From NCBI GenBank assembly GCA_964248365.1, contig CAXTYC010000023.1, positions 11,598 to 75,597 on the forward strand: a stretch of DNA of 64,000 nucleotides. The letters are read 5' to 3'. This stretch comes from an uncultured Chroococcidiopsis sp. (lineage in GTDB: Bacteria; Cyanobacteriota; Cyanobacteriia; Cyanobacteriales; Chroococcidiopsidaceae). Made by a program: the position numbers and the translations under genes. Numbering within the stretch: the first letter of the stretch is position 1; each line of letters starts with the position of its first letter. Below the pieces are notes generated by a model. That model was not told where the DNA came from. It made no database searches and worked only from the letters and a program-made list of their open reading frames with translations. This document shows, piece after piece, positions 1-64,000 of the stretch.

Positions 1-242
1 CTGGCTTAAAAGATATTGTTGAGCATCAGCAAAACGGCTACCTGGCTAAACCCTATGAACCAGAGGATCTAGCTCAAGGCATTGCCTATGTGCTAGAAAA
101 CGACGAACGCCATCAAAAACTGTGCGATCGCGCGAGGGAGAAAGCTGAAAAAGAATTTACCCTAGAACTACAAGGATGGCGCTACTTGTCTCTGTTTAAC
201 GAAATTATGAATGAAGGCGATCGCCTGCATCACAAGACTTGA
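1..242 (+). CDS. 3' end of a GT4-type glycosyltransferase (start lies upstream of the window)
   Basis: Frame from nt 3 reads GLKDIVEHQQNGYLAKPYEPEDLAQGIAYVL...FTLELQGWRYLSLFNEI, stop TGA at 240-242; typical GT-B C-terminus. Confidence 0.85.
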   Translation, partial: GLKDIVEHQQNGYLAKPYEPEDLAQGIAYVLENDERHQKLCDRAREKAEKEFTLELQGWRYLSLFNEIMNEGDRLHHKT

Positions 243-581
243 GTTTATAATTTCAAAAAATTAAGTTTGACAACTTACATATTCTTTACATCAAATCCCT
301 GACTCCCAGTAGCTAGGGACTTTTTTGTGTCGAATTTTTCTAAATTAGTTTAAAGATATTGTGAACCGATTGTGAATTTCCCTGCTAAGCATGGCGACAT
401 TGATTTTTTATTGCTTTAATTTATTTAGCACATTCTCAAAATAAAGTATATTTGTTGATTCCTTAGTATTTTAATTTACACTTTCTCACCAAACAGCAAT
501 TTAATTTTTAAAATTCTTTATTAAATGTATCTATGGTACTAATTATTTCCCAATAAGTCAATAGACATAACTAAATCTACT

Positions 582-1847
582 ATGCCAACTCAAGCAGTGA
601 ATTTAATTAGTAAAAATATGCACTTTATGGGCGATCGCAAGCTAATGCTGTTTGACTTATCAATTTATGGGCATCACCCAAGCTACATTCAGCACTTTAT
701 CAATTATTGGAGCAAACAGGAATTACCAGGTAGCTTAGATATTGTTGTATCCCCGAAGTTCATTCAGGAACACTCTGATGTTGTATTAGCTGCTAATTCC
801 AATAAAGAGGGCATTAATTTTATAGCAATTACTCAAGAAGAAGAAGCAAATTTAAAAACGAGAACCTCTGGCATTAATCGGAATATTCGTGCCTTTCAAG
901 AATGGAGATTATTTTGTAAATATGCACAGAGCCTGAAAGCAAATCAATCTTTAATCATGTACTTCGATCCTTACCTGCTACCTTTAGCTGTGGGGATGAA
1001 GTCACCCTGCTCGTTTTCTGGTATTTACTTTAGACCAACCTTTCATTATTCTAGCTTCAGCAATTTCAGGGCATCGTGGAGCAATCCATTACAGCAATGG
1101 CGAGAAAAATTTATTTTAAATCGTGTTTTGCGTCATTCACAGCTTAAAACATTATTCTGTCTCGATCCTTTTGCAGTTAAACATATTAATAACTTTAATA
1201 GGGCAGCAAGCGCAGTACACTTACCCGATCCAGTTTTGTTACAAAATGAAAATGAAGGCAAGCTAGAAAATTTAAAACAGAAGTTTGGAATTAATTCGGA
1301 AAAGAAAGTATTTCTTTTATTCGGAGCATTAAATGGGCGCAAAGGAATTTACCAGCTATTAGAGGCTATTGGGTTGTTACCACCTGCTCTATGTGAACAA
1401 ATGTGTTTGGTATTTGTAGGAGAAGCAAATCCTACAGATCAAGCCTTAATTAAATCTAAAGTAGCAGCTACTTGTCAAGCTCAGCCTGTGCAAATTATTG
1501 AACATTATGAGTTTGTGCCAGAACAAGACATTCAAGCATATTTTCAACTAGCAGATGTTGTTTTAGCCCCATATCAACATCATGTTGGTATGAGTGGAAT
1601 TTTACTCTTAGCCGCTGCTGCTAACAAGCCCGTTTTAAGTTCAAATTATGGCTTGATGGGAGAAATGGTGCAGCGTTACCAGCTAGGTATAACAGTTGAT
1701 TCAACCCTGCCAGAGGAAATTGCTAAGGGATTGCAACGCTGCTTAGACAAATCTCCAGACGAATTGCGCGATCGCACACTAATGCAGTTGCTTGTAGAAA
1801 AAAACTCAGCCGAAGAATTTGCCACTATACTTTTTCAATACGTATGA
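582..1847 (+). CDS. Glycosyltransferase family 4 (GT-B)
   Basis: FGALNGRKGIYQLLEA and ADVVLAPY...GMSGILLLAAAANKPVL motifs. Confidence 0.85.
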   Translation: MPTQAVNLISKNMHFMGDRKLMLFDLSIYGHHPSYIQHFINYWSKQELPGSLDIVVSPKFIQEHSDVVLAANSNKEGINFIAITQEEEANLKTRTSGINRNIRAFQEWRLFCKYAQSLKANQSLIMYFDPYLLPLAVGMKSPCSFSGIYFRPTFHYSSFSNFRASWSNPLQQWREKFILNRVLRHSQLKTLFCLDPFAVKHINNFNRAASAVHLPDPVLLQNENEGKLENLKQKFGINSEKKVFLLFGALNGRKGIYQLLEAIGLLPPALCEQMCLVFVGEANPTDQALIKSKVAATCQAQPVQIIEHYEFVPEQDIQAYFQLADVVLAPYQHHVGMSGILLLAAAANKPVLSSNYGLMGEMVQRYQLGITVDSTLPEEIAKGLQRCLDKSPDELRDRTLMQLLVEKNSAEEFATILFQYV

Positions 1848-1977
1848 AATAAGTACTTCAAAACAATAAAATTACTGAAGATTCTCCTAGCAAAATTAAT
1901 TGATATGTTGATATCTAATAAGTAATATTATCAAAAGTTCCTGATTTGTATTTGAGTAAGTTAAAGGATATTTTCAA

Positions 1978-3264
1978 ATGGCTCAACTTACCGTAAAGAA
2001 GCTTATACCTCTAGGATTTATAAAGCTTATAAAGAGCTTAATTAAACCAATCCATAAGTTTACTGTTAAACTGCTGCATAATTCTCCTATTAGTTCTGAA
2101 ATTATAGGTCCTCCTAAAGGATTTTATATTTCAACCAAAGATTGGATAGCTAGACATAGTTTAGATGAAAGCAAAAGTCAAGCAAGCTATGAAGAAATTT
2201 ATCCAAACCATCAAGTAACTCGGTTAAAACCTAAAACTGTAGATAAAGATATACACTGGCAGTTCCGGCTACAATCGGTCTATGAATTTCCTAACACATT
2301 TGTCGCTGTAATTCCTGGTGGACGTGTTTTCGGAGATAAAGGAGTAGTTATTACTCCTGACGATCAGCTTTTAGCAGATGTTTCTATAGAACTAGGAGCT
2401 TTAAGTCCAGAAAAAGCAAATCATCATTCAATCTTTCGTCAATTAAAATTACCTTCTCTAACTAGTATAGATAAAACGGTAGCTCTACTATCAGTAGGAG
2501 GCGGAAAAGACATATATTTTCACTGGATGTTTGATCTACTACCGCGCATTCATTTACTGCGCTGTAGTGGAATTCCTATAAACTCTATAGATAATTTTAT
2601 TATCAATAAAATTCATCTGCCATTTCAACAAGAAACACTATCTATCTTGGGTATTCCCCAGGAAAAAATAATAGAAAGTCATAATCACTTTCACATAAAA
2701 GCAAAAAAATTAGTAGTACCTGCGTTACCGAGTATACCTGGTCAAGTACCTAAATGGGTTTGTGAATTTCTTAGAAAAGAGTTTTTGTATAACCAGGTGG
2801 GAATCAAAATAGATGGATGGGAACGTGTTTATATAAGTCGTGCTAAGGCAAAGCACCGTAGAGTTATTAATGAAGAAGAGGTAATCAATTTTTTAGATAA
2901 ACTTGAATTTAAAACTCTAATACTAGAGTCAATGACAGTGCCTGAACAAGCATTGTTGTTTTCTTCTGCTAAAGTTATAGTAGCGCCCCACGGAGGTGGT
3001 TTAACTAATGTTGTTTTCTGTCAACCAGGAACAAAAATTATAGAATTTTTCTCTCCAAATTATGTAATTCCAATTTACTGGGCGCTGGCAACTGAGCTAG
3101 GTATTGAATACTATTATCTTTTGGGGGAAGGGCAATCACCAAAACTACCAGAAGACGTTGACTATTACTTGCAGCGTGAAGATTTTTTGGCTGACCTTCA
3201 GAAACATATATCAATAAATATAGACTCTTTAGCAAAGCTGATGAAACTGGCTGGAGTAACTTAA
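1978..3264 (+). CDS. DUF563 / GT61-family glycosyltransferase
   Basis: YFHWMFDLLPR, RVYISRAKAKHRRVINEEEV and VAPHGGGLTNVVFC motifs. Confidence 0.85.
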   Translation: MAQLTVKKLIPLGFIKLIKSLIKPIHKFTVKLLHNSPISSEIIGPPKGFYISTKDWIARHSLDESKSQASYEEIYPNHQVTRLKPKTVDKDIHWQFRLQSVYEFPNTFVAVIPGGRVFGDKGVVITPDDQLLADVSIELGALSPEKANHHSIFRQLKLPSLTSIDKTVALLSVGGGKDIYFHWMFDLLPRIHLLRCSGIPINSIDNFIINKIHLPFQQETLSILGIPQEKIIESHNHFHIKAKKLVVPALPSIPGQVPKWVCEFLRKEFLYNQVGIKIDGWERVYISRAKAKHRRVINEEEVINFLDKLEFKTLILESMTVPEQALLFSSAKVIVAPHGGGLTNVVFCQPGTKIIEFFSPNYVIPIYWALATELGIEYYYLLGEGQSPKLPEDVDYYLQREDFLADLQKHISINIDSLAKLMKLAGVT

Positions 3265-3458
3265 TTAAATTCCTCACAAAGCCTAGAAAGTTTAGTTAAA
3301 TATATTTCCAAAAGATAAGAAATAAAATAACACGCTCTTTTTGAAAAATAATTATCTGTATTGATTTGATGAAATGTCAAATTTTGTAGCTTAAAAACCA
3401 AAAACAGTACGTATAAATTATTATAATTTTACTTCAGGACTATAGTCCTGTTTAAACT

Positions 3459-4637
3459 ATGACTAGCACAGCTTTAGAAGTATCTAAAAAAAAGACTCAC
3501 ACTGATATCCGCATTGCTTGGCTACTGCCATCAGCATTTTTTTACTGGCAACCTGCCATCAGCAAGTTAACGCAGATGTTTCCGCAGACAACTGTGTTTA
3601 CGGGACATTGGCAAGGGTTCGCCCCTGGCTTTGAAGACTCATTCTCGGTAGAAGTTCTAGAAAGAAAGGTTATACAACTTACTCGTACATCGACAGGTTA
3701 TGGCAATAGCTTCACTTACTTACCTTTGAATATTGTTAGCCGATTACTTCGGTTTAAACCTCATATAATTTTTACCAGTTCTTTCGGAGTCTGGACTATC
3801 CTTGCACTGCTGTTAAAGCCATTAGCAAAATGGCAAGTTGTAATTGCTTACGAAGGTAGCTCACCAAGTGTAGACTATCGAGGTTCTGCACCGCGTTTAG
3901 CATTGCGACGGGCAATGGTAAAAGCTGCGGATGCCTTAATTACTAACAGTCGAGGGGGAAAAGCTTATTTAATAGATATCCTCAAGGCTAAAGAGAGTAA
4001 GGTTTTTCATCAACCTTATGAAGTTCCGGCTACAACAGCTTTGATGGGATACACCCAAAAAGATGAGCGGGGCAATATCGACCAATTACAAAAACCAGTT
4101 TTTCTATTTGTAGGTGGTATCGTCCCCAGAAAAGGTCTGCATCTATTGTTAGAAGCTTGCGTTGTTCTTCAGAAACAAGGATATCGCAACTATACATTAC
4201 TAGTCGTCGGTGACGGAGCGCAGCGAAAAGAACTTGAAGCCTTTAGTCAAAAACATCAGCTAGCAGAATGCGTGAAATGGTCAGGCAGAGTAGATTATGG
4301 CAGCCTGGGTACTTATTTTCGCGCCAGCGATGTTTTTGTCCTTCCCACACTAGAAGACACTTGGGGAGTGGTTGTACTCGAAGCAATGGCTTTGGGCAAA
4401 CCTGTTCTGTGTTCTAAATGGGCAGGAGCTTCTGAAATGGTAATTGAAGGGGAAAATGGATACCTTTTTGAGCCGCATCAGCCAGAGGAACTGGCAGAAG
4501 TGATGCGCCGTTTTATCGAGCAGCCAAATCTCAGTATCTCAATGGGCTACAAGTCGCAACAGTTGATGACACAACATACACCAGAGGTAGCAGCCCAGTT
4601 CCTTGCTAACGTTACATCTTTTGTCGTGAGAAATTAA
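3459..4637 (+). CDS. Glycosyltransferase family 4
   Basis: FVGGIVPRKGLHLLLEA; DVFVLPTLEDTWGVVVLEAMALGKPV. Confidence 0.9.
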   Translation: MTSTALEVSKKKTHTDIRIAWLLPSAFFYWQPAISKLTQMFPQTTVFTGHWQGFAPGFEDSFSVEVLERKVIQLTRTSTGYGNSFTYLPLNIVSRLLRFKPHIIFTSSFGVWTILALLLKPLAKWQVVIAYEGSSPSVDYRGSAPRLALRRAMVKAADALITNSRGGKAYLIDILKAKESKVFHQPYEVPATTALMGYTQKDERGNIDQLQKPVFLFVGGIVPRKGLHLLLEACVVLQKQGYRNYTLLVVGDGAQRKELEAFSQKHQLAECVKWSGRVDYGSLGTYFRASDVFVLPTLEDTWGVVVLEAMALGKPVLCSKWAGASEMVIEGENGYLFEPHQPEELAEVMRRFIEQPNLSISMGYKSQQLMTQHTPEVAAQFLANVTSFVVRN

Positions 4638-4642
4638 GCAAG

Positions 4643-5881
4643 ATGAAAAGTATAAAAGTTTTGATCTCAGCTTATGCCTGTAGACCAAACCAAGGCTCTG
4701 AGCCAGGAGTAGGCTGGAATGTAACTAGAGAGTTGGTCAAAAACCATCAAGTATGGGTAATTACTAGAGAAGATAATCGTCCGTCTATAGAAGCTGAGCT
4801 AGCCAAAAATCCAGTTCCTGGGTTGCAAGTTGTCTACTATGACTTGCCCAAATGGGCACGTTGGTGGTATCGAGGACAGCAGTGGGGAGTACAATTTCAC
4901 TACTATCTCTGGCAGATTGGAATTTACTTCTTAGTCCGCAAGCTTCACCGCGAGGTTGGCTTTGATCTAATACATCATGTAACCTACGTAAAATACTGGT
5001 CGCCGAGTTTTCTTTCACTTCTGCCTGTTCCTTTCATCTGGGGACCTGTCGGCGGTGGAGAATCTGCACCAAAAGCTTTCTGGCGAGATTTTAGCTGGCG
5101 GGGAAGAGCTTACGAAACCGTGCGAGATGTGGCTCGCTGGATTGGTGAAAAAGATCCATTCGTGCGTATGACTGTCGAACACAGTACCTTAACTGGGTCA
5201 ACAACGGAAGATACAGCAAAGCGATTGCACAAAATTGGTGCTACAAATGTACAAATAATTTCCGAAACAGCTTTAGCCAGCGAAGAAATAGCACGATTAG
5301 CACACCATACACTGCCCCAAGCTTCGCCAGTCAAATTTATTAGCATGGGTAGGCTGCTGCACTGGAAAGGCTTTCACTTAGGGATACGTGCCTTCGCCGA
5401 GGCAGATTTACCTGAAGATGCTGAGTATTGGCTGCTTGGGGAGGGACCTGAAAGGCAACGGCTTCAGGCTTTGGCTGAGAAATTGGGTATTGCCCACCGT
5501 GTCAAATTCTGGAACAGACTGCCAAGGGAGGAAACCTTGCAGAAGCTGAGTCAATGTGTAGCGCTGGTACACCCCAGCTTGCATGACTCTGGTGGCTGGG
5601 TGTGCTTGGAAGCAATGGCTACAGGTCGCCCTGTGCTTTGCTTGGATCTGGGTGGTCCTGCTGTCCAGGTAACATCAGAAACTGGCTTTAAGGTGGCAGC
5701 ACATACACCAGAACAAGCAGTGCGCGACTTAGCCGCGTCAATGACTCGATTAGCTCAAGATTCCCAGCTAAGAGTAAAGATGGGGCAAGCAGGTCAAAAG
5801 CGGGTTAGTGATGCATACAGCTGGGAAGCTAAGGGTCAGTCCCTGACTCGACTTTACGAAGAAATTCTTGCTCTGCAATAG
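4643..5881 (+). CDS. Glycosyltransferase family 4
   Basis: SAYACRPNQGSEPGVGWN N-terminus; HPSLHDSGGWVCLEAMATGRPV; starts 5 nt after the previous stop. Confidence 0.9.
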   Translation: MKSIKVLISAYACRPNQGSEPGVGWNVTRELVKNHQVWVITREDNRPSIEAELAKNPVPGLQVVYYDLPKWARWWYRGQQWGVQFHYYLWQIGIYFLVRKLHREVGFDLIHHVTYVKYWSPSFLSLLPVPFIWGPVGGGESAPKAFWRDFSWRGRAYETVRDVARWIGEKDPFVRMTVEHSTLTGSTTEDTAKRLHKIGATNVQIISETALASEEIARLAHHTLPQASPVKFISMGRLLHWKGFHLGIRAFAEADLPEDAEYWLLGEGPERQRLQALAEKLGIAHRVKFWNRLPREETLQKLSQCVALVHPSLHDSGGWVCLEAMATGRPVLCLDLGGPAVQVTSETGFKVAAHTPEQAVRDLAASMTRLAQDSQLRVKMGQAGQKRVSDAYSWEAKGQSLTRLYEEILALQ

Positions 5882-5967
5882 ATACTTAGACTAAACCTAC
5901 CCCAGTTCTGTTTCGGTTAATTAAATTCAGTGTTCTCACCTCACCTAAAAGAAGTATCTCTTTCCCT

Positions 5968-6906
5968 ATGACTTCACCTTTAGTCAGTATTATCATCACC
6001 AACTACAACTACGGATGCTACTTAGGCAAGGCTATAGATAGCGCGTTAAACCAAACTTATCCTCATACAGAGGTCATAGTAGTAGATGATGGCTCCACCG
6101 ATAACTCTAAGGAAATCATCGCTAGCTACGGAAAGCAGGTTATCTCAGTGTTCAAGCAGAATGGTGGGCAAGCTTCAGCCTTCAATCAGGGTTTTGCAGT
6201 AAGCAAAGGAGATATTATTTGCTTTCTTGACTCTGATGATATATTCACACCCATAAAAATGGAAGAAGTTGTGAAAACGTTTAAAGAATGCCAAGATATT
6301 GGTTGGTGTTTTCATCATCTTTGTTTAGTAAATATAAGTGAGGCTTTTGCTAAATATAACGATGGATTAAAAAATGAAAAAGTAAATATATTATCTAGAG
6401 AAAACATTGATTTTAGAGTGAAAATTAAAAAAGCAAAGTTACCTAACTTTGTTCCTGCAACTTCTGGGCTTTGCTTCTCACGATCGCTCTTAAATCAGAT
6501 TCTTCCAATGCCTGAAGCTGAAGGTGTATCAATTAGCGACCTTTACATGAAATATATAGCATTAGCTTTAAGTAAAGGCTGTGTTATAAATGGTAATTTA
6601 GCAATTCAAGGTATACACAGTAATAATGCATATACTTGTAAATCCACAATAGAAAAACAAAAAATATATGCAAAAATAGACATCCTAACAGCCTACTGGA
6701 TACGAGTTAAATTCCCAGAACTTGCTAAGACTACTAATAAGTTATTAGCAAGAGGAATTGGAAGTTATTTTCAAAGTGGAAGTATTGAATTACAATATAA
6801 AAAAACTATCAATAATTATTTATTTACTGTCTCTTTAGCTGAGAGGACAAATATAATTATAAAAGCTTTTTACTACTATTTAAAGTTTTGGGTACGCTTA
6901 GCCTAG
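5968..6906 (+). CDS. Glycosyltransferase family 2 (GT-A)
   Basis: VSIIITNYNY, VVDDGSTD, FLDSDD (DxD) motifs. Confidence 0.9.
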   Translation: MTSPLVSIIITNYNYGCYLGKAIDSALNQTYPHTEVIVVDDGSTDNSKEIIASYGKQVISVFKQNGGQASAFNQGFAVSKGDIICFLDSDDIFTPIKMEEVVKTFKECQDIGWCFHHLCLVNISEAFAKYNDGLKNEKVNILSRENIDFRVKIKKAKLPNFVPATSGLCFSRSLLNQILPMPEAEGVSISDLYMKYIALALSKGCVINGNLAIQGIHSNNAYTCKSTIEKQKIYAKIDILTAYWIRVKFPELAKTTNKLLARGIGSYFQSGSIELQYKKTINNYLFTVSLAERTNIIIKAFYYYLKFWVRLA

Positions 6907-6990
6907 CGGTTAAAGTTGAACACAGCTAGTTCAAGATTTAGCAAAAGTACTTTCCCACTATTGCTTTTAATTTAGGTTAATTTTTAACCC

Positions 6991-8145
6991 ATGCCAAATT
7001 GTTTTACATTTAAGCCTAATGTAGTCTTCTTTAGTGGTCTCCTCCTGCCTCCATCTGAGACATTCATCCGCGCTCAAGGGGAAGGGTTGCAGCAATTCAC
7101 TCCCTATTATGTAGGTTCGCGTATAGTAAAGGGTTTATCCTTGCCTTCTGAGCGTACCTTGGTCGTCAATCGAGGTGGATTTTTAGGTGCTGCACAGGAA
7201 GGTTTATTCAAGCTATTAGGATCTGCCCCAAGGTTGTACAAGCAAGTACAGCAGTTAAACCCTGTTTTAATACACGCGCACTTTGGGCTAAATGGATCTC
7301 TAGCCCTCCCTTTGGCACGAATCCTGAAGCTCCCTATGGTGGTGACGTTTCACGGCTCTGATGCTACAAAAAAGGATGAGTATGTACCCTGGTCTTCCAT
7401 CAGTCATCAGATATACTTTCGCCGCCGAGAAGCTCTCAAGCGCGAGGCTAGGCTGTTTATTGCCGTATCGGAGTTTATCAAGACAAAGTTGGTTGAGCAG
7501 GGCTTCCCACCAGACAAAATTGTAGTACATCACATCGGCGTAGACACAGAAGTTTTCCAACCCGATCGGGCTGTGCAGCGTGAGCCAGTTGTGCTGTTTG
7601 TTGGGCGGCTAGCTGAGAAGAAAGGCTGCCAATACTTGATTCAGGCTATGGCTCAGGTACAGGCAGAAATACCTGATGTGGAGCTAGTGATCATTGGCGA
7701 TGGACCACTCAGGCTGCAATTAGAAGATTTAGCAGCCTCATCACTAAAACGCTACCAATTTTTGGGACTACAACCACCGCAGGTAGTCAAGAGTTGGATG
7801 AATCGATCGCTAATGCTTGCTGCTCCAAGTGTCACGGCTTCAACGGGAGATTCTGAGGGTTTGCCTACTGTTGTAGTTGAAGCGCAAGCGATGGGTTTAC
7901 CTGTTGTAGGTTCTGTTCATGCTGGTATCCCCCAAGCGGTAGTGCATGGAGAAACAGGTTTCTTGGCGGCTGAGCGGGATTGGACAAGTTTAGCAGAACA
8001 TATTTTGCGACTACTTAAAGACCCGATACTTTGGCAAAGTTTTAGCTGCAATGGGCAGCAGCGAGTAAGGAATTTATTCGACTTGCATAAGCAAAATCAA
8101 GCTTTAGAAGGTATTTATGAAGCTGTTTTGCGCCAAGAAGTTTGA
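6991..8145 (+). CDS. Glycosyltransferase family 4 (WcaL/AmsK-like)
   Basis: PSETFI, HAHFG, VTFHGSD, GDSEGLPTVVVEAQAMGLPVV. Confidence 0.9.
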   Translation: MPNCFTFKPNVVFFSGLLLPPSETFIRAQGEGLQQFTPYYVGSRIVKGLSLPSERTLVVNRGGFLGAAQEGLFKLLGSAPRLYKQVQQLNPVLIHAHFGLNGSLALPLARILKLPMVVTFHGSDATKKDEYVPWSSISHQIYFRRREALKREARLFIAVSEFIKTKLVEQGFPPDKIVVHHIGVDTEVFQPDRAVQREPVVLFVGRLAEKKGCQYLIQAMAQVQAEIPDVELVIIGDGPLRLQLEDLAASSLKRYQFLGLQPPQVVKSWMNRSLMLAAPSVTASTGDSEGLPTVVVEAQAMGLPVVGSVHAGIPQAVVHGETGFLAAERDWTSLAEHILRLLKDPILWQSFSCNGQQRVRNLFDLHKQNQALEGIYEAVLRQEV

Positions 8146-8207
8146 AGGCAAAAGTAACGTTACGTCTTTTTTTTGATTTTTAGATGAATATTTCTAGGAG
8201 GTAAGAG

Positions 8208-11200
8208 GTGCAGAAATCTCAAGAGCAACAGCAAGCGATCGCAACCACTTTCATACAGGAACCACTTGCAGCATCTAGCGTTACAGATCAGCAGATGGTG
8301 CAAGCGGCTATACTTGCCGATCCTTCAATTGATGAGTGTGTTGTACTAAATCGAGCAAAGGAACCCACTAGAGAGCTTGTTGCTTACGTAGTCTCTAGGG
8401 GAAAGTTCTCTCCAGAGCAGATCCAATCTCACTTGCAAGCTAGTCTGCCTTCAGATCTTTTAGCGATCGCCTATGTACCTGTGTCTAAACTGCCCCTTAC
8501 TCCTACAGGACAAGTGGATGAGCAAGCTTTGATTGCTCTAGAGGTGGTCGATTCTGACTTGGTGCAAAGATGGGAAACTCAACTGCAATCCCTGCCAGAA
8601 ATTGAGCAAGCAGCCCTCGTAGTTCAAGAGTATATAGAAACTTCTCCCCCGCTACATCTGTCAGATTTGCTGCCCGATTGGAAGTCCACCCCAAGCACTA
8701 GTACTGCAACCACAATTACAACTGCAAGCTCTTTTGATGCTATTGAAGAAGCAACCGAATCCAAGGCACTAGCCATCAGCTACGGCGGATCTCTGCCTGA
8801 AGAACCTAATGCTCCCACCACTCTACCAGAAGTTCTGCAAAGAGCAGCTCGTCAAATTCAGGGAGATAGCATTGTCTACCTCCAGCCAGACGGCACAGAA
8901 ATCTTTCAATCTTATGGGGATTTAGTGGAGGAGGCAGAGCGAATTCTAGCTGGACTGAGAAAGCTAGGGTTGAAACCTCAAGACAAAGTAATTTTACAAC
9001 TGGAACTCAACCAAGACATTATCCCAGCGTTCTGGGGTTGTATTTTAGGAGGCTTTATTCCCGTAATTATGGGAGTAGCACCGACTTACAGTTCATCCAA
9101 TAATGCAGTAGACAAGCTGTGTAATGTTTGGCAGTTATTAGATCAGCCTTTAATATTAACCACCCAAGCACTCCAAAAATCAGTACAATCTCTAACTCAA
9201 TGGCTACCCGCTGAAGATTTTCAAGTAAGCTCAATTGAAGCATTAAGAAAAAACACTGCTGATAAATCATATCACCCTTGTAAACCAAATGATCCGGCAT
9301 TTTTCAACCTGACTTCTGGCAGTACCGGAATGCCAAAATGTATCAGTCTGACTCACTGGAATCTAATATCTCGCGCTATAGGAACTAATATCCTCTCTCA
9401 CCACGACTGTGAAGATGTAATTCTAAATTGGCTGCCTTTCGATCATATTGGTAGTATTTCAGACTGGCATATTCGCTGTGTTTACTTAGGCTGTAAACTT
9501 ATTTATACAAATAAAGAATATATTCTTGGTCACCCATTAAACTGGTTAGATTTAATTGATAAATACCGCATTACTCATAGCTGGGCATCTAACTTTGCCT
9601 ATGCCTTGATTTATGATGCCCTCAAACAAGAACCTGAACACAAATGGGATCTATCCTGCGTCAAATCCTTACTCACCGCTGGAGAAGCTGTTTCTTCCAC
9701 TGCTGTGAAGGATTTTATTGAAAGTCTTGCTGTTCATGGTTTCAAAAAAACAGCCATTCGTCCAGCTTTTGGCATGGCAGAGATGGGATCTGGTATTACT
9801 TACTATCAGCCAACAGAAGAAAATCCTCTACTTTTTCATACTGTTGACAAATCTTCTTTAAAAGGCTCCATTAAAAGAGTAAGTGCAGAGCATCCAAATT
9901 GCACAACTTTTACAGATTTAGGTCCAGTGATTCCTGGGGTATCGATTCGGATTGTAGACAAGGAAAACTCACTGTTATCTGAGGATACAATTGGTTGTCT
10001 ACAAGTAAAGGGCGATGCTGTATTTGCTGGCTACTACAAAAACCCAGAAGTCAATAAAGAAGTATTTGTAGAGGATGGCTGGTTTAATACCGGAGATTTA
10101 GGATTTATTTCCGATGGTCATCTGGTTGTTACAGGTAGGGCTAAAGAAACCATTATTATTAATGGAGCCAATTATTACAACCATGAAATTGAAGCGGTAG
10201 TAGAAGAAATTGAAAGAGTTGATGTTTCTTATACTGCTGCCTGTGCTGTGCGGGATGCTAAGGGTACTACCGATAAATTAGCAATCTTTTTCAGTGCTTG
10301 CGGTGTTGATGAAGAGCATCTAATTGAATTGCTAAAGCAAATCCGGCAAACAGTTGTTGGCAAAGTGGGGGTAAATCCTGATTACTTAATTCCTGTTGAA
10401 AAGGAGGTTATTCCCAAAACAGCAATTGGTAAAATTCAGCGATCGCAACTAAGCAAACTTTTTGAAGCGGGTGAATTTGACCATATTCTCAAACGCTTAG
10501 ATATTCTGCTCAAAAACGCTAATACACTGCCAGACTGGTTCTATCGCAAAAGCTGGCGACCGAAAGAAGTTGTATCTTTAAATATTCAACCTCTGACGGG
10601 TCAAACTCTGGTGTTCCTTGACTCATTAGGAATGGGTGAGTTGATCGGTGCAGAACTAAGCCGTCAGTACCAGCCATGTGTCAGCGTCGAGGTGGGGTCA
10701 GATTTTGTTCAGTTGAGTAGCGATCGCTATCAAATCAATCCTCAAAACCCTGACCACTATCGGCAACTACTTGAGTCTGTTTCAGAATGCACTTTACAAA
10801 TTGGTCAAATTCTGCATTTATGGAATTATGACAATTATGCTGGCGAAATTTCAAGTCCAGAGGAACTAGAGCAGGCGCAGGAAAGAGGAATCTACAGTTT
10901 GCTGTTCTTGGTGCAGGCGCTGGCTAAAGTTCAGAGTTCTGAGCATCCAGTTCGCTTGTTAGTTGCAGCTAGTCACACCCAGCCTACCTCGGCATCTGAC
11001 AAAGTTGCGGCTCAAAAAGCGCCGATGTTGGGTTTGATTAAAGCAGTGTCTCAGGAATTATCTTGGCTGGACTGTCGCCATGTGGATTTATCTCTAGACA
11101 CGGTAGAAATCAATGCTGAGCAAATACTGCGAGAGTTACGAGTTTTGCAGCGATCGCCAGAAGTAGCTTACCGCCAAAATCAGCGTTTGGTTCCCTGCTT

Positions 11201-13454
11201 GGAGAAAGTTGACTGGAGTCAGGAGCCAGAGCAACAACTGCCTTTTAAGCAAGGTGGAATGTATCTGCTGAGCGGTGGTTTAGGTGGTATTGGTGTTGAG
11301 ATTGCTAAGTATCTGTTGCAAAATTACAATGCTCGGTTACTGTTGGTAGGTAGAACTGCGTTACCAGAAAGAAACACATGGGATGCGGCTTTAAAGGAAA
11401 AAAATGCTGTGCGAGAGCGGATCGAGGCTTACCTATCTCTAGAACAACTGGGAGGAGAGATTGCATATCAGGCTGTTGATATTTGCGATCGCATTCAATT
11501 GCAACAGGTAGTTGATCGAGCTAAGTCGCTTTGGCAATGTGAACTAGATGGAGTAATTCATCTAGCAGGAACCGCACCAGAACGCTTGTTAGTTGACGAA
11601 ACTCGTGACAGTTTGGCAACAACCCTGCGTCCCAAGGTTTTGGGTACTTGGGCGTTGCATCAATTGATTAAAGACCAGCCAAACAGCGTTTTTATCAGCT
11701 TCTGTTCGTTGGCGAGTTTCTTTGGCGGCGCGATGATTGGTGCTTATGCTGCTGCTAATAGTTTTCTAGACTGCTTTACCCACTATCAGCGATATCATCG
11801 TTCATTGCAGAGCTATTGCTTTGCTTGGGGGATGTGGGAAGCGATCGGTATGAGCCGGAATTCTCAAGCAAAGGATTTACTTCGTGCCAAAGGTTATCAA
11901 GCTGTGACGCTAAAGCAGGGGATGCATTCACTGCTGATAGGTTTGCACCACGATCAAGGGCAACTACTGGTAGGTTTGGATGGCAGTAACCGCAATATCC
12001 GACGGTATATAGAACCGCAGTTGTGTCGCCGTGTTCAGACACTATCTGCTTATTTCACTGCTAACACCGATTTATTGCTCTCAGGTAGGTTAGAAGCATT
12101 GTTAGTGAGCGATCGCTTCGGCACACCAAGTAAATGCACCTTTCGGCAGATCCAGCAAATGCCGCTAACAGATACAGGTGAAATCGACCGCACACAGCTA
12201 GCCGCAATTGGTCGTGCGGGAGCTGCCGATCAGGTGAAGCCGACAACAGAACTAGAATGCCAACTAGCTAGCATCTGGCAGCAGGTATTGGGGGTTTCCC
12301 AAGTAGGCATCCATGACAACTTCTTTGAGTTAGGTGGGAGTTCACTACAAGCCGCGCGTTTATTTGCTGAAATTGAAAAAACCTTTGGCAAAAATCTGCC
12401 CTTGGCTACCCTCTTTGAAGCTCCAACAGTCGCGCAGCTTGTCACTCTTATCAGCACACAAGAAGAGTCAGTATTGTGGTCTTCGCTGGTTCCGATTCAA
12501 ACTGGGGGTTCTAAGCCACCTTTGTTTTGTATTCATGGAGCTGGTGGCAACATTCTCATGTACCGCCAACTAATACCTTACTTAGATTCAGAGCAACCAA
12601 TTTATGGAATACAGCCAAAGGGACTAGATGGACATGAGACACCCCTTAACCGGATTTCAGAAATGGCGAGTGTTTATGTCAATGAAATGCGTGACTTGCA
12701 ACCTGAAGGACCCTACTACTTGGCTGGTTTATCTGCTGGTGGCTTAATTGCCTTTGAGATGGCACAAGTCCTTCAAGCTCAGGGTCAACAAGTGGCAATG
12801 CTTGCCTTAATCGATCCTCACGCTCCTGGTTATCCCAGATTATTGCCTGTAGTACCTCGATTATTATCATTGCTACCTTATGCAGCTTACCATTTAGCCA
12901 AAAGAAGCCCATCTCGTATAGCTAAGCTGTTCCAATCTAGACTATCGCAAGCTCGTTCACAATCACAGCAAGCAGTCAGTCAAAGCTATGCAACAAGTGA
13001 AAATCTTCAACAGAACGAGGGATTAGAGGTATCGATCAATAGCAATAGAAACTTACCTCGAAAAATTAATTCTTTGCGCGATCGATTGGAATATTTCAGC
13101 CTCTGGCTTTTGAAATTTACTCCCTGGGCATTTCTTGTGCCGAGGTTTTACTTAGAGGAGGCGAATTCTTTACCTAACTCTCTTCAGAAGATTCAAAAAG
13201 CCAATGTTGAGGCAATGCTTTCTTACAATGCCCAAGCCTATCAAGGTCGGGCAATCCTGTTTCGCGCTAGCGAACAACCACCCGGATGTTACCCCGATCC
13301 CCAGTTGGGCTGGAGTAATTTAGTGGCTGGAGGACTTGAGGTTTACCAAATCCCTGGCTATCACAGTGAATCTTTGCTGTATGAAGAACGAAGTGTTCGA
13401 GTTCTTGGCAAGCAGTTGAAGACTTGCTTAGATCGAGCGATCACAAATAAGTAG
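8208..13454 (+). CDS. Stand-alone NRPS-like enzyme: (Asub remnant)-A(keto-acid type)-KR-T-TE
   Basis: A: LTSGSTGMPK, NWLPFDHIG, FGMAE, FNTGDLG, GRAKETIII, PKTAIGKIQR. KR: SGGLGGIG (11271) and YAAAN. Carrier: DNFFELGGSSL (Ser codon 12342). TE: GLSAGG (Ser codon 12732) and PGYH. No condensation domain. GTG start preceded by GGAGG. Confidence 0.9.
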   Translation: MQKSQEQQQAIATTFIQEPLAASSVTDQQMVQAAILADPSIDECVVLNRAKEPTRELVAYVVSRGKFSPEQIQSHLQASLPSDLLAIAYVPVSKLPLTPTGQVDEQALIALEVVDSDLVQRWETQLQSLPEIEQAALVVQEYIETSPPLHLSDLLPDWKSTPSTSTATTITTASSFDAIEEATESKALAISYGGSLPEEPNAPTTLPEVLQRAARQIQGDSIVYLQPDGTEIFQSYGDLVEEAERILAGLRKLGLKPQDKVILQLELNQDIIPAFWGCILGGFIPVIMGVAPTYSSSNNAVDKLCNVWQLLDQPLILTTQALQKSVQSLTQWLPAEDFQVSSIEALRKNTADKSYHPCKPNDPAFFNLTSGSTGMPKCISLTHWNLISRAIGTNILSHHDCEDVILNWLPFDHIGSISDWHIRCVYLGCKLIYTNKEYILGHPLNWLDLIDKYRITHSWASNFAYALIYDALKQEPEHKWDLSCVKSLLTAGEAVSSTAVKDFIESLAVHGFKKTAIRPAFGMAEMGSGITYYQPTEENPLLFHTVDKSSLKGSIKRVSAEHPNCTTFTDLGPVIPGVSIRIVDKENSLLSEDTIGCLQVKGDAVFAGYYKNPEVNKEVFVEDGWFNTGDLGFISDGHLVVTGRAKETIIINGANYYNHEIEAVVEEIERVDVSYTAACAVRDAKGTTDKLAIFFSACGVDEEHLIELLKQIRQTVVGKVGVNPDYLIPVEKEVIPKTAIGKIQRSQLSKLFEAGEFDHILKRLDILLKNANTLPDWFYRKSWRPKEVVSLNIQPLTGQTLVFLDSLGMGELIGAELSRQYQPCVSVEVGSDFVQLSSDRYQINPQNPDHYRQLLESVSECTLQIGQILHLWNYDNYAGEISSPEELEQAQERGIYSLLFLVQALAKVQSSEHPVRLLVAASHTQPTSASDKVAAQKAPMLGLIKAVSQELSWLDCRHVDLSLDTVEINAEQILRELRVLQRSPEVAYRQNQRLVPCLEKVDWSQEPEQQLPFKQGGMYLLSGGLGGIGVEIAKYLLQNYNARLLLVGRTALPERNTWDAALKEKNAVRERIEAYLSLEQLGGEIAYQAVDICDRIQLQQVVDRAKSLWQCELDGVIHLAGTAPERLLVDETRDSLATTLRPKVLGTWALHQLIKDQPNSVFISFCSLASFFGGAMIGAYAAANSFLDCFTHYQRYHRSLQSYCFAWGMWEAIGMSRNSQAKDLLRAKGYQAVTLKQGMHSLLIGLHHDQGQLLVGLDGSNRNIRRYIEPQLCRRVQTLSAYFTANTDLLLSGRLEALLVSDRFGTPSKCTFRQIQQMPLTDTGEIDRTQLAAIGRAGAADQVKPTTELECQLASIWQQVLGVSQVGIHDNFFELGGSSLQAARLFAEIEKTFGKNLPLATLFEAPTVAQLVTLISTQEESVLWSSLVPIQTGGSKPPLFCIHGAGGNILMYRQLIPYLDSEQPIYGIQPKGLDGHETPLNRISEMASVYVNEMRDLQPEGPYYLAGLSAGGLIAFEMAQVLQAQGQQVAMLALIDPHAPGYPRLLPVVPRLLSLLPYAAYHLAKRSPSRIAKLFQSRLSQARSQSQQAVSQSYATSENLQQNEGLEVSINSNRNLPRKINSLRDRLEYFSLWLLKFTPWAFLVPRFYLEEANSLPNSLQKIQKANVEAMLSYNAQAYQGRAILFRASEQPPGCYPDPQLGWSNLVAGGLEVYQIPGYHSESLLYEERSVRVLGKQLKTCLDRAITNK

Positions 13455-13530
13455 CACAGGTATTTAAGGGAAGCAAAGGGGAGTTAGTAAATTCTAATTC
13501 CCCTCGCTCCTCGCTCATGCCTATTTTCAA

Positions 13531-14670
13531 GTGAAGTCTATTTTCGGACTTAATCTAACAATGCAACAAGCAAAGCTTCAACAAATTGACCAAGACTTGA
13601 TTAGGCTGCTAAGGGAAAGAATAGCAGTCTTGGCAGAATCAGGAATTCCTCCTTTAGAGCAGCAACTGTCAGACTGCTCATCCTACCTTGCTCAGACAGG
13701 CGTGCCAGAATCTCTATGGCAAAATATTGTCACAGGTTGTGTTGCTGCACTCAAGAGCGCATCCTTGTCTCACAATCAGATTGAGCCGCGCAACATTACT
13801 GCGATCGGCGGAGGCGGTATGATGGGGCGCTTCTTTACACAGCGGCTGCAAGCAGCTGGACATAATGTTAATGTTCTCGAATACAATGACTGGGATAATG
13901 CAGAGAAATTACTATCCCAGGCAGATTTAGTATTAGTCTGCGTTCCCCTCAAAAGTACATTGGCTGTAATTCAAAAGGCAGCTAAATACCTTCGTCCAAC
14001 CACTGCACTAGTTGATATTGCCAGTATCAAAACTCCCTTCGTGCAAGCTATGCTAGAGCAGCATAAAGGACCTGTATTGGGTTTACATCCCATGTTCGGT
14101 CCAGGGGTCAAATCCTTCTTGTCACAAAAAGTTGTAGTTTGCCCAGGTCGTGAAAATGAGGCGTTCCAATGGTTTCTAGACTTTATTAAAAATGATGGCG
14201 GCAAGCTGATTACCTGTACGCCCCAAGAACACGATCGCATGATGATAGCTATCCAAGCAATCCGGCATTTCTGTACGTTTAGTCTTGGTGTTTTCTTGGC
14301 AGAAGAAGAAATTGATATAGCCCGTAGCCTAGAGTTTGCTAGCCCGATTTATCGCCTTGAAAGTAACATAGTTAGTCGCCTGTTTGCCCAGGATGGGTCT
14401 TTATACATAGATATCATACTAGCTTCCGAGGAACGCACTGGGGCAATCGGTAGGCTGGCGCAGACTTATAACCGTTTGGCGAAATTGGTGGCACAAAAAG
14501 ATCGCTCCGCCCTGATGCGCGAGTTTGTAAATGTCGGCAATGCTTTTAAACAAGAGTCGGATCGCGCTCTTGAAGAAAGTAATTATGTGATCAACGCCAT
14601 CAGTACACTTTTAGCGGCAAGCGAGGTCAAAGCGAATTCAACGCCAGCAACACTTGTCAGCAACACTTAA
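13531..14670 (+). CDS. tyrA: Prephenate dehydrogenase with a degenerate chorismate-mutase-like N-terminus
   Basis: IGGGGMMG Rossmann motif, DIASIK, GLHPMFGP, EHDRMMIAIQAIRHF; translation may start at the Met 10 codons in. Confidence 0.88.
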   Translation: MKSIFGLNLTMQQAKLQQIDQDLIRLLRERIAVLAESGIPPLEQQLSDCSSYLAQTGVPESLWQNIVTGCVAALKSASLSHNQIEPRNITAIGGGGMMGRFFTQRLQAAGHNVNVLEYNDWDNAEKLLSQADLVLVCVPLKSTLAVIQKAAKYLRPTTALVDIASIKTPFVQAMLEQHKGPVLGLHPMFGPGVKSFLSQKVVVCPGRENEAFQWFLDFIKNDGGKLITCTPQEHDRMMIAIQAIRHFCTFSLGVFLAEEEIDIARSLEFASPIYRLESNIVSRLFAQDGSLYIDIILASEERTGAIGRLAQTYNRLAKLVAQKDRSALMREFVNVGNAFKQESDRALEESNYVINAISTLLAASEVKANSTPATLVSNT

Positions 14671-14692
14671 ACTTACTTGAGCTTATCTGGAA

Positions 14693-16156
14693 ATGAACCT
14701 ACGACAAAAGGCTGCTAAAGGTGTAGCTTGGTCTGCGATCGAAAATTGGGGTAATCAGGCAATCTATTTTGTCCTATTTCTTGTGCTTGCCCGCCTGTTA
14801 CCACCAGAAGCCTTCGGGCTGGTTTCCTTGGCTGGTATTTTGATCAGTTTTATGATGGTCTTTGCTGATCAAGGAATTAGTGATGCGCTCATACAACGCC
14901 AAGAACTGGAACCAGAACACTTAGATACTGCTTTCTGGACTAACGTTGGCGTTAGTGCTTTGCTAACTATATTTAGCATTGCTGCTGCCCAACCCGTGTC
15001 TAACTTATTCCATCAGCCGCAGTTGATGCCAATTATATGCTGGTTATCCCTAAGCTTTTTGAGTAGCGGCTTGAGTAGTGTGCAGCAGTCACTTTTGCGT
15101 CGCCAATTTGCCTTCAGAGCTTTAGCAGTGCGATCGCTCTTAGCGTTATCTGTCGGAGGTATCGTCGGTGTAAGTATGGCTTGTATGGGCTGGGGTGTCT
15201 GGAGTCTAGTTGGTCAGCAGTTGGTCGGTCGGTTAGTTACAGTTCTAGCTCTATGGTGGGTTAGTGACTGGCGACCTGGTTTTAGGATTTCTGCCAAACA
15301 TTTTAAGGAGTTGTTCTCCTTCGGGATAAAAATGCTCGCAGGTAGTATACTCGCTTTTTTTAGTATCCGCTCTGATGATTTTTTAATCGGATACTTCCTC
15401 GGTCCTGTGGCACTTGGCTACTACACAGTTGCCTACAGGCTGCTGGTAGCTATGACACAGATGATAAGTGCTACTACACGCCAAGTCGCACTACCGATAT
15501 TTTCCAGGCTACAGCAACAGACCGAGCAGCTAAGGCAAGCATTTCTCAGTGCCACACAGTTCTTGAGTTTGTTTGTTTTTCCAGCCGCTTTAGGTCTAGT
15601 GGTACTAGCTCCCGAAGTGGTGCGGACTTTGTTCGGTGAGCAATGGACACCAAGCGTTCCGGTGATGCAGATTCTTGCTCTGAGTGTCATGACACAGATA
15701 GTCGGTTCTCTGGGTGGAATTATCTTGGTAGCAGTCGGCAAGCCTGATTGGGGTTTAAAAATGATTTTGCTCAACACTGTGGTTAACGTCATCGGTTTTG
15801 CGATCGCAGTTCGATGGGGCATTGTGGCTGTGGCAGCATCATTTGTAATTCGTGATTATCTACTTCAACCTGTTTTGTTTTGCCTCGTCTATAAGCTTAC
15901 AGGCATCAAGGTTTTCACTTATCTTCGCCAATTTGCCGTCCCACTTGTTGGTTCGCTAATCATGATATTTTTTATCTTGGGAGCAAAATTCTTCCTGGGT
16001 AACTTGCTAAACTCGCAGGCATTATTAGCAACTTGTGTGACGCTTGGAGCGTCGATATACACAGCAACAATACTGTTAATTGCACCAAAAATATTCTGGC
16101 AAGTAGTTAATTTTGCTGGCTTATCATTAGGAATTTCTAAGTTGAAAAAAACTTAA
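14693..16156 (+). CDS. wzx: Wzx (PST-type) polysaccharide flippase
   Basis: LARLLPPEAFGLV, ALIQRQEL, DDFLIGYFLGPVALGYYTVAYRL; many TM segments. Confidence 0.9.
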   Translation: MNLRQKAAKGVAWSAIENWGNQAIYFVLFLVLARLLPPEAFGLVSLAGILISFMMVFADQGISDALIQRQELEPEHLDTAFWTNVGVSALLTIFSIAAAQPVSNLFHQPQLMPIICWLSLSFLSSGLSSVQQSLLRRQFAFRALAVRSLLALSVGGIVGVSMACMGWGVWSLVGQQLVGRLVTVLALWWVSDWRPGFRISAKHFKELFSFGIKMLAGSILAFFSIRSDDFLIGYFLGPVALGYYTVAYRLLVAMTQMISATTRQVALPIFSRLQQQTEQLRQAFLSATQFLSLFVFPAALGLVVLAPEVVRTLFGEQWTPSVPVMQILALSVMTQIVGSLGGIILVAVGKPDWGLKMILLNTVVNVIGFAIAVRWGIVAVAASFVIRDYLLQPVLFCLVYKLTGIKVFTYLRQFAVPLVGSLIMIFFILGAKFFLGNLLNSQALLATCVTLGASIYTATILLIAPKIFWQVVNFAGLSLGISKLKKT

Positions 16157-16303
16157 AACTTTTAGCCATAAGCGCTACAAATTTGGTTATTCACGGTTAT
16201 CTAATTACTTATATGGCTCAAATAAATATTCAACCACACAGGTCTTAATTACATAAGTTTTAGTAGCGAATATGGTGAATTGATACTTTAAGGAAATTAC
16301 AGT

Positions 16304-17467
16304 ATGCGTGTTTTAAGTATTCATAACCGCTATCAAATTCGAGGTGGAGAAGACGAGTCTAGGGAAGCAGAGGAAAAACTTTTACGGGAAATGGGTAACA
16401 TCGTTGATGTATATGAAGAAAACAACGATCGCTTAGCAACTATCAACTCTGTAGAAATGGCTCTGAGGACAGTCTGGTCTAAAGAGGCTTATCAAACAGT
16501 AAAACAGCGTCTAAAAAAGCAGCCCCACGATATAGTTCACGTTCAAAATTTTTTTCCTCTAATTTCTCCCTCAGTTTACTACGCAGCAAAGTCCCAAGGG
16601 GTTCCTGTAGTTCAGACTTTGCGTAACTATCGTCTTTTGTGTCCTAATGGTTTGTTTTTTCGCAACGGAAGTGTCTGCGAAGATTGTCTGGGCAAGGCAG
16701 TTCCTTTGCCTGGGGTATGGCATGGCTGCTACCGAGAAAGCCGCATGGCAAGTGGAGCTGTTGCAACAATGCTGACTGTGCATCGCACCATGCGAACTTG
16801 GATAGAGATGGTAGATGTATATATTGCCCTTACCGAGTTCGCGCGTCAGAAGTTTATTCAAAGTGGTTTTCCAGCAGAAAAAATTGTAGTTAAGCCTAAC
16901 TTCGTTCACCCCGATCCAAAACCAGGAGAAGGGCGCGGAGGGTATGCCCTCTATGTGGGAAGGCTTTCAGTAGAAAAAGGATTAGATACGCTGCTATCCG
17001 CTTGGGAGCGATTGGGAAAACAGCTACCTCTCAAAATTGTTGGGGATGGACCACTAACAGATCAGGTAGTTGAGGCTAGTAAGAAACTTGGCTGTGTAGA
17101 GTGGTTGGGACGCAAACCGATGCAGGAAGTTTATGACTTGATGGGTGAAGCTACCTTTGTGGTTTTTCCATCAAAGTGGTACGAAACCTTTGGTCGAGTG
17201 GCAGTAGAAGCTTTTGCTAAAGGTACTCCAGTGATTGCTGCTAATATTGGAGCGATCGCTGAATTAATTGAGCATCGTCGCACTGGGCTACACTTTCGTC
17301 CAGGCGATTCGGAAGATTTAGCAACGCAGGTAGAGTGGGCTTTGACGCATCCAAGAGAACTTGCCCAGATGCGCTACCAGGCTAGAACTGAGTTTGAGGC
17401 TAAATACACCGCCCAGCAAAACTACCGCAGATTGATAGATATTTACCAATTGACCTGTGACAATTAG
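16304..17467 (+). CDS. Glycosyltransferase family 4
   Basis: HNRYQIRGGED; PSKWYETFGRVAVEAFAKGTPV. Confidence 0.9.
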   Translation: MRVLSIHNRYQIRGGEDESREAEEKLLREMGNIVDVYEENNDRLATINSVEMALRTVWSKEAYQTVKQRLKKQPHDIVHVQNFFPLISPSVYYAAKSQGVPVVQTLRNYRLLCPNGLFFRNGSVCEDCLGKAVPLPGVWHGCYRESRMASGAVATMLTVHRTMRTWIEMVDVYIALTEFARQKFIQSGFPAEKIVVKPNFVHPDPKPGEGRGGYALYVGRLSVEKGLDTLLSAWERLGKQLPLKIVGDGPLTDQVVEASKKLGCVEWLGRKPMQEVYDLMGEATFVVFPSKWYETFGRVAVEAFAKGTPVIAANIGAIAELIEHRRTGLHFRPGDSEDLATQVEWALTHPRELAQMRYQARTEFEAKYTAQQNYRRLIDIYQLTCDN

Positions 17468-17491
17468 TTCTGAATTGGATGGCAACAAAAG

Positions 17492-19414
17492 ATGAAAAAA
17501 ATTCCTGTACTTACAATCAGTGCTGGCGCGATTTTATCTTCTTGTTTAATCGTAGCCAATATGATGCAGCAGCGAATATCGTTTCAGTCCTTGGCAAGTA
17601 ATTCTGCTGTACTAGCAAATAACACAACAACCGTTCCAGCTGCGGAAGTTACAACTGACAATATTATCTTTCCAAAGGATGGGGGTGTAATTAATGTTAA
17701 AAATGCTCCATACAACGCTAAAGGAGATGGTGTTACTGACGACACGGCGGCAATTGGGCGGGCGCTGGGCGCTTACCCTAATGCAAATAAGATTATTTAT
17801 TTACCAAAAGGTACTTATCTAGTCTCGAACCAATTACAATGGCCCAATGGTAGGGGTGGACAAGAACATAAAAGAACAATCCTACAAGGTCAGAACACAG
17901 GAAAGACAATTATCAAGTTAAAAAATAGCGCCCCTGGCTTTACCAACCCATTTTTGCCTAAAGCAGTGATTTGGACTGGCAATGCTCCTGCTCAGCGGTT
18001 TCGGAATGCTATTCGTAATTTGACAGTAGATACAGGTACTGGTAATTCAGGTGCGATCGCCATCCAGTTCATTGCAAATAACCAAGGCACAATACGTAAT
18101 GTAACCATACGCTCAGGTGATGGTCAAGGTATTGTAGGACTTGATATGTCCTACACCAATGAAATCGGTCCTTTATTAGTTAAAAATCTCAAAGTCTATG
18201 GCTTTAATGTCGGCATCAAGACAGCTAACAAAGTTAATAGCCAAACCTTTGAACATATCACCTTGCAAAACCAAAAAGAATACGGTTTTGCTAACTATGG
18301 TCAAGTAATTAGCATCCGAGACTTGCAGAGTAACAATGTTGTGCCTGCAATTTATAATAAAGACGGAATTCTAACTTTAATTGATTCAAAATTAACTGCA
18401 ACCAACAAAGTATCAGGGCAGCCTGCCATTAAAAACGACTCAACGCTTTTCGCCCGTAACATCAAGATATCAGGCTATCAAATCGCCATTGGGAATAAAA
18501 GTGGTCGGCAGAATGTTGCCAGTTCGTCAGTGACGGAATTTGTATCTCATCCAATCTCTAGCGTTTTTCCCACACCATCCAAATCGTTGAATCTGCCGAT
18601 AGAGGAAACACCAGATGTATCATGGGATGCCTTAAGTAATTGGGAAAGCCCAACTCATTTTGGTGCAGTTCCTAATGACAATAGAGATGACAGTGCGGCA
18701 ATTCAGGCTGCGATCGACTCTGGCAAAACAACCGTGTACTTTCCTAATGGTTCGTATATAGTTAATCATACTATTTATATCAGAAATAAAGTCAAAAGAA
18801 TTATTGGACTAGAGGCTGGTATTGTTGGTAAGGGCGTTTTTCGTTTTGTAGAAGGTAGTGCGCCTGTTGTAGTTATAGAACGTCTTGACGGAATTGGAAG
18901 TGGAATTATCCATGCCACTTCTAGAACACTAGTTCTCAGCAGTATGAGCCTGGCTCCCAGCGGTGGTAAAGCCAGCTATTCCAATATTGGAAATGGCAAA
19001 CTTTTTATTGAAGATGTGGTAGGAGGACCTTGGAAATTTGAGCGGCAAAAAATTTGGGCGCGGCAGTTCAACGCTGAAAATCAAGGTATACACATATCTA
19101 ACAACGCGGGAAACTTATGGATACTAGGTCTCAAAACTGAAAGAGATGGTATTTTGGTAGATACTAAAGCAGGTGCAAAAACTGAAATAATAGGAGGATT
19201 GATTTATTCTAATTCTGACCGGAAAACAACACCAATGTTTACAAATGAAAACTCTGCTGTTTCCCTGACTATTGGAGAATGTAATTTTAATCGAAATTTC
19301 TACTTTAATTTAGTTACTGAAACACGAAATGGTGTGATGAAACAATTAAATAGAGGTGATACACCACAGCGTTGTAATGGTAGTGCCATTCCTTTATACG
19401 TTGGGCATAAATAA
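17492..19414 (+). CDS. Secreted pectate-lyase-fold (GH55-like) beta-helix protein
   Basis: N-terminal hydrophobic segment; two beta-helix entry motifs, NVKNAPYNAKGDGVTDDTAAI and HFGAVPNDNRDDSAAIQAAI, each followed by YLPxGTY/YFPNGSY. Confidence 0.75.
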   Translation: MKKIPVLTISAGAILSSCLIVANMMQQRISFQSLASNSAVLANNTTTVPAAEVTTDNIIFPKDGGVINVKNAPYNAKGDGVTDDTAAIGRALGAYPNANKIIYLPKGTYLVSNQLQWPNGRGGQEHKRTILQGQNTGKTIIKLKNSAPGFTNPFLPKAVIWTGNAPAQRFRNAIRNLTVDTGTGNSGAIAIQFIANNQGTIRNVTIRSGDGQGIVGLDMSYTNEIGPLLVKNLKVYGFNVGIKTANKVNSQTFEHITLQNQKEYGFANYGQVISIRDLQSNNVVPAIYNKDGILTLIDSKLTATNKVSGQPAIKNDSTLFARNIKISGYQIAIGNKSGRQNVASSSVTEFVSHPISSVFPTPSKSLNLPIEETPDVSWDALSNWESPTHFGAVPNDNRDDSAAIQAAIDSGKTTVYFPNGSYIVNHTIYIRNKVKRIIGLEAGIVGKGVFRFVEGSAPVVVIERLDGIGSGIIHATSRTLVLSSMSLAPSGGKASYSNIGNGKLFIEDVVGGPWKFERQKIWARQFNAENQGIHISNNAGNLWILGLKTERDGILVDTKAGAKTEIIGGLIYSNSDRKTTPMFTNENSAVSLTIGECNFNRNFYFNLVTETRNGVMKQLNRGDTPQRCNGSAIPLYVGHK

Positions 19415-19455
19415 TGACAGCAATAATTTGGATACTTGCCCCTAGAGGTAAATAA

Positions 19456-20781
19456 ATGAATTTACAAGCTATATCTCAAAAAAAAAGAAAGGGATATGTC
19501 CAGCTTTCCCATTTGTTAATGTTGGCGTTTTGCTTGGCTTTTTATCCCCGCGTTCTCACTTTATTAAAAATTCCATCATTTGTTAATCTTTTACACCTGA
19601 TAATTATTCCAGGTATTTGTTTATTTACAATACTTAAAACCCGAACTAGAAGTAAGAGCCAAATTGCCATTTCAAAGGCGTTAATTTTTGGCATAACTAT
19701 CTTGTTTACAGTAATGGTTGCTAGCGCCCTTTTAAATAGGGCTGGATTTATCAATGTAATCGTAGATTTTTTGCTTCTGTGCGAACCGTTCATGATGTTG
19801 CTGGCATTCGTAAGCATTCCCATGTCTCCAACCAAAATTGAACAAATTCGCACTTTGCTAATTTATTCTGGCTTTATTAACACCTTGTTTGCCTTTGTTC
19901 AGCACTATATTCTCAAGCTGCACCTCCGCCCTGGGCAAGAAGATAACATCAAAGGAGTATTTATCGCACAAGGAGCAGGTCACGTTATAGGCGCTTCGGT
20001 TGCATTGACCTTTGGTCTGTATTATTTTTTCAATGCTAAGACTGTTCCCCTGTGGCTCCGCGCATGTGTATTACTTGCTACTTTTTGGCATATAATACTT
20101 GCTGATGCCAAGCAGGTGTTGCTAGCTTTTTTGGTAGGTGGGTTACTTCTATTATTAACTAAGTTCAAGGATATTGGACAGGCAATAAAGTACCTTTCAG
20201 CTGGAAGTGTAATTGTTTTACTGTTAGTTTGGTGTCTAGAAAATGTGCCTGCTTTCTCTGCATACAAGACTTGGCTCAGACCAGAAATCTATGGTCCTGA
20301 TGGTGAAGCTACCAAACTCAAGTTGGCGACATTTTCAATCGTTCCTTCATACTATCATTCACCCCTAAATCCTTGGCTGGGTCTTGGACCTGGTCATACC
20401 GTTGGGCGCTTAGGAGGATGGATGCTTAGAGAATATGAAGCTTTATTGACACCTTTAGGCTCTACTACCCATCCTGCTAGCAATGCTGTGTGGGCAGCAA
20501 CAGCAGCAAGTTGGCTCGGAAACCAATCGAGTATGTTCTCGCCACTGTTTGGCTGGGCTGGTATCTGGGGCGATTTAGGTTTTTTAGGGCTAGGAGCATA
20601 CCTGTATCTCGCGTTTTTAGTTTGGCATAAGCTTTGCTTGAATGACTTTTCCAAATTTTTACTATTGTGTGTATCTGTTTTTGGTCTGATTTTTTCTCAA
20701 ATGGAAGAACCTGGTTATATGCTATTTGTGGCAACCATAATCGGTCTTCAATGGCAAGAAAAACGATACAGAAGAACTTAA
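19456..20781 (+). CDS. Polytopic membrane protein, probable Wzy polymerase / O-antigen-ligase-like
   Basis: About 10-11 hydrophobic segments with a large loop containing GLGPG, then GIWGDLGFLGLG; located in a Wzx-containing cluster. Confidence 0.65.
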   Translation: MNLQAISQKKRKGYVQLSHLLMLAFCLAFYPRVLTLLKIPSFVNLLHLIIIPGICLFTILKTRTRSKSQIAISKALIFGITILFTVMVASALLNRAGFINVIVDFLLLCEPFMMLLAFVSIPMSPTKIEQIRTLLIYSGFINTLFAFVQHYILKLHLRPGQEDNIKGVFIAQGAGHVIGASVALTFGLYYFFNAKTVPLWLRACVLLATFWHIILADAKQVLLAFLVGGLLLLLTKFKDIGQAIKYLSAGSVIVLLLVWCLENVPAFSAYKTWLRPEIYGPDGEATKLKLATFSIVPSYYHSPLNPWLGLGPGHTVGRLGGWMLREYEALLTPLGSTTHPASNAVWAATAASWLGNQSSMFSPLFGWAGIWGDLGFLGLGAYLYLAFLVWHKLCLNDFSKFLLLCVSVFGLIFSQMEEPGYMLFVATIIGLQWQEKRYRRT

Positions 20782-21362
20782 AATTAAATAGATACCGCAA
20801 ATATACAAAAAGCAAAAACACTGCTAAAAGATTGGACATCTGAATATTTGTATTGGACGTTTCCAAAAATTAAAGCCAGCCCTAATAACAAATCGCGTAT
20901 ACGTTAAGCCCCACAAATCACCCAAGAGGCGCGACGTTTCGGGAAAGAAGCTTCTTTCCCGAAAGCTCGCAAGTCGTGGCTTTAATTTATGGAGAATTCT
21001 ATTAAAGCTGGGGCAGTTGTCGGGGTTTTTGATTGAAAACACCGCAGCAGCAGAATTTGTCCCCCCTACACTTGTGAAGGTTTCATAAACTTTTCAGTAA
21101 GTTTATGTAAAATTACGCAAAGTAGCTAAATAGACATGGTATAAAAAATACATATCCTTGAACCTGTGTGAATTTTAGGAATTATGTTAGTCGAAAACGA
21201 GTGGCAATCTGGGCTATAGCCCAGAATTGGTAAAACTTTTTTGCTGACTCGTTAAGGGTTGTTTGCTTTAAACAATTGTTATTCGTACTAGACTAGCAAT
21301 CTGGAAAATTCAGAAATTTCGCCAGTCTGACAGGTTATTACTTATAGCTTTTGTATTTATAG

Positions 21363-22706
21363 ATGAGTGTTCTTATGAATCTCAAATCCATCTATGCTCG
21401 TATTGGCATATCTGCTCGTACGCGCATTGTATTTATTAGTGTTTTATTCTTTCTTACTGGGCTAATTATTTTTACTGGGCTATCTATTTTTACTCAACCA
21501 GCTAGTGCAATTAGTTTTACAACCAACAGTGTTCGACCAGCAGATGTACTCGATTACGAGGCACTAGGTTACACATATGACACACTTTCTATCCAAGGCA
21601 GCAATAGAAATCTAAAGGTCAGAAAAAATGCTGCAAGTTTGAACTCGGGCGAAATCAGCAGGTTCGTCAATGCCGTTTTAAGCTTGAAACGGACAATGAC
21701 TTCAGGCAGTGATGGCACGCGAATTAGTATATACGATCAGTTTGTAGCAACGCATTTAGGAACCACAGACGTAGCGGGGCGTATAGGTCCAGATGGCAGA
21801 CGTTTTTCAAGTCCTGCTCATGGCAATGCTGCCTTTCTACCATGGCATCGTGAATTTCTATATGAATTTGAACACCTTTTGCAGGTAGTAGATCCGTCCG
21901 TAACAATCCCCTACTGGGATTTTACAGATCGTAATACAAGAAACATTATCTTCCAGAACAATTTCATCGGACCTAATGGCGGTGCTTCTGGAGTAGGCGG
22001 TGGTGCGGTACAGTCTGGTTTTTTCTCAGCAGCTAATGGATGGCGGCAAAGAAGAGACTTGAGTAGCAACACATGGGCAGGGAGATCTACCGATACCCAA
22101 CCACTTACACGCTATATGCGTTCTCCTGATAGATTACCTACTACAACTCAGGTCAATCAAATCCTTGCCCAAACTTCCTATGATGCGTTTCGCGGTTCCC
22201 TGGAAACTACAGCACATGCTGGAGCCCACCTGTGGATGGGAGGCTCGACGGCAAATGTCTCAACTTCTCCCAACGATCCAACGTTTTGGCTGTTGCATGC
22301 GAATGTAGACCGCATCTGGGCTGAATGGCAAGTGGATGGACATTGGGGTAGCGATTGGTATACTAGGACTGGTAAACCTTTCGGACACAACCTGAATGAC
22401 ATGATGTGGCCCTGGGATCAAGGTCGCATGAGTGCTGCGGCTGATTTGCAAGCCTTAATACCCAGTCTATCCTCAGTTGAAGCTAGAACTCGCCGTTCAC
22501 TACGTTCAGTTGAATTTAGGGTTGCCAGTAGTCCAGAAGAGTTAATGTCAGATCACAACCGTCATTTGTACAATCCATTTGACTCTCAGGGTGAACACGA
22601 GATGCATCACCATATGCTTTGTGAGGCAAATACATCGAGCGATATGCAATGTGACAACAACACAGACAACATTGCTGCTGCCTCATCCATCCTTCCTCCA
22701 GCCTAA
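21363..22706 (+). CDS. Secreted tyrosinase-family (type-3 copper) protein
   Basis: CuA: VATH, SPAHGNAAFLPWHREFL. CuB: TAHAGAH, SPNDPTFWLLHANVDRIWAEWQ. N-terminal hydrophobic segment ending PASA. Confidence 0.9.
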   Translation: MSVLMNLKSIYARIGISARTRIVFISVLFFLTGLIIFTGLSIFTQPASAISFTTNSVRPADVLDYEALGYTYDTLSIQGSNRNLKVRKNAASLNSGEISRFVNAVLSLKRTMTSGSDGTRISIYDQFVATHLGTTDVAGRIGPDGRRFSSPAHGNAAFLPWHREFLYEFEHLLQVVDPSVTIPYWDFTDRNTRNIIFQNNFIGPNGGASGVGGGAVQSGFFSAANGWRQRRDLSSNTWAGRSTDTQPLTRYMRSPDRLPTTTQVNQILAQTSYDAFRGSLETTAHAGAHLWMGGSTANVSTSPNDPTFWLLHANVDRIWAEWQVDGHWGSDWYTRTGKPFGHNLNDMMWPWDQGRMSAAADLQALIPSLSSVEARTRRSLRSVEFRVASSPEELMSDHNRHLYNPFDSQGEHEMHHHMLCEANTSSDMQCDNNTDNIAAASSILPPA

Positions 22707-22877
22707 ACGTCTTTGCTATTTTAATTAACTAGGTGAAGCGCTTTCCGTTCCTCTCAGGAATATAGAACTTATCTGTGAAAGCTACATTTCTGAGGGGAGA
22801 TGGTAAGTGGCATCGTTTACTTAGCACCCTCGTCAGTCTTGAGAAATTCTCAACTGAATACAACTTAAGGATTCAGA

Positions 22878-23345
22878 ATGTTGAAATTAATAGGCTTGAG
22901 TGCAACTTTATTTACTAACACTTTTGTGTTTTTGTCTGGCGCTCAATTGGAGGCGATCGCACGAGAGCCTGATTACCCTTGCTACATGATTGCTCCCTCC
23001 GGCCAAACTGTAGATTTATCTAACTCCCTGTGTAGTTTCGGACATAATATTGTTGATACTAGTGCTAATATTGACGACTTATTCTTTGCTGATTATAAGC
23101 AAGCTCTAATCAAAAAGTATCCAAACTTAAATAATGTTTTGCTGGAGCAACAACCTGAAGCGTTTGGGTATGCTCATGCTGTTTGTAATGGTCTGAAGTC
23201 TGGGCTTTCTCCTAATGTAATTCAAAGTTTACAAAACGAGCAAATTGTTAATACCATTTCTGGAAGAAACACGATTGTTGACTTAGAATTGATTAATTTT
23301 TTAGCTCCTAAATACTATTGCCCACAATTCAAGCAAGGTAGGTAA
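22878..23345 (+). CDS. Secreted hypothetical protein (CYM..G..VDL..LC motif plus DUF732-like C-terminus)
   Basis: Signal-like N-terminus; PCYMIAPSGQTVDLSNSLC; YAHAVCNGLKSG...APKYYCP. Confidence 0.6.
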   Translation: MLKLIGLSATLFTNTFVFLSGAQLEAIAREPDYPCYMIAPSGQTVDLSNSLCSFGHNIVDTSANIDDLFFADYKQALIKKYPNLNNVLLEQQPEAFGYAHAVCNGLKSGLSPNVIQSLQNEQIVNTISGRNTIVDLELINFLAPKYYCPQFKQGR

Positions 23346-23852
23346 ATCACAATTTTGTCAAAATCATTACAAAAGCACTGTTATTAAGCAATATTTGGCA
23401 TAACTAATTTTTGTCTAGCTGATTACAAGTTTATAGCTGAGCGCTATCACCCTTATGCTTATTTTTTATTTTTTCAAGTCATCAACTATAAATTTACATA
23501 AAAATCAAAATTACACTAACAAATAATCTTTTAAATATCTTAAAAATACGGTATTTTTTATTACCTTTAACTATATATTTTTTTAATAAAGCGCTGCTAT
23601 TAGTCCGTTCAAACAGGTTTTTTGGATGTATTCTATATTAATACTCCTCAAAAAATTGAATTTTACTTACAGTTACTAAGATTAGCATAACTTTTTTGTT
23701 AGTAAATCATAAGTAATTATTAATAATTAGAACTGCTACTTTAAATAAGTTAGCACTAGTTATTTGTAAGGTTACACAATTATTAACTTTATAATCAACT
23801 TTTTTGAGAAAGTGATTATTTGTTTATTCTGGAAAATTAAGGATTAATTTAT

Positions 23853-24722
23853 ATGCTAATGAAAGCTGATACAAAGCAAATAAAGAATCAAGCCAAATTA
23901 GTACTTACAAATCAATTTCAAGCTTTAGATCTAACAAAGCTAAAAGCTACAAATTCTCAAATAACTACGCATGACATTGATGTGATAGGCTCACCTGTGA
24001 CAGCTGCACCTTTCGATGTCCAAATAGAAATGATGTTGGAATGGGCTAGTAGCCGTGCAAGTAAAGTGGTTTGTGTAGCAAATGTCCATATGCTGACGGA
24101 AGCTTATTGGCATCCAGAGTTTAGCTCAGTCTTAAAAAATGCAGATATGGTGACACCTGATGGTATGCCCTTAGTTTGGATGCTGAAGCTAATGGGAGCG
24201 CGTGATCAAAATCGTGTGGCTGGAATGGATATTTTATTGTCTTTGTGTAAGCTCACTCCCCAGCGAAACATTAGTATTTTCTTCTTGGGTTCCCAGCCAG
24301 AAATTCTGGAGAAAATGAGCAAGAAATTAAAGTGTGAGTTTCCTAATTTGCAAATAGCAGGGATGGAGCCATTACCCTTCCGTCCACTTACACGAGCAGA
24401 GGATGAGGCTCTGATCCAAAAGATTCATAACAGTGGATGTGGCATAGTTTTAGTGTCTCTTGGATGTCCAAAACAAGAGTACTGGATGAATCAACACAAA
24501 GACAAAATTCAGGCTGTGATGATTGGGGTGGGGGGAGTTTTCCCAGTGTATGCAGGAATTGTGAAACGCGCTCCCTTATGGATGAGGAATTTAGGATTAG
24601 AGTGGTTTTATAGGTTCGTTCAAGAGCCGCGTAGACTGTGGAAACGATACGGAACTACTATCCCTCCTTTTATTTGGTTAGCTTTAAAGCAGTTACTCAG
24701 CTTAAAGCTAAAATTGGGGTAA
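23853..24722 (+). CDS. WecB/TagA/CpsF-family glycosyltransferase (GT26)
   Basis: ANVH, PDGMPLVW, RVAGMD, VSLGCPKQE, LGLEWFYRFVQEPRRLWKRY. Confidence 0.92.
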   Translation: MLMKADTKQIKNQAKLVLTNQFQALDLTKLKATNSQITTHDIDVIGSPVTAAPFDVQIEMMLEWASSRASKVVCVANVHMLTEAYWHPEFSSVLKNADMVTPDGMPLVWMLKLMGARDQNRVAGMDILLSLCKLTPQRNISIFFLGSQPEILEKMSKKLKCEFPNLQIAGMEPLPFRPLTRAEDEALIQKIHNSGCGIVLVSLGCPKQEYWMNQHKDKIQAVMIGVGGVFPVYAGIVKRAPLWMRNLGLEWFYRFVQEPRRLWKRYGTTIPPFIWLALKQLLSLKLKLG

Positions 24723-24889
24723 GTAGGTGCTTTAATGGCGGCGAGGCTTGCTTAAAGGGCGCAGCTGTACACCGAAAGACTGCCACAATTATATAATGTG
24801 TTGACATAGCAAACTTGACTTAACTGTGGCAATCTGAGAAACAGATAGCAAATCTGATATTCTCGCTACAAAAATAAAGCTAATAGGTT

Positions 24890-26116
24890 ATGCAGACGCT
24901 GCCCAATCCAGCTACCTCTCAAGCCGCCAACCGTCAACTCTCGACTGACACCACCATTCACCGCCGCCAGACGAGGGCGGTGAAAGTTGGTAATGTCGCC
25001 ATTGGCGGTGGCTACCCTGTCGTAGTGCAATCGATGATTAATGAAGACACTCTGGACATAAATGGCTCAGTTGCAGCCATTCGTCGCCTACACGAAGTTG
25101 GCTGTGAAATCGTCCGAGTGACAGTACCAAGTATGGCTCACGCCAAAGCCTTGGCAGAAATTAAGCAGAAATTGTCTGCAACTTACCAGTCAGTACCACT
25201 AGTTGCAGATGTACATCACAACGGCATGAAAATTGCCCTGGAAGTAGCAAAACACGTTGATAAAGTGCGGATAAATCCAGGGTTGTACGTATTTGAGAAG
25301 CCTAAAGCCGATAGAACCGAATATACTCAAGCGGAATTTGATGAGATTGGTGAAAAGATCCGTGAAACCTTAGAACCGCTTGTGATTTCCCTGCGGGATC
25401 AGGGTAAAGCCATGCGGATTGGCGTTAATCACGGTTCCTTGGCTGAGCGTATGCTGTTCTCCTATGGCGACACTCCAGAAGGCATGGTAGAATCAGCGCT
25501 GGAATTTATTCGCATTTGTGAATCTTTAGACTTCCGCAATCTAGTTATCTCCTTAAAAGCGTCGCGGGTTCCTGTGATGCTAGCTGCTTATCGCTTGATA
25601 GTACAGCGGATGGATGAACTGGGGATGGACTATCCTCTGCATCTGGGTGTAACAGAAGCTGGGGATGGTGAATATGGTCGTATCAAGTCAACCGCTGGAA
25701 TTGGTACACTTTTAGCTGAAGGAATTGGCGACACCATCCGAGTATCACTTACAGAAGCACCAGAAAAAGAAATTCCTGTTTGCTACAGCATTCTGCAAGC
25801 ACTCGGCTTGCGCAAGACAATGGTGGAATATGTTGCTTGTCCTTCTTGTGGACGCACTTTGTTTAATTTGGAAGAAGTGCTGCACAAAGTACGGGAAGCA
25901 ACAAAACACCTAACTGGTCTTGATATCGCTGTTATGGGTTGTATCGTCAACGGTCCTGGCGAAATGGCAGATGCTGACTACGGTTATGTTGGTAAGCAGC
26001 CAGGTTACATCTCTCTGTATCGTGGCAGAGAAGAAATTAAAAGAGTACCTGAATCTCAAGGGGTAGAGGAATTGATTAACTTAATTAAAGCAGACGATCG
26101 CTGGGTTGATCCTTGA
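24890..26116 (+). CDS. ispG: (E)-4-hydroxy-3-methylbut-2-enyl-diphosphate synthase
   Basis: [45 protein letters not shown]. Confidence 0.97.
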
Positions 26117-26300
26117 GGGGCTAGGGGCTAGGGGCTAGGGGCTAGAGAAGAAAAATGGACTAGGAACTAGGGAAATAGTAATTAGTGTAAGTTACAAAGA
26201 TTTCTCAGTCCTACCAGTCAAAGTATACTAACCCCGCGCTTCCTCTAACCTCTAACCCCTCTTCTTCCCCTAGTCCCTAGTCCCTAGCCCCTAGTCCCTA
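26117..26300. repeat. STRR-type heptamer arrays in inverted arrangement
   Basis: (GGGGCTA)x4 at 26117-26144 and (CCCTAGT/CCCTAGC)n at 26268-26300. Confidence 0.9.
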
Positions 26301-26358
26301 TTTGCTGTGCTAAATTGGGCATACTCGGTTCGCATTTTCCTCCGGCTCAGCAGTTATT

Positions 26359-27651
26359 ATGGTCATGAAAAAGCGTGGAATCTTGTTAGGTGCAACAGCG
26401 GTGATGCTATCAACAGCTGCCGTTACCAATCTTAGTGTTCACTCACAAAGTCAAGCTTTCTTTCGTGAAAGCCCGAAAGAATTAGTAGATGAAGTCTGGC
26501 AGATTATTGACCGCCAGTATGTGGATGGCACTTTTAACAAGGTAAATTGGCAGAGTGTACGTAAGGATTATCTGAGCCGTTCTTACACTAACAACGAGGA
26601 TGCTTACAAAGCTATCCGGCAAATGTTGGAGAAACTGAAAGATCCTTACACTCGCTTTATGAACCCAGAAGAGTTCAAGAGTATGCAAGTGGACACTTCT
26701 GGAGAACTCATTGGCATTGGCATCCAGATTGGTGCGGATGATAAAACTAAGCAGCTGACTGTAATTTCGCCAATTGAAGATACACCCGCCTTTGCTGCTG
26801 GTCTTCTCGCCAAAGACGTTATTACCAAGATTGATGGTAAAAGCACTAAGGGGATGGATGTCAACCAAGCAGTATCTCTGATTCGGGGACAGCCAGGAAC
26901 GAGTGTAAGGCTGACAGTACTGCGGAACGGTCAGCCGAAGGAATTTCAGATTAAACGAGCAAGGATCGAAATTCATCCAGTAAAATACAGCTATCAAAAT
27001 AGTCCCATAGGCGGCGTGGGTTACATTCGCTTGAATCAATTTAGTGCGAATGCTGCTGCGGAAATGCGTAATGCAATTAGAGATTTAGAAAAAAAACAAG
27101 TGGCTGGGTATATTTTGGATTTACGTAATAATCCAGGCGGCTTGCTTTTATCAGGTGTGGAAATTGCCCAGATGTGGCTCAATGACGGTACGATTGTTTC
27201 AACAGTTAATCGTCAGGGGAAACAAGACATTGAAAAGTCCGATCACCGCGCTTTAACGAATAAGCCCTTGGTAGTGCTGGTAAATGATGGCTCAGCTAGT
27301 GCAAGTGAAATTCTCTCTGGTGCATTACAGGATAACAAACGTGCTGTTTTAGTAGGGGAAAAGACGTTTGGTAAGGGCTTGGTGCAATCGGTACGAAGTT
27401 TGGGAGATGGTTCGGGGTTAGCAGTGACGATCGCTAAGTACTATACTCCTAGTGGTCGTGATATTAACCATGCAGGGATTGCTCCCAATGTAGAGCTAAA
27501 ACTGACAACACAGCAGAAACAAGCGTTGTTCCTACGCAATCGTGATAAAGTTGGTACACCAGCAGATCCCCAGTACGCTAAAGCACTAGAAACCTTACAA
27601 AAGCAAATCGCCTCCAAAAGTAGCCCTCAAGCCCAGTCGCTACCAAGGTAG
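26359..27651 (+). CDS. S41 carboxyl-terminal processing protease (CtpB/CtpC-like rather than D1-specific CtpA)
   Basis: DPYTRF, PDZ (GIGIQI), LDLRNNPGGLL, SASASEILSGAL, TFGKGLVQ. Confidence 0.93.
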   Translation: MVMKKRGILLGATAVMLSTAAVTNLSVHSQSQAFFRESPKELVDEVWQIIDRQYVDGTFNKVNWQSVRKDYLSRSYTNNEDAYKAIRQMLEKLKDPYTRFMNPEEFKSMQVDTSGELIGIGIQIGADDKTKQLTVISPIEDTPAFAAGLLAKDVITKIDGKSTKGMDVNQAVSLIRGQPGTSVRLTVLRNGQPKEFQIKRARIEIHPVKYSYQNSPIGGVGYIRLNQFSANAAAEMRNAIRDLEKKQVAGYILDLRNNPGGLLLSGVEIAQMWLNDGTIVSTVNRQGKQDIEKSDHRALTNKPLVVLVNDGSASASEILSGALQDNKRAVLVGEKTFGKGLVQSVRSLGDGSGLAVTIAKYYTPSGRDINHAGIAPNVELKLTTQQKQALFLRNRDKVGTPADPQYAKALETLQKQIASKSSPQAQSLPR

Positions 27652-27784
27652 GGACTAGGGACTAGGGGCTAGGGGCTAGGAAAACAGAGATGGGGGAGAT
27701 GGGGGAGCTGGGGGAGAATTCCTAATCCAAAATCCACGCATCCAAAATCCAAAATTCCCCAGCCTCTAGCCCCTAGCCCCTAGC
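27651..27784. repeat. STRR-type heptamer arrays in inverted arrangement
   Basis: GGGACTA/GGGGCTA run at 27651-27680 and TAGCCCC run at about 27757-27784. Confidence 0.9.
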
Positions 27785-27786
27785 TA

Positions 27787-27972
27787 CTAAATGGGTTGGC
27801 ATTTACCTGCTCGGATTAAGCCAATGCGCCGAGCAAAAGCTTCATCTTGAGAAGTAAATGGTCCCCAGCGTTCTTGAATGGTTGAATTCTCCAGGGTTAT
27901 TTGATTGCTGGAGATAATATCACAATGCCCATCTGTACGCTTGACAACGTACCAAGTTTGTGTATTTGTCAT
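27787..27972 (-). CDS. Small conserved cyanobacterial hypothetical protein
   Basis: WYVVKRTDGHCDI...WGPFTSQDEAFARRIGLIRAGKCQP resembles a recurrent cyanobacterial mini-protein. Confidence 0.7.
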   Translation of the reverse strand: MTNTQTWYVVKRTDGHCDIISSNQITLENSTIQERWGPFTSQDEAFARRIGLIRAGKCQPI

Positions 27973-28117
27973 TGGATAGATGATAGTTAGCCGATTTAAA
28001 TTGGGGCGAGTTTTACAGATATAACTGTGAGATCACCCATATGGTGGTTTTCCTCGCCCCTACTGTGTTGCCTTACCAATAACTAGGGAAATTTTGCTCC
28101 TAATACATGATGAATCT

Positions 28118-30187
28118 TTAATGATGACCGTTGCCGTTGCCATTACTGCCCATTGTCTTCACTCGCTCTGCCAGTTTGTCAGGCACTTCTTGCAGATGGT
28201 GATATTGCCATTGGAAAGAACCAACTCCCAGGGTAAGCGAGCGCAGCTCTACAATAAAGCTTTGCATCTCGGCTTGGGGTAAATAAGCTGTGAGTTTGTC
28301 CCAACCAGACCAGTCATCTCTACCCTCATAGCCCAAGATTTGCCCCCGTCGTCCACTCACCAGTTGCATCACCTTAGAAGTAAATTCGCTGGGTGTTGCA
28401 ACTTCAATAGCGGCGATTGGTTCTAACAATGTGGGTTCACATTGATTCATCCCCGTTTGCATAGCAATTCGAGCCGCCTGCTTAAATGCTTGCTCGGAAC
28501 TATCTACCGTGTGGTATGAACCATTTGTCAAAGTTACCGCCACATCCACAACTGGAAAACCCAAAGGACCATGTGCTAGAGACTCCCTGACACCCATTTC
28601 CACACCAGGGATATACTGTCTGGGCACTGCACCACCTACAATCGTTTCTCCGAAGTTAAAGCCTGATCCACGAGGAAGCGGCTTAATTTCCAGGTAAACA
28701 TCCCCAAACTGTCCGTGTCCTCCAGATTGATGCTTGTAACGCCCGTGAACCGATGCGGCAGGTTTGCGAATAGTTTCTTTGTAAGGTACTTGTGGCAGGT
28801 GAGTCGTCATCGGCAAGTTATATTTCCGCCGTAGTCGGTCTAAGGCGACTTGCAGATGTATCTCCCCTTGACCCCAAAGGATAACTTCGTGGGTGTCGCC
28901 GTGTTGCTCCCAATGTAGGGATGGATCTTCTTCTAAGAGCTTGGTTAGCGCTCCACTTAGCTTAACTTCGTCGTTACGCTTTTGGGGAGCGATCGCCAAG
29001 GCATAAACTGGCATCAATTGCTCAGCCTTGGGTAATTCTGTCTTTAATTGCCCATTTGACGAGAGCGTATCACCTGTTTTGATGCCCTCTAAGCGGCTCA
29101 AAGCAATAATTTCACCAGTTTGGGCTTCATTTATTGGTAACTGCTGCTGCCCCATTAAGCGATAAATACCGCCAGTGCGTACGCCGTTGAGGATAGCTCC
29201 GTCGGTTAACTTACCTTGCCAAACTCGTACCAGGGAGATTTTCCCACCTTGAGGAGTGTAATAAGTTTTCAGCACTTGCCCTAAAGGTGCATCAGGATGG
29301 AGAACAATTCCCCGCCGCTGTGCCGTAGTTTCTGGTTCAGGAGCTTCTCGCAGTAGCGCTTCTAAAAGTGGTCGCACTCCAAAATCTTGTTCTGCTACAC
29401 CACAGAAGACAGGAACAACCAAATCTGCTCCCAATTCGAGTTTCAAATCTTGCAGGATTTCTTCTTGGGGTGGATTAATTTCTTCTAAAAGTTCTTCCAA
29501 TAAGTGATCGTCAAAGTTGGCTAATTCTTCCAGCATTTCTGCTCGTGCGGCTTGCTCTTGTTCCTTTAGGGTGTCTGGGAACCCAATCGGATCGGCTGGA
29601 GCGCCTGGGTGATATTGATAAGCTTGTTCACTCACTAGGTCAATATAACCAGTCAGCTGTTCATCCTGAATAATTGGATATTGGTGCGGTACTAGAGGAC
29701 GACTAGAAACAGACTTGAGGGCGTGCAACATTTCGATAAAGTTGTTGCTTACCCGATCCATTTTGTTGATAAATACTAGGTGGGGAATTTCCCAGTCATC
29801 GAGGAATTTAAATAGGGGTGCGAGGGTGAGAACTCGTTGGCGAAGTACGCCATCCGAGGCATCGTTAACTGGTTCGCAGACGACAACCGCTGCATCTACA
29901 CCCATTAAAGCGTTATAAGTTTCTTGGGCGAATTCGACTGAGCCTGGGCAGTCGATAAATGTGAAGCGCACACTATCATACTGGGTGCTAGCTGCGCTCA
30001 CTTCTACACTCATATGGCGATCGCGCGCTTCTGTTGCACTGTCTCCTACGGTATTGCCGTCTTTGACACTACCTTTGCGAGAAATCGCCCCTGTGACGTA
30101 CAACAAACTTTCGAGTAACGTTGTTTTGCCACTTAAATAGGGACCTACAATGGCAACATTGCGCGCGCTTCTCACTTTTTCGTTCAT
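28118..30187 (-). CDS. Elongation factor G paralog (EF-G2/FusA-like GTPase)
   Basis: GPYLSGKTT, DCPG, NKMD, GQGEIHL, YKHQSGGHGQFG, GSYHTVDSSE, LLEPI. Confidence 0.92.
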   Translation of the reverse strand: MNEKVRSARNVAIVGPYLSGKTTLLESLLYVTGAISRKGSVKDGNTVGDSATEARDRHMSVEVSAASTQYDSVRFTFIDCPGSVEFAQETYNALMGVDAAVVVCEPVNDASDGVLRQRVLTLAPLFKFLDDWEIPHLVFINKMDRVSNNFIEMLHALKSVSSRPLVPHQYPIIQDEQLTGYIDLVSEQAYQYHPGAPADPIGFPDTLKEQEQAARAEMLEELANFDDHLLEELLEEINPPQEEILQDLKLELGADLVVPVFCGVAEQDFGVRPLLEALLREAPEPETTAQRRGIVLHPDAPLGQVLKTYYTPQGGKISLVRVWQGKLTDGAILNGVRTGGIYRLMGQQQLPINEAQTGEIIALSRLEGIKTGDTLSSNGQLKTELPKAEQLMPVYALAIAPQKRNDEVKLSGALTKLLEEDPSLHWEQHGDTHEVILWGQGEIHLQVALDRLRRKYNLPMTTHLPQVPYKETIRKPAASVHGRYKHQSGGHGQFGDVYLEIKPLPRGSGFNFGETIVGGAVPRQYIPGVEMGVRESLAHGPLGFPVVDVAVTLTNGSYHTVDSSEQAFKQAARIAMQTGMNQCEPTLLEPIAAIEVATPSEFTSKVMQLVSGRRGQILGYEGRDDWSGWDKLTAYLPQAEMQSFIVELRSLTLGVGSFQWQYHHLQEVPDKLAERVKTMGSNGNGNGHH

Positions 30188-30782
30188 ATAACCTCCTAGG
30201 CGGTTTTCCTTTGCCGGACCCGCATCTTTGTGAGTTGACGATGGATAATGTTGTAGAGAATTATCTCGTCTTTAATCTGACCTTATCTTGTATTTAATCC
30301 TATTAATAAAAATCGTAGTGTCTTGTAAGATTTAAATTAATTAGTATTAATTCAAATAAATTTTTGTACAAATATTTTTAGTTTTATAAAGAGAAGGAAC
30401 GTTAATCCCTTATCGTCCACCAATTGCATACTGTGGTTGGCGATGGAAGCTAATTGCCAGGTGAAGCACGATCAATGCTTTCACTTTCTTAAGAAATTAT
30501 ATAGTTTTTTTTGTTTCTCGCAATAGACTTGGACACTGCACAGGAAGGGTTTCCCGACAGGAGGCAAAGTGTCCGCGTATACTGCACTCGCTCCAAGCCG
30601 CAGGCTAGACGCGATCGTTCGGACGCAAAAAGTCTCGCGCAGATCTCCTTATGCAATACGTCTAGTGTCTAGGTTAAAGCAACAATTTTGAGCTTTAATG
30701 GTAGCTGATGAGCTTTGAGATTCAAGTATTCTTTTAATTAAAAGCTAATAGCTAGTAGCTTTAAAGAAAAAGGTTTTATTTT

Positions 30783-30820
30783 AAAAGGGGAAGCAGGTAA
30801 GTTCCCTTGCTTCCCCTTTT
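30783..30820. terminator. Bidirectional intrinsic-terminator-like hairpin
   Basis: AAAAGGGGAAGCA-N12-TGCTTCCCCTTTT perfect 13-bp arms just downstream of the minus-strand ORF ending at 30841. Confidence 0.75.
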
Positions 30821-30840
30821 AGAACTGTTCAATTCGTCGA

Positions 30841-31833
30841 TTAGTCTTTTTTGGCGGGGGGTTCTTTTTCCCGCAACAGTTCGGCTGCGGTTCGCAGTAA
30901 ATCGCTTAAGATATTGCGAAGTTGTCGCTCTTTCTTGCCTAGAGCTTCCCCAGCTTCTCGTAGCCTTTCTTCTAATTGTAGTTGCGATCGCTTTTGTTCA
31001 GCTTGATCAACTTCTGTTTCAGCTTTGGTACGAGTTCGGTTATACCAGTTTTTTGCTTCCTCTAGATTTTCCTTAATTTCCTCATATCGTCCTCCATATC
31101 TTGCAGCCAAGTTAGCTCTTAGAATTGCTGCTTGTGCTTGCAGTTGGGCATAGCGTTTTTTGAGTAAAGCAAACTCTTCGCTGTTTTTGAAGTTATTGAT
31201 CGCAGATGCAATTGATTCTTTGATATTTGGGGAAGATTCTTTACCCGCCTCTTCCACATCAATTAGCAATCTGTCAATTTCTTTTTGCAGTTCCTCTTCT
31301 TCATTGTCTATTTGTGCCTGTAGCTGCTTAACTTCTGCCTGATTTTTGGCAATAGCTTGCCGTCTTATGCTACTAAAGCCTTCGATCACACCCTCAATCG
31401 CAGCTGTAATTTCTTCTTTGATTTCGCTACCTTTTTCTTGCAAACTTTCACTTACCGCACCTACAGTATCTTTAACAATTGTGCGAATGTCGTTGGAGCC
31501 TGCTTTTAATTCTGTAGCTACTTGGGATTTTGTTTGAGATATGGCACTTTGCACAATCTCTCTGATGCGTTCAGATCTTAGCTGCCCTGCTGTTTTAGCT
31601 TGCTGTAGCTCTGATTTGATTTGTTCCCTAATTTGCTCTACAAAGAGTTGATCCTTTGAGCTTGCGGACACAACAGGTCGCCCAGCAAAGTCCTCAAAAT
31701 TTTCGTAGTCTTTTGGATCGATGCTGGAGTCATCCTGGTAGGGGCTGGAGGTTTGATCATGATTGATTAATCCTGGCTTACCCTCAGCCAATTTCTCCAT
31801 GATTTTTTGTTTTTCTTCGTTACTCAGAGTCAT
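30841..31833 (-). CDS. Coiled-coil hypothetical protein
   Basis: 330-aa ORF rich in E/K/Q/A heptads; no catalytic motif recognised. Confidence 0.75.
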   Translation of the reverse strand: MTLSNEEKQKIMEKLAEGKPGLINHDQTSSPYQDDSSIDPKDYENFEDFAGRPVVSASSKDQLFVEQIREQIKSELQQAKTAGQLRSERIREIVQSAISQTKSQVATELKAGSNDIRTIVKDTVGAVSESLQEKGSEIKEEITAAIEGVIEGFSSIRRQAIAKNQAEVKQLQAQIDNEEEELQKEIDRLLIDVEEAGKESSPNIKESIASAINNFKNSEEFALLKKRYAQLQAQAAILRANLAARYGGRYEEIKENLEEAKNWYNRTRTKAETEVDQAEQKRSQLQLEERLREAGEALGKKERQLRNILSDLLRTAAELLREKEPPAKKD

Positions 31834-32426
31834 GTTACCTTTCTCCTGATTCTAAGTAAAATTGTTAAACGCTAGAAGGAATTGATATTTGAGCCTGTAG
31901 ATTATTGTGAATTAATTACCCGTTTGACTAATAACTATTTTTTGAATATTTTTACTAATTTTTAGGGTAAGTTTACATCTCTATATAAAAAGTTTACATA
32001 CTAAATTAATTCAACCACCTCTGTCTGACGACTGAGGTTTAGTTGAGAGAAGATAGCGGTAACTGGGTCAAGTGAATTGGGTGATTTCTTACGGTAGCTT
32101 GAGACAAAATTCAAAAAGGGGTGGGGTTTGTGCTACCTGCTAGAGGGAATTAGAGTCAGGTATGGCATAAAAAGTAGTATTGCCTTCTTCGATAGTGAAG
32201 TGTTAGCTATATAAACTTAGAAACTGAATTGGACGACTTGGAGGCGGATAAAAATCACCTAGCTAACCTTTGTATGACCAGACAGCGCAACACCAGAGGA
32301 GAGATACCGATTGAATAAAGGGGAAGGGGCGCTTAAACTGACGGATTAGAACCGTTGACCATCATAATATCAACAGGGATAATTTCAGCTTGCCAAGAAT
32401 TGTAAAAGAGGAGGCATTAAGCGTCA

Positions 32427-32669
32427 ATGCGTTGTACTATTTCAAGTCGTGCTGGTCAAGTCTTAGCTAATGGCTATTTGTTCATCCAAAAAGATGAGAA
32501 TGGTGAACTACGCTTAAACTTGCGTACAGATAGAGGTAAGTTAATTCAAGGTGGAATTATTGACACTGATGGAGATTTAACCGCAGCCAGTCAAGTATTA
32601 TTCCGTGCCTTGTATGAAACTTGGGGAATGAGCGATATTACCCTCAGTGCGATCGCCTCTTATAAGTGA
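32427..32669 (+). CDS. Hypothetical protein
   Basis: 80-aa ORF preceded by GAGGAGG; not overlapped by a larger gene. Confidence 0.65.
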   Translation: MRCTISSRAGQVLANGYLFIQKDENGELRLNLRTDRGKLIQGGIIDTDGDLTAASQVLFRALYETWGMSDITLSAIASYK

Positions 32670-32865
32670 GTATAGCTTGGGGTTTTAACCCCAGTGGTAG
32701 GCTGTTCTGCGGCTTAGTATATTCTTTGCCTCAGATCTTAATAAGATACCTCAAGCACCTAACGCCACGTACTCGTAGTAAGTGGCTAGTAAGGTAATAA
32801 TTGGCGCATTTTTGCAATCCCCTAGATCCTCTCGCTTCCTCTAGCTATAGCGCCTCTAGCTCTCG

Positions 32866-33627
32866 CTAATCGTGAATCGTGCCATCGGGCATAATTGCCC
32901 CAGTCAATTTTGCTCCGGTGAGTTTAACCATGATCCGGTTTTGCGATCCTACCTTGGCTCCCCTTAAATCAGCTCCGCTTAAATCGGCTCCACTTAAATC
33001 AGCACCAATTAAGTTTGTTTCCTGCAAATTAGCCCCACTGAGATTTGATTGCAGCAGGTTAGCTCTAAATAGATTTGCTCGATACAGATTCGCGCCTTGT
33101 AGATTGACCTTATGTAGAAATGCATCACTCAGGTCAGCGTTACTCAAGTTAGCACTGCTGAGGTTTCTGCCTGACAAGTCTTTTTCTTTTAGGTGCGCTC
33201 CTCTGAGATCGGCTCCACTCAAATCCGAATAGGGTTTTTTAGCTTGATGGTGAGATTGTTGAGAGCCAGAGCCAGAGGCAGAGTAATAGTTTGGTCGGGG
33301 TGGCTTTTCTTGATGGTGTGGGGGTGTTGATTTTGACTGGGCTGGCGTTGTGGTATGTTGCTTATGAACACGCGATTTTATTGACCGCAAGTGGTCACGA
33401 GCGTGATTTATTTCCTTGAGTTTTTCCTGAGCCTTCTGCTGGAGTCGTTGATTATCGGAAGGAATGCGATCGGGATGCCAAATAAAAGCCAAGTCCTTGT
33501 AAGCCTGGTTTATTTCCTCAAGGGAAGCTCCTGGCTCTAACCCAAGCGCTCTGTAGTAATGGTCAAGATTATGCATCACTACTGATGTACCGTTTTTAGC
33601 TTCATCATAGCGAAGTTTGTTACCCAA
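32866..33627 (-). CDS. DnaJ-domain / pentapeptide-repeat protein
   Basis: YYRALGL...WHPDR J domain; C-terminal A(D/N)LxxA repeats. Confidence 0.9.
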   Translation of the reverse strand: MGNKLRYDEAKNGTSVVMHNLDHYYRALGLEPGASLEEINQAYKDLAFIWHPDRIPSDNQRLQQKAQEKLKEINHARDHLRSIKSRVHKQHTTTPAQSKSTPPHHQEKPPRPNYYSASGSGSQQSHHQAKKPYSDLSGADLRGAHLKEKDLSGRNLSSANLSNADLSDAFLHKVNLQGANLYRANLFRANLLQSNLSGANLQETNLIGADLSGADLSGADLRGAKVGSQNRIMVKLTGAKLTGAIMPDGTIHD

Positions 33628-33792
33628 TTATGTTAGTGGCTGCTTTTGGGCGTGGCGGATGCGCCTGGGAAGTAATGGGGGCGTTAACAACAGTACTTAG
33701 GAGCGTTGGAAATTATATTCTTTTTGTGGTTCGCCATGTTGTTTTTGCAGTTAATTAAAAGCTAAAAGCTAAAAGCTAATAGCTAATAGCTT

Positions 33793-34440
33793 TTATGCCA
33801 TTTGGTTTTCAATTGCCCAACGTGCTAGTTCTGTACGGTTATTAAGTCCAGTTTTACCTAACATATTAGAAACATGACTTTCTACCGTGCGCTGACTCAC
33901 ATTCAGTTCTTGAGCAATATCGCGGTTAGCCAAACCTCTTGCCACAAATTGCACTACTTTCAGTTCCGTTTGCGTCAGATGCACATCGAAAGGAACCTGA
34001 ATTTTCGTCTCGTTTTCGCCGCCACCTCCTGTCTGTTGTCTTTGACGGTATGCCTGCTTTAGCGAAGCTTCCACTTGAGCCACTAATTCTTCTGGCTCAA
34101 ATGGTTTAACCATATAAACATCTGCACCAATGTTAAGACCCTTAATTTTGTCCCCGCTTTGACCCTTGGCGGAAAGGAATAAAATTGGAATCCAACTAGT
34201 GCGTTCGTCTTGCCGAACTTGATTGACAAACGAATAGCCGTCCATTTCCGGCATCATCACGTCGCAGATGATCATGTCTGGAATTTCCTGCTCTAAGACT
34301 TCTAGAGCTTCCCGTCCATTTTCAGCCGTGATGACTTCATAGCCTCGGAATTCTAAGTAATCCTTGACGAGCAAAATGAGGTTAGGGTCATCATCAATCA
34401 ACAGCAGTCGTTTATGCTCTTTTACGCTGGTTTCTTTCAT
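33793..34440 (-). CDS. NarL/LuxR-family response regulator
   Basis: LLIDDD, CDVMMP, KPF; LTQTELKVVQFVARGLANRDIA...RTVESHVSN HTH. Confidence 0.95.
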   Translation of the reverse strand: MKETSVKEHKRLLLIDDDPNLILLVKDYLEFRGYEVITAENGREALEVLEQEIPDMIICDVMMPEMDGYSFVNQVRQDERTSWIPILFLSAKGQSGDKIKGLNIGADVYMVKPFEPEELVAQVEASLKQAYRQRQQTGGGGENETKIQVPFDVHLTQTELKVVQFVARGLANRDIAQELNVSQRTVESHVSNMLGKTGLNNRTELARWAIENQMA

Positions 34441-34860
34441 GCTGTGCTATTCGTCACGCTTGAAACAGTCAATTCCAATAGTTTTTTCGGGGTTTTTTTT
34501 GTTTAATGGCATTCTACTGAATTTGTTGTTACTTCTTTCTAGTAGAGAAGCCATTCTTAATCTTCTGTAGAAGATGTTGAGTTGTTCCCTCCATACGGCA
34601 ACCGCGTTTATTATCAGTCAAAGTACGGAGACCTTTAGTAAACCTTAGACAGTATAACTGAGGCGCTATCATTATATATTCATTTTTAAAGTATTGGGTT
34701 TAAAAACTGATACAATCACCTTAAAAATACCTAACTTTATACCCAAGAGGATGTAAAAGCTAACGCCAGCAATACCTATAGCTTTGGGTTGACAAACTTA
34801 CCTGTGGGGTTGATACCTGCCATAGGTAATTAGACTGAAAAAATAGTATCGGATGAAGCC

Positions 34861-35334
34861 TTATTGTGCATTGCCAGAAGGAGCGATCGCACCAGGTGCA
34901 GGTTGGGGCAAAGGATGAATCAAGAATGCGTATGACTGCACGACTTGATTGCCGATTAGATGTTCTTGAATAATTCGCTCAATTACTTCAGGCGTTGCCA
35001 TCCGATACCAAACGCCATCAGGATAAACAACTAAGATTGGTCCAGAGGAACAAACTCGCAAACAATTAGCTTTAGTGCGAAAAATGCAACTGGGGCGATC
35101 GCTCGTTGGTTTGTCGAGTTTTAACTGTTTCAGGCGCTTTTTCAGATATTCCCAAGATTCTAGACTGGCTGCCGAGGAGCAGCATTGAGGTAGGGTTGGA
35201 TCGGCACAAATAAATATATGTCGCTCAATTTGGGGTAATCCCAAAGCATGGACACAAGCGGACATTGCATCTGTATCTTTTGCCTGACAAGTTTCAACTT
35301 CTTCCTTATTCGATTGGATTGTATCTTCCGTCAT
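34861..35334 (-). CDS. Thioredoxin-like [2Fe-2S] ferredoxin
   Basis: RHIFICAD...[27 protein letters not shown]. Confidence 0.88.
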
Positions 35335-35438
35335 TGTTACTCTCTAATTTAACTGCCTAAAACTATTGTCACCCCTAGCTGTACCCTTGCACCCTCTGCA
35401 TTTCCTAGCCCCTAGCCCCCAGCCCCAGTCCCTCATGA

Positions 35439-35454
35439 GTTCGGAAACCCGTAC
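35439..35454 (+). promoter_or_regulatory. K-box upstream of groESL
   Basis: GTTCGG-AAAC-CCGTAC matches the cyanobacterial consensus GTTCGG-NNAN-CCNNAC. Confidence 0.8.
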
Positions 35455-35493
35455 AACCCCTTTTGTTGCGATCGCATCTGGCTAGAGGCTAAA

Positions 35494-35520
35494 TTAGCAC
35501 TCAGGAGTCGAGAGTGCTAA
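35494..35520 (+). promoter_or_regulatory. CIRCE element (HrcA operator)
   Basis: TTAGCACTC-AGGAGTCGA-GAGTGCTAA, exact consensus, 18 nt before groES. Confidence 0.97.
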
Positions 35521-35538
35521 CAAGCGAGAAATTTTTGT

Positions 35539-35850
35539 ATGGCAGCAGTATCTCTAAGCGTATCTACAGTTAAACCTTTAGCCGATCGCGTTTTTGTAAA
35601 AGTCAGCGCCTCGGAAGAGAAAACCGCTGGTGGTCTTTATTTGCCAGACACCGCGAAAGAAAAGCCTCAAGTCGGTGAAGTAGTAGCTTTAGGACCTGGC
35701 AGACGCAACGATGATGGTTCTCGTCAGGAAATGGAAATCAAAGTCGGAGACAAAGTTCTCTATTCCAAATATGCTGGAACCGACATCAAACTAGGCACAG
35801 AAGAATACGTTCTGTTGTCGGAAAAAGACATTCTGGCAGTAGTTAGCTAA
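35539..35850 (+). CDS. groES: Co-chaperonin GroES
   Basis: [35 protein letters not shown]. Confidence 0.98.
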
Positions 35851-35897
35851 TGGGTAATGGGGAACGCGCAGTTACCAACTACCAACTACCAACTACC

Positions 35898-35961
35898 GTA
35901 CGGGCGGGTTTATCAGACATACTTGTGAACCTTCAAATAACTGGTTTAAAGTCGCCCCTAC
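35898..35961. repeat. REP-like palindromic element (GTAGGGGCG family)
   Basis: Arms GTACGGGCGGGTTTA...TAAAGTCGCCCCTAC; an inverted homologue lies at 43171-43233. Confidence 0.75.
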
Positions 35962-35993
35962 CAAGTACCAACTACCAATTACCAAAATCTTAG

Positions 35994-37640
<1,647 letters not shown>

Positions 37641-37646
37641 TTATGT

Positions 37647-37671
37647 GTATGGTGGGCAATGCCCACCCTAC
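37647..37671. repeat. Short REP-like hairpin
   Basis: GTATGGTGGGCAATGCCCACCCTAC. Confidence 0.7.
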
Positions 37672-37677
37672 AATTAT

Positions 37678-37712
37678 CAGCTGCTTCCTTTGTGGGAGCG
37701 GCTGTTTTTTTT
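37678..37712 (+). terminator. Intrinsic terminator of groESL
   Basis: CAGCTGCTTCC-TTTGT-GGGAGCGGCTG hairpin followed by a T-run. Confidence 0.8.
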
Positions 37713-37799
37713 ACGAACCGCCAACACGTGCGTGTAGCGCCAGCGTTTAGACGCAAAGAGCGCGAAGGAGGAAATTGCTAAGTGAAGAGGCAGGGTTTA

Positions 37800-38150
37800 T
37801 TAAGAATTAGTGAGAATTTTATTTGCTCTGTACCCACATACTGGGCAAGGACTCACCCAGCGATAACCTTTTGGCGTTGCGGGGTGAATTCTGTTATCTG
37901 TAGGACAATATTTATGGTAAAGCCAGCACTCAAGTCCATAAGCTTCATGAACTGTATCGCAGTGAATAAAAATATAATAAGGGTATTCTCTATTCTTTAT
38001 TCTTTTTCTTAAACTCCTATCAGATCTACCCACATAGAGAACAGGATTGTTCAGCGCTTTCAAAAAAAGATATACACCAGGTTTATCTGTAACATCAGTA
38101 TGTTGCTCAAGTTGATTTAATTGCCTTACTTCAGAATATTTATATACCAC
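37800..38150 (-). CDS. Small GIY-YIG-like nuclease-domain protein
   Basis: KPGVYLF...VLYVGRS...SLRKRI, conserved Glu in AYGLECWL, C-terminal CPVC. Confidence 0.65.
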   Translation of the reverse strand: MVYKYSEVRQLNQLEQHTDVTDKPGVYLFLKALNNPVLYVGRSDRSLRKRIKNREYPYYIFIHCDTVHEAYGLECWLYHKYCPTDNRIHPATPKGYRWVSPCPVCGYRANKILTNS

Positions 38151-38314
38151 TAAAATTTATCCATCTGCCTTATTCAATTAGTTAGTGTATCTAAGCAATT
38201 AGATAATTTTTACTGTAATTCCACCTATTTATTCTTTCAGTTTCAACTTAATTGCGTTGTTGTACTGATACATACAAAAATAGATTTCATTTTGACAAAT
38301 GCGATCGCACCCAA

Positions 38315-38438
38315 TCAATAAGAACGGTTAATAAAGTCTTCTGGATCAATGCCAGCTTGCGTTAATATCGCACCTAATGTTCCTGGCATATCACTAGTAT
38401 GAAATCTCTCGATAACTAAATCCTGCTAACCTACCCAT
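38315..38438 (-). pseudogene. hicA: HicA toxin remnant (internal deletion plus frameshift)
   Basis: MGRLAGFSYREI then stop; another frame gives HTSDMPGTLGAILTQAGIDPEDF; the central GSH segment is absent. Confidence 0.75.
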
Positions 38439-38445
38439 TAGTTAA

Positions 38446-38677
38446 CTACTGACCTACAACTAAGGGGTATTCAAATTGCTCAGCTATTGGTTGCAAGTAA
38501 TCGGTTTCGTTACGCTGGCGAACGTGCTTCTAATAGTTTAGGTGCTACATCACGAGCAATTTCCAAAGTTTCAGCAATCGTCCGTCCTTGTGCGACTAAC
38601 CCTGGAAGTTCCTCAGAAGTTGCTAAATAAACTCCTTCTGGTAGTTTCTCAATGTGTATGTTGACAATTTTTTCCAC
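38446..38677 (-). pseudogene. hicB: HicB antitoxin with a +1 frameshift near the C-terminus
   Basis: GTG-EKIVNIHIEKLPEGVYLATSEELPGLVAQGRTIAETLEIARDVAPKLLEARSPA*; the shifted frame continues QRNETDYLQPIAEQFEYPLVVGQ* and ends 7 nt before hicA. Confidence 0.75.
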
Positions 38678-38865
38678 TATTATTCTTCCTAGTTGCGACT
38701 ATATTACCTCATTAAACAAACTAGCTCTCTAGCTTTGAATATTTTTATTATGATGATGTTATTATCAAGTTCAACATGATACCTTTGATATCATGAGGTA
38801 ATTTTTATGATTTTTGTGATATAATATGGCTAATAAATGTAATTATTACAGTTTTCATAAAAGAG

Positions 38866-38889
38866 AGCATTGAATTTTAATTCAATGCT
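38866..38889 (-). terminator. Terminator hairpin downstream of the 38916-39164 gene
   Basis: AGCATTGAATT-TT-AATTCAATGCT; the minus strand continues CTCTTTT. Confidence 0.65.
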
Positions 38890-38915
38890 TTGGTCAAAAA
38901 TCAATAGGGCTTGAT

Positions 38916-39164
38916 TTAGTAGTAGTCTGTTTCTGGTTGTGTTTGCGCTATAGCAAAGTTAAATGGATCGTACAGGAAGCGAGTTGCTTCTTCCTCTAAA
39001 CGGTGGATTAGATACGGTTCGATCGCGTTTCCCTGGCGCAGAGCAGCCAAGTAACCGTCTAAATACAGTCGCAGATCGTCAGTGCGATGTCCTCGATTCC
39101 ACATATCGACTAGGGAGTCGGTTAGTTTTTGGTAGTAGCGTATGGTCTGAGTGTCCTGTAGCAT
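38916..39164 (-). CDS. Conserved cyanobacterial small protein (DUF6761-like)
   Basis: MLQDTQTIRYYQKLTD...LRLYLDGYLAALR...HRLEEE. Confidence 0.8.
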   Translation of the reverse strand: MLQDTQTIRYYQKLTDSLVDMWNRGHRTDDLRLYLDGYLAALRQGNAIEPYLIHRLEEEATRFLYDPFNFAIAQTQPETDYY

Positions 39165-39820
39165 AACACAAACGTGAAGTATAAAATGTGAGTTTTTTAA
39201 GTTGTGAGTTTTCTATTATGAAGTATCTAGCGTGAGTTTAGGCTTGAGATTTCAATTAGAAATCTTTAATATAGGACGGGTGGCAGTTAGGTTAGGCAAA
39301 TACTTAGCTACTGTGCGATCGCCTGTTATTTTCTTTCATCTTACCTTCAACTAAATACCCACCTGCATGGATCTAATGGGCGATTTTTGCTGATACCTGG
39401 GTGGAGCTTGACTGGATCTGTATTTAAAGGAAAATACTGTGATTTTTTCCGCAATATAGTGTTTCTTGTTTCACTTAATAGCTATTTAGTCAACTATTCC
39501 TTTTTGTCCCTGCTACCTTAATTAATCAGCCTATCAGTTTAAAATTCCAGCCAGCGATCAGTCTTGAGAGTGAAAATCATCAACTTATTCCTAGAACAAC
39601 TCAGTTAATTCTCCCTTGAAGATAAATTAATTATCAATATTTATTAAGTATAGTTGAAAAAAATAACGTATGCTTGAATTTGCTTTTGATGTTTAAAGGT
39701 TGTAGGCACAAAAGACCATTTGGTTTGATGGCAGATAGAAATAGAATTGCCCAAACTTCCTACTGGTAAGCTTTTCCCAATCTTTAAATCTAAAATATAT
39801 GGTTTCCAAAATGGTATGAG

Positions 39821-39862
39821 GTAGCAGCTGCTACAAAAGCCAACTGCAAGCTTTGTTACTTT
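39821..39862 (+). promoter_or_regulatory. NtcA-activated promoter of nrrA
   Basis: GTA-GCAGCTGC-TAC (39821-39834), 22-nt spacer, TACTTT -10 (39857-39862): canonical GTA-N8-TAC-N22-TAN3T. Confidence 0.88.
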
Positions 39863-39893
39863 GAGATGCAAGTAAGCAAAGGATCTTGCCAGG

Positions 39894-40670
39894 GTGAGTT
39901 CAGTCTGTATTGAAATTGTAGAGGGGAATCCACATTTGCGATCGCTGCTGTGTTGGCACTTGCAACAGGTAGGCTATCGAGTGCATCAAGCCGCCAGTCT
40001 TTACCAAGCGCGAGATGTGTTTTTAACACGCCAGCCAACATTGATCGTACTTGATACTGAACTTGCCGATGGTGATGGACTCGAATTTTGCCGTTGGTTA
40101 CAGCGACAGCAACAGCCGTTAATTTTAATGCTGTCTATCCGTAACACTGAAACTGATATTGTCACTGGGCTGAAGGCAGGAGCAGATGATTATCTCACAA
40201 AACCATTTGGGATGCAAGAGTTTTTAGCGCGGGTAGAAGCACTATTGCGGCGAAATCGTACACCAGTTGCACCTGCATATTTGGATTATGGAATTTTACA
40301 AATCGATTTGGTGCAGCGTCGTGTGTGTTTTCAAGGCGAATACATTGATTTGACACCCCAGGAATTCAGCTTGCTCTATGTTTTAGCTCAAGCGGGTGGT
40401 TTACCTTTGAGTAGATCGGAATTGCTACGTCGCGCTTGGCCTGATGCAATCGATAATCCTCGTACTATAGATACTCATGTGCTGTCTCTACGCAAAAAAG
40501 TCGAAACTGATCCGCGACAGCCTAGTTTAATTCAAACTGTGCGTAATGTGGGATATCGGTTTAATGTAGAAATGCTCAAAGCAACGAGTGTACAGCCATC
40601 AGAGGCATTCAAGCGTCAAAAGTCCAGTACCGATCATCCTCAGCGCTCAGCCTTGAGTAGTCAGTTTTGA
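39894..40670 (+). CDS. nrrA: OmpR-family nitrogen-regulated response regulator NrrA
   Basis: SVCIEIVEGNPHLRSLL...AWPDAIDNPRTIDTHVLSLRKK as recalled for All4312/NrrA; canonical NtcA promoter upstream. Confidence 0.9.
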   Translation: MSSVCIEIVEGNPHLRSLLCWHLQQVGYRVHQAASLYQARDVFLTRQPTLIVLDTELADGDGLEFCRWLQRQQQPLILMLSIRNTETDIVTGLKAGADDYLTKPFGMQEFLARVEALLRRNRTPVAPAYLDYGILQIDLVQRRVCFQGEYIDLTPQEFSLLYVLAQAGGLPLSRSELLRRAWPDAIDNPRTIDTHVLSLRKKVETDPRQPSLIQTVRNVGYRFNVEMLKATSVQPSEAFKRQKSSTDHPQRSALSSQF

Positions 40671-41100
40671 ATTAATTAACAGTATTGCACGAATACGCAA
40701 GCATGGACTGTGTTTACATTCGTGCGGCTGTTTGTTCATTCCGCCTCTTTTACTTAAAATGATTATAAAAACAGTAGTTTACATTATATACTAAATTTAT
40801 AGTATTTATTTACAAAATTTACAGAAAGTCATGGTATTCTCATAAAATACCTCTTTTGGTACTTCCAGATCTGCCTGCGAAGTAACTACTCTACTAATCG
40901 TTAAGACAGTGAGAAAGGATACAAAATAAGGTGATTTTCGGGATAATCCCTTCATTTCTGGACGAAAAGTTCAGAAGGCTTTTAGTATTCATTAGATTGC
41001 GGTTTCAGGCAACGCGATGGCTGACCAATTTAGGATAGAAACGAAGTTGTGAGATGCGTAGCGTTGATTCCTGCTAACTGTTGAGTAAAGGCACAAGAAT

Positions 41101-42342
41101 ATGAGTAATGTCCAGGCAAAATTTTCAGCAACCGAAAATACATTTCATGTAGAAGGCTACGAGAAAATTGAGTTCAGTTTCGTCTTTGTCAACGGCGCTT
41201 TCGATGTAAAGAACACAGAACTAGCAGACAGCTACAAAAAATTTGGTCGTTGTCTAGCTGTAGTTGACCATAACGTGAATCGGCTCTACGGAGAGCAAAT
41301 TGAAGCATATTTCAAGCACTACAACATTGACCTTACCGTCTTTCCTGTTGCAATTAGCGAACCTACTAAGACCATAGAAACATTTGAATCAATCATAGAT
41401 GCTTTCGCAGATTTCGGTCTGGTACGTAAAGAGCCAGTGCTAATTGTAGGCGGCGGATTGGTGACAGATGTTGCAGGCTTCGCTTGTGCGGCTTACCGTC
41501 GCAGCACCAACTACATCCGCATTCCCACTACACTAATCGGTTTAGTCGATGCAGGAGTAGCAATCAAAGTTGCTGTCAATCACGGGAAGCTCAAAAACCG
41601 CTTGGGTGCATACCACGCACCACAAAAAGTGTTGATGGACTTCTCCTTCTTGCGGACACTCCCCACGCCAGAAGTCCGTAATGGTATGGCGGAATTGGTG
41701 AAAATTGCTGTTGTCTCAAACGCCCAAGTGTTCGAGCTGCTGTGCGAGTATGGGGAAGATTTACTTAATACTCACTTTGGCTACCTTGGCGGTACGGGCG
41801 AACTGAAGGAAGCCGCTCATCGGGTGAAATATGAGTCGATCAAAACGATGCTAGAATTGGAGACTCCCAATCTCCACGAGCTAGATCTAGACCGCGTAAT
41901 CGCCTACGGTCATACTTGGAGTCCTACATTAGAATTGGCTCCGGCTGTACCACTGCTGCACGGTCATGCAGTAAATATTGATATGGCATTGTCAGCAACG
42001 ATCGCAGCGAAGCGGGGTTACATTACAATCGAAGAGCGGGATCGCATTTTGGGACTAATGAGCCGCATCGGTTTAGCCTTGGATCATCCTCTACTCGATA
42101 GCGACCTATTGTGGTATAGTACACAGTCGATCACCCAAACGCGAGACGGATTACAACGAGCTGCAATGCCAAGACCAATTGGACATTGCTTCTTCGTCAA
42201 CGATATGACGCGGGAAGAACTCGATGCAGTTCTTGCCGATCACAAACGCATCTGTGCCTCGTACCCCCGTGCTGGTGCAGGTGTCGATGGCTATGTAGGT
42301 AGCTACCAACAAAATTTAGTGGAGAGTACAGCCAATGTCTAG
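41101..42342 (+). CDS. mysA: Sedoheptulose-7-phosphate cyclase (DDG/EEV synthase) for mycosporine synthesis
   Basis: [54 protein letters not shown]. Confidence 0.95.
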
Positions 42343-43168
42343 TGCTGCTGACGTGGAAAGTCCTCGTCCCGTCACACCATTGGGTATTTTGGTAGAGCAT
42401 CTCGAAACTGCGGTAAGCATGGTCGAGGCAGAACCAAATGTGCCTACTGCTGTAAAAGCGCACTTACAAAAAGCCTTGCGTCTGGGCGCAGGTTTAGACC
42501 CTTACATCGAAGAGTATACGACAAAAGAATCTCCAGCCCTGAGCGCGATCGCCCAAAAAACTCATACTGAGGATTGGAGTAAGCGGTTTTCAGATGGTGC
42601 TACCGTGCGTCAATTAGAGCAAGAGATGCTGTCGGGACACCTGGAAGGGCAGGTACTCAAGATGTTCGTCTACATGACCCGTGCCAAAAGCATATTGGAC
42701 ATTGGGATGTTTACAGGGTACTCAGCTCTTGCGATGGCAGAAGCTTTACCTGCTGACGGGTGTTTAGTAGCCTGTGAGGTGGATCAATATGTCGCCTCTT
42801 TTGCCCAAGGTCTATTCCAAGGTTCCCCGCACGGGGCAAAAATTCAGGTCGAATTAGGTTCAGCACTTGCTACCCTCGAAAAGCTTGCACAAAAGGAAGA
42901 ATCCTTCGATTTGGTATTTATTGATGCCGACAAAAAGGAGTATGTGCAGTATTTCCAAACTTTGTTGGACACTAACTTGCTAGCACCTCAAGGGTTTATC
43001 TGTGTAGACAATACCTTGTTGCAGGGACAAGTTTACCTTCCCGAACAAGAAAGAACCCCCAATGGAGAAGCGATCGCCACTTTCAACCAGGTCGTTGCTA
43101 ACGATTCCCGTGTTGAGCAAGTGATACTGCCTTTGCGAGACGGCTTGACGATCATCAGGCGAGTGTAG
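42335..43168 (+). CDS. mysB: O-methyltransferase of mycosporine synthesis
   Basis: [37 protein letters not shown]; overlaps mysA by 8 nt. Confidence 0.95.
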
Positions 43169-43170
43169 TC

Positions 43171-43233
43171 ATAGGGGCGGGTTTAACAAACAATCAATTG
43201 GGCAATAGATAACCCAAATAAACCCGCCCGTAT
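43171..43233. repeat. REP-like palindromic element between mysB and mysC
   Basis: ATAGGGGCGGGTTTA...TAAACCCGCCCGTAT, same arms as 35898-35961. Confidence 0.75.
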
Positions 43234-43277
43234 CCACGTTCTAGGGGTGAGGTTGATCCACACTTTTAAGGCTATAT

Positions 43278-44642
43278 ATGGTGCAACAACAATCTACACA
43301 AGGGCGTGTTTTCGCCGCCTTCCAAAATTTGGGGACGCTGGCGTTACTGGCGATCGCTTTTCCCTTTAACTGCATCGTCGTCTTAACATCGCTGCTATGG
43401 AACTTTTTGAGCCGACCGTTCCAGCAGCAAGTTGTTTTCAACCCCAATTCCAAAAATATCTTGATCGCTGGCAGTAGGATGACTAAAGCCCTTCAGCTAG
43501 CGCGATCGTTTCATGCCGCTGGGCATCGAGCCATTTTAGTTGATACCGATAAATACTGGTTAGCTGGTAATCAATTTTCCAACGCTGTCGCTGCCTCTTA
43601 CACAGTACCCGATCCAAGCAAAGATTTAGAAGGCTATACTAAAGCCCTATATGCGATCGCCATCAAAGAAAAGATCGACTTTTTTATTCCGGTAGCCATT
43701 TTCGCTGTCATCTACTATGACTCGCAAGGTAAACCACCGTTACCAGACGATGTAGAGTTTTTCCACTTCGATGCTGATGTCACAAAAATGCTAGATGACA
43801 AGTTCGCCTTTGCCGAAAGGGCGCGAAGTTTCTCGTTATCAGTCCCCAAATCGTTCCTAATTACCAACCCCGAACAAGTCCTCAACTTCGACTTTTCCAA
43901 CGAGAAAAATAAGTACATCCTCAAAAGCATTCCCTACGACCAAATACGTCGCTTGGATCTCACCAAGTTACCTTGTGATACCCCAGCGCAAACAGCAGAA
44001 TTTGTCAATAGTCTGCCTATCAGCCCAGAGAAGCCCTGGATTATGCAGGAATTTATTTCCGGCAAGGAATACTGCACTCACAGTACCGTAAGAGACGGAG
44101 AGACAACAATGTACTGCTGCTGTGAGTCATCCGCCTTTCAAGTCAACTACGAAAACGTTGATAAGCCTAAAATTATGGAATGGGCGACTCATTTTGCCAA
44201 AGAACTGGGACGTACTGGGCAGCTCTCCTTTGACTTTATTGAGGCTCCTGACGGAACTCCTTACGCGATCGAGTGCAACCCCCGCACTCACTCTGCCATT
44301 ACTATGTTTTACAACCACCCAGGAGTAGCGGATGCCTATCTCGATAAAGACGTTGCAAGCAAAACCTCTACAATTTATCCTTTGCAACCGCTTCCTGATA
44401 GTAAGCCTACCTATTGGCTGTACCACGAACTCTGGAGACTTAATGAGGTTAGATCGTTAAAGCAATTACAAACTTGGGTAAGAAATATTTTGCGGGGGAA
44501 AGACGCAATTTTTGAGGTGAGCGATCCCCTACCCTTCCTGATGGTACACCACTGGCAAATTCCCTTACTCCTGCTCGACAATCTATTAAGACTCAAAGGC
44601 TGGATCAGAATAGATTTTAACATTGGTGAACTTATAGAGTAA
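43278..44642 (+). CDS. mysC: ATP-grasp amino-acid ligase of mycosporine synthesis
   Basis: MTKALQLARSFHAAGH, LDDKFAF, WIMQEFISGKEYCTH, IECNPRTHSAIT. Confidence 0.93.
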   Translation: MVQQQSTQGRVFAAFQNLGTLALLAIAFPFNCIVVLTSLLWNFLSRPFQQQVVFNPNSKNILIAGSRMTKALQLARSFHAAGHRAILVDTDKYWLAGNQFSNAVAASYTVPDPSKDLEGYTKALYAIAIKEKIDFFIPVAIFAVIYYDSQGKPPLPDDVEFFHFDADVTKMLDDKFAFAERARSFSLSVPKSFLITNPEQVLNFDFSNEKNKYILKSIPYDQIRRLDLTKLPCDTPAQTAEFVNSLPISPEKPWIMQEFISGKEYCTHSTVRDGETTMYCCCESSAFQVNYENVDKPKIMEWATHFAKELGRTGQLSFDFIEAPDGTPYAIECNPRTHSAITMFYNHPGVADAYLDKDVASKTSTIYPLQPLPDSKPTYWLYHELWRLNEVRSLKQLQTWVRNILRGKDAIFEVSDPLPFLMVHHWQIPLLLLDNLLRLKGWIRIDFNIGELIE

Positions 44643-44647
44643 AAATT

Positions 44648-45825
44648 ATGCCTTGGTAGCCTCTCAACAAGTATTGCTGAGATTTCTGGTTCGCTTGGCA
44701 AGGGGAAACTTTATATGTTTTCTATCTCCAAGCTAATAAACTCACTTGTAGCTACAATCCAGAACGAAGACATAATTTAGCATCTATTGGTCACGCCGTC
44801 TTGACTAATTTTGGTTGGCAAGAAATCAATCCCGATCAGCCAGTCATTTCAAACAGAGATGGAAACTTTTGGAATAATCTTTCAATTTGGACAGGAAGTA
44901 TTATCGAAAAAGAAGGCTTATATTATCTGTTCTACACAGCAAGATGCAAAGACGAAGCGTGGGTGGAAACACCTTACGAGCGACGTATACCTCAAAACAT
45001 TGGTGTAGCTGTGTCGGAGGATTTAAAGACTTGGACTAGAACCCTCACCTCGTTAGAAAAACCTGTTATTCCCAATCCTGGTATAGATAGTCAATTTGAC
45101 GGCATAAACTGGCGCGATCCTTATGTGATTAAAGACGATATAGATGGGCAGTTTTATGCTTTTATCTGTGCTCATCCAAAAGATACTTCTGCCGATGCTG
45201 GTGGTGTTATCGCTTATGCCACTTCTAAGGATTTATCTAATTGGCAAGACGAACCTTATCGAATTTTGTACAGCAGCAATAAATTTTTATTTACTGAAGT
45301 TCCTCAAGTTTTTTGGCGAAAGACTAACGACTTGAAATCCTGGCGCTTGTACTTTTTGTTTAGTCCTCGCTGGAGTTCCTTTTTTAATAGAGAAATACCA
45401 ACTGGTATTACATATTATGTCCATTATGTACCCATAGAAAATAGAAAAAAGGTCAGTTATGACAATATTCCTTGGGAGACAGAGCCAGCTAAGATACTTG
45501 TTAAAGGTCTACATGGTGGGAAGCTGATCGAGCCAGAAAAAGAAGAAAATCCGGTTCATCATTATAATGGTATGTTTCTGACACAGTTGAAGGTCCTTAT
45601 CATCCAAGAAATGAAGATGACTTTATTGTCAAAGGTAGCGAGACAACTGGAATGTATGGAACCAACTTTCTGCAAGTATCGACAGATCCAGAAGAATGGA
45701 TTGCTTATGGTTGGTATCACAGATTGCACGCTTTAGCAGTTTCCCAAGCGTTTCGAGTTGACTGGAAGAATACATGGAATCTGGATACTTTGAAAATTTC
45801 TCTTACCAGTACAGGGCTTAAGTGA
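44648..45825 (+). pseudogene. GH32/GH68/GH43-like five-bladed beta-propeller glycoside hydrolase, disrupted
   Basis: From ATG 44648: MPW*PLNKYC*DFWFAWQGETLYVFYLQA...RHNLASIGHAV (stops at 44657 and 44678), in frame with ORF 44801 (WTGS, WRDPYV, FTEVPQ); second frameshift near 45560, with the shifted frame (WYVSDTVEGPY...) ending TGA at 45823-45825. Confidence 0.75.
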
Positions 45826-45830
45826 GTTTC

Positions 45831-45883
45831 GCGCAAAGACGCAAAGGCGCTAAGAAGCTCTTTGTGTCTTTGCGCCTTTGCGT
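45831..45883. repeat. CGCAAAG-type hairpin repeat
   Basis: CGCAAAGACGCAAAGGCGC...CTTTGTGTCTTTGCGCCTTTGCG; partial copies near 37750 and 57977. Confidence 0.65.
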
Positions 45884-45946
45884 GAGATAATACCACCGAG
45901 GAATCCTTTTAGGGCAAAATAGTAAGTTGCAGCATTCGGTCAGTTT

Positions 45947-47098
45947 ATGCCCTCTCGTTCACTTGATGCTTATGAGAGTACAGCTACCCAAAAGCAAGTA
46001 ATTGGTGTAGCAGTAGTGGGGACTGGATTTGGTCAAAAAGTCCACATCCCTGGATTTGATGCTAATCCCCAAACTCAGGTAGTTGCTGTTTATCATCAGG
46101 ATTTGGAAAAAGCAAAAGCGATCGCCTCCTCTCACAACATCCCCCACGCTTGTCATACAATTGACGATATCCTTGCCCTGCCCGAAGTGCAAGCAGTCAG
46201 CATCTCGACACCGCCATTTCTACATTACGAGATGGCGAAACAAGTCATACAAGCGGGAAAGCATCTGTTACTAGAAAAACCTACAACTCTGAGTGCAGAG
46301 GAAGCACGAGAGTTATATCATCTGGCTAAACAAAAAAGAGTAATTGCTACCCTGGATTTTGAATATCGCTTTGTTCCAGCATGGCAGTGTTTAGCAGAAC
46401 TGCTATCTGAAGATTATGTAGGTAAGAAGCGTTTAATTAAAATTGATTGGCTAGTTTCCAGTCGTGCTGATGCATCCCGTCCTTGGAATTGGTATTCTCG
46501 TAAAGATCAAGGTGGTGGAGCGTTGGGAGCATTAGGTTCTCATGCTTTCGATTATATTAACTGGTTATTTGGTTCGGTAAGCAAATTGTGCGCCCATCTA
46601 AGTACTAGCATACCAATGCGACCCGATCCAGTTAGCGGGGAATTGAAGCGGGTGGATGCGGATGACACCTGTACGATCATGCTGGAATTAGCAGATGGTA
46701 CGCCTTGTCAGGTTTGTATTAGTGCGGCTGTCTATGCGCCTCGTACTCATGGTGTAGAAGTTTATGGCGATCGCGGTACTCTAGTTTTAGGCAGTAATAA
46801 TCAAAAAGATTATATTCACGGGTTTCATCTGTCAGGTAGTCAAGCCGGACAACCTTTAGTCCAGTTAGAAATTCCCATGCGTCTTAATTTTGGCAAAACT
46901 TACACTGATGGGCGCATTGCAGCATTTATTCGAGTAGTAGATTACTGGGTACAAGCAATTGACAAAGGGGAAGCAACAGCACCCTCACTGCGCGAAGGCG
47001 TTTACTCTCAGTTGTTGATGGATCTTAGTCACACCTCCCATCAACAGCGCAGTTGGGTAGATGTACCTCAGTTAGAAACGTTTTTGGCTGGTGGTTAA
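45947..47098 (+). CDS. Gfo/Idh/MocA-family oxidoreductase
   Basis: VVGTGFG, HLLLEKP, GGGALGALGSHAFD. Confidence 0.93.
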   Translation: MPSRSLDAYESTATQKQVIGVAVVGTGFGQKVHIPGFDANPQTQVVAVYHQDLEKAKAIASSHNIPHACHTIDDILALPEVQAVSISTPPFLHYEMAKQVIQAGKHLLLEKPTTLSAEEARELYHLAKQKRVIATLDFEYRFVPAWQCLAELLSEDYVGKKRLIKIDWLVSSRADASRPWNWYSRKDQGGGALGALGSHAFDYINWLFGSVSKLCAHLSTSIPMRPDPVSGELKRVDADDTCTIMLELADGTPCQVCISAAVYAPRTHGVEVYGDRGTLVLGSNNQKDYIHGFHLSGSQAGQPLVQLEIPMRLNFGKTYTDGRIAAFIRVVDYWVQAIDKGEATAPSLREGVYSQLLMDLSHTSHQQRSWVDVPQLETFLAGG

Positions 47099-47150
47099 GG
47101 TATTTAAAGAGATTAACCAACAATCTAAAGATAAAACTGATTAGCTATTC

Positions 47151-47846
47151 ATGAGTTATCTTCCATTTATTTCTGATCAAAAGCTGAAAAATGCAGTCCA
47201 AAATGTAGTTGATTGTATTTTAGAGACAGAACAAAAACAAGAAGAAGAAATGTATAAAAATGTTATAGACCCTTTTTCAGCAATTTTTGACGGTGCAGTA
47301 CAAGGCTTTAGTTTAGAAGCATGGCTTAAAAAAGAAAAATCTAGACAAGTTCAGAAAACAGTACAAAACCGAATAGGATATTTTCACCAAGAGATTTTAG
47401 GTAGCATTCCTGGCTGGACAACTCTAGATGAAGGTGTAGATGTTTGTAATCAAGAGAGGAAAATAATAGCGGAATTAAAGAATAAGTACAACACAGTTAA
47501 AGGAAGCGATAAGTTTGGTATTTATGATTATTTGTTATCGTGTTTAAGCAAACCAGAGTATCAAGACTTTACAGCCTACTATGTTGAAATTATTCCTAAA
47601 AACAGAACAGCCTACGATAAACCTTTTACTCCTTCAAGTAGAGAATCTGGGACGCGAAGACCTATGAATCAAAAAATCAGAGTAATAAGTGGGCAAGAAT
47701 TTTACAAATTAGCTACTGGCGAACCTAAAGCTTTAAGTATGCTATTTAATATATTACCAGACGTGATATGTGATGTTTCAGGATTAGAAAAACTTAGTGA
47801 ACAACAGAAGGCGACATTTAGAAGCTTGTTCGATAGAGCTTACTAA
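47151..47846 (+). CDS. Type II restriction endonuclease, Eco47II family (GGNCC-type, inferred)
   Basis: NVIDPFSAIFD, RQVQKTVQNRIGYFHQEILG, VDV...IIAELKNKYNT; convergent with a C5 MTase. Confidence 0.8.
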   Translation: MSYLPFISDQKLKNAVQNVVDCILETEQKQEEEMYKNVIDPFSAIFDGAVQGFSLEAWLKKEKSRQVQKTVQNRIGYFHQEILGSIPGWTTLDEGVDVCNQERKIIAELKNKYNTVKGSDKFGIYDYLLSCLSKPEYQDFTAYYVEIIPKNRTAYDKPFTPSSRESGTRRPMNQKIRVISGQEFYKLATGEPKALSMLFNILPDVICDVSGLEKLSEQQKATFRSLFDRAY

Positions 47847-47854
47847 CTTAATAA

Positions 47855-48904
47855 TTAATCTTCAGCATTTGATAAAGCACTGACTATTGCTCGTCCTAAG
47901 TGATAAGCAAAGTTTACAGGCACTGCATTGCCAATCTGCTGATATTTTGAACCAATACCTCCAATGAATTCCCAGTCATCTGGAAAGGTTTGAATTCTGG
48001 CATATTCCCTTACTGTAAATGGTCTGGTTTCATCTGGGTGACAGCGTTCAGTTTGTTTTTGTGATGGTGAAGTGGTCAGCGTTAAACTCGGCTCGTCCCA
48101 AGAGATTCGACGTGCCATACCTGTTCTTCCACCTGAGAGATAATAGCTTTTCATCATATAGCTTTTCTGAATATCTTCTGGTAAGTCTCGCCAACAGCCA
48201 CCAGGCGGCACTAAAGCTAAAATAGCAGCTTTTTTAGGGCTGTATTTCATTCCTTCAGAAGGTGGAACATTTTTTAGAGCATCTCTTACCGTAAGAATTC
48301 TTGCAGAAGGAGCAGGGTACACAAAGCGAATGCCTGAACGAATACCGATGATAATAACTCTTTCTCGCTTCTGCGGCACATCATAGTTAACCGCATTCAA
48401 CAAACGATAGTGAACGTCATAACCTAAAGATTCTAGGACTGATAAAACTGTTTTGAGAGTTTTACCTTTTTGATGACTAATTAAACCTCTTACATTTTCA
48501 GCTAGAAATAATTTAGGCTGTACCTCTTTTACACAACGTGCAAATTCATAAAACAAAGTACCACGAATATCTTCAAAACCTAAACCTTTACCTGCATAGC
48601 TGAAAGCTTGGCAAGGAAACCCCCCAGTAACAACATCTGCACTCATGCCATCAAAAGAAACCTTAGAGACATCAGCATGAATCACATTCCAATCTGGGCG
48701 ATTATGTCGAAGCGTTGCTACAGCATCTTTGTCAATTTCAATCAGCGCTTTGGCTTTTAATCCAGCCTGTTCTAATCCAAGCGCTAGACCGCCAGCCCCC
48801 GCGAAAAGCTCAATAACAGTGGCTGTAGTTGTGGTTGAAACTTGAACAGGGGGAGCAGTGTACGGGATATCTGGAAGTTTAAACAGATCTAGCTGCGTAT
48901 ACAT
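47855..48904 (-). CDS. DNA (cytosine-5)-methyltransferase
   Basis: ELFAGAGG, GGFPCQAFS, ENV, PQKRER, QIGNAVP motifs. Confidence 0.96.
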   Translation of the reverse strand: MYTQLDLFKLPDIPYTAPPVQVSTTTTATVIELFAGAGGLALGLEQAGLKAKALIEIDKDAVATLRHNRPDWNVIHADVSKVSFDGMSADVVTGGFPCQAFSYAGKGLGFEDIRGTLFYEFARCVKEVQPKLFLAENVRGLISHQKGKTLKTVLSVLESLGYDVHYRLLNAVNYDVPQKRERVIIIGIRSGIRFVYPAPSARILTVRDALKNVPPSEGMKYSPKKAAILALVPPGGCWRDLPEDIQKSYMMKSYYLSGGRTGMARRISWDEPSLTLTTSPSQKQTERCHPDETRPFTVREYARIQTFPDDWEFIGGIGSKYQQIGNAVPVNFAYHLGRAIVSALSNAED

Positions 48905-48991
48905 AATTAACGAGTATAAGTAATCTTTCTAATAAACTTGAGGCACTCCCGTAGTAACTGCGGTGTGTGAACTGCTTTCTCTTATTTGAGC

Positions 48992-49059
48992 AGCTAATTA
49001 GCTAATTGTCAATATAACTAAACAAAAATATATCTATTAATCAACACAGCTAATTAGCT
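48992..49059. promoter_or_regulatory. Two identical 12-bp palindromes in the MTase / small-ORF divergent intergenic region
   Basis: AGCTAATTAGCT at 48992-49003 and 49048-49059; TTGACA on the minus strand at 49007-49012 and TATACT on the plus strand at 49064-49069. Confidence 0.7.
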
Positions 49060-49102
49060 AAGCTATACTAAGAATTAACTCTATTCAGCAAAAATAGGCA
49101 AA

Positions 49103-49306
49103 ATGGCACAGACACAAAGAAAGCCTGTATATGTACAGCCAGAACATCACGACATATTAAGGCGAATTGCTTATGAGGAACGCTGCAATCTATCAGATGT
49201 ACTGGATGTGGTATTGGAACAAGCAGATTGGACAAAAGTTGCAAAAGAGGCAAGTAACAAACCTACTTACAGAGCAATGGAGAGAGGAGGTCAATATAAG
49301 GTTTGA
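49103..49306 (+). CDS. Small ribbon-helix-helix-like protein, putative R-M controller
   Basis: RKPVYV strand, PEHHDILRRIAYEE helix, LSDVLDVVLEQ helix pattern. Confidence 0.55.
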   Translation: MAQTQRKPVYVQPEHHDILRRIAYEERCNLSDVLDVVLEQADWTKVAKEASNKPTYRAMERGGQYKV

Positions 49307-49583
49307 TATATGATGTTTTCAACACCACTGGTAACGCATTTCTGCCAAATGAGACTCTAACCCCAATAGTTCCAACTGCAACGAAGCACTAGAAACTCTC
49401 CAACTGAATATCCTATATTTTGCACAATCAAGTCAAAGGATAGTTGGGTAAATGTACTCTAGTTAGAAACTTTTCTCACTGGTGAGTAATAACTAGCATC
49501 AGTAGATTTCACCAGGACATTAATCAATCATTAAATTAAATTTAAAAAAATCTATCAATGACTCCTGTAGGGAGTGAATACTA

Positions 49584-50795
49584 GTGTTATCAGTAGCAAT
49601 TTTTGTATGCCTTGGCTGGATTATATCAGTTTGTCTGCATGAATTTGGTCATGCGATCGTTGCCTATTGGGGTGGTGATACTTCAGTTAAAGATAAGGGA
49701 TATCTAACATTAAATCCGCTCAAATATACTGACATTAACCTAAGCCTAACTTTGCCGCTCATTTTTGTGCTAATGGGTGGAATTCCTCTACCTGGCGCAG
49801 CAGTTTATATTAATCATAATCGCCTACGCAATCGCTGGTGGCAAAGTGCAGTATCAGCAGCAGGTCCCGTTACTAGTGCTATTGTGGCTTTATTATTAGC
49901 ACTACCCTTCAAATTAGGTTTAGCGTTGCCCAATAGTGAATCGTTGTGGATCTGGTCGGCTCTAGCATTTCTAATTTATTTAGAAATTTATGTCACTATC
50001 ATAAATTCTCTGCCAATTCCATCGCTTGATGGTTATGGCGTAATTGAGCCTTGGTTGCCTCAGAAAGTACAAACACAGCTAGGGAAATTTAGCAAATATG
50101 GAATACTTTTCCTATTTGGAATGCTTTGGTTTGTGCAGCCGATAAGTAGATTTTTGGGTGATTTATCTACTACCATTGCCTCTTTTCTTGGCGTTCCCCT
50201 GGAGATGATTGGGGCGGGTTCTAGCTTATTTCATAGAGCAGCAGGTATTCTACTGTTAACAGCCATTGGTATTATTTTTCTCATCCGCAGGATGGCGCGA
50301 AAACCGCATGAGGGTTGGTTAGAGCGAGGTCAAGGGTTTGCTAAATCAGGGCAATATGAAAAGGCAATCGCAGCCTACGACCAAGTAATTAAACACAAGC
50401 CTGACTACTATGAAGCTTGGATTAATCGCGGGATTGCATTAGATAAATTACAGCGCTATACAGAAGCATTAGAATCCTATGAGAGAGCAATAAAAATTCA
50501 GCCTGAAAATATTGATTATTGGTATTATAAAGGCTATACTTTATGTAAGATGCAATGCTATGAAGATGCGATCGCCTCTTTTGATAAAGCAATTCAATTC
50601 AATCCTAAAAATACCTTGGCTTGGTACAACAAAGCTTGCTGCTACGCAGAACAAAATAAAGTAGATTTAGCAATTGAAAGCCTGAAAGAAGCAATCAATC
50701 TTGACTTGCATAAAGTTAAGAAATTGGCAAAAACTGACCCTAGTTTTGATTTAATTCGGGATAATCCGTTGTTTAAGCAGTTGATTGATGAATAG
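49584..50795 (+). CDS. Site-2 protease (M50) fused to TPR repeats
   Basis: CLHEFGH, SAAGP, NSLPIPSLDG; C-terminal TPRs (AWINRGIAL, AWYNKACCYA). Confidence 0.9.
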   Translation: MLSVAIFVCLGWIISVCLHEFGHAIVAYWGGDTSVKDKGYLTLNPLKYTDINLSLTLPLIFVLMGGIPLPGAAVYINHNRLRNRWWQSAVSAAGPVTSAIVALLLALPFKLGLALPNSESLWIWSALAFLIYLEIYVTIINSLPIPSLDGYGVIEPWLPQKVQTQLGKFSKYGILFLFGMLWFVQPISRFLGDLSTTIASFLGVPLEMIGAGSSLFHRAAGILLLTAIGIIFLIRRMARKPHEGWLERGQGFAKSGQYEKAIAAYDQVIKHKPDYYEAWINRGIALDKLQRYTEALESYERAIKIQPENIDYWYYKGYTLCKMQCYEDAIASFDKAIQFNPKNTLAWYNKACCYAEQNKVDLAIESLKEAINLDLHKVKKLAKTDPSFDLIRDNPLFKQLIDE

Positions 50796-50891
50796 GTAAT
50801 ACAATACTTTCGTAATAATCTTTTACAAACATTATCATAGATTGACAGTTAGGACATTGCATCATTCTTCTATTGTGCAACGCCCCTGATT

Positions 50892-51443
50892 TTATAATTG
50901 TTGCACTCGCAACCGTCGAAATCCTTCTTTGATCGCTGCCACAATTAAAACCCCGATTGCGATCGTCAGTACATCGTGGATTGTTGGCTTAAAACCTCCT
51001 AATGAAACTAAAAGCGTAGTGGCTGCTGCTGGTGGATGAGAGGCATTGAGCAATATTCCAAACAACATATTTAGCGTTACTGCCAAAACCGCCGCAGCCA
51101 CGCGAACTCCAGTTATTTCCCCCGTTGCAAGTACGCCAGGAGCGCTGTTTGCCCCAAATACAAAGACTGCCAGAAATCCCGTGCATACTCCGATGAAATG
51201 TCCTATAACCGTGTTGTAGAACCTCGAAAATGGTACATCGGGTTGTTCTGCTTGCAAAAACGCAGTTGGTCCCAAACTTGGAAAAATCCAAGGCTGGTGG
51301 GCAACAAGTCCTAGAGATCCAACTAGCAGCATGAGTCGGCCTGAAACAAGGGGAACCCAAATCCAGTCGGGAATTGGGCGCTTAGGGTTGACATGGCGTG
51401 AGGCAGGTTGGGAAGATCTGCGGATCATCGATTTAGGCGGCAA
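50892..51443 (-). CDS. HPP-family membrane protein
   Basis: FPSLGPTAFL, NTVIGH, ASHPPAAAT. Confidence 0.88.
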   Translation of the reverse strand: MPPKSMIRRSSQPASRHVNPKRPIPDWIWVPLVSGRLMLLVGSLGLVAHQPWIFPSLGPTAFLQAEQPDVPFSRFYNTVIGHFIGVCTGFLAVFVFGANSAPGVLATGEITGVRVAAAVLAVTLNMLFGILLNASHPPAAATTLLVSLGGFKPTIHDVLTIAIGVLIVAAIKEGFRRLRVQQL

Positions 51444-51891
51444 CGACTAAGGTTTGCGGAGCGGCTTGCCGAATTCGGTGGAGTAACCAAGTGAGTTGGC
51501 GTTTGGTATGTTCGCTGCATTGGCTACAGACATATTCTAGGTCACGATCGCGCAAGGCTTTTGATGCTTGATCTAAAACGATCCAACAGAGCTGGACTTC
51601 GTTAGCAACTAGCCACAGATCTTGGAGATCTCGCATCAAGGCTAAACTTCCCGATCGCGGTTCGTCGAATCGAATTTGGATCAGGCGTTCGGGTTCTTCG
51701 CTTTTGTTTTTAGAGTAGCGATCGACAAGGGGTTTGAGTTTCTCCACATCAAGACGCGACCATGACGCTAGCAGTTGACAAGTTTCCTCAACATCAGGTT
51801 CATCCCCGTGATGATTTGCCACCTTAATCAACGCATCTGCAAGCTGCTGTTGGGTGGTCTGAGCTAGTTGTAGATAGTTGCCGACGTGCAT
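51433..51891 (-). CDS. Ferritin-like four-helix-bundle hypothetical protein
   Basis: Probable start MHVGNYL at 51891 (GGAG upstream, abutting the upstream stop); HHGDEPD, LMRDLQDLWL, EHTKRQLTWL. Confidence 0.65.
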   Translation of the reverse strand: MHVGNYLQLAQTTQQQLADALIKVANHHGDEPDVEETCQLLASWSRLDVEKLKPLVDRYSKNKSEEPERLIQIRFDEPRSGSLALMRDLQDLWLVANEVQLCWIVLDQASKALRDRDLEYVCSQCSEHTKRQLTWLLHRIRQAAPQTLVVAA

Positions 51892-51893
51892 AA

Positions 51894-54197
51894 TTATTTC
51901 TCCACTTTGCGTATGCGAACCGCAGCATATTTGAAGTGCGGTTGTTTGCTCACAGGGTCCCATTGAGTAACTGTTAGCTCATTCGCAGCACGAGTGCGAC
52001 CTGGATCGTCCCAGTAGCCGTAGTGAAAGGGGATAAAGAGTGTACCTTGAATGATATCTCCCACACGGGCGGGTTCGATTACTTTACCGCGTCGCGATTC
52101 TACTTCGACTAGATCGCCGTCGGCAATGCCATATTTAGCCGCATCTTCCTTAGAAATTTGCACAAAGGCATCTGGTGCCGCTTCATAAAGCGCTTGCGAT
52201 CGCCCTGTTTTGGTGCGCGTGTGAAAGTGATATACTAGTCGTCCAGTGGTGAGCCAGAACGGATAGTCGTCATCCGGTTGTTCGTGGGGAGGAATATAGT
52301 CAGCCGCTTTAATAATCGCTCGACCGTTTGGATCGTTGGCACGATATTCTTCAGCAGAAATGCTTGCACCCGTGTCGAGATCTTGTCCGTAAGTTTCGCA
52401 ATAATCGGCAGCAGTGGCAAAGATGCCATCGGTGTAGAGATTGTTCGTTCCGTTGGGAAATTTCTCGTTACAGGGCCACTGAATGCCAGATCCTTCAGAC
52501 AGCTTAGCATAACTCAACCCAGTGTAGTCGCAGGGACGACCGCGCGTACATTCTTTCCAGCCTTCAAAGGCTTCTTCTGGCGTATTCCATTTTATTAACG
52601 GTGCCCCATCTTTATCGCGGAAATCCATGCGGCGGGAATAGTCGAGAAAAATTTCAAAGTCCGATCGCGCTTCCCCAGGCGGATCGACGGCTTTATGGGA
52701 AATATGGACGGTGCGCCCTGCATTAGTGAAGCAGCCTGTTTTCTCACCCCAAATTGCCGCAGGTAGTACCACATCGGCTAACGCCGTAGTTTCCGTTGGA
52801 AAGGCATCTTGAACGATGACAAACAGATCCTCTTTGGCTAAAATCTTGCGAATGTGATTCAGATCGGGCATAGAAACGGCTGGATTGGTAGCGCTAATCC
52901 ATAGCAGCTTAATCGAACCTTGCTCGCAGTAGCGAAAAATTTGCATGGCGTGAGTGGGCGCACTCCAATGGGGAATGATATCCACATAGACATTCCAAAG
53001 CCGCGCTAGTTCTGCCACATGATTCGGGTTTGCCCAGTTGCGAAACCCTGATAAATCGCCGTCCGCCCCAGTTTCTCTCGTATTCTGTGCCGTAGGCTGT
53101 CCGTTCATTTGCAGAATGCCACAACCATCACGACCAATCATACCGCGAATTAGATGCAAATTATTGACTTGAACTGCTGCTGCCGTTGCTTGCATCGATT
53201 GATAAACGCCTTGCAAAACGGTAGAAACGAGCGTTTTCGCTCCTCCTAAAATTTCAGCTGCGGCACGAAGGCGATCGGCTGGAACTTTGGCAACTTGTTC
53301 GACTCGTTCGGGTGTCCACTGGGAAACAACTTCTTTGAGTTTCTCAAACCCCACCGTATGCGCTTTGATGAAGCCGAGATCGATCTGTCCCGCTTGAATA
53401 ATTAGATTCAGTAATCCATTCATGACGGGAACATTCGTGCCAACCTGTGGCGCAAGATGGACATCAGCTTCTTGGGCGGTGAAGGTACGGCGCGGGTCAA
53501 TTACAACTAGTTTGGGCGGATTCGGACTGCGACGGCGATCTAAAATTCGCATCCATAACACAGTTTGCTGTGAGGCGATGTTGTGTCCAATGTGCAGAAT
53601 GGCATCTGTAGTATCGAGATCGTGATAGCCGCCTACTTGTCCATCTGCACCGAACGATTCTTTCATAGCTGCGCCTGCGGTTGCGGTACACAGCCGAGTG
53701 TTACCGTCCATGTGCGGCGTACCCAATCCCGCTTTACCGATAATGGCTAATGTGTAGTACTCTTCGATGAATAATTGCCCACTGGTGTAGAATCCGATCG
53801 CCCCGCTGGTATGTTCTTCGATGATAGAGCGCGATCGCTGCACAATTAGATCCATCGCTTCATCCCAGCTTGCAGGCTCAAGCTTGCCGTTACGCCGAAT
53901 TAGGGGACGAGTCAGGCGATCGGGACTATTATTCGCTTCCCATCCATGCAAGCCTTTGGGACCTAGCCGCCCCCGATTGGCAATATCCACCTCTCGCCCC
54001 CGCACGCCCACGATCCGCCCGTTCTTAACGCCGATATCCATGCCACAGCCGTTAGAACACAGAACACAAGCTGACTGCACCCAGCGATCTGGTTCTTCCG
54101 ACACGCGCTCATCGACTCGAACTGACCATTCATCATCTACGAAGGGATGCCTTTCTCCCCAAATATCTGCAATGCTATTGCGAGTTTGGCTTACCAT
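51894..54197 (-). CDS. Molybdopterin (bis-MGD) oxidoreductase, assimilatory nitrate-reductase-like
   Basis: CVLCSNGC, NTRLCTATA, GQPTAQN, VVLPAAIWGEKTG, LTTGRLVYHFHTRTKT, DPVSKQPHFK. Confidence 0.88.
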   Translation of the reverse strand: MVSQTRNSIADIWGERHPFVDDEWSVRVDERVSEEPDRWVQSACVLCSNGCGMDIGVKNGRIVGVRGREVDIANRGRLGPKGLHGWEANNSPDRLTRPLIRRNGKLEPASWDEAMDLIVQRSRSIIEEHTSGAIGFYTSGQLFIEEYYTLAIIGKAGLGTPHMDGNTRLCTATAGAAMKESFGADGQVGGYHDLDTTDAILHIGHNIASQQTVLWMRILDRRRSPNPPKLVVIDPRRTFTAQEADVHLAPQVGTNVPVMNGLLNLIIQAGQIDLGFIKAHTVGFEKLKEVVSQWTPERVEQVAKVPADRLRAAAEILGGAKTLVSTVLQGVYQSMQATAAAVQVNNLHLIRGMIGRDGCGILQMNGQPTAQNTRETGADGDLSGFRNWANPNHVAELARLWNVYVDIIPHWSAPTHAMQIFRYCEQGSIKLLWISATNPAVSMPDLNHIRKILAKEDLFVIVQDAFPTETTALADVVLPAAIWGEKTGCFTNAGRTVHISHKAVDPPGEARSDFEIFLDYSRRMDFRDKDGAPLIKWNTPEEAFEGWKECTRGRPCDYTGLSYAKLSEGSGIQWPCNEKFPNGTNNLYTDGIFATAADYCETYGQDLDTGASISAEEYRANDPNGRAIIKAADYIPPHEQPDDDYPFWLTTGRLVYHFHTRTKTGRSQALYEAAPDAFVQISKEDAAKYGIADGDLVEVESRRGKVIEPARVGDIIQGTLFIPFHYGYWDDPGRTRAANELTVTQWDPVSKQPHFKYAAVRIRKVEK

Positions 54198-54665
54198 GCT
54201 GAGTCCCCGCTATTAATTTTGAACTTGAAACGATTTTTGTGAAAAGCATCGTCCTTCACTACGACTTTGAGCGTCAGGCTCTTTATCATTTACAGCTATG
54301 CAACCAATTGGGCGGGAGCTAGAGCATCCCTCAACAGAGATATTCCATGTAAATTTTTTATGTATTAGAAATCGCCTAAAATTAAGTCCAGTCAAAAAGG
54401 AGACTTTAATTAAGTCCAGCCAAAAAGGAGATTTTGCTAGCAGTGGTTGAATCAGTTAATGACCATTGGAAAACTCTCTGTCAAATTGAACACAAGATAC
54501 ACCGCAGTGTCTTCAATTTTTTGTCAATTTGATCGCGCCTAAGCGGATTATACCTACCTGCCTCAAAAACTATCTCTTGATATTTACCCCAAAGACTTAC
54601 CCGCTCTACCTCCTGCTATTTGTTAGTAGGGTCGAACGAGCGTTAAAATAATGAAAGCGATTAGC

Positions 54666-54911
54666 TTAAGCTCTTTCCATTAGAAAGCTTTCAAACTCTT
54701 TAAAGTCTTCATGGCTATGAAATGGAATCTGAAGATCCAACAGATGGCGAGGGTCTTTCTTTTTAATCCCTAATATTTCAACGCCTACTACGTCGCCAAG
54801 CTCATTGAAATCGAATATAACACCAGGCGTAACTTCTTCAGACTCAATAATTTTTGACTCATTTATTAGCAGATAAGCTGCATCAACTTCTGGATCAAAA
54901 TCTATCTTCAT
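54666..54911 (-). CDS. DUF2283-family protein (putative antitoxin)
   Basis: MKIDFDPEVDAAYL...SEEVTPGVIFDFNELGDVVGVEIL. Confidence 0.85.
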   Translation of the reverse strand: MKIDFDPEVDAAYLLINESKIIESEEVTPGVIFDFNELGDVVGVEILGIKKKDPRHLLDLQIPFHSHEDFKEFESFLMERA

Positions 54912-55171
54912 ATTCTGCCGCGAAAAGCGCGCTCAAAGTAAACAGTAACAATTCGCCAGGGTTCTGTTGTTTCATTATAGACAACGCACAATACTCGACC
55001 ACCCACCTCACCAATATAGCCCCAAGCTTTGTATAACTGTGGATCTTCTGCATCAGGCTCTTCGTGTTCTGGATTCTCTAAAACACGTATTATCCAGTTT
55101 AAAGAAATCCCACGTTGAATAATTCTTTTTCGCACGTGTTCAGTCAGTACATAGGGAAAATCACTTTGCAT
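54908..55171 (-). CDS. DUF4258-family protein (putative RelE/BrnT-like toxin)
   Basis: LTEHVRKRIIQRGI...GRVLCVVYN...IVTVYF; 4-nt overlap with the DUF2283 gene. Confidence 0.8.
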   Translation of the reverse strand: MQSDFPYVLTEHVRKRIIQRGISLNWIIRVLENPEHEEPDAEDPQLYKAWGYIGEVGGRVLCVVYNETTEPWRIVTVYFERAFRGRI

Positions 55172-55244
55172 TTAAGACAGCTTAGCAGAAGCGATGATAT
55201 TGTTGTGACAATACACAAAGCTCTAAAATCTTGAAACAAATGTC

Positions 55245-56369
55245 TCAGCAACGCTGATAACGCATTCCTGGTAATTGAGATACTAACCCCATTAATTCCA
55301 ACTGTAATAAGGCACTAGAAACCGTTCCAGTTGAATAACCAGAGGATTGCACAATTAGATCAAACGGCATAGATTCACTTGCGATCGCATTCAACACCTG
55401 CTGAAGTTCTGGCGACAAATTCGGTAAAGGTAGTTGCTCAAATGATTGAGACTCCACAGAATCTAATTGTGGCATTGCTCCCAACATTTCCAGCAAATGC
55501 CCTTCACTTAGAATAATCGATGCTCCTTTACTCAGTAATCCTAAACAACCGAGCGAAAGCGAGTTATCCAACGAACCTGGTAACACATATACATCTCGAT
55601 TAAACTCATTAGCAAACCGTGCTGTAATTAAAGCACCTGATTTTGTGGGAGCTTCCATCACCAAGACAGCACGACTAATTCCGGCAATAATTCGGTTGCG
55701 GCGGGGAAAATGAGAACGATCTGGGGGGGTTTTTGCCGGAAACTCACTCAAAACTAAGCCCCCAGTCAAAATTTGCTTGTAAAGATCTCGGTTACGTGGG
55801 GGATAAACTACATCTACACCAGTACCTAAAACAGCGATCGTCCTACCACCTGCTTCTAAACAAGCTTGATGAGCTTCGGTATCAATTCCTTCTGCTAAAC
55901 CAGAAACAATCGTAAAACCATTTCGAGCCAATGCCGCGCTAATTTTACGAGTCCACCGCCTGCCATAATCTGAAGGGCGGCGAGTACCAACAATACCAAC
56001 TAGTGGTTTAATCCCTTGATTTTCTTCGAGTTGCACTTCACCGCGATAGTACAAAACTGGGGGTGGACTAGCAGTTTCTAGCAGCAAACGCGGGTATTCA
56101 ATACTATCTGCTGGTGTCCAGAAACAGGGGTTTTCTTGTACGTGAGCGATTAGGAGTTGTTCGGGATGAAGACGCGATCGCTCTTTTACTATCAATCCAA
56201 TTGTTTGAAAACCAAACCCCTCCACCTCTAACAAAGCTTCCGAACTTGCTTGCCAAGCTGCTGCGAGTGTACCAAAATGTTCTTGCAGCCGCCTGAGCAA
56301 AACTGGACCAATACCATTAATTTGCGACCAAGCCAGCCAAAAAGCCCTTTCTTCTACCAATTCCTGCAT
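55245..56369 (-). CDS. dprA: DNA-processing protein DprA
   Basis: IVGTRRPSDYG, VSGLAEGIDTEAH, FPRRNRIIAG, SGALITA. Confidence 0.96.
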   Translation of the reverse strand: MQELVEERAFWLAWSQINGIGPVLLRRLQEHFGTLAAAWQASSEALLEVEGFGFQTIGLIVKERSRLHPEQLLIAHVQENPCFWTPADSIEYPRLLLETASPPPVLYYRGEVQLEENQGIKPLVGIVGTRRPSDYGRRWTRKISAALARNGFTIVSGLAEGIDTEAHQACLEAGGRTIAVLGTGVDVVYPPRNRDLYKQILTGGLVLSEFPAKTPPDRSHFPRRNRIIAGISRAVLVMEAPTKSGALITARFANEFNRDVYVLPGSLDNSLSLGCLGLLSKGASIILSEGHLLEMLGAMPQLDSVESQSFEQLPLPNLSPELQQVLNAIASESMPFDLIVQSSGYSTGTVSSALLQLELMGLVSQLPGMRYQRC

Positions 56370-56407
56370 TTATAATTCGTAATTCTTAATTTTCCCCTTG
56401 TCTTTTC

Positions 56408-56438
56408 CCTAGCCCCTAGCCCCTAGCCCCTAGCCCCT
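56408..56438. repeat. STRR heptamer array
   Basis: (TAGCCCC)x4; a similar degenerate run occurs at about 35405-35432. Confidence 0.9.
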
Positions 56439-56441
56439 AAT

Positions 56442-57128
56442 TCACGCTTTCCAACTTACAAAACGGGCATACAAATAAGCGATGAATTCATCAAGAACTG
56501 AACGCACACCTGCGCTAGACTTCCACCAGGATTTTGGATCGTAATCTAGTGTTTTCGATGCGATCCCACCTACTTTAACGTGGGGCGCAAGTGCTTTTTT
56601 GAAAAGTAACCAGCTTCTACGGGTATGGACATCATAGCTATATAAATTAATTGATTCTAGCTTTATATTTGTCTTCGATAACCATTCCCGAACAGCAACA
56701 GCACCTGCATATGTCCGATCCTTAACTTTTGCAGGTGCAGCAACAGCTATTACCTTTTCTGGTGACAAACCAAGTTTCTTCAATCTAGCTGCCGCCAGGA
56801 GGGCAAAGTTCTTATATTCAACTAAATAAGACCCTGTTTCTAAGGGGATTCCTGTTGTAATTATTAGACGATAAGCACCACTTTCAAATTCATTGACTGC
56901 CTCTTTGAGCGCATAGTCTGGTATCCATCCTTCTACTACCAATATATCGGCATTAATTGGAGATGTTACAGCAAGAAATGGCTGTACATTAGTTATCCCA
57001 AAAATCAACAAAATGGCACTAACTAGAATAGTAACTATCCAGCCTTGAATCGTCAGCATCCAAATTTCTTGACGCTGAATTAAATGGAATTTTGGTTTTT
57101 TTCGTTTTTGACGTTTTTTAGCAATCAT
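56442..57128 (-). CDS. YdcF/DUF218 (ElyC/SanA-like) protein
   Basis: LVVEGWIPD, DRTY, HTRRSWLLF, WWKSSAG..SVLDEFI. Confidence 0.75.
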   Translation of the reverse strand: MIAKKRQKRKKPKFHLIQRQEIWMLTIQGWIVTILVSAILLIFGITNVQPFLAVTSPINADILVVEGWIPDYALKEAVNEFESGAYRLIITTGIPLETGSYLVEYKNFALLAAARLKKLGLSPEKVIAVAAPAKVKDRTYAGAVAVREWLSKTNIKLESINLYSYDVHTRRSWLLFKKALAPHVKVGGIASKTLDYDPKSWWKSSAGVRSVLDEFIAYLYARFVSWKA

Positions 57129-57136
57129 GTATCCTA

Positions 57137-57793
57137 TTAAGCTTTTGCTGTTCTTTGCTCTTTAAGATAAGCAAAAACAGACTTATCGCCAATATCGGGG
57201 GGAATTGGTTGTACTGCCTTACGTATGGCAAACACAACAAATAAAATAGCCCAAATACCCAGCAATACCTGTTCTCCCTGAACAGGTAAGTCACCTATTA
57301 AATGTCCTAGTAGTAGAATTGGTACTAGAGGCGTGAGAATTTTCGTTTCTAACCGATTAAAGCAAAATGCCTCTTTGAAATAAATTCCTGTCAATGCTGC
57401 AAAGATGAAGCCAACGCCAAATAAGGCTGTAGGGTGATTGTATACAGCAATAGCCAAAGGTTCACTACTAGAAAGGGCGATCATTGCTGCACAAGCCGTA
57501 CCAATTGCCCAAAAAATCTGCAATGCCCGATGCAAGACGGCTAAGTAAATATGAATCGTAAACAAGCTAACACCCAACCCCAAACAGAAACAAGCAAATA
57601 ACTCAGTCAGTACTGGCAAAATATTGGGGTTACTGTTCGTTAGCACTAGAGTGCTACCAATGGCAAAACTAAGCGCAGCTACCATCAAGCCAGCACGGTA
57701 GACTATTACACCTTTGCGATCGCTCTGGGTAATCGTAAATTCCCCAAATTGACCTTGATAAACGGTTGGTTCAGATACTATTTGCTGAGTCAT
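57137..57793 (-). CDS. DUF2301-family membrane protein
   Basis: YQGQFGEFTIT, IHIYLAVLH, FKEAFCF, DIGDKSVF. Confidence 0.85.
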   Translation of the reverse strand: MTQQIVSEPTVYQGQFGEFTITQSDRKGVIVYRAGLMVAALSFAIGSTLVLTNSNPNILPVLTELFACFCLGLGVSLFTIHIYLAVLHRALQIFWAIGTACAAMIALSSSEPLAIAVYNHPTALFGVGFIFAALTGIYFKEAFCFNRLETKILTPLVPILLLGHLIGDLPVQGEQVLLGIWAILFVVFAIRKAVQPIPPDIGDKSVFAYLKEQRTAKA

Positions 57794-58018
57794 ATAAAAA
57801 AAGAGGCAAGTGGCGAGAAAAGGATGAAGGATGAAGTGTAAAGTATGAATTTCAGCCTTTACCCTACTCCCTTATATTTCTAACTTTAGCCTGATAGCAA
57901 CGTGGAAAAGTGGGGGATGAATTGCAATTATATACCTTTACACTGCCATGTACTTGTAATAACTTCTTCTTATCACCTTTGCGCCTTTGCGTCGAGGCGT
58001 GACACTTCAAAACTATCC

Positions 58019-59131
58019 CTACCGGAATGCAACTAAACCAATAATTCCCCCACCCAGCACCAGCCACACTGAATTTACACCAAAGCGGATTAGCAAAATG
58101 GTACTGACGATAACTAAGGTAACTGTTATCGGGTCAACTATTGCAGCAATCCCAAGTTGCCAAGTAACAACAGCCATCAGCGCCAAAGAAGCCACATTAA
58201 GACCATCGAGAAAAGCACCAGCTATAGTCGATCTACGCAGAAACGGCACTAGGGGACTACTCAGCGCCACAAATAGGAAAGCAGGTAGGAAGATACCCAA
58301 AGTAGAAATAACTGCGCCTAAAGGTCCAGCTAGTATGTACCCGATGAAGGTAGCGGTTGTGAAGACAGGACCTGGTGTAACTTGACCAATAGCGATCGCA
58401 TCCAAAAGTTGAGCATCACTCAACCAATGCCAGCGTTCCACTAAATCCGCGCGTAAGAATGCCAAAAGTACATAACCGCTACCGAAAAGAACTGAACCCA
58501 CCTTGAGGAAAAACAGAAACAACTGGGACAAACTAAAGCTGACTGGTGCTGTTTTGACGAGTGTCATTAGTATCGGTGTTGCTGCTAACAATGCTGTCGG
58601 TGGTTGTCGATGCGTCAGCCGTTGACTCATAGCGACGATAACACCACCACCAAACAAAACGACTAACTCATTCACACCAAGAAAACTCAAAACTATTGCA
58701 ATTAAGCCGATTAGTGCCAAAAACTTCGTTTTGACAGCACTACGAGCAAGCCGGATCAATGCTTGCAAAACTACGGCAATGACAACAGGTTTAACTCCAT
58801 ATAGTAATTGGGTAGCTACGGGTAAAGTACCAAAGCTGACATAAGCCCAAGCGATCGCCCCTACAATCAAAGCTGCTGGCAAAATGAAGCAGCTACCTGC
58901 AACAAGTAACCCCAAAAAACCAGCTTGGACATAGCCGATATGAATCGCCATTTCGGTCGAGTTGGGACCTGGTAGAAAGTTAGTCATTCCCAGCAAATCC
59001 ATAAACCTCTCGCGTTCCAGCCAGCTTTTGCGTCTGACTACTTCATCCTCCATCATGGCAATATGAGCAGCAGGACCCCCAAAGGCAATCGTGCCAAGCT
59101 TTAAAAACAGTAGTGCTAGCTCCTTTATCAA
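58019..59131 (-). CDS. chrA: Chromate transporter (long-chain CHR)
   Basis: AFGGPAAHIAMM, LPGPNSTE, FGSGYVL, GQVTPGP. Confidence 0.95.
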   Translation of the reverse strand: MIKELALLFLKLGTIAFGGPAAHIAMMEDEVVRRKSWLERERFMDLLGMTNFLPGPNSTEMAIHIGYVQAGFLGLLVAGSCFILPAALIVGAIAWAYVSFGTLPVATQLLYGVKPVVIAVVLQALIRLARSAVKTKFLALIGLIAIVLSFLGVNELVVLFGGGVIVAMSQRLTHRQPPTALLAATPILMTLVKTAPVSFSLSQLFLFFLKVGSVLFGSGYVLLAFLRADLVERWHWLSDAQLLDAIAIGQVTPGPVFTTATFIGYILAGPLGAVISTLGIFLPAFLFVALSSPLVPFLRRSTIAGAFLDGLNVASLALMAVVTWQLGIAAIVDPITVTLVIVSTILLIRFGVNSVWLVLGGGIIGLVAFR

Positions 59132-59138
59132 TTATCAA

Positions 59139-59942
59139 TTACCAACTACCAATTACCACTCTTGCTCCCCAGTCCTGCTTTAACTGTATCTGTGCATTGC
59201 CACAATTAACGGCGATTTCTACCCAACCATGACTGCCAATCAGAGCGATCGCACTGCCAACAGCACTGTTACTGTACGTTTCAACGAGTGGTATAGTCAA
59301 TCCATCTATGATCGCTAACCAAGTTTTTCCTTGTACCAATGTACCTGGGATATTAGTAATTAAATTGCCAAAGCGATCAATATATTGAATGCAGCCGACT
59401 ATCTCGTTATCTGTAAAAGTTAACTGGGGGAAATCTAGCTGAACCAAGCTTGAGGAGTCGATTTCTCTTCCCAGTGCTAGAAGAGGAACACCACTAGCAA
59501 GATGCGCTCCTACCGAGGCAAAGATATCTCTACCGTGAAATGTGCTTGCAGGATTGCTTGTGCGCCAATAATCAGAATTTGTCAGTTCAACAGCTGCAAT
59601 AGCTACACTTTGACTCAGTACACCACTGAATAACCCGTTGTCTGGTCCCACCAGAAAACCTGAATCAAATTCTACAGCGATCGCTCGTCTGCTGCTGCCT
59701 ACCCCTGGATCGACTACCGCTACATGAACCGTTCCTGTGGGAAAATAGGGATAGGCATTCATCAAACAAAACCTAGCGGCGGCAATGTTTTGCGGCTCAA
59801 TCTGGTGGGTTAGATCTACCACACTCACCTCCCAGTTGATGCAGGCGATCGCGCCTTTCATTACACCCACATACACATCACTTAACCCAAAGTCAGTCAT
59901 TAGGGTGAGGATTCGCTTTTGACTCATTTTCTCTACTACCAC
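59139..59942 (-). CDS. SAM hydrolase / halogenase family protein (DUF62)
   Basis: LMTDFG, VDLTH, VVDPGVGS, VGPDNG, STFHGRDIF, IDRFGNLITN. Confidence 0.92.
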   Translation of the reverse strand: MVVEKMSQKRILTLMTDFGLSDVYVGVMKGAIACINWEVSVVDLTHQIEPQNIAAARFCLMNAYPYFPTGTVHVAVVDPGVGSSRRAIAVEFDSGFLVGPDNGLFSGVLSQSVAIAAVELTNSDYWRTSNPASTFHGRDIFASVGAHLASGVPLLALGREIDSSSLVQLDFPQLTFTDNEIVGCIQYIDRFGNLITNIPGTLVQGKTWLAIIDGLTIPLVETYSNSAVGSAIALIGSHGWVEIAVNCGNAQIQLKQDWGARVVIGSW

Positions 59943-59981
59943 TAAAGAGCGATCTTGTTAATAACAGTTACAAATTATTCT

Positions 59982-60017
59982 GTAGCCCTTGTTACTAAAT
60001 TATTGCTATGTTATGAT
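59982..60017 (+). promoter_or_regulatory. NtcA site overlapping the -35 region of the pirA promoter (repressor geometry)
   Basis: GTA-GCCCTTGT-TAC at 59982-59995, only 16 nt before the extended -10 TGnTATGAT (60009-60017). Confidence 0.7.
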
Positions 60018-60056
60018 AAAAGAACATAAAGCAGAAAACACACAAAAAAGCTCACT

Positions 60057-60212
60057 ATGAACAGAAATAGACAACAAGATGTAAGACAAGCTGCCCAAGC
60101 GCATCGCCAAAGTATTCAGAGAAACATACAGCACCGCTTGGAAGTTGCCAAAGCCAAAGGTGATGAAAACCTAGTCCGTCAACTCGAAGCAGAAATGAAC
60201 CATTTCAATTAA
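60057..60212 (+). CDS. pirA: 51-aa PII-interacting regulator of arginine synthesis (Ssr0692-like); absent from the ORF track
   Basis: MNRNRQQDVRQAAQAHRQSIQRNIQHRLEVAKAKGDENLVRQLEAEMNHFN*; the HR..I...L.HRLEVA...GD..L...LE pattern matches recalled PirA. Confidence 0.8.
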   Translation: MNRNRQQDVRQAAQAHRQSIQRNIQHRLEVAKAKGDENLVRQLEAEMNHFN

Positions 60213-60264
60213 TTTGCGGTTGCTTCAAATTTGTAAGCAAATAAAAATTAATAAATAGAATGTG

Positions 60265-60438
60265 GTAGAGACGCGATGTTCATCGCGTCTCTATTTTTTT
60301 CCTCTCTCGTTCCCACAGCGATGCTTGGGAACGAGAGTAGCTGCCGCCTGGGAGCAAGAGTGGCTCAGCCTGGGAACGATAGTGGCGGCAGCTTGGAAAC
60401 GAGAGTAACTGTAGGGGCGAACAGCAGTACGCCCCTAC
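60265..60438. repeat. Stack of REP-like palindromes downstream of pirA
   Basis: GTAGAGACGCGATG-TT-CATCGCGTCTCTAT (60265-60294), CTCGTTCCCA...TGGGAACGAG units, GTAGGGGCG-N10-CGCCCCTAC (60411-60438). Confidence 0.75.
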
Positions 60439-60523
60439 TTCTGTACGGTCGTCGTAGCTATACTGGTTGTTTAACAGCCTACACCAATATCCACAATCGA
60501 CCATTGCAGCAAAGGAATTTTTC

Positions 60524-61336
60524 ATGAAAGCCGAAGTGATTACTGTGACAGCTAGTATTTGGGAGGTGTTACAAACCAATATTCGCTGGATGGGTTGGAA
60601 TCTATTTTTGGCTTTTGTGCCTCTGGATTTGAGTATTTCGCTGTTTTGTAGAGGACGAGTACACCTAGACAAAGTAGCACAAACTACAATCAACCGCTGG
60701 ATTTGGTGGCTGCGATTGTATATTTTCTTGGTTTTATTACCAAATGCACTTTATGTTTTGACTAGCGCGCACCTGCTGGCAGTTTTGCCGCTAGGTTTGA
60801 GTGCTTGGCTATTTTTACGGGGGAGATTGCACTCTCTAGTTTGGTGGTTAGGATTCTTAGTTTTCGTGGCTTTCTTACCCAACGCACCCTATGTTTTGAC
60901 CGATGTAATTCACCTTATAGGTGATATTCGTGTCATTCGCTCGGTGTGGTTGATTACTTTAGTTGTGTTGCCGATGTACCTGCTATTTATTATGTCTGGG
61001 TTTGAGGCTTACGTTTTATCATTAATTAACTTGGGCTACTACCTAAAGCGCATCGGTAAGCCAGGATGGATTTTAGGTGCAGAATTACTCATCCATGCTC
61101 TAAGTGCAGTTGGTATATATCTAGGAAGATTCTTGCGGTTCAATAGCTGGGATTTTATTACTCAACCGGATGCATTAGCAACTAGCTTAGTAGAAGATGT
61201 TTTAGGTAAACGTCCGTTAGTAATTATCGTCATTACCTTTGTCTGTCTTGCAGGCTTGTACTGGATAATGAAACGATTGACTCTAGGGATATTTTGGCAA
61301 AGACGCGAGGCAATGTTTAAAGTCAGTAGTAAGTAG
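60524..61336 (+). CDS. DUF1361-family membrane protein with an internal duplication
   Basis: WNLFLAFVPL, FLPNAPYVLTD.IHL, GIYLGRFLRFNSWD; the ATG at 60524 follows AAGGA. Confidence 0.85.
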   Translation: MKAEVITVTASIWEVLQTNIRWMGWNLFLAFVPLDLSISLFCRGRVHLDKVAQTTINRWIWWLRLYIFLVLLPNALYVLTSAHLLAVLPLGLSAWLFLRGRLHSLVWWLGFLVFVAFLPNAPYVLTDVIHLIGDIRVIRSVWLITLVVLPMYLLFIMSGFEAYVLSLINLGYYLKRIGKPGWILGAELLIHALSAVGIYLGRFLRFNSWDFITQPDALATSLVEDVLGKRPLVIIVITFVCLAGLYWIMKRLTLGIFWQRREAMFKVSSK

Positions 61337-61523
61337 TGAATACAACCTGCCAATTACCAATTACCAACTACCACGTTTATTAACCCTCCAGTCTATATTC
61401 ACCGGGTATCCACCTAAAGGAGGGTATAGGGTGCAGGCAATTTTTAATCAAAAGAAAGATGAAAGCATACCAGTATACGCATGAAATGAATCTAGGTCTG
61501 TTGTTTCATGACGTGGATAGGAA

Positions 61524-62702
61524 TTGCGTTATATGCCACTATTGTCTATTGATGAATTAAAAACTTTAGTAGAAAATCCCAAATCTCCTTGTGTCTCAAT
61601 TTATCTGCCTACACAAAAGGCAGGACCAGAAGTTAGACAAAACCCCATTCGCTTCAAAAATCTCATCCGTGAAGCCCAGGAACGACTAGATGCAATAGGT
61701 ATACGCCACACCGATGCGGTGGAATTTCTAAAATCTGCTCATGAACTCGATACAGGTGAGTTCTGGGAACACCAAGATCACGGATTAGCAATTTTTATTT
61801 CTCCAGATGTATTTCGCTACTATCAACTGCCGATGGAGTTTCAAGAATTGGTGGTAGTCAGCGATCAATTCCACCTCAAGCCACTGCTGCATTTGATCAA
61901 TAACGATGGGCGTTTTTACATCCTGGCTTTGAGTCAAAAGGATGTTCGCTTCTTTGAAGGAACACGCTACAGCGTCAACCAGGTAGAAGTAGAAAATATG
62001 CCCAAGAGTCTAGATGAAGCTCTCCAATATGACGATACTGCTAAAGAAGGGCAGTTTCGGATCGCTACATCAAAAGGGGGAACCTCCAATTCTGCTACGC
62101 AACCAGGTGCGTTTCATGGACAAGGAAGCCCCGATAGGGATAAGCATCAGGAAAGCATTTTGCAATTCTGCCATGCTGTTGATAGCGCATTGCACGAGAA
62201 ACTAAAGAATCAAAAAGCGCCTTTAGTGGTGGCGGGTGTTGAGTATCTCCATCCGATTTATCGAGAGGGGAATACTTATCCTCATCTGGTGGAGCAAGGC
62301 ATTACTGGAAATCCAGAAATCCTCAAACCCGAAGAATTGCACGACGGGGCTTGGCAAATTGTCGAGCCTTTGTTTCATCAGAAAGAGCAGGAGGCGATCG
62401 CGCGTTACCAGGAACTAGCAGGAGCTGATACAGGTAAAGCCTCTAATGATATTAAAGAAATCATCCCAGCTGCTTATTTCCAACGAATTGATTCTTTGAT
62501 CGTACCTGTAGGGCGGCAGATGTGGGGCGACTTCGATCCAGATACGATGAATGTAGATTTACACTCAGAACCCCTACCAGACGACGAGGATATGTTGGAT
62601 TTTGCCGCAATTCACACTCTGTTGAACGGCGGCACAGTTTACGCGGTTGAACCTGAGCAAGTGCCAGAACAAGCCCCAGCAGCAGCAATTTTCCGCTATT
62701 AG
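61524..62702 (+). CDS. Bacterial archaeo-eukaryotic release-factor-like (baeRF) protein
   Basis: CVSIYLPT, IRFKNL, FHLKPLL, PLVVAGV, IITGNP, GGTVYAV. Confidence 0.7.
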   Translation: MRYMPLLSIDELKTLVENPKSPCVSIYLPTQKAGPEVRQNPIRFKNLIREAQERLDAIGIRHTDAVEFLKSAHELDTGEFWEHQDHGLAIFISPDVFRYYQLPMEFQELVVVSDQFHLKPLLHLINNDGRFYILALSQKDVRFFEGTRYSVNQVEVENMPKSLDEALQYDDTAKEGQFRIATSKGGTSNSATQPGAFHGQGSPDRDKHQESILQFCHAVDSALHEKLKNQKAPLVVAGVEYLHPIYREGNTYPHLVEQGITGNPEILKPEELHDGAWQIVEPLFHQKEQEAIARYQELAGADTGKASNDIKEIIPAAYFQRIDSLIVPVGRQMWGDFDPDTMNVDLHSEPLPDDEDMLDFAAIHTLLNGGTVYAVEPEQVPEQAPAAAIFRY

Positions 62703-62845
62703 CTATTAGCTATTAGCAGTTGATTGACTAATGAGTATTAAAGATCTGCACTCGCGCTTAAATGGAGCTACGCGCCAGCGGTTAGCTGCTAACAACTAAC
62801 AGCTAACCGCGTTCTCGCAACCGCTAACCGCTATTAGCTAATAGC
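62700..62845. repeat. Degenerate heptamer arrays (TAGCTAT/CTAACAG/CTAACCG) between convergent genes
   Basis: Tandem AGCTATT and CTAACAA/CTAACAG/CTAACCG units; ACCAACT/ACCAATT arrays also occur at about 35874-35896, 35962-35985, 59133-59158 and 61350-61372. Confidence 0.75.
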
Positions 62846-62883
62846 TTTCAAAGGTCAACCCTAGCTTCTAGAACAGTCAGGAG

Positions 62884-63858
62884 TTAGTCAAAAACAGCTA
62901 ACCATAAAGGTAGCACTAGAAGATACAAGACTGTAGACAAGAAAATACTGCTAGCGATTAGTTTTCGGTCGAGGTTATATTCTTCAGCAAAAATTAGCCC
63001 AGCAAAAGCAGTAGGAACCCCTGACATCAAAACCATTGCCAAGCGGCGATCGCCAGATAATCCAAATAATAGCGTTGTTGTCACACCAACTAATCCTGGG
63101 ATAACCAAAACTCTTAAAATAGCTGGAATAAGAGCTTGTTTCAAACTCTTCCAACCTTGGATTTGGCACAGTCGCATTCCAATCAGTAAAAAAGCACAGG
63201 CGATAACAATATTGATAGAAGCTTCTAGTCCTGATTCAACGATTGGCGGTAGATGAACTGGTTGAGTTAGATAACCGATGACAAAAGCCCAAAGCACAGG
63301 GACAGTCAAAACGTCTCTTAGATGAATCCACCAGTGATGTGGTTGATTTGAACGACCATAAAAGCTAGCAATTAGCACTCCAAAACCATAAGCACCAATG
63401 ATGTTATGGGTAATGCTGTAAAACACAATCCAATTCAAGTAATCATTGCTAATTAAAGCAGGGGCTATACTTAATCCGACGAAGCCTGTATTACCTAATA
63501 CAGCCGCTAAAATAAAACTTCCCTGATAAGAAGCATTCTGCCATTGACTGGACAATTCTGATTTTTTTGATTGTGGCGATACATCTTGCCATTTCAAACC
63601 CAACAAACATAAATAAGCAACACCAAAGCCTAGTCCCAACGCTGCCAAAGTCACGACCGGAGCAAGTCCAGCAGGCTGGGAAAAATTAGTTTGACGGGCT
63701 AAAGCCAAAAGTTCCAGCGGTATACCAACCCAATAAAGACCACGCCCTAAAAACCGAGGCAATGTTTCTGGCAACAAACGAAAAAGCAATAGCCCCACAC
63801 CCGTCCATATAATTAGGGGCGTGTAAGCATGAAATAAAGTTTCTGTCATGAATAGCAA
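62884..63858 (-). CDS. AEC-family (auxin efflux carrier / malate permease-like) transporter
   Basis: LGNTGFVGL, PTAFAGLIFAEEYNLD; about 10 TM segments. Confidence 0.9.
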   Translation of the reverse strand: MLFMTETLFHAYTPLIIWTGVGLLLFRLLPETLPRFLGRGLYWVGIPLELLALARQTNFSQPAGLAPVVTLAALGLGFGVAYLCLLGLKWQDVSPQSKKSELSSQWQNASYQGSFILAAVLGNTGFVGLSIAPALISNDYLNWIVFYSITHNIIGAYGFGVLIASFYGRSNQPHHWWIHLRDVLTVPVLWAFVIGYLTQPVHLPPIVESGLEASINIVIACAFLLIGMRLCQIQGWKSLKQALIPAILRVLVIPGLVGVTTTLLFGLSGDRRLAMVLMSGVPTAFAGLIFAEEYNLDRKLIASSIFLSTVLYLLVLPLWLAVFD

Positions 63859-64000
63859 GTAGCAGTTAGCTGTTAGCTGTTATACCATTTCGTTAAATAA
63901 TTGCTACATTTGATCTCCCCTTTAAAAGGGGGGCATGGGGGGATTAAATGTGTTGTTTCCAAAAAGTGAATTGGTATTAGCTGTTAGCTTTGTGAGTATC

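Follow-up and report, generated by a model that had tools for sequence, protein, structure and literature searches.

Single-module synthetases without a condensation (C) domain are known from the atromentin, terrequinone, and ralfuranone pathways: these A-T-TE enzymes activate 4-hydroxyphenylpyruvate (HPP) or phenylpyruvate and carry a thioesterase (TE) at the end. In the DltABCD (D-alanyl teichoic acids) and AlmEFG (glycyl lipid A) systems, a small acid that an adenylating enzyme has loaded on a carrier protein ends ester-linked on a cell-envelope glycopolymer. The feruloylated arabinoxylans and pectins of plants bear ester-linked phenolic acids that are oxidatively coupled by an extracellular oxidase, and the scytonemin gene cluster contains a dedicated tyrA for p-hydroxyphenylpyruvate, a tyrosinase-like gene, and a glycosyltransferase gene. 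Scytonemin itself, in Nostoc punctiforme, is a sheath-located, UV-related product of terrestrial cyanobacteria (PMC2726228, PMC7997468). AerA, the A-KR-T loading module of aeruginosin, takes up phenylpyruvate or HPP, which it then reduces to phenyllactate (Plac) or 4-hydroxyphenyllactate (Hpla) (PMC10143770), and the TE of Pks13 off-loads onto trehalose, a precedent for TE transfer to a sugar (PMC9210659).

In this work, we analysed a window of 64 kb, the whole stretch of DNA at hand, from a cyanobacterium of air-exposed surfaces (Table 1). Each enzyme type found in it is known singly; we found no earlier description of a C-less keto-acid module with a TE that is encoded beside a Wzx flippase in glycosyltransferase (GT) arrays. 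With somewhat less than even confidence, we read the locus as a set of genes for attaching an aromatic hydroxy acid to an extracellular polysaccharide (EPS) that depends on Wzx.

Table 1. Features of the locus, with positions counted from the first letter of the window; rows giving residues are domains of the 1748-aa enzyme.
Feature	Position	Strand	Evidence
GT4-like glycosyltransferase gene, 3' end; runs off window	1-241	+	GT4 C-terminal motif read in sequence
GT1-type glycosyltransferase	582-1847	+	Pfam
GT61 glycosyltransferase	1978-3264	+	Pfam
GT4 glycosyltransferase	3459-4637	+	Pfam
GT4 glycosyltransferase	4643-5881	+	Pfam
GT2 glycosyltransferase	5968-6906	+	Pfam
GT4 glycosyltransferase immediately 5' of the NRPS-like gene	6991-8145	+	Pfam Glycos_transf_1, 123 bits
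Stand-alone keto-acid NRPS-like enzyme, 1748 aa	8208-13454	+	Pfam; StsA 6ULW alignment; catalytic residues
Degenerate A-domain C-terminal (Asub-like) remnant, residues 31-101	8298-8510	+	AMP-binding_C, 26.9 bits
Keto-acid AMP ligase (KAL), residues ~189-768	8772-10511	+	StsA/McyG similarity; Ile414, Gly522-Met523, Lys742
Ketoreductase (KR), structural and catalytic subdomains, residues 819-1211	10662-11840	+	Pfam Beta-ketacyl_N and KR
Thiolation (carrier, T) domain, Ser1378	12261-12452	+	PP-binding, 62 bits; GGSS motif
Type-I thioesterase (TE), Ser1509/Asp1536/His1719	12516-13454	+	Pfam; triad columns invariant
Prephenate dehydrogenase (PDH, TyrA), T-protein-type	13531-14670	+	NF008400, 2PV7, E. 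coli TyrA alignment
Wzx-type (PST/MOP) flippase	14693-16156	+	Polysacc_synt_3, 309 bits; NCBIfam MOP flippase, 252 bits
GT4 glycosyltransferase	16304-17467	+	Pfam
Exported pectate-lyase-fold protein	17492-19414	+	Pect-lyase_RHGA_epim, 105 bits; N-terminal hydrophobic signal
Polytopic membrane protein, 441 aa	19456-20781	+	~8-10 hydrophobic segments
Exported type-3 copper tyrosinase	21363-22706	+	PF00264, 143.6 bits; sequence reading
Secreted 155-aa protein	22878-23345	+	Signal peptide
WecG/TagA/CpsF-family glycosyltransferase	23853-24722	+	Pfam, 219 bits; TIGR00696

Its sequence identifies the 1748-aa protein as a keto-acid module without a C domain, in the order Ax remnant-KAL-KR-(pseudo-Asub)-T-TE. 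Pfam places AMP-binding, KR, PP-binding, and Thioesterase domains in this order and finds no Condensation domain; no C domain was found in any scanned open reading frame (ORF) of at least 100-120 aa across the window, in agreement with an earlier note on this DNA, which had denied the enzyme both a C domain and a partner module. That note had also given the layout as A-KR-T-TE, which is right in the domains and their order but overlooks the N-terminal Ax remnant, where the A10 Lys is replaced by Gln. Such remnants complete the pseudo-Asub (PMC13643306). Here the two regions that would form a split pseudo-Asub, the N-terminal piece and the KR-T linker, both align to 6ULW by sequence.

Alignments strongly support the adenylation domain as a keto-acid ligase of the StsA/AerA class. 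Its score is 513 bits with StsA and 484 with McyG; FAAL structures reach 125-183 bits and the NCBIfam FAAL models all fall far under their cutoffs, and a FAAL identity was rejected on these grounds. In the A4 region, LNWLPFDHIGSI (residues 406-417), Ile414 aligns with StsA Ile306 (the Asp235 equivalent) and McyG Val227, which bears out the earlier reading that the amine-binding Asp is replaced by Ile. Gly522-Met523 (in RPAFGMAE) aligns with StsA Gly414-Met415, the Met standing where amino-acid A domains keep Pro, and this Gly-Met motif was found in 120 of 120 homologues. Between the adenylation and T domains lies the KR (Pfam, 137.8 bits), with the NADPH motif GGLGGIG at 1023 and the catalytic Tyr1180; the catalytic residues of the KR, T, and TE domains are all intact. 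The intact KR led us to reject an aryl-pyruvate A-T-TE quinone/furanone synthetase: such fungal and bacterial enzymes have no KR and their TE dimerises keto acids (Claisen/Dieckmann), whereas here the KR would remove the keto group.

The proposed likeness to the AerA, CesA, and StsA modules thus holds in the Ile and Gly-Met markers, the KR, and the alignment of residues 118-1417 with the StsA structure (864 bits). The StsA/CesA/Vlm group includes the closest solved structure (6ULW, A-KR-pseudoAsub-T), with the same markers and an N-terminal remnant contributing to the pseudo-Asub, as the remnant here may do; however, these enzymes use aliphatic keto acids in multimodular lines whose TE oligomerises or cyclises depsipeptides, whereas the present enzyme stands alone. 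AerA shares the KAL-KR-T core (57% identity overall, ~70% in the A domain) and the same predicted product, carrier-bound (4-hydroxy)phenyllactate. It hands this product to the C domain of AerB for peptide formation and is surrounded by NRPS and Choi genes; in contrast, the enzyme described here has a C-terminal TE in a window without a C domain, and its neighbours are GTs and a flippase.

The 10-residue pocket code of the KAL domain, IGSWLAASGK, is common to all TyrA-linked enzymes and to a KAL-KR-T protein of Nostoc ATCC 53789 (P0062), which stands first in an aerA-B-D-E-F-G-like cluster; the identification of this calibrating protein as AerA rests on synteny. Relatives without tyrA show other pocket codes. 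AerA enzymes take phenylpyruvate or HPP, two substrates that the pocket code cannot tell apart. Formation of 4-hydroxyphenyllactyl-S-T (Hpla-S-T) by KAL-KR-T, as proposed in the earlier note, is well supported by the AerA-identical code, the intact KR and T residues, and the keto-acid markers, and the conserved enzyme set most likely makes 4-hydroxyphenyllactate.

The adjacent PDH was recognised by NF008400 (312.5 bits, cutoff 273), and its nearest structure is the H. influenzae T-protein 2PV7 (208 bits). In the alignment with E. coli TyrA, the catalytic His (HPMFG) and the prephenate-binding Arg (RLFAQD) are invariant. In the chorismate mutase (CM) domain, on the other hand, an 11-residue deletion takes out the segment of E. 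coli Lys37 and Arg11 is replaced by Gln in all five cluster-linked proteins compared. Since the CM active site is lost and the CM_2 match is E=0.11 only, a bifunctional T-protein (chorismate mutase/prephenate dehydrogenase) was rejected: the suggestion that the TyrA next door supplies HPP is upheld for a prephenate-type PDH, with a CM domain that is vestigial. Elsewhere, the clade of this PDH adjoins HPPD-like enzymes, which also consume HPP.

The GT4, NRPS-like, tyrA, and wzx genes are co-oriented, and re-measurement of the gaps between them gave the previously reported 62, 76, and 22 nt. Note that the second value applies to tyrA as annotated; from the likelier ATG at 13561, the probable start, the gap is 106 nt. 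GTs lie on both sides of the NRPS-like gene, as had been stated: six and the partial GT4 on the 5' side, and a GT4 and the WecG-type gene on the 3' side. The five-GT array (582-6906) has orthologues of 78-91% identity in unchanged order in loci L089 and L095. The counterpart of the sixth GT lies immediately 5' of the KAL gene in L001 (67%), L089, L095, and L099, and the GT4 3' of wzx has 72-80% orthologues in L001, L089, L095, L096, and L098. The pectate-lyase-fold protein, a candidate polysaccharide lyase or epimerase, is also kept in L001, L005, L089, L096, and L099. At its 3' side the cluster probably ends with the WecG-type gene, since the next genes, ispG and ctpA, have housekeeping roles, and on the left it continues past the end of the window. 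The GC content is uneven along the cluster.

Describing the locus as a Wzx/Wzy operon, as the earlier note did, is justified for Wzx: the Polysacc_synt_3 match scores 309 bits, and that to the NCBIfam MOP flippase model is slightly under the cutoff of 273 bits. A Wzy, however, is not demonstrable in the window; neither a recognisable Wzy nor a priming phosphoglycosyl transferase nor Wza/Wzc was found among its scanned ORFs. The 441-aa polytopic protein is a candidate Wzy polymerase by position only: it has no Pfam or NCBIfam match and no similarity to a Wzy_C protein, and its 74-80% orthologues occur in L089, L096, and L099. Among the related loci, Wzc-like genes flank L003 and L089, a pyruvyl transferase is also present in L089, and a Wzy_C gene is present in L086.

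A gene for the same enzyme was compared in 12 independent loci from different lineages (A-domain identity 53-86%). Polysaccharide genes (GTs or others) are present in all 12, Wzx lies within 10 kb in 11 and next to the KAL gene in 9-11, and tyrA is intact in seven; in the other five it is absent or decayed, with a remnant in one, and is thus dispensable in some lineages. An exported tyrosinase is encoded in four of the 12. Among six controls, loci that either have another pocket code or are of the AerA type, polysaccharide genes were found in L087 only. Adjacency of KAL and Wzx holds across different Wzx lineages (48-51% vs 63-76% identity), and a prediction made blind from a Wzx homologue of 76% identity proved correct. 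This answers the co-occurrence search for A-KR-T-TE, tyrA, wzx, and GT genes suggested in the earlier note, which had reasoned that homologues unlinked to EPS genes would speak against its idea. Recurrence in 12 independent loci puts the arrangement far outside what chance would produce, and the synteny with Wzx and GTs in 11-12 of the 12 loci, together with the confirmed blind prediction, supports a link between the enzyme and polysaccharide synthesis.

Variants of the cassette were also observed. For example, the same setting of flippase, GT, sulfotransferase, and TyrA genes surrounds an A-T-TE enzyme in L038, some relatives have a sulfotransferase fused between T and TE, and a fused relative includes an aromatic amino-acid lyase. 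Partner proteins with C domains accompany the enzyme in L001 and L005, so that assembly of a small depside or depsipeptide may come first in such relatives; L005 further encodes an Rv2949c-like chorismate lyase together with an AMP ligase and a carrier protein. The cassette is also present in sequenced strains such as Lyngbya confervoides BDU141951.

The tyrosinase and the secreted 155-aa protein, absent from the earlier note, are encoded in the same co-oriented run. The tyrosinase has an N-terminal export signal (signal or anchor peptide), and its six His ligands (CuA, CuB) lie in AHG/WHR/EHL and AHA/AHL/LHA contexts. Homologous tyrosinase genes adjoin the KAL gene in L003, L006, and L097, and in L097 a 46% orthologue of the 155-aa protein is encoded immediately 3' of the tyrosinase: the small protein travels with the tyrosinase. 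The combination of tyrA, a tyrosinase-like gene, and a GT is shared with the scytonemin cluster; there, however, HPP is condensed with indole-pyruvate, whereas here no scyA-F are present and HPP would be reduced on the thiolation domain.

These observations can be combined into the following scheme. The T-protein-type PDH would raise the supply of HPP, which KAL would adenylate and load onto the T domain, and the KR would reduce it to Hpla-S-T; these steps are supported by the comparisons given above. The TE, there being no C domain, would accept the acyl group on Ser1509 and transfer it to a hydroxyl (or amino) function on an undecaprenyl-diphosphate-linked repeat unit made by the surrounding GTs at the inner face of the membrane. 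The adjacent Wzx would flip the decorated unit, to be followed by polymerisation and export. Outside the cell, the tyrosinase and its 155-aa partner would convert the attached phenols by oxidation into catechols and quinones, so that the sheath would become cross-linked, turn brown, and absorb UV. It is the conserved gene neighbourhood that suggests TE transfer, flipping of the decorated unit, and oxidation by tyrosinase, and Hpla probably ends up on the slime polysaccharide. Our literature search found no report of an Hpla-containing EPS, nor any earlier description of such a decorated polysaccharide, in keeping with the earlier statement that no cyanobacterial EPS of this kind was known.

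The Dlt and Alm systems resemble this scheme as functional analogues and not by membership. They use amino acids and a separate membrane acyltransferase (DltB/DltD, AlmG), whereas the acid here would be an aromatic hydroxy acid from the KR, its transfer would come before Wzx flipping, and the fused TE is the sole candidate transferase: no separate membrane-bound acyltransferase (MBOAT DltB or AlmG-like) was found in the window, and among the related loci Acyl_transf_3 occurs in L003 only. The lid of this TE is unusually long (~125 aa), with a disordered polar linker between two hydrophobic segments. In a Foldseek search with its AlphaFold model (pLDDT 77.7), all type-I TEs matched about equally, so that sequence and fold do not separate transfer from hydrolysis. 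The Pks13 TE is among the top fold matches, yet at ~19-20% identity it resembles the present TE no more than TEs that hydrolyse or cyclise do, and its acceptor and acyl group differ from those proposed here.

Hydrolysis, the default TE chemistry and that of some of these fold neighbours, leads to the first alternative, which we regard as unlikely but worth weighing: the TE would hydrolyse Hpla-S-T, the cell would release free D/L-4-hydroxyphenyllactate, and clustering with EPS genes would reflect co-regulation only. The acid might be sulfated in relatives with sulfotransferases, and the fusion of this enzyme between T and TE in some of them shows that the hydroxy acid is itself modified while on the carrier; it might serve as an antimicrobial or signal; or the tyrosinase, seen in a third of the loci, might make a melanin-like, non-covalent sheath pigment. 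HPPD-like neighbours could yield pyomelanin-type pigments. Such release would leave unexplained why Wzx, from different lineages, is the most constant neighbour and why the gene sits in the middle of a GT array. Moreover, an exporter that could carry the free acid is missing from these loci, whereas a non-EPS relative in Calothrix has an MFS transporter.

Hpla might instead be an aglycone or primer, that is, the base on which the GTs build an oligosaccharide (a phenolic glycoside) or a cap at the reducing end of the polymer. The many GTs near the gene would suit such a role, and the chorismate lyase, AMP ligase, and carrier of L005 are starting parts of mycobacterial phenolic glycolipids. We consider it improbable: to our knowledge, polyprenyl-linked glycans are the only cargo of PST-family flippases, genes for a lipid-forming PKS or an acyl chain are not present, and the surrounding set, with Wzc and pyruvyl transferase in L089 and Wzy_C in L086, is typical of heteropolysaccharides.

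It is distinctly improbable that the substrate of KAL is pyruvate or an aliphatic keto acid, so that lactyl or hydroxy-isocaproyl esters would form and tyrA would be a passenger. The best structural match is indeed StsA, a ketoisocaproate enzyme, the pocket residues are small in three of three enzymes compared, and five loci lack an intact tyrA. However, the pocket code is that of the AerA orthologue and differs from StsA at four positions, the tyrA remnant shows an ancestral linkage, and aromatic chemistry is indicated by each of the linked genes, namely those for TyrA, tyrosinase, HPPD-like enzymes, and an aromatic lyase. Finally, that an orphan natural-product gene landed by chance in a polysaccharide island is very improbable; EPS islands are mosaic and the GC content varies, but the recurrence of the neighbourhood at 53-86% A-domain identity and the successful blind prediction already contradict it.

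We return to polysaccharide decoration. The C-less keto-acid modules found beside Wzx often have an HPP supply of their own and a gene for an exported tyrosinase nearby. In its most general form, our proposal is that subaerial cyanobacteria esterify their sheath polysaccharide with 4-hydroxyphenyllactate, by a carrier protein and TE before flipping, and that tyrosinase then cross-links and darkens the polymer; this wider statement is doubtful at present. If the transfer is true, decorating Wzx-dependent polysaccharides would be a further use of NRPS-type chemistry. The locus would then give a first genetic handle on those sheaths of cyanobacteria from rock, dust, and air that are phenolic, absorb UV, or are cross-linked by oxidation, and would suggest a natural route to phenol-grafted, enzyme-curable polysaccharides. 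Such a sheath would also be the bacterial equivalent of plant cell walls with feruloylated polysaccharides, by functional analogy only, since the BAHD acyltransferases and peroxidases/laccases of plants are unrelated and the cyanobacterial product is hypothetical. Gloeocapsin and a newly reported third class of EPS-bound cyanobacterial pigments are chemically unidentified (PMC13213007); if the scheme is correct, the locus would offer a candidate genetic basis for such pigments.

The GT4 glycosyltransferase, the NRPS-like protein (the large enzyme), prephenate dehydrogenase (PDH; the gene is called tyrA) and the flippase (Wzx) are encoded on the same strand with gaps of 62, 76 and 22 nt, and the ORF map agrees in this with the earlier note. 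The four genes are part of a co-oriented run of 19 ORFs (582-27651); the cluster comprises 16 of these and extends to 24722. Pfam domains of the window ORFs also bear out that glycosyltransferases flank the block, with five GT genes and the GT4 on its upstream side, and a GT4 and a WecG-family GT on its downstream side. The description of the cluster as a Wzx/Wzy operon holds for the flippase gene, but no Wzy was demonstrable among the window proteins; in particular, a 441-aa membrane protein has no similarity to a Wzy_C protein. A scan for promoters and terminators found sites no more numerous than in shuffled sequence, and is therefore no operon evidence, for or against.

Features of the window (nucleotide positions) and domains of the large enzyme (residues)
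Feature	Position	Strand	Remarks
3' end of another GT4	1-241		gene and cluster run off the left end of the window
GT4	6991-8145	+	ORF map
Large enzyme (1748-aa NRPS-like ORF)	8208-13454	+	ORF map
Degenerate A-domain C-terminal fragment	residues 31-101		A10 lysine replaced by glutamine
AMP-binding	residues 220-610		Pfam
KR structural subdomain	residues 819-966		Pfam
KR	residues 1017-1211		Pfam
PP-binding	residues 1352-1415		Pfam
Thioesterase (TE)	residue 1437 onwards		Pfam
tyrA	13531-14670	+	ORF map; start probably ATG 13561
Wzx	14693-16156	+	ORF map
Exported pectate-lyase-fold protein	17492-19414		may be a polymer-modifying lyase or epimerase
Exported tyrosinase	21363-22706		same co-oriented run
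Secreted 155-aa protein	22878-23345		same co-oriented run
DHQ-synthase-like protein (below aroB cutoff), O-methyltransferase, PRK06849-family 454-aa protein	41101-44642		in a row
Eco47II-type restriction endonuclease, convergent C5 cytosine DNA methylase	47151-48904		type II restriction-modification pair
Protein of bacterial archaeo-eukaryotic release factor (baeRF) families	61524-62702		

Among solved structures, the large enzyme is closest to 6ULW (864 bits, residues 118-1417), which is the initiation module, A-KR-pseudoAsub-T, of StsA, a synthetase that selects keto acids. For the adenylation part by itself, the scores are 513 bits to StsA and 484 bits to McyG, as against 125-183 bits to fatty acyl-AMP ligases (FAAL). 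Fatty-acid activation, which DIP2-like Pfam hits and NCBIfam FAAL hits had brought up, was rejected on two grounds: the scores to StsA and McyG are roughly threefold those to FAALs, and keto-acid markers are present; given the low ligase scores, these hits are family-level noise. By alignment, the enzyme carries the published markers of keto-acid selection: Ile414, which replaces the amine-binding Asp, corresponds to StsA Ile306, and Gly522-Met523 correspond to StsA Gly414-Met415. The replacement of this Asp by Ile, the KR that follows, and the StsA/AerA-type layout proposed earlier are thus confirmed. Also intact are the NADPH motif and Tyr1180 of the KR, the carrier Ser1378 and the TE triad Ser1509/Asp1536/His1719. 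As stated earlier, there is no condensation domain in this protein, by Pfam; the other window ORFs scanned have none either. Modules of this class have been named 2-keto acid AMP ligases (KAL) in a 2026 paper, whose survey is limited to those with condensation domains; there, degenerate "Ax" remnants complete the pseudo-Asub fold (PMC13643306), which would explain the N-terminal fragment of the large enzyme.

To read the substrate pocket, ten Stachelhaus-equivalent positions were mapped via the StsA and McyG alignments in 120 homologues. The exact code IGSWLAASGK occurs in 75 of them, including every enzyme found adjoining tyrA and a large group of ~1426-aa KAL-KR-T proteins of Nostoc. For example, P0062 of Nostoc sp. 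ATCC 53789 has this code and is followed by C-A-T-E, a 198-aa protein, a cupin, an SDR and a C-A-T-C-T synthetase, an order that identifies the genes, by comparison, as a probable aerA-B-D-E-F-G. AerA activates phenylpyruvate or 4-hydroxyphenylpyruvate (HPP) and then reduces it to phenyllactate or 4-hydroxyphenyllactate (Hpla) (PMC10143770). Another homologue, P0116, was discarded as an AerA calibrator, its contig being too short and without annotation. Stand-alone relatives without tyrA have other codes (PGIWLTSSGK in Calothrix, PGVWLTSSSK in Microcoleus, VGIWLVAAAK in Plectonema), and a literature search for the code strings gave no match. An aliphatic substrate, such as the ketoisocaproate of StsA, the closest solved module, is a lesser alternative; the StsA code is different at four positions. 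Keto-acid class, an aromatic-type pocket code and intact catalytic residues, each established by sequence comparison, together make a strong case that the large enzyme would convert HPP into 4-hydroxyphenyllactyl-S-T, and to that extent the A-KR step of the earlier note stands.

Fused forms of the enzyme occur in the family (P0045, P0048, P0102 and P0036): KAL-KR-T-TE with an aromatic amino-acid lyase, KAL-KR-T-sulfotransferase-TE, KAL-KR-T-sulfotransferase-C, and a PRMT5-like methyltransferase with KAL-KR-T. The lyase and sulfotransferase fusions point to aromatic hydroxy-acid chemistry. The KAL-KR-T-sulfotransferase-TE form has the ACP-ST-TE order that CurM and olefin synthases also have.

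The PDH scores 312.5 bits with the NCBIfam model of the bifunctional T-protein (cutoff 273) and 208 bits to the dehydrogenase domain of the H. influenzae T-protein. In an alignment of the window protein with E. coli TyrA and four homologues from linked clusters, neither the catalytic His (HPMFG) nor the prephenate-binding Arg (RLFAQD) varies; the cluster-linked proteins all lack the 11-residue segment bearing the mutase Lys37 and have Gln in place of Arg11. The protein is therefore a prephenate dehydrogenase of T-protein descent rather than a bifunctional enzyme, and its chorismate-mutase part is vestigial. The PDH clade is common in sheathed terrestrial cyanobacteria. Its neighbours in Nostoc commune are DAHP synthase, an HPPD-like dioxygenase, HpaB and a UbiA prenyltransferase, and an HPPD-like gene adjoins the carrier-protein enzyme in two related loci (L086 and L038), so that the common denominator of the clade would be the supply of HPP to secondary pathways. 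Since the reverse test places the clade outside the cassette as well, the term "dedicated TyrA" is true of the window locus but not of the clade.

The association of these genes recurs in other genomes. We compared 12 loci having a KAL-KR-T-TE of the IGSWLAASGK type and usable flanks (the window, L001, L003, L005, L006, L086, L089, L095, L096, L097, L098 and L099). Polysaccharide genes are present in all 12, and a PST-family Wzx lies within 10 kb in 11 and directly after the KAL gene or tyrA in 10. The tyrA gene is intact in seven loci and in one is reduced to its C-terminal third, between intact KAL and Wzx genes; a homologous tyrosinase occurs in four. Among six control loci, comprising relatives with other pocket codes (L029, L032, L087, L088) and AerA-type loci (L091, L094), only L087 has polysaccharide genes. 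In a blind test, a 76% Wzx homologue on a contig outside the KAL list was found to have the predicted KAL-KR-T-TE upstream, with GT4s, a pectate-lyase-fold gene and a gene for a 444-aa membrane protein around it. Contigs of equal length in the three homologue lists suggest further co-residence. The Wzx proteins of L003, L005 and L006 are 48-51% identical to that of the window, less than generic Nostoc flippases (55-58%), so the KAL-Wzx adjacency is kept across flippase lineages. Chance adjacency is a lesser alternative, and a role of the large enzyme in polysaccharide synthesis is well supported by gene context. L038 has a similar setting of flippase, GT, sulfotransferase, TyrA and HPPD, but an ordinary (C)-A-T-TE instead of KAL-KR-T-TE; the recurring design is therefore a carrier-protein enzyme of one module that has a TE at its end and lies beside a flippase.

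Several of these loci have features of their own. In L099 (9625-9960; the same in L100, 6278-6613), residues 258-369 of tyrA are left, with 69% identity, which is gene decay in one lineage. L038 (1485-19886) parallels L086 (1-24733) in the order Dnd (DNA phosphorothioation) genes, HPPD-like dioxygenase, X-T-TE, MOP flippase, GT4, sulfotransferases and TyrA, where L038 has a canonical A domain as the adenylating part X, and L086 has KAL-KR. In L005 (845-9477), the KAL-KR-T-TE lies beside a PPTase, a chorismate lyase (Rv2949c-like), an AMP ligase, a DAHP synthase, a free carrier protein and a C-T-TE protein, a set suggestive of a 4-hydroxybenzoate branch by which the hydroxyl of Hpla might be esterified. 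The pectate-lyase-fold protein is kept with the cassette in L001, L005, L089, L096 and L099, and the next gene always encodes a polytopic membrane protein without family assignment. A profile search with the whole TE alignment over contigs of GTDB species representatives, to which the genome of the window does not belong, returned mostly generic NRPS/PKS thioesterases, with L006 and L007 the only family members among the matches listed. A metagenome search with the family-specific TE lid gave only four loci, all informative.

In L003 (1867-8984) and L006 (~3013), from Lyngbya confervoides and a marine MAG, a tyrosinase domain is embedded in a giant FG-GAP/SWM-repeat protein (2372 aa), whose gene immediately precedes the KAL gene. 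In L097 (2806-4730), a tyrosinase and a 155-aa protein (61% and 46% identity) occupy this position. The 155-aa protein, which has a weak DUF732 hit, moves together with the exported tyrosinase (window 21363-23345; L097) and may be its helper. The earlier note mentions neither of the two.

As the window offers no partner with a condensation domain, off-loading of the carrier-bound Hpla would fall to the TE. The constant flippase neighbour and the position of the gene inside a GT array suggest that the acceptor is lipid-linked, namely the repeat unit while it is still at the cytoplasmic face and unflipped. Phenol bound to the polymer would then be open to oxidation by the exported tyrosinase. 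In the TE model (pLDDT 77.7) the hydrolase core is normal and the lid, at ~125 residues, is unusually long, with a disordered polar linker between two hydrophobic, aromatic-rich segments; such a lid would be compatible with contact with a membrane surface, but proves nothing. Pks13-TE, which off-loads onto trehalose (PMC9210659), is among the top Foldseek matches of the model, no closer than hydrolytic and cyclising TEs, and these matches do not discriminate transfer, hydrolysis and cyclisation. The main rival is plain hydrolysis to free Hpla, from which the tyrosinase would make a sheath pigment. A role of Hpla as aglycone or primer, which would also suit a place among glycosyltransferases, is a lesser one. 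The gene context suggests TE-mediated transfer of Hpla to the lipid-linked repeat unit.

Near-identical DNA (31-mer matches to window 8208-16156) occurs in metagenomes of air, aerosol, dust, rock, urban sites and surfaces, from 13 or more studies; no RNA run was among the runs matched. The DHQ-synthase-like gene and its two neighbours have the layout of a mysA/B/C-like cluster for mycosporine-like amino acid sunscreens. Both these sources and this predicted cluster fit a cyanobacterium that forms a sheath and is exposed to UV and desiccation.

Dlt and Alm are known cases of envelope polymers decorated by way of carrier proteins; keto-acid modules are known too, as is a dedicated tyrA in the scytonemin cluster. 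In agreement with the earlier note, Hpla in cyanobacterial EPS turned up in none of the papers searched; nor did an NRPS-like gene within a cyanobacterial Wzx/Wzy cluster. The chemistry and genes of EPS-bound pigments other than scytonemin are still unidentified (PMC13213007). Judged by comparison, the locus in the window represents a conserved, undescribed cassette with a predicted product.

Follow-up and report, generated by a model that had tools for sequence, protein, structure and literature searches.

The aeruginosin loading module AerA is organized as A-KR-PCP and converts 4-hydroxyphenylpyruvate into Hpla (PMC10143770, PMC11253843, PMC13643306). Adenylation domains that use keto acids are recognized by a hydrophobic residue in place of Asp235 and by a Gly-Met replacing Gly-Pro in the A5 region (PMC11253843, PMC13643306). 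The scytonemin cluster of Nostoc punctiforme comprises a tyrA stopping at p-hydroxyphenylpyruvate, a membrane-anchored/exported tyrosinase-like protein, TyrP, and a glycosyltransferase (PMC2726228).

Here, we describe a polysaccharide locus of an uncultured Chroococcidiopsis sp. in which a keto acid loader, a tyrA gene and an exported tyrosinase occur together. It lies in a window of 64,000 nucleotides, by which we mean the whole stretch of DNA that was analyzed. Comparison with related loci establishes that a KAL-KR-PCP-TE protein, a Wzx flippase and a tyrosinase constitute a real and apparently undescribed module, whose mechanism we infer. The reading that we favor, to which we give a little under an even chance, is that a Wzx/Wzy-type extracellular polysaccharide has acquired a co-inherited phenol module and that the phenol would be oxidized outside the cell.

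Organization of the cluster

All genes between positions 582 and 24722 are encoded on the + strand, in the order given by an earlier sequence-only reading of this DNA, which had also correctly placed the tyrosinase, an exported type-3 copper enzyme. It is flanked on one side by a membrane protein of Wzy/WaaL fold and on the other by a WecG/TagA glycosyltransferase. Six glycosyltransferases recognized with Pfam are encoded first, namely GT4 (582–1847), GT61 (1978–3264), GT4 (3459–4637), GT4 (4643–5881), GT2 (5968–6906), and GT4 (6991–8145). These enzymes would assemble the repeat unit, and four of them have orthologues upstream of the tyrosinase in the related loci L001 and L002. Downstream of the loader and tyrA genes described below are found a MOP-family flippase, Wzx (14693–16156; PF13440, 309 bits), and a further GT4 glycosyltransferase (16304–17467; Pfam), whose orthologues in L001, L004, L008, and L118 are 74 to 88% identical. 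They are followed by a secreted right-handed beta-helix protein of pectate-lyase/epimerase type (17492–19414; PF12708) with an N-terminal hydrophobic signal, which probably trims or modifies the polymer.

The next gene (19456–20781) encodes a 441-aa multi-pass membrane protein with about 10 hydrophobic segments and no match in Pfam or NCBIfam. Its AlphaFold (AF2) model (pLDDT 83.5) resembles the O-antigen ligase WaaL (7TPG_B; Foldseek E 6e-6, TM 0.56–0.60). The label Wzy-like previously attached to this protein thus holds at the superfamily level, where the model points to a WaaL fold and either a polymerase or a ligase, and not at the level of a family profile. The last gene of the cluster (23853–24722; PF03808, 219.5 bits; TIGR00696) encodes a glycosyltransferase of the WecG/TagA/CpsF family that occupies an equivalent position in L004, L118, and L120; ispG and ctpA lie downstream of it and mark the cluster boundary. 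Elsewhere in the window, a mycosporine sunscreen core is present. Neither an initiating phosphoglycosyl transferase nor Wza or Wzc was found among the window ORFs scanned. Wzc is encoded upstream in L001 and Wza-Wzc is present in L035, and further genes of the cluster may lie beyond the upstream edge of the window.

A stand-alone keto acid loader and its prephenate dehydrogenase

The gene at 8208–13454 encodes a stand-alone NRPS-like protein of 1748 aa with a KAL-KR-PCP-TE architecture (Pfam), hereafter the loader. Its best PDB match is the A-KR-PCP module of StsA (6ULW, E 1.9e-258), and its domains are, in order, an N-terminal Asub-like remnant, KAL/A, a pseudo-KR, a KR, a PCP, and a TE containing a large lid insertion. 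The TE closes this single polypeptide, and no condensation domain was found in the window. The Asp235 position is occupied by I414, which is invariant in orthologues and aligns with I306 of StsA and a Val of McyG, while G522-M523 aligns with the Gly-Met pair G414-M415 of StsA in the A5 region. Gly-Met is also present in McyG, a non-user of keto acids, so that this motif is necessary rather than sufficient for keto acid use. Furthermore, conserved motifs are found in the KR (the NADPH site GGLGGIG, LRPKV, SFxSL, and YAAAN, with the K/S/Y catalytic residues), in the PCP (FFELGGSS with the carrier serine), and in the TE (GLSAGG and a His). By these sequence features, the A domain is of the keto acid type and the KR is intact, and the chemistry assigned to the loader domains follows from the conservation of the motifs.

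As for the substrate, the pocket code alone does not discriminate aromatic from aliphatic keto acids. It reads IGSWLAASG in 11 orthologues, compared with IGVWIGASA in StsA and VAVWGGGSG in the other cyanobacterial KALs of this analysis; 6 of 10 pocket positions are those of StsA, which is specific for ketoisocaproate, and two agree with the aromatic-acid-activating McyG and not with StsA. It is the context, i.e., a prephenate dehydrogenase, a tyrosinase and this partial match to the McyG pocket, that designates 4-hydroxyphenylpyruvate as the putative substrate.

TyrA (13531–14670) contains PDH_N and PDH_C and exceeds the cut-off of NF008400 (312 versus 273 bits). Over residues 88 to 356 it matches the T-protein of Haemophilus influenzae (2PV7, E 2.3e-60), the match to the cyanobacterial arogenate dehydrogenase 2F1K being far weaker (E 3e-8). 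We assign it to the T-protein-type prephenate dehydrogenases and presume that it supplies 4-hydroxyphenylpyruvate. Its N-terminal region of about 87 aa is faintly chorismate mutase-like; a search of the first 106 aa for CM_2 stayed below threshold (E 0.13, 13 bits versus a cut-off of 27), TyrA of L118 scored E 0.036, and that of L009 gave no match. The tyrA gene adjoins the loader gene in eight loci and is absent from three (L001, L002, and L012).

An alternative is that the loader takes a non-phenolic 2-keto acid (for example, pyruvate, ketoisovalerate, or phenylpyruvate), so that the polysaccharide would carry lactyl/hydroxyacyl or phenyllactyl groups and the tyrosinase would act on something else. 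The pocket positions shared with StsA and the three loci devoid of tyrA would fit this proposal. However, a dedicated prephenate dehydrogenase stands alongside in the eight other loci, the pocket code is the same with or without tyrA, any tyrosinase requires a phenol, and the acid of a sister system described below is 4-hydroxybenzoate, also a monophenol. We hold a different acyl group to be improbable.

An exported tyrosinase and its small secreted partner

The tyrosinase (21375–22706, with an alternative start at 21363) scores 143.6 bits with PF00264 (cut-off 22.6), and its residues 85 to 357 match Streptomyces and Bacillus tyrosinases (PDB 6J2U, 1WX2, and 3NM8; E 1e-33 to 5e-39). The second ATG (21375, MNLK...) is probably the start, because the first one reads ATA in L120 and most orthologues begin with MNLK; residue numbers are counted here from the ATG at 21363, and 4 has to be subtracted for the start at 21375. 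The protein consists of a signal peptide, a conserved GYTYD motif, a catalytic core (about 85–357), and a His/Met-rich C-terminal tail. The six histidines expected as copper ligands in this family (CuA H-x-H-x8-H, CuB H-x3-H...H) are all present, as H131, H153, H162, H285, H289, and H312, and are invariant in 75/75 aligned relatives. The earlier description of the enzyme as secreted gains support from the conservation of the signal peptide, with an AxA site between PASA and IS. Distant relatives carry it in two other forms, some as part of a giant secreted FG-GAP/Ig-repeat protein of 2767 aa and some with a PEP-CTERM tail as anchor. Taken together, signal peptide, surface-protein fusions and PEP-CTERM tails mark this tyrosinase as an extracytoplasmic enzyme.

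An Asn directly after the first CuB histidine has been proposed to determine monophenolase activity, a criterion debated in the literature. This Asn is found in 61 of the 75 relatives, and an Ala takes its place in 9 of 20 clade-A sequences; the window enzyme has H285-Ala. By the Asn criterion, monophenol hydroxylation by the window subgroup would be weakened. The most similar unlinked tyrosinases are tandem pairs of Microcoleus and Ancylothrix (39–50% identity), located in unrelated contexts.

Between the tyrosinase and WecG genes lies a conserved ORF that was absent from the sequence-only reading. It encodes a small secreted protein of 155 aa (22878–23345) with four invariant Cys and five invariant Tyr in the family alignment. 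The family has only 19 members and is restricted to the close tyrosinase clade, and every member of known context adjoins a tyrosinase. The AF2 model (pLDDT 64) consists of a hairpin and helices and retrieved no fold match in the PDB; the only domain match of the protein, to DUF732, is sub-threshold.

The constant presence of this Tyr-containing partner beside the tyrosinase in the close clade raises the possibility of protein tanning, in which DOPA crosslinks would form on secreted proteins (the 155-aa partner, the GYTYD(Y)GY region of the tyrosinase itself, or sheath proteins) and the NRPS product would be an unrelated EPS decoration. Distant loci in which the tyrosinase forms part of an adhesin-like repeat protein would be in line with it. 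Nevertheless, we consider it decidedly unlikely, as neither the giant-fusion nor the 4-hydroxybenzoate variants have the 155-aa protein, though both keep a phenolic acid loader, and as what recurs beside the tyrosinase is a phenolic acid pathway and no particular protein.

The tyrosinase gene is preceded by a gap of 581 to 593 nt, in accordance with the earlier estimate of about 580. Some 132 nt of it are a MITE-like insertion (20862–20993); relatives lack this insertion and have gaps of 445 to 465 nt. The 300 nt adjoining the gene are conserved. An alignment with L118 and L120 delimits a conserved non-coding region (21060–21374) that contains a TGnTATAAA extended -10-like motif (21137–21145); a consensus promoter scan returned sites no more numerous than in shuffled sequence. 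On the basis of conservation, we propose the region as a candidate separate promoter and 5' UTR, which makes the separate transcription of the tyrosinase envisaged earlier plausible.

Linkage of loader, flippase, and tyrosinase across loci

The sequence-only reading had proposed to test whether tyrosinase and NRPS cassette occur together across genomes, and they do. A related tyrosinase was found in 11/11 informative loci, i.e., loci with a loader orthologue and enough flanking DNA, in four gene orders (the window, L118, L008 and L120 from one MAG, L001, L002, L009, L011, L012, L013, L014, and L037). These loci range from Leptolyngbyaceae to Acaryochloris and are separated by family-level distances; Lyngbya confervoides BDU141951 is one strain that carries the module. 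Among control loci, no tyrosinase was found in 12 other, unrelated keto-acid-module loci or in 80 generic PCP-TE loci. The cassette had been defined as NRPS-tyrA-wzx; its NRPS and wzx components proved constant, and tyrA, given its absences, falls outside the conserved core. In every relative locus that is long enough, Wzx is encoded directly downstream of the NRPS-like gene or, where TyrA is present, of the NRPS-TyrA pair. Compared with L009, identity is 54% for the NRPS, 52% for TyrA, 48% for Wzx, and 43% for the tyrosinase, and the surrounding glycosyltransferases differ. A polysaccharide context was found in every locus, the EPS genes around the module encoding Wzx, GT4s, sulfotransferases, Acyl_transf_3, pyruvyl transferase, and Wzc. 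The sequence is present in air, urban-surface, and rock metagenomes.

That the tyrosinase and its 155-aa partner are mere passengers inserted into an EPS island could be argued from the nearby MITE-like insertion, from the large upstream gap with its probable own promoter, and from the related tyrosinases found elsewhere in unrelated contexts. The 11/11 co-occurrence in four rearranged orders over family-level distances, against 0/92 controls, strongly disfavors this view and makes it very improbable.

In three sister loci (L032, L035, and L036), the tyrosinase is accompanied by a chorismate pyruvate-lyase, an AMP ligase, a PCP, and a C-PCP-TE protein, and this 4-hydroxybenzoate loading system adjoins Wza-Wzc-WecG. 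The parallel association of a tyrosinase with a 4-hydroxybenzoate loader strengthens the case for a carrier-protein-loaded phenol as tyrosinase substrate.

The same linkage would be accounted for equally well if the product were a small-molecule pigment or adhesive, i.e., free, oligomeric, or glycosylated 4-hydroxyphenyllactate that is exported and converted by the tyrosinase to a melanin-like polymer held non-covalently in the sheath. TE domains usually hydrolyze or cyclize, and L032 as well as L037, where a separate C-PCP-TE protein is also encoded, have an arrangement typical of small-molecule assembly. However, this leaves unexplained the constant downstream Wzx of similar divergence, whose gene overlaps the NRPS stop in L001, and the constant embedding in glycosyltransferase/EPS-export clusters, and the cluster contains no small-molecule exporter. 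We deem a small-molecule product rather unlikely.

Discussion

The favored reading of a phenol-decorated polysaccharide can be formulated as a sequence of steps. The T-protein-type prephenate dehydrogenase would supply 4-hydroxyphenylpyruvate, and the loader would adenylate this alpha-keto acid, load it onto the carrier domain and reduce it to a 4-hydroxyphenyllactyl thioester. The TE may then move the acyl group onto a sugar within the lipid-linked repeat unit at the cytoplasmic face. As suggested by the genes present, Wzx would flip the decorated unit and the Wzy/WaaL-fold protein would polymerize or ligate it. Outside the cell, the exported tyrosinase would turn the pendant phenol into a catechol or an o-quinone, and the reaction of the quinones could crosslink the sheath, brown it or make it adhesive. 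Extended to cyanobacteria that live on exposed surfaces and in marine mats, the model becomes that of a sheath whose ester-linked monophenol, in one variant 4-hydroxyphenyllactate and in the other 4-hydroxybenzoate, is installed by a dedicated carrier-protein loader before flipping, and which is cured outside by a surface-anchored tyrosinase; we advance this general form tentatively and with more doubt than the reading of the locus itself. Nothing at the locus supports a link to the gloeocapsin-type pigments evoked by the sequence-only reading.

Among the known systems, the loader is akin to AerA, StsA/CesA, and CrpD-M2 in its KAL-KR-carrier chemistry, its hydrophobic Asp235 position, its Gly-Met, its in-cis ketoreduction and its Asub-like remnant. 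It differs from them in that it stands alone, with its own TE and neither condensation domain nor downstream modules, in that it lies inside a polysaccharide cluster beside Wzx, and in its pocket code. With the scytonemin cluster, the locus shares a cyanobacterial extracellular sheath product, a dedicated tyrA, an exported tyrosinase, and a glycosyltransferase. However, the window ORFs covered by the Pfam scan include neither scyA-scyF nor the tryptophan-supply genes, and the chemistry is carrier-protein based and set in a Wzx/Wzy cluster.

Streptomyces MelC1/MelC2 offers a homologous core (NCBIfam MelC2 E 4e-42, below the cut-off; 1WX2 E 3e-36), an exported enzyme and an adjacent gene for a small secreted partner. 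Unlike MelC1, the partner in the window lies downstream, is helical in its model and is dissimilar to the caddie protein, and the tyrosinase carries a signal peptide of its own and ends in a His/Met-rich tail. This tail, and a CusF-like gene found in L032, may serve copper loading in place of a caddie.

Precedents exist for the transfer of a carrier-bound acyl group to a glycan. Teichoic acids are D-alanylated by the Dlt system, which pairs an adenylating enzyme with a carrier protein to acylate a glycan and relies on an MBOAT acting outside the membrane. In Pks13, the thioesterase moves mycolate to trehalose and in this way serves as a sugar acyltransferase. Substrates and topology differ from those of the window, where transfer by the TE is hypothetical. 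Mycobacterial phenolic glycolipids start with the chorismate pyruvate-lyase Rv2949c and with FadD22, which loads 4-hydroxybenzoate. The three sister loci likewise have a lyase resembling Rv2949c, together with an AMP ligase and a PCP, beside the tyrosinase. Their context is one of EPS export genes and a tyrosinase, without PKS extension, whereas the window uses the KAL-KR route.

Finally, phenols are crosslinked in eukaryotes in feruloylated arabinoxylan and pectin (by peroxidase/laccase), during insect cuticle sclerotization and in the DOPA adhesives of mussels. The likeness resides in a polymer-tethered phenol and its extracellular oxidation to quinones or radicals; it involves no homology, and on our side it is drawn from gene content. 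We know of no bacterial polysaccharide in which a phenol tether undergoes oxidative crosslinking. If the proposal is true, the locus would be a candidate source of the genes behind brown sheath pigments other than scytonemin and would encode a bacterial polysaccharide counterpart of cuticle sclerotization or mussel glue.

Gene organization of the cluster

Every gene between positions 582 and 27651 of the window lies on the + strand, and assignment with Pfam and NCBIfam gave the following order. Six glycosyltransferases (582-8145) precede the loader, a 1748-aa protein with AMP-binding, KR, PP-binding and thioesterase domains (KAL-KR-PCP-TE, 8208-13454), which is followed by a prephenate-dehydrogenase-like protein (TyrA, 13531-14670), a Wzx flippase (14693-16156), a GT4 (16304-17467), a secreted pectate-lyase-like beta-helix protein (17492-19414), a 441-aa polytopic membrane protein without HMM match (19456-20781), the tyrosinase (21363-22706), a 155-aa ORF (22878-23345) and a WecG/TagA glycosyltransferase (23853-24722); the housekeeping genes ispG and ctpA lie downstream. 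Gene order and strand thus agree with the sequence-only reading, which had placed the tyrosinase between a Wzy-like gene and the last glycosyltransferase of a cluster on one strand.

The label "Wzy-like" stands for the fold of the 19456-20781 protein only. An AlphaFold model built from 44 homologues (pLDDT 83.5, pTM 0.86) has the WaaL O-antigen ligase 7TPG as its sole significant PDB match (E 6e-6, TM 0.56-0.60), and the modelled protein appears to belong to the Wzy/WaaL fold superfamily, at a level where polymerase and ligase are not separable. Its family is very large (more than 1400 homologues in cyanobacteria) and unusually conserved, with 55-62% identity across filamentous cyanobacteria (Phormidium, Lyngbya, Limnospira, Calothrix); it has neither a Pfam nor an NCBIfam model and is "hypothetical" in almost every annotation.

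A mycosporine-like amino acid sunscreen cluster is represented by its core some 17 kb away from the tyrosinase locus, where genes for a DHQ-synthase-like protein (41101-42342), an O-methyltransferase (42335-43168) and an ATP-grasp protein (43278-44642) follow one another. Window sequence occurs only in DNA of air, urban-surface and rock metagenomes, and no RNA run containing it was found; these sources and the mycosporine core fit an exposed, subaerial organism. The window also carries a type II restriction-modification pair (47151-48904), in which the genes of an Eco47II-type restriction endonuclease and a C-5 cytosine DNA methyltransferase converge.

Linkage of the tyrosinase to the loader and the flippase

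Linkage was approached from two starting points, the tyrosinase orthologues and the A-KR-PCP-TE orthologues. Loci L001 and L002, whose tyrosinases share 62% and 61% identity with that of the window, present the same linkage in a different gene order (four GT4s, tyrosinase, 154-aa ORF, A-KR-PCP-TE, Wzx, GT4, GT2) and have no tyrA. Full-length loader orthologues occur in L008 (a Leptolyngbyaceae MAG, 81% identity), L009 (Lyngbya confervoides BDU141951), L012 (an Acaryochloris MAG) and further MAGs (L010, L011, L013, L014, L015). In all of these with enough upstream sequence (L009, L011, L012, L013, L014), tblastn located a tyrosinase domain 2-3 kb upstream of the loader, as part of giant secreted proteins (L009 1000-9303, 2767 aa; L011 263-3775; L013 53-3592) that contain DUF4347, FG-GAP/VCBS and Ig-like repeats, a beta-strand-repeat region and a His/Asp/Met-rich repeat tail. 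This long tail, exemplified by MDHGDHDMGGDMNHGDHGG, may capture copper. Locus L037 has the order DUF4347-tyrosinase, A-KR-PCP-TE, sulfotransferase, C-PCP-TE and PDH, and that of L118 is exactly the window's. L120 reads beta-helix, Wzy-like, tyrosinase, small ORF, WecG, ispG and ctpA; since L120 and L008 are contigs of one MAG, the full set is present in that genome, on two separate contigs. In L120, ctpA is directly followed (9748-13882) by an IS605 OrfB/TnpB gene and two tyrosine integrases.

Altogether, a tyrosinase is present in 11/11 informative loader loci (the window, L118, L008 with L120, L001, L002, L009, L011, L012, L013, L014 and L037; L010 and L015, being too short, are not counted), in four gene orders. 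None was found in 12 control loci whose keto-acid modules are different (pocket code VAVWGGGSG or similar), nor in 80 generic PCP-TE loci from metagenomes. The scan behind the latter used patterns that were generic TE motifs; it yielded ordinary PCP-TE ends (31-41% identity), with two short partial matches at 53-56%, of use solely as a negative control. The exported tyrosinase, the keto-acid-type KAL-KR-PCP-TE and Wzx are linked inside extracellular polysaccharide (EPS) clusters in a manner that resists rearrangement. The proposal that the tyrosinase travels with an NRPS-tyrA-wzx cassette holds but for tyrA, which is found in the window, L118, L008, L009, L010, L013, L014 and L037 and is absent from L001, L002 and L012; this pattern makes it a frequent accessory outside the core.

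In a rough neighbour-joining tree, one tyrosinase superclade unites the window clade, a clade of fusion proteins and 4-hydroxybenzoate-associated enzymes, and an unlinked Microcoleus/Ancylothrix clade, so that the linkage is either ancestral and lost once, or was gained twice. The nearest unlinked tyrosinases (L030, L031, L033 and L034, from Microcoleus, Ancylothrix and relatives) are tandem pairs in a conserved neighbourhood of a MerR-family regulator, a TOBE protein, alanine dehydrogenase and topoisomerase I, a different and likewise uncharacterised context.

The loader enzyme and its putative product

The closest structural relative of the loader is the A-KR-PCP keto-acid module of StsA (6ULW, E 1.9e-258, residues 118-1417), followed by the McyG adenylation domain. 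The position of GrsA Asp235 is occupied by I414 (I306 in StsA, Val in McyG), and the Gly-Met pair G522-M523 aligns with G414-M415 of StsA; both features are published as hallmarks of keto-acid ligases (PMC11253843, PMC13643306), although the Gly-Met pair also occurs in McyG. An AMP-binding_C-like fragment at residues 31-101 fits the N-terminal element reported to complete the pseudo-Asub of keto-acid modules (PMC13643306). In the remaining domains the key residues are intact: the nucleotide motif and K/S/Y in the KR, the serine in the PCP, and GxSxG and His in the TE.

The nine variable positions of the pocket read IGSWLAASG in the loader, VGVWVAASG in McyG and IGVWIGASA in StsA. The loader code is identical in all 11 linked orthologues, at 52-81% overall identity, which argues for a single conserved substrate whether tyrA is adjacent or not; as a 10-residue code it agrees with McyG at 7/10 and with StsA at 6/10 positions, a comparison that does not decide between an aromatic and an aliphatic side chain. 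Among other cyanobacterial NRPS loci, L018-L029 (Hydrococcus, Xenococcus, Elainella and others) hold ten keto-acid ligase domains with the glycine-rich code VAVWGGGSG, from which the code of L018 (AAVWGGGSG) is one residue off.

The dehydrogenase domain of TyrA is of the enteric T-protein type (2PV7, E 2e-60, versus 3e-8 for the cyanobacterial arogenate dehydrogenase 2F1K). Its NCBIfam label as a bifunctional T-protein passes the cut-off, but we rejected a chorismate mutase function, as that domain is undetectable, the N-terminal ~87 residues giving a faint CM_2 signal (E 0.13). As a prephenate-type enzyme, TyrA would make 4-hydroxyphenylpyruvate, like the dedicated tyrA of the scytonemin cluster (PMC2726228).

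Wzx lies downstream of the loader, or of loader-TyrA, in every locus that is long enough; it overlaps the stop codon of the loader in L001, and its identity in the distant loci (48-51%) is similar to that of the loader (52-55%). The other genes, all typical of EPS clusters, vary by locus: GT4s, sulfotransferases, Acyl_transf_3, pyruvyl transferase, DegT aminotransferase and Wzc. As no other acyltransferase able to move an acyl group is conserved across loci, the TE is the sole candidate for the transfer. This domain (12480-13454) has a conserved lid insertion of ~150 aa, absent from the L012 orthologue; its hydrophobic segments (LPVVPRLLSLLPYA; LEYFSLWLLKFTPWAFLVPRFYL) are possible points of contact with the membrane or with an acceptor carried on a lipid. 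The main rival to decoration of the polymer is a melanin-like small molecule that is simply deposited in the sheath. The extra C-PCP-TE proteins of two variants speak for it, but it leaves the constant Wzx partner unexplained.

The tyrosinase, its upstream region and its small neighbour

The tyrosinase core (~residues 85-357) aligns with the entire Streptomyces and Bacillus megaterium enzymes, and the copper histidines H131, H153, H162, H285, H289 and H312 are invariant in 75/75 relatives. Following the first CuB histidine, the window subgroup has Ala, whereas 61 of the 75 relatives have Asn; an Asn at this site is a proposed requirement for monophenol hydroxylation. That the enzyme is secreted is borne out by a conserved N-terminal signal peptide of basic residues, ~22 hydrophobic residues and PASA|IS. 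The twin arginine of a Tat export signal, present in some orthologues (RR), is absent here (ARTRIV), and the C-terminal tail is His/Met-rich (GEHEMHHHM). Translation probably starts at 21375, because the first ATG (21363) reads ATA in L120 and most orthologues open with MNLK.

The intergenic gap preceding the gene measures 581-593 nt, close to the ~580 nt from which a separate transcription had been proposed. It contains a 132-nt MITE-like element (20862-20993) whose terminal inverted repeats are 17 nt long and whose centre is a perfect palindrome, CGGGAAAGAAGCTTCTTTCCCG; the element is single-copy in the window and missing from the same intergenic region of L118 and L120. The adjoining 300 nt are conserved in blocks, including a TGnTATAAA motif (21137-21145), near which a separate tyrosinase promoter is plausibly predicted. 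A consensus scan for promoters and terminators was set aside because its counts were no higher than in shuffled sequence, and an Rfam scan of 20700-24000 gave nothing meaningful.

Only 19 proteins make up the family of the 155-aa protein, and each one with known context is encoded next to the tyrosinase. Its invariant residues include four Cys and five Tyr, a signal peptide is present, and the model (pLDDT 64) shows a hairpin and a helical bundle, with no Foldseek match in the PDB below E 3. A MelC1-like caddie was ruled out by this helical model and the absence of a match. The protein may serve in copper delivery, in regulation or as a substrate; a search of the DUF732/copper literature returned nothing relevant.

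A sister system with 4-hydroxybenzoate

The tyrosinases P0024 and P0026 (49-53% identity over the domain, PEP-CTERM tail) are encoded beside an Rv2949c-like chorismate pyruvate-lyase, a stand-alone AMP ligase, DAHP synthase, a PCP and a C-PCP-TE, together with a CusF-like copper protein, a phosphopantetheinyl transferase (PPTase) and an esterase, all divergent from Wza-Wzc-WecG (L032 4546-16051; L035 7544-16564; L036). This gene content indicates carrier loading of 4-hydroxybenzoate, a second monophenolic acid, by enzymes encoded next to EPS export genes and a surface tyrosinase. A sister system thus exists, which, judged by its genes, looks like a 4-hydroxybenzoate version of the window's phenol module and provides the strongest of the indirect arguments that the loaded phenol is the tyrosinase substrate.

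Interpretation and significance

Four steps are inferred, with confidence falling from the first to the last: that the tyrosinase acts on the loader's product, that this product is a 4-hydroxyphenyl hydroxy-acid, that the repeat unit receives it while lipid-linked and not yet flipped, and that the oxidation crosslinks or pigments the sheath. The complete mechanism, in which a phenol is loaded, put on the repeat unit, flipped and oxidised outside, is a tentative proposal that falls a little short of probable. Nothing ties the module specifically to gloeocapsin, which the sequence-only reading had mentioned as an orphan pigment, and the gloeocapsin papers give no genes. Phenolics reported in the capsular polysaccharide of Leptolyngbya are methanol-extractable (PMC5153682); they are not specific evidence and were set aside.

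If the mechanism is true, this would be the first known bacterial polysaccharide with an enzymatically installed phenol and its own extracellular oxidase. It would explain the insoluble, brown, adhesive or UV-screening state of some cyanobacterial sheaths without scytonemin, supply testable candidate genes for orphan sheath pigments, and make self-crosslinking biopolymers accessible through genetic encoding. With other chemistry, too, the conserved tyrosinase/KAL-KR-PCP-TE/Wzx module is a clear target for experiments, with at least one cultured carrier, Lyngbya confervoides BDU141951. No description of it was found in the searchable literature, and it is apparently undescribed so far. Its parts are of known kinds, an EPS cluster, a keto-acid NRPS module and a tyrosinase, and the keto-acid NRPS module would here be newly used for glycan decoration, not for depsipeptides.

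Follow-up and report, generated by a model that had tools for sequence, protein, structure and literature searches.

Clusters for MAA biosynthesis are a heavily mined source of natural sunscreens, and the established product of their mysABC core is mycosporine-glycine (Balskus and Walsh, 2010, reviewed in PMC10666671). In the canonical clusters the core is joined by mysD, as in Nostoc punctiforme (NpR5600-5598/NpF5597), or by the NRPS-like gene mysE, as in Anabaena variabilis (Ava_3858-3855). Few of the enzymes responsible for glycosylating or anchoring MAAs in terrestrial cyanobacteria have been identified, and only in 2024 was a glycosyltransferase first linked to MAA glycosylation (PMC11378024). 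The glycosylation that is known proceeds via the glycosyltransferases MysG (GT4) and MysJ of Nostoc sp. UHCC 0302 (PMC11378024), and the sugars reported on MAAs are glycosyltransferase-attached hexoses and pentoses (galactose, glucose, and xylose; PMC11378024, PMC10666671). A further cluster, mysF-mysI-mysE, forms a methyltransferase-TauD-NRPS row on plasmid pn1 of Nostoc sp. UHCC 0926 (PMC10510106).

The locus described here lies in a 64,000-nucleotide stretch of DNA from an uncultured Chroococcidiopsis sp. (contig CAXTYC010000023.1), hereafter the window. Its core trio and gene order are like those of both canonical cluster types: mysA, mysB, and mysC (Table 1) are adjacent and co-directional, with the overlaps of a mys core cluster (the start of mysB overlaps the stop of mysA). 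The trio has 76-93% identity to the same genes at the closest intact locus (L001) and at the locus of a close relative (L075), with 78-93% amino acid identity for mysA to the first gene of both clusters, and mysC matched NCBIfam PRK06849 at 485 bits (cut-off 406). Neither mysD (D-Ala-D-Ala-ligase-like) nor mysE (NRPS-like) adjoins mysABC or occurs among the scanned window ORFs of at least 150 aa, the NRPS at 8208-13454 not being counted as mysE. Our Pfam and NCBIfam matches and the ORF scan therefore agree with a first-pass annotation of this DNA, which had read the locus as an intact mysABC lacking mysD and mysE.

Table 1. Features of the mys locus and of the gene remnants downstream of it (window coordinates).
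Feature	Position	Strand	Description
mysA	41101..42342	+	Intact, 413 aa; 3-dehydroquinate-synthase-like sugar-phosphate cyclase (desmethyl-4-deoxygadusol synthase type); Pfam DHQ_synthase and DHQS_C
mysB	42335..43168	+	Intact, 277 aa; O-methyltransferase (Methyltransf_3); Pfam PF01596, 175 bits
mysC	43278..44642	+	Intact, 454 aa; ATP-grasp ligase; Pfam ATP-grasp_3; stop TAA at 44640-44642
g1 pseudogene remnant	44648..45554	+	GH32-like beta-propeller, catalytic domain only; codons 1 to ~302 of ~345; ATG at 44648
TAG, g1 codon 4	44657..44659	+	In-frame stop; orthologs carry Q, H, Y, L, or F
TGA, g1 codon 11	44678..44680	+	In-frame stop where the W-D-x-W nucleophile motif has its invariant Trp (TGG)
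Deletion junction	45553..45556	+	Located by tblastn, loose contig ends of relatives at 45552 and 45555, and base-level comparison
g2 remnant	45555..45825	+	GH68/levansucrase-like beta-propeller, last 91 codons; native stop TGA at 45823-45825
Hairpin	45826..45888	+	63 nt, near-perfect, directly 3' of the g2 remnant stop

Downstream of mysC, the first-pass annotation had described a single glycoside hydrolase gene, beginning 5 nt past the mysC stop and broken by two in-frame stops and a frameshift. The 5-nt spacer and both stops are as described (Table 1), but the wreck consists of two neighboring genes, here called g1 and g2, and the supposed frameshift at ~45555 proved to be a deletion of ~1.06 kb that fuses them, as seen in tblastn searches with the L001 pair and in contigs of relatives. 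Residues 1-303 of L001 g1 map to 44648-45556 (82% identity), and residues 285-383 of L001 g2 map to 45529-45822 in a different frame (65% identity), the two remnants being mutually out of frame. Relative to L001, g1 from codon ~303 to its end, the intergenic spacer, and g2 codons 1-293 are missing; environmental contigs of relatives either continue from 45552 into intact g1 (...VFIGFPLEDE) or enter 45555 from intact g2 (QKV[D/N]SKRVTN). The frame of the g1 remnant reads MPW*PLNKYC*DFWFAW... and matched Pfam GH32N at 49 bits (cut-off 22). Of the motifs originally listed, the nucleophile Asp12, WTGS (44888-44899), RDP (45113-45121), and Glu217 of TEVP (45296-45298) are retained, but the Trp of W-D-x-W is the TGA stop. 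TGA is also a normal stop codon in the window, for example in a response regulator gene.

The g2 remnant has 92% amino acid identity to the C-terminus of intact L075 g2 and carries a third in-frame stop (TAA, 45565-45567) where relatives have Tyr; since only the last 91 codons survive, all three g2 catalytic motifs are lost. Given the three stops and the deletion, we found no other product in which the catalytic residues are preserved. The longest ORF in the wreck (44801-45736, 311 aa) begins past the nucleophile Asp and terminates within sequence that is out of frame, and this "GH32" ORF is appropriately annotated as a chimeric pseudogene. We are therefore highly confident that the wreck is a two-gene module in which g1 and g2 are fused by deletion, carry three stops, and give no active product. 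As no active g1 or g2 product is possible, the locus now encodes only a predicted route to mycosporine-glycine and by itself should yield nothing beyond it.

The dN/dS values of the g1 remnant (0.13, relative to L001) and the g2 tail (0.10) resemble those of the intact mys genes, and values this low (~0.1) show the inactivation of g1 and g2 here to be recent. In the close relative L075, g1 was lost independently, by a different decay at the same locus, and g2 was kept. The hairpin that follows the g2 stop occurs once in the window, and a terminator or a small inserted palindrome is its probable identity: the fold of 45815-45905 has an energy of -41.1 kcal/mol (z = -5.8), and relatives differ across the stretch, with joints and loose ends at 45826 and 45857.

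Intact g1 orthologs (~345 aa) comprise the catalytic propeller only and g2 orthologs have ~380-405 aa; in neither family does the Asp/Asp/Glu catalytic triad vary. Across 18 members of the g1 family W11-D12-x-W14, W155-x-D157-P158, and E217-x-P219-Q220 are invariant, as is the W-[ST]-G-S block, and the Asp nucleophile, RDP, and Glu acid/base residues with this block align with the RDP and EC motifs of GH32. An AlphaFold model of an intact g1 ortholog (P0002, pLDDT 89.7) is a five-bladed beta-propeller whose top Foldseek matches were GH32 levanase and beta-fructofuranosidases (E ~1e-12, TM 0.65). There was no GH32C match in the g1 orthologs, which end ~40 residues past the propeller, and because this C-terminal beta-sandwich (Glyco_hydro_32C) is absent, g1 is, on its predicted domain content, GH32-like and not a typical GH32 member. 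The intact g2 orthologs are single-domain propellers with the WD-x-W, RDP, and E-R-P motifs of GH68 (W56-D57-P58-W59, R190-D191-P192, and E256-R257-P258 are invariant in 17 sequences). Their ERP and RDP align with those of Erwinia levansucrase in a PDB profile search, and the top Foldseek matches of a g2 model, with a pLDDT of only 68.8, were GH68 inulosucrase and levansucrases. The initial GH32/68 assignment is thus upheld at the level of motif, profile, and fold, with ~15-22% identity to characterized GH32 and GH68 enzymes. The accompanying idea that such enzymes release MAAs from the sheath is unsupported, as no signal peptide is visible in either protein.

The first-pass annotation had named a lack of association between orthologs and mys genes as grounds for rejecting its proposal, and the association held: the intact pair, or g2, directly follows mysABC, in the order mysA-mysB-mysC-(methyltransferase)-(g1)-g2, at 13 genome or Logan loci (L001, L009, L011, L012, L014, L015, L017, L020, L021, L022, L023, L043, and L069) and 9 metagenome loci (L075, L076, L083, L084, L088, L089, L094, L100, and L101) from several cyanobacterial orders. 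Many terrestrial cyanobacteria carry the module downstream of mysABC, usually with a methyltransferase as its first gene. Three layouts recur (mysABC-g2, mysABC-methyltransferase-g2, and mysABC-methyltransferase-g1-g2), with g2 at the mys end in all; the constant partner of mysABC is the GH68-like g2 and not g1. The claim of a glycoside hydrolase gene in the mysD/mysE slot therefore stands as to linkage, but it was incomplete as to the make-up of the module, having missed g2 and a methyltransferase. No other conserved gene family was found in the mys-linked flanks, where the remaining genes are housekeeping genes, and these flanks accordingly hold no mysD or mysE. A soil metatranscriptome gave a weak trace of the module, in the form of contigs covering mysA, mysC, the methyltransferase, and g1 of a Myxacorys relative.

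The methyltransferase is of class II (Methyltransf_2 and Dimerisation) and lies between mysC and g1 or g2 at 15 of the 24 clustered loci, as well as at metagenome loci. It shares 63% identity with the methyltransferase at the start of the row on pn1, and in relatives both this homology and its location in the mys cluster mark it as MysF-like. The gene is absent from L001 and from the window, where there is room for only 5 nt between mysC and g1. It accompanies g1-g2 even where mysABC sits elsewhere, and its likeness to MysF ties the methyltransferase-g1-g2 set to MAA metabolism even apart from mysABC. Of the four subclades into which the cyanobacterial g1 clade divides, three, the deepest among them, are filled by mys-linked members, and the mys-linked state may represent one ancestral arrangement, for which reason we do not treat the loci as independent events. 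In ~40% of the loci with enough flank the pair occurs without mys genes, for instance as methyltransferase-MFS-g1-g2 in Tolypothrix, Spirirestis, and Hassallia, or as g1-g1'-g2 triples, one of them beside an MFS_2 sugar symporter. Distant g1 relatives adjoin canonical GH32 enzymes and sugar transporters in fructan or sugar uptake loci with an ABC sugar transporter and a TonB-dependent receptor.

Our tentative reading, held with somewhat less than even confidence, is that the locus is the wreck of a mysABC-linked module whose intact form would fructosylate a mycosporine; MAA tailoring by such enzymes, as the first-pass annotation had suggested, fits the linkage. In intact clusters g2 would be a retaining enzyme that transfers fructosyl units from sucrose, the stress solute of such cyanobacteria; WDPW would supply the Asp nucleophile, and RDP and ERP the further catalytic Asp and Glu. 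The acceptor would be the mycosporine made by MysABC, possibly once methylated by the MysF-like enzyme, and g1 may extend, trim, or recycle the fructoside. Fructosylation would then replace the MysD/MysE step, such that a mono-substituted mycosporine is diversified or anchored. The specific proposal that in a broad group of subaerial and biocrust cyanobacteria g2, in place of a MysD or MysE that adds a second amino acid, moves fructose from sucrose onto (methyl-)mycosporine-glycine, helped by g1 and the MysF-like methyltransferase, is possible but doubtful. No fructosylated MAA is on record, and if the proposal were true the module would yield mycosporines bearing fructosyl or oligofructosyl groups. 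Such compounds would form an as yet undescribed class of MAA, produced by a transferase of glycoside-hydrolase fold and not by a glycosyltransferase, and could account for oligosaccharide-linked mycosporines in extracellular sheaths.

Because ~40% of loci lack mys genes and distant g1 relatives sit in fructan-utilization-like loci, sucrose/fructan metabolism is a serious rival, if on balance an unlikely one. The pair would then be a levansucrase-like synthase and a GH32-like hydrolase that serve, like MAAs, in the response to UV, osmotic, and desiccation stress, and its adjacency to mysABC would be due to joint regulation or to the provision of precursors (sucrose to fructose to fructose-6-P to sedoheptulose-7-P), and not to a shared substrate. 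The folds of both proteins are indeed those of ordinary fructosidases and fructosyltransferases, the g1-g1'-g2 triples and their sugar symporter also suit such a role, and in Nostoc flagelliforme MAA and sucrose genes are under the common regulator OrrA (PMC13131328). Plain sugar metabolism is, however, hard to square with a natural-product-type MysF-like methyltransferase that stays with the pair, and the tight operon-like spacing (5 nt in the window) also speaks against it. The linkage might also be a frozen accident, a single ancestral juxtaposition passed on vertically with no functional meaning. A single origin of the mys-linked state would agree with the tree, and the pair is often apart from mys, but order and tight spacing have been kept across lineages in which g1 identity is only 57-70%, and several layouts recur, all with g2 at the mys end, which makes an accident improbable.

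Both propellers might instead perform non-glycosidic chemistry on the C7 cyclitol ring, a carbasugar resembling a ketofuranose center, and act as a stand-in for MysD/MysE that adds the second substituent, perhaps after activation by O-methylation. The absence of mysD and mysE from every mys-linked flank and the distance of g1 and g2 from characterized enzymes are in keeping with this, but the invariant glycosidase triad and RDP, together with WTGS in g1, favor true fructoside chemistry, and we consider the idea quite improbable. To our knowledge, clan GH-J offers no precedent for chemistry of this kind. As the lesions were read from assembled sequence, the stops and deletion could also be assembly or sequencing errors in a strain that holds intact g1 and g2; this is very improbable given four independent lesions, one being a clean deletion of 1.06 kb on either side of which the flank is in place, and given that g1 of L075 has decayed at this locus independently and in a different way.

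Among characterized enzymes, g2 is most like the GH68 levansucrases and inulosucrases of Erwinia, Pseudomonas, and Halalkalicoccus, with which it shares the single-domain five-bladed fold and the WD-x-W, RDP, and ERP motifs, and from which it differs in a helical N-terminal extension of ~50 residues and in its low identity; g1 is most like a GH32 endo-levanase, its best match, without the C-terminal beta-sandwich of GH32. A levansucrase-levanase gene pair is known from Bacillus subtilis (sacB-levB). The placement of a GH68 gene beside a GH32 gene mirrors this pair, but here it is tied to a secondary-metabolite operon and not to a sucrose regulon. A precedent by analogy only for a clan GH-J enzyme acting on a specialized metabolite in place of plain sucrose is found in wild tomato, where the invertase-like GH32 enzyme ASFF1 has been recruited to specialized acylsugar metabolism (PMC6482016); ASFF1 is, however, a hydrolytic plant enzyme of an unrelated pathway. 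The module's methyltransferase has the same Methyltransf_2 and Dimerisation architecture as MysF of pn1; that MysF, however, sits alongside a TauD dioxygenase and an NRPS and has a palythine as its predicted substrate for N-methylation (PMC10510106), whereas the one described here accompanies g1 and g2 and no enzyme that makes disubstituted MAAs. Like the MysG/MysJ system, the module places sugar-related tailoring genes inside a terrestrial cyanobacterial mys cluster, but MysG and MysJ belong to the Leloir glycosyltransferases, draw on nucleotide sugars, and have disubstituted MAAs as their substrates, whereas g1 and g2 have a glycoside-hydrolase fold, are proposed to use sucrose, and occur in clusters lacking a second ligase. 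Neither the linkage of mysABC to g1 and g2 nor the layout mysABC-(MysF-like methyltransferase)-(GH32-like)-(GH68-like) without mysD or mysE was described in the literature searched. The conserved linkage of the intact pair points to a putative, as yet undescribed sugar-tailoring step, and the module could reveal both a new product class and a sucrose-driven derivatization of mycosporines that dispenses with nucleotide sugars. In contrast to the canonical MAA clusters, relatives carry a MysF-like methyltransferase gene along with two propeller genes of clan GH-J type in the slot of mysD or mysE, and this Chroococcidiopsis carries their wreck.

The window carries intact, co-directional mysA, mysB and mysC, with no MysD- or MysE-like gene beside them or among the scanned ORFs of the window. 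The stop codon of mysC (TAA, 44640-44642) is followed, after a 5-nt gap, by an ATG at 44648 that opens a frame beginning MPW*PLNKYC*DFWFAW (asterisks denote stops). The motifs, stops and spacing described in the first-pass annotation (WTGS, RDP, TEVP, the two in-frame stops, and the 5-nt gap) were all seen, but its reading of a single frameshifted gene has to be replaced, as the break is a deletion junction between two genes. Recoding of TGA as Trp or read-through of TAG was ruled out, as both codons terminate ordinary genes of the window, and is moot besides because the deletion alone disables the gene. An OmpR-type response regulator (39894-40670) lies 430 nt upstream of mysA, is syntenic with L075, a close relative whose module is half decayed (blastn, 82% from 39819 on), and may serve the mys operon as its own regulator.

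Features of the mys operon and of the remnant behind mysC (window positions)
Feature	Position	Context	Evidence
mysA, DHQS-like cyclase, intact	41101-42342	co-directional with mysB, mysC	ORF listing, Pfam/NCBIfam scans
mysB, Methyltransf_3, intact	42335-43168	co-directional with mysA, mysC	ORF listing, Pfam/NCBIfam scans
mysC, ATP-grasp, intact	43278-44642	co-directional with mysA, mysB	PRK06849, 485 bits
In-frame TAG	44657-44659	remnant frame	
In-frame TGA	44678-44680	remnant frame	
WTGS	44888-44899	remnant frame	
RDP	45113-45121	remnant frame	
TEVP (Glu)	45296-45298	remnant frame	
g2 remnant, 91 codons	45555-45825		
Further stop TAA (Tyr in relatives)	45565-45567	g2 remnant	

When the read-through translation of this frame was used as a query, approximately 350 relatives were found, and the intact ones (340-350 aa) have their C-terminus shortly past the frame break of the window. 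In L001, the closest intact locus (Logan assembly), mysA-mysB-mysC is followed by tandem propeller genes, the GH32-like g1 (352 aa) and the GH68/levansucrase-like g2 (407 aa). By tblastn, residues 1-303 of L001 g1 fall on 44648-45556 (82% identity) and residues 285-383 of L001 g2 on 45529-45822, in a frame different from that of g1. Contigs of environmental relatives (urban, air and surface metagenomes) depart from the window exactly at the junction points: one continues past 45552 into VFIGFPLEDE, as in intact g1, and two enter 45555 from QKV(D/N)SKRVTN, as in intact g2. These contigs place the junction and have no bearing on the stops; taken with the tblastn placement, they indicate that ~1.06 kb is missing. 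What remains behind mysC is a dead chimera of two genes, and the annotated 311-aa ORF (44801-45736) is itself chimeric, starting downstream of the nucleophile Asp. Judged from its sequence, the module is non-functional in this strain.

Directly 3′ of the stop of the remnant is a 63-nt near-perfect hairpin (45826-45888; -41 kcal/mol, z = -5.8) that is single-copy within the window. Because contigs of relatives break or substitute exactly at 45826, 45857, and 45908 around it, the hairpin may be a small inserted palindrome and not just a terminator. The GFO/IDH/MocA oxidoreductase (inositol or levoglucosan dehydrogenase-like) further downstream (45947-47098) was rejected as a module member, being syntenic in L075 only and not conserved beside the module elsewhere.

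The lesions are unlikely to be artefacts, because there are four independent ones and because L075, the closest relative (MysA 93% identical to that of the window), has decayed differently, retaining an intact 384-aa g2 and a stop-ridden g1 cut to ~350 bp. The dN/dS ratios of the g1 remnant relative to L001 (0.13) and of the g2 tail relative to L075 (0.10) are as low as those of intact mys genes, from which a recent inactivation follows. L075 also has two tandem mysC genes between mysB and its g1 remnant (L075:6773-9646), 74 and 88% identical to the single mysC of the window, an arrangement reminiscent of the MysC duplications known from desert Nostoc. One environmental relative (run X3) matches up to and past the mysC stop, as far as g1 codon 3 (44648-44656), has a loose end at 44656 and then continues into unrelated sequence with stops, which suggests that g1 was independently lost or rearranged once more in the lineage.

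To survey linkage, we searched species-representative genomes with a g1 profile and then used tblastn and ORF clustering. Genes in the order mysA-mysB-mysC-[class II methyltransferase]-g1-g2 were identified in two species of Myxacorys, Elainellaceae, Chroococcidiopsidaceae (two), two MAGs labelled Thermosynechococcaceae, a Synechococcales bin, the cultured Microcoleus sp. FACHB-1515 (L020), and a Leptolyngbyaceae MAG. Aliterella (mysC-g1) and Coleofasciculaceae (mysABC-MT-g2, where MT is the methyltransferase) have reduced layouts, and a metagenome scan with a g2 profile added nine mys-linked loci, including mysABC-g2 and mysABC-MT-g2 layouts that mark g2 as the constant partner. Leptolyngbya sp. 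FACHB-36 (L019) has MT-g1-g2 on a contig that ends too close upstream for mysABC to be seen. The g1-g2 module is repeatedly and tightly attached to mysABC. The g1 tree gives full support to the cyanobacterial clade; three of the four subclades of this clade, the deepest among them, contain mys-linked members, and the window remnant is sister to L001. ORF clustering of the flanks of the related loci revealed no other recurring gene family. A MysE-like NRPS was considered for the large flanking ORFs and rejected: these large neighbors are tRNA synthetases and glycogen enzymes (LeuRS, IleRS, GlgB, GlgP, and similar), not MysD or MysE. In a soil metatranscriptome, a few low-depth contigs on mysA, mysC, MT, and g1 of a Myxacorys relative hint at joint expression, and are too thin for co-transcription.

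On alignment, both families retain a complete predicted retaining-fructosidase active site. In g1, W11-D12-x-W14, W155-x-D157-P158, and E217-x-P219-Q220 are invariant among 18 diverse members; the best PDB matches of its profile are GH32 enzymes (E ~4e-13), with the RDP and the acid/base Glu aligned. AlphaFold predicts a five-bladed propeller (pLDDT 89.7) that lacks the GH32 C-terminal sandwich, and Foldseek matches this model best to the GH32 endo-levanase BT1760 and to beta-fructofuranosidases. In g2, W56-D57-P58-W59, R190-D191-P192, and E256-R257-P258 are invariant among 17 members, the ERP and RDP align with those of the Erwinia levansucrase, and the model (pLDDT 68.8) best matches a GH68 inulosucrase and levansucrases. 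No signal peptide is visible in either protein; as Gram-negative levansucrases are exported without one, g1 and g2 may act either inside or outside the cell. A plasmid collection searched with g2 yielded distant actinobacterial and haloarchaeal GH32/GH68 matches only.

Distant relatives of g1 (38-50% identity; Acidobacteriota, Melainabacteria, and others) lie in sugar-uptake loci that also encode a canonical two-domain GH32 enzyme along with a TonB-dependent receptor, MalK-type ATPase, binding protein, and permeases; this context favors true fructoside chemistry in the family. In the Blastocatellia (Acidobacteriota; L024-L055, e.g., L028:6350-15850), the short g1-type gene belongs to a conserved locus that looks like a fructan-utilization system: its neighbors there encode a TonB-dependent receptor, a MalK ATPase, a binding protein and permeases, a canonical GH32 enzyme, an FG-GAP/ASPIC protein, and a long TPR protein.

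The nearest solved relatives of the MysF-like MT are natural-product phenol O-methyltransferases. The MT shares 63% identity with the gene that heads a methyltransferase-TauD-NRPS row of Nostoc sp. UHCC 0926 plasmid pn1, a row published as the mysF-mysI-mysE cluster (PMC10510106). Apart from mys, the layout MT-MFS-g1-g2 is found in Tolypothrix, Spirirestis, and Hassallia. Close to this block (L002:1960-12280; also L004, L007, L008), whose MFS transporter is of the folate/biopterin family, are a conserved SagB-type dehydrogenase (510 aa), a conserved 461-aa protein without a Pfam or NCBIfam match, and a GT1 (EryCIII-like) glycosyltransferase. Block and neighbors may form a larger tailoring locus.

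The suggestion of the first-pass annotation that intact orthologues act on MAAs holds for their mys linkage, in genomes and metagenomes alike; the tailoring function itself we infer. Where the cluster is intact, g2, the GH68-like enzyme, would fructosylate the mycosporine with sucrose as donor, and the part of g1 would be to extend, trim or recycle the fructosyl-mycosporine, a reading that we put somewhat short of an even chance. Its main rival, that the pair serves precursor supply or an ordinary sucrose/fructan metabolism that shares its regulation with MAAs in UV, osmotic, or desiccation stress, we consider rather unlikely. It is favored by the many mys-free loci (~17 have the g1-g2 pair apart from mys, and several genomes have g1-g1′-g2 triples, once adjoining a sugar symporter), the g1 relatives within fructan loci, and the linking of MAA and sucrose genes by OrrA in Nostoc flagelliforme (PMC13131328); the persistent MysF-like methyltransferase counts against it.

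Literature searches returned no report of a fructosylated MAA and no paper tying GH32/GH68-like genes to mys clusters: neither levansucrase nor "hydrolase family 32" turned up together with mycosporine in any paper, and fructofuranosidase did so in two papers that look unrelated, judged by title and abstract. The MAA glycosylation known so far is performed by glycosyltransferases (PMC11378024). The finding exposes a widely conserved, undescribed variant of the MAA cluster that is open to a simple co-expression test.
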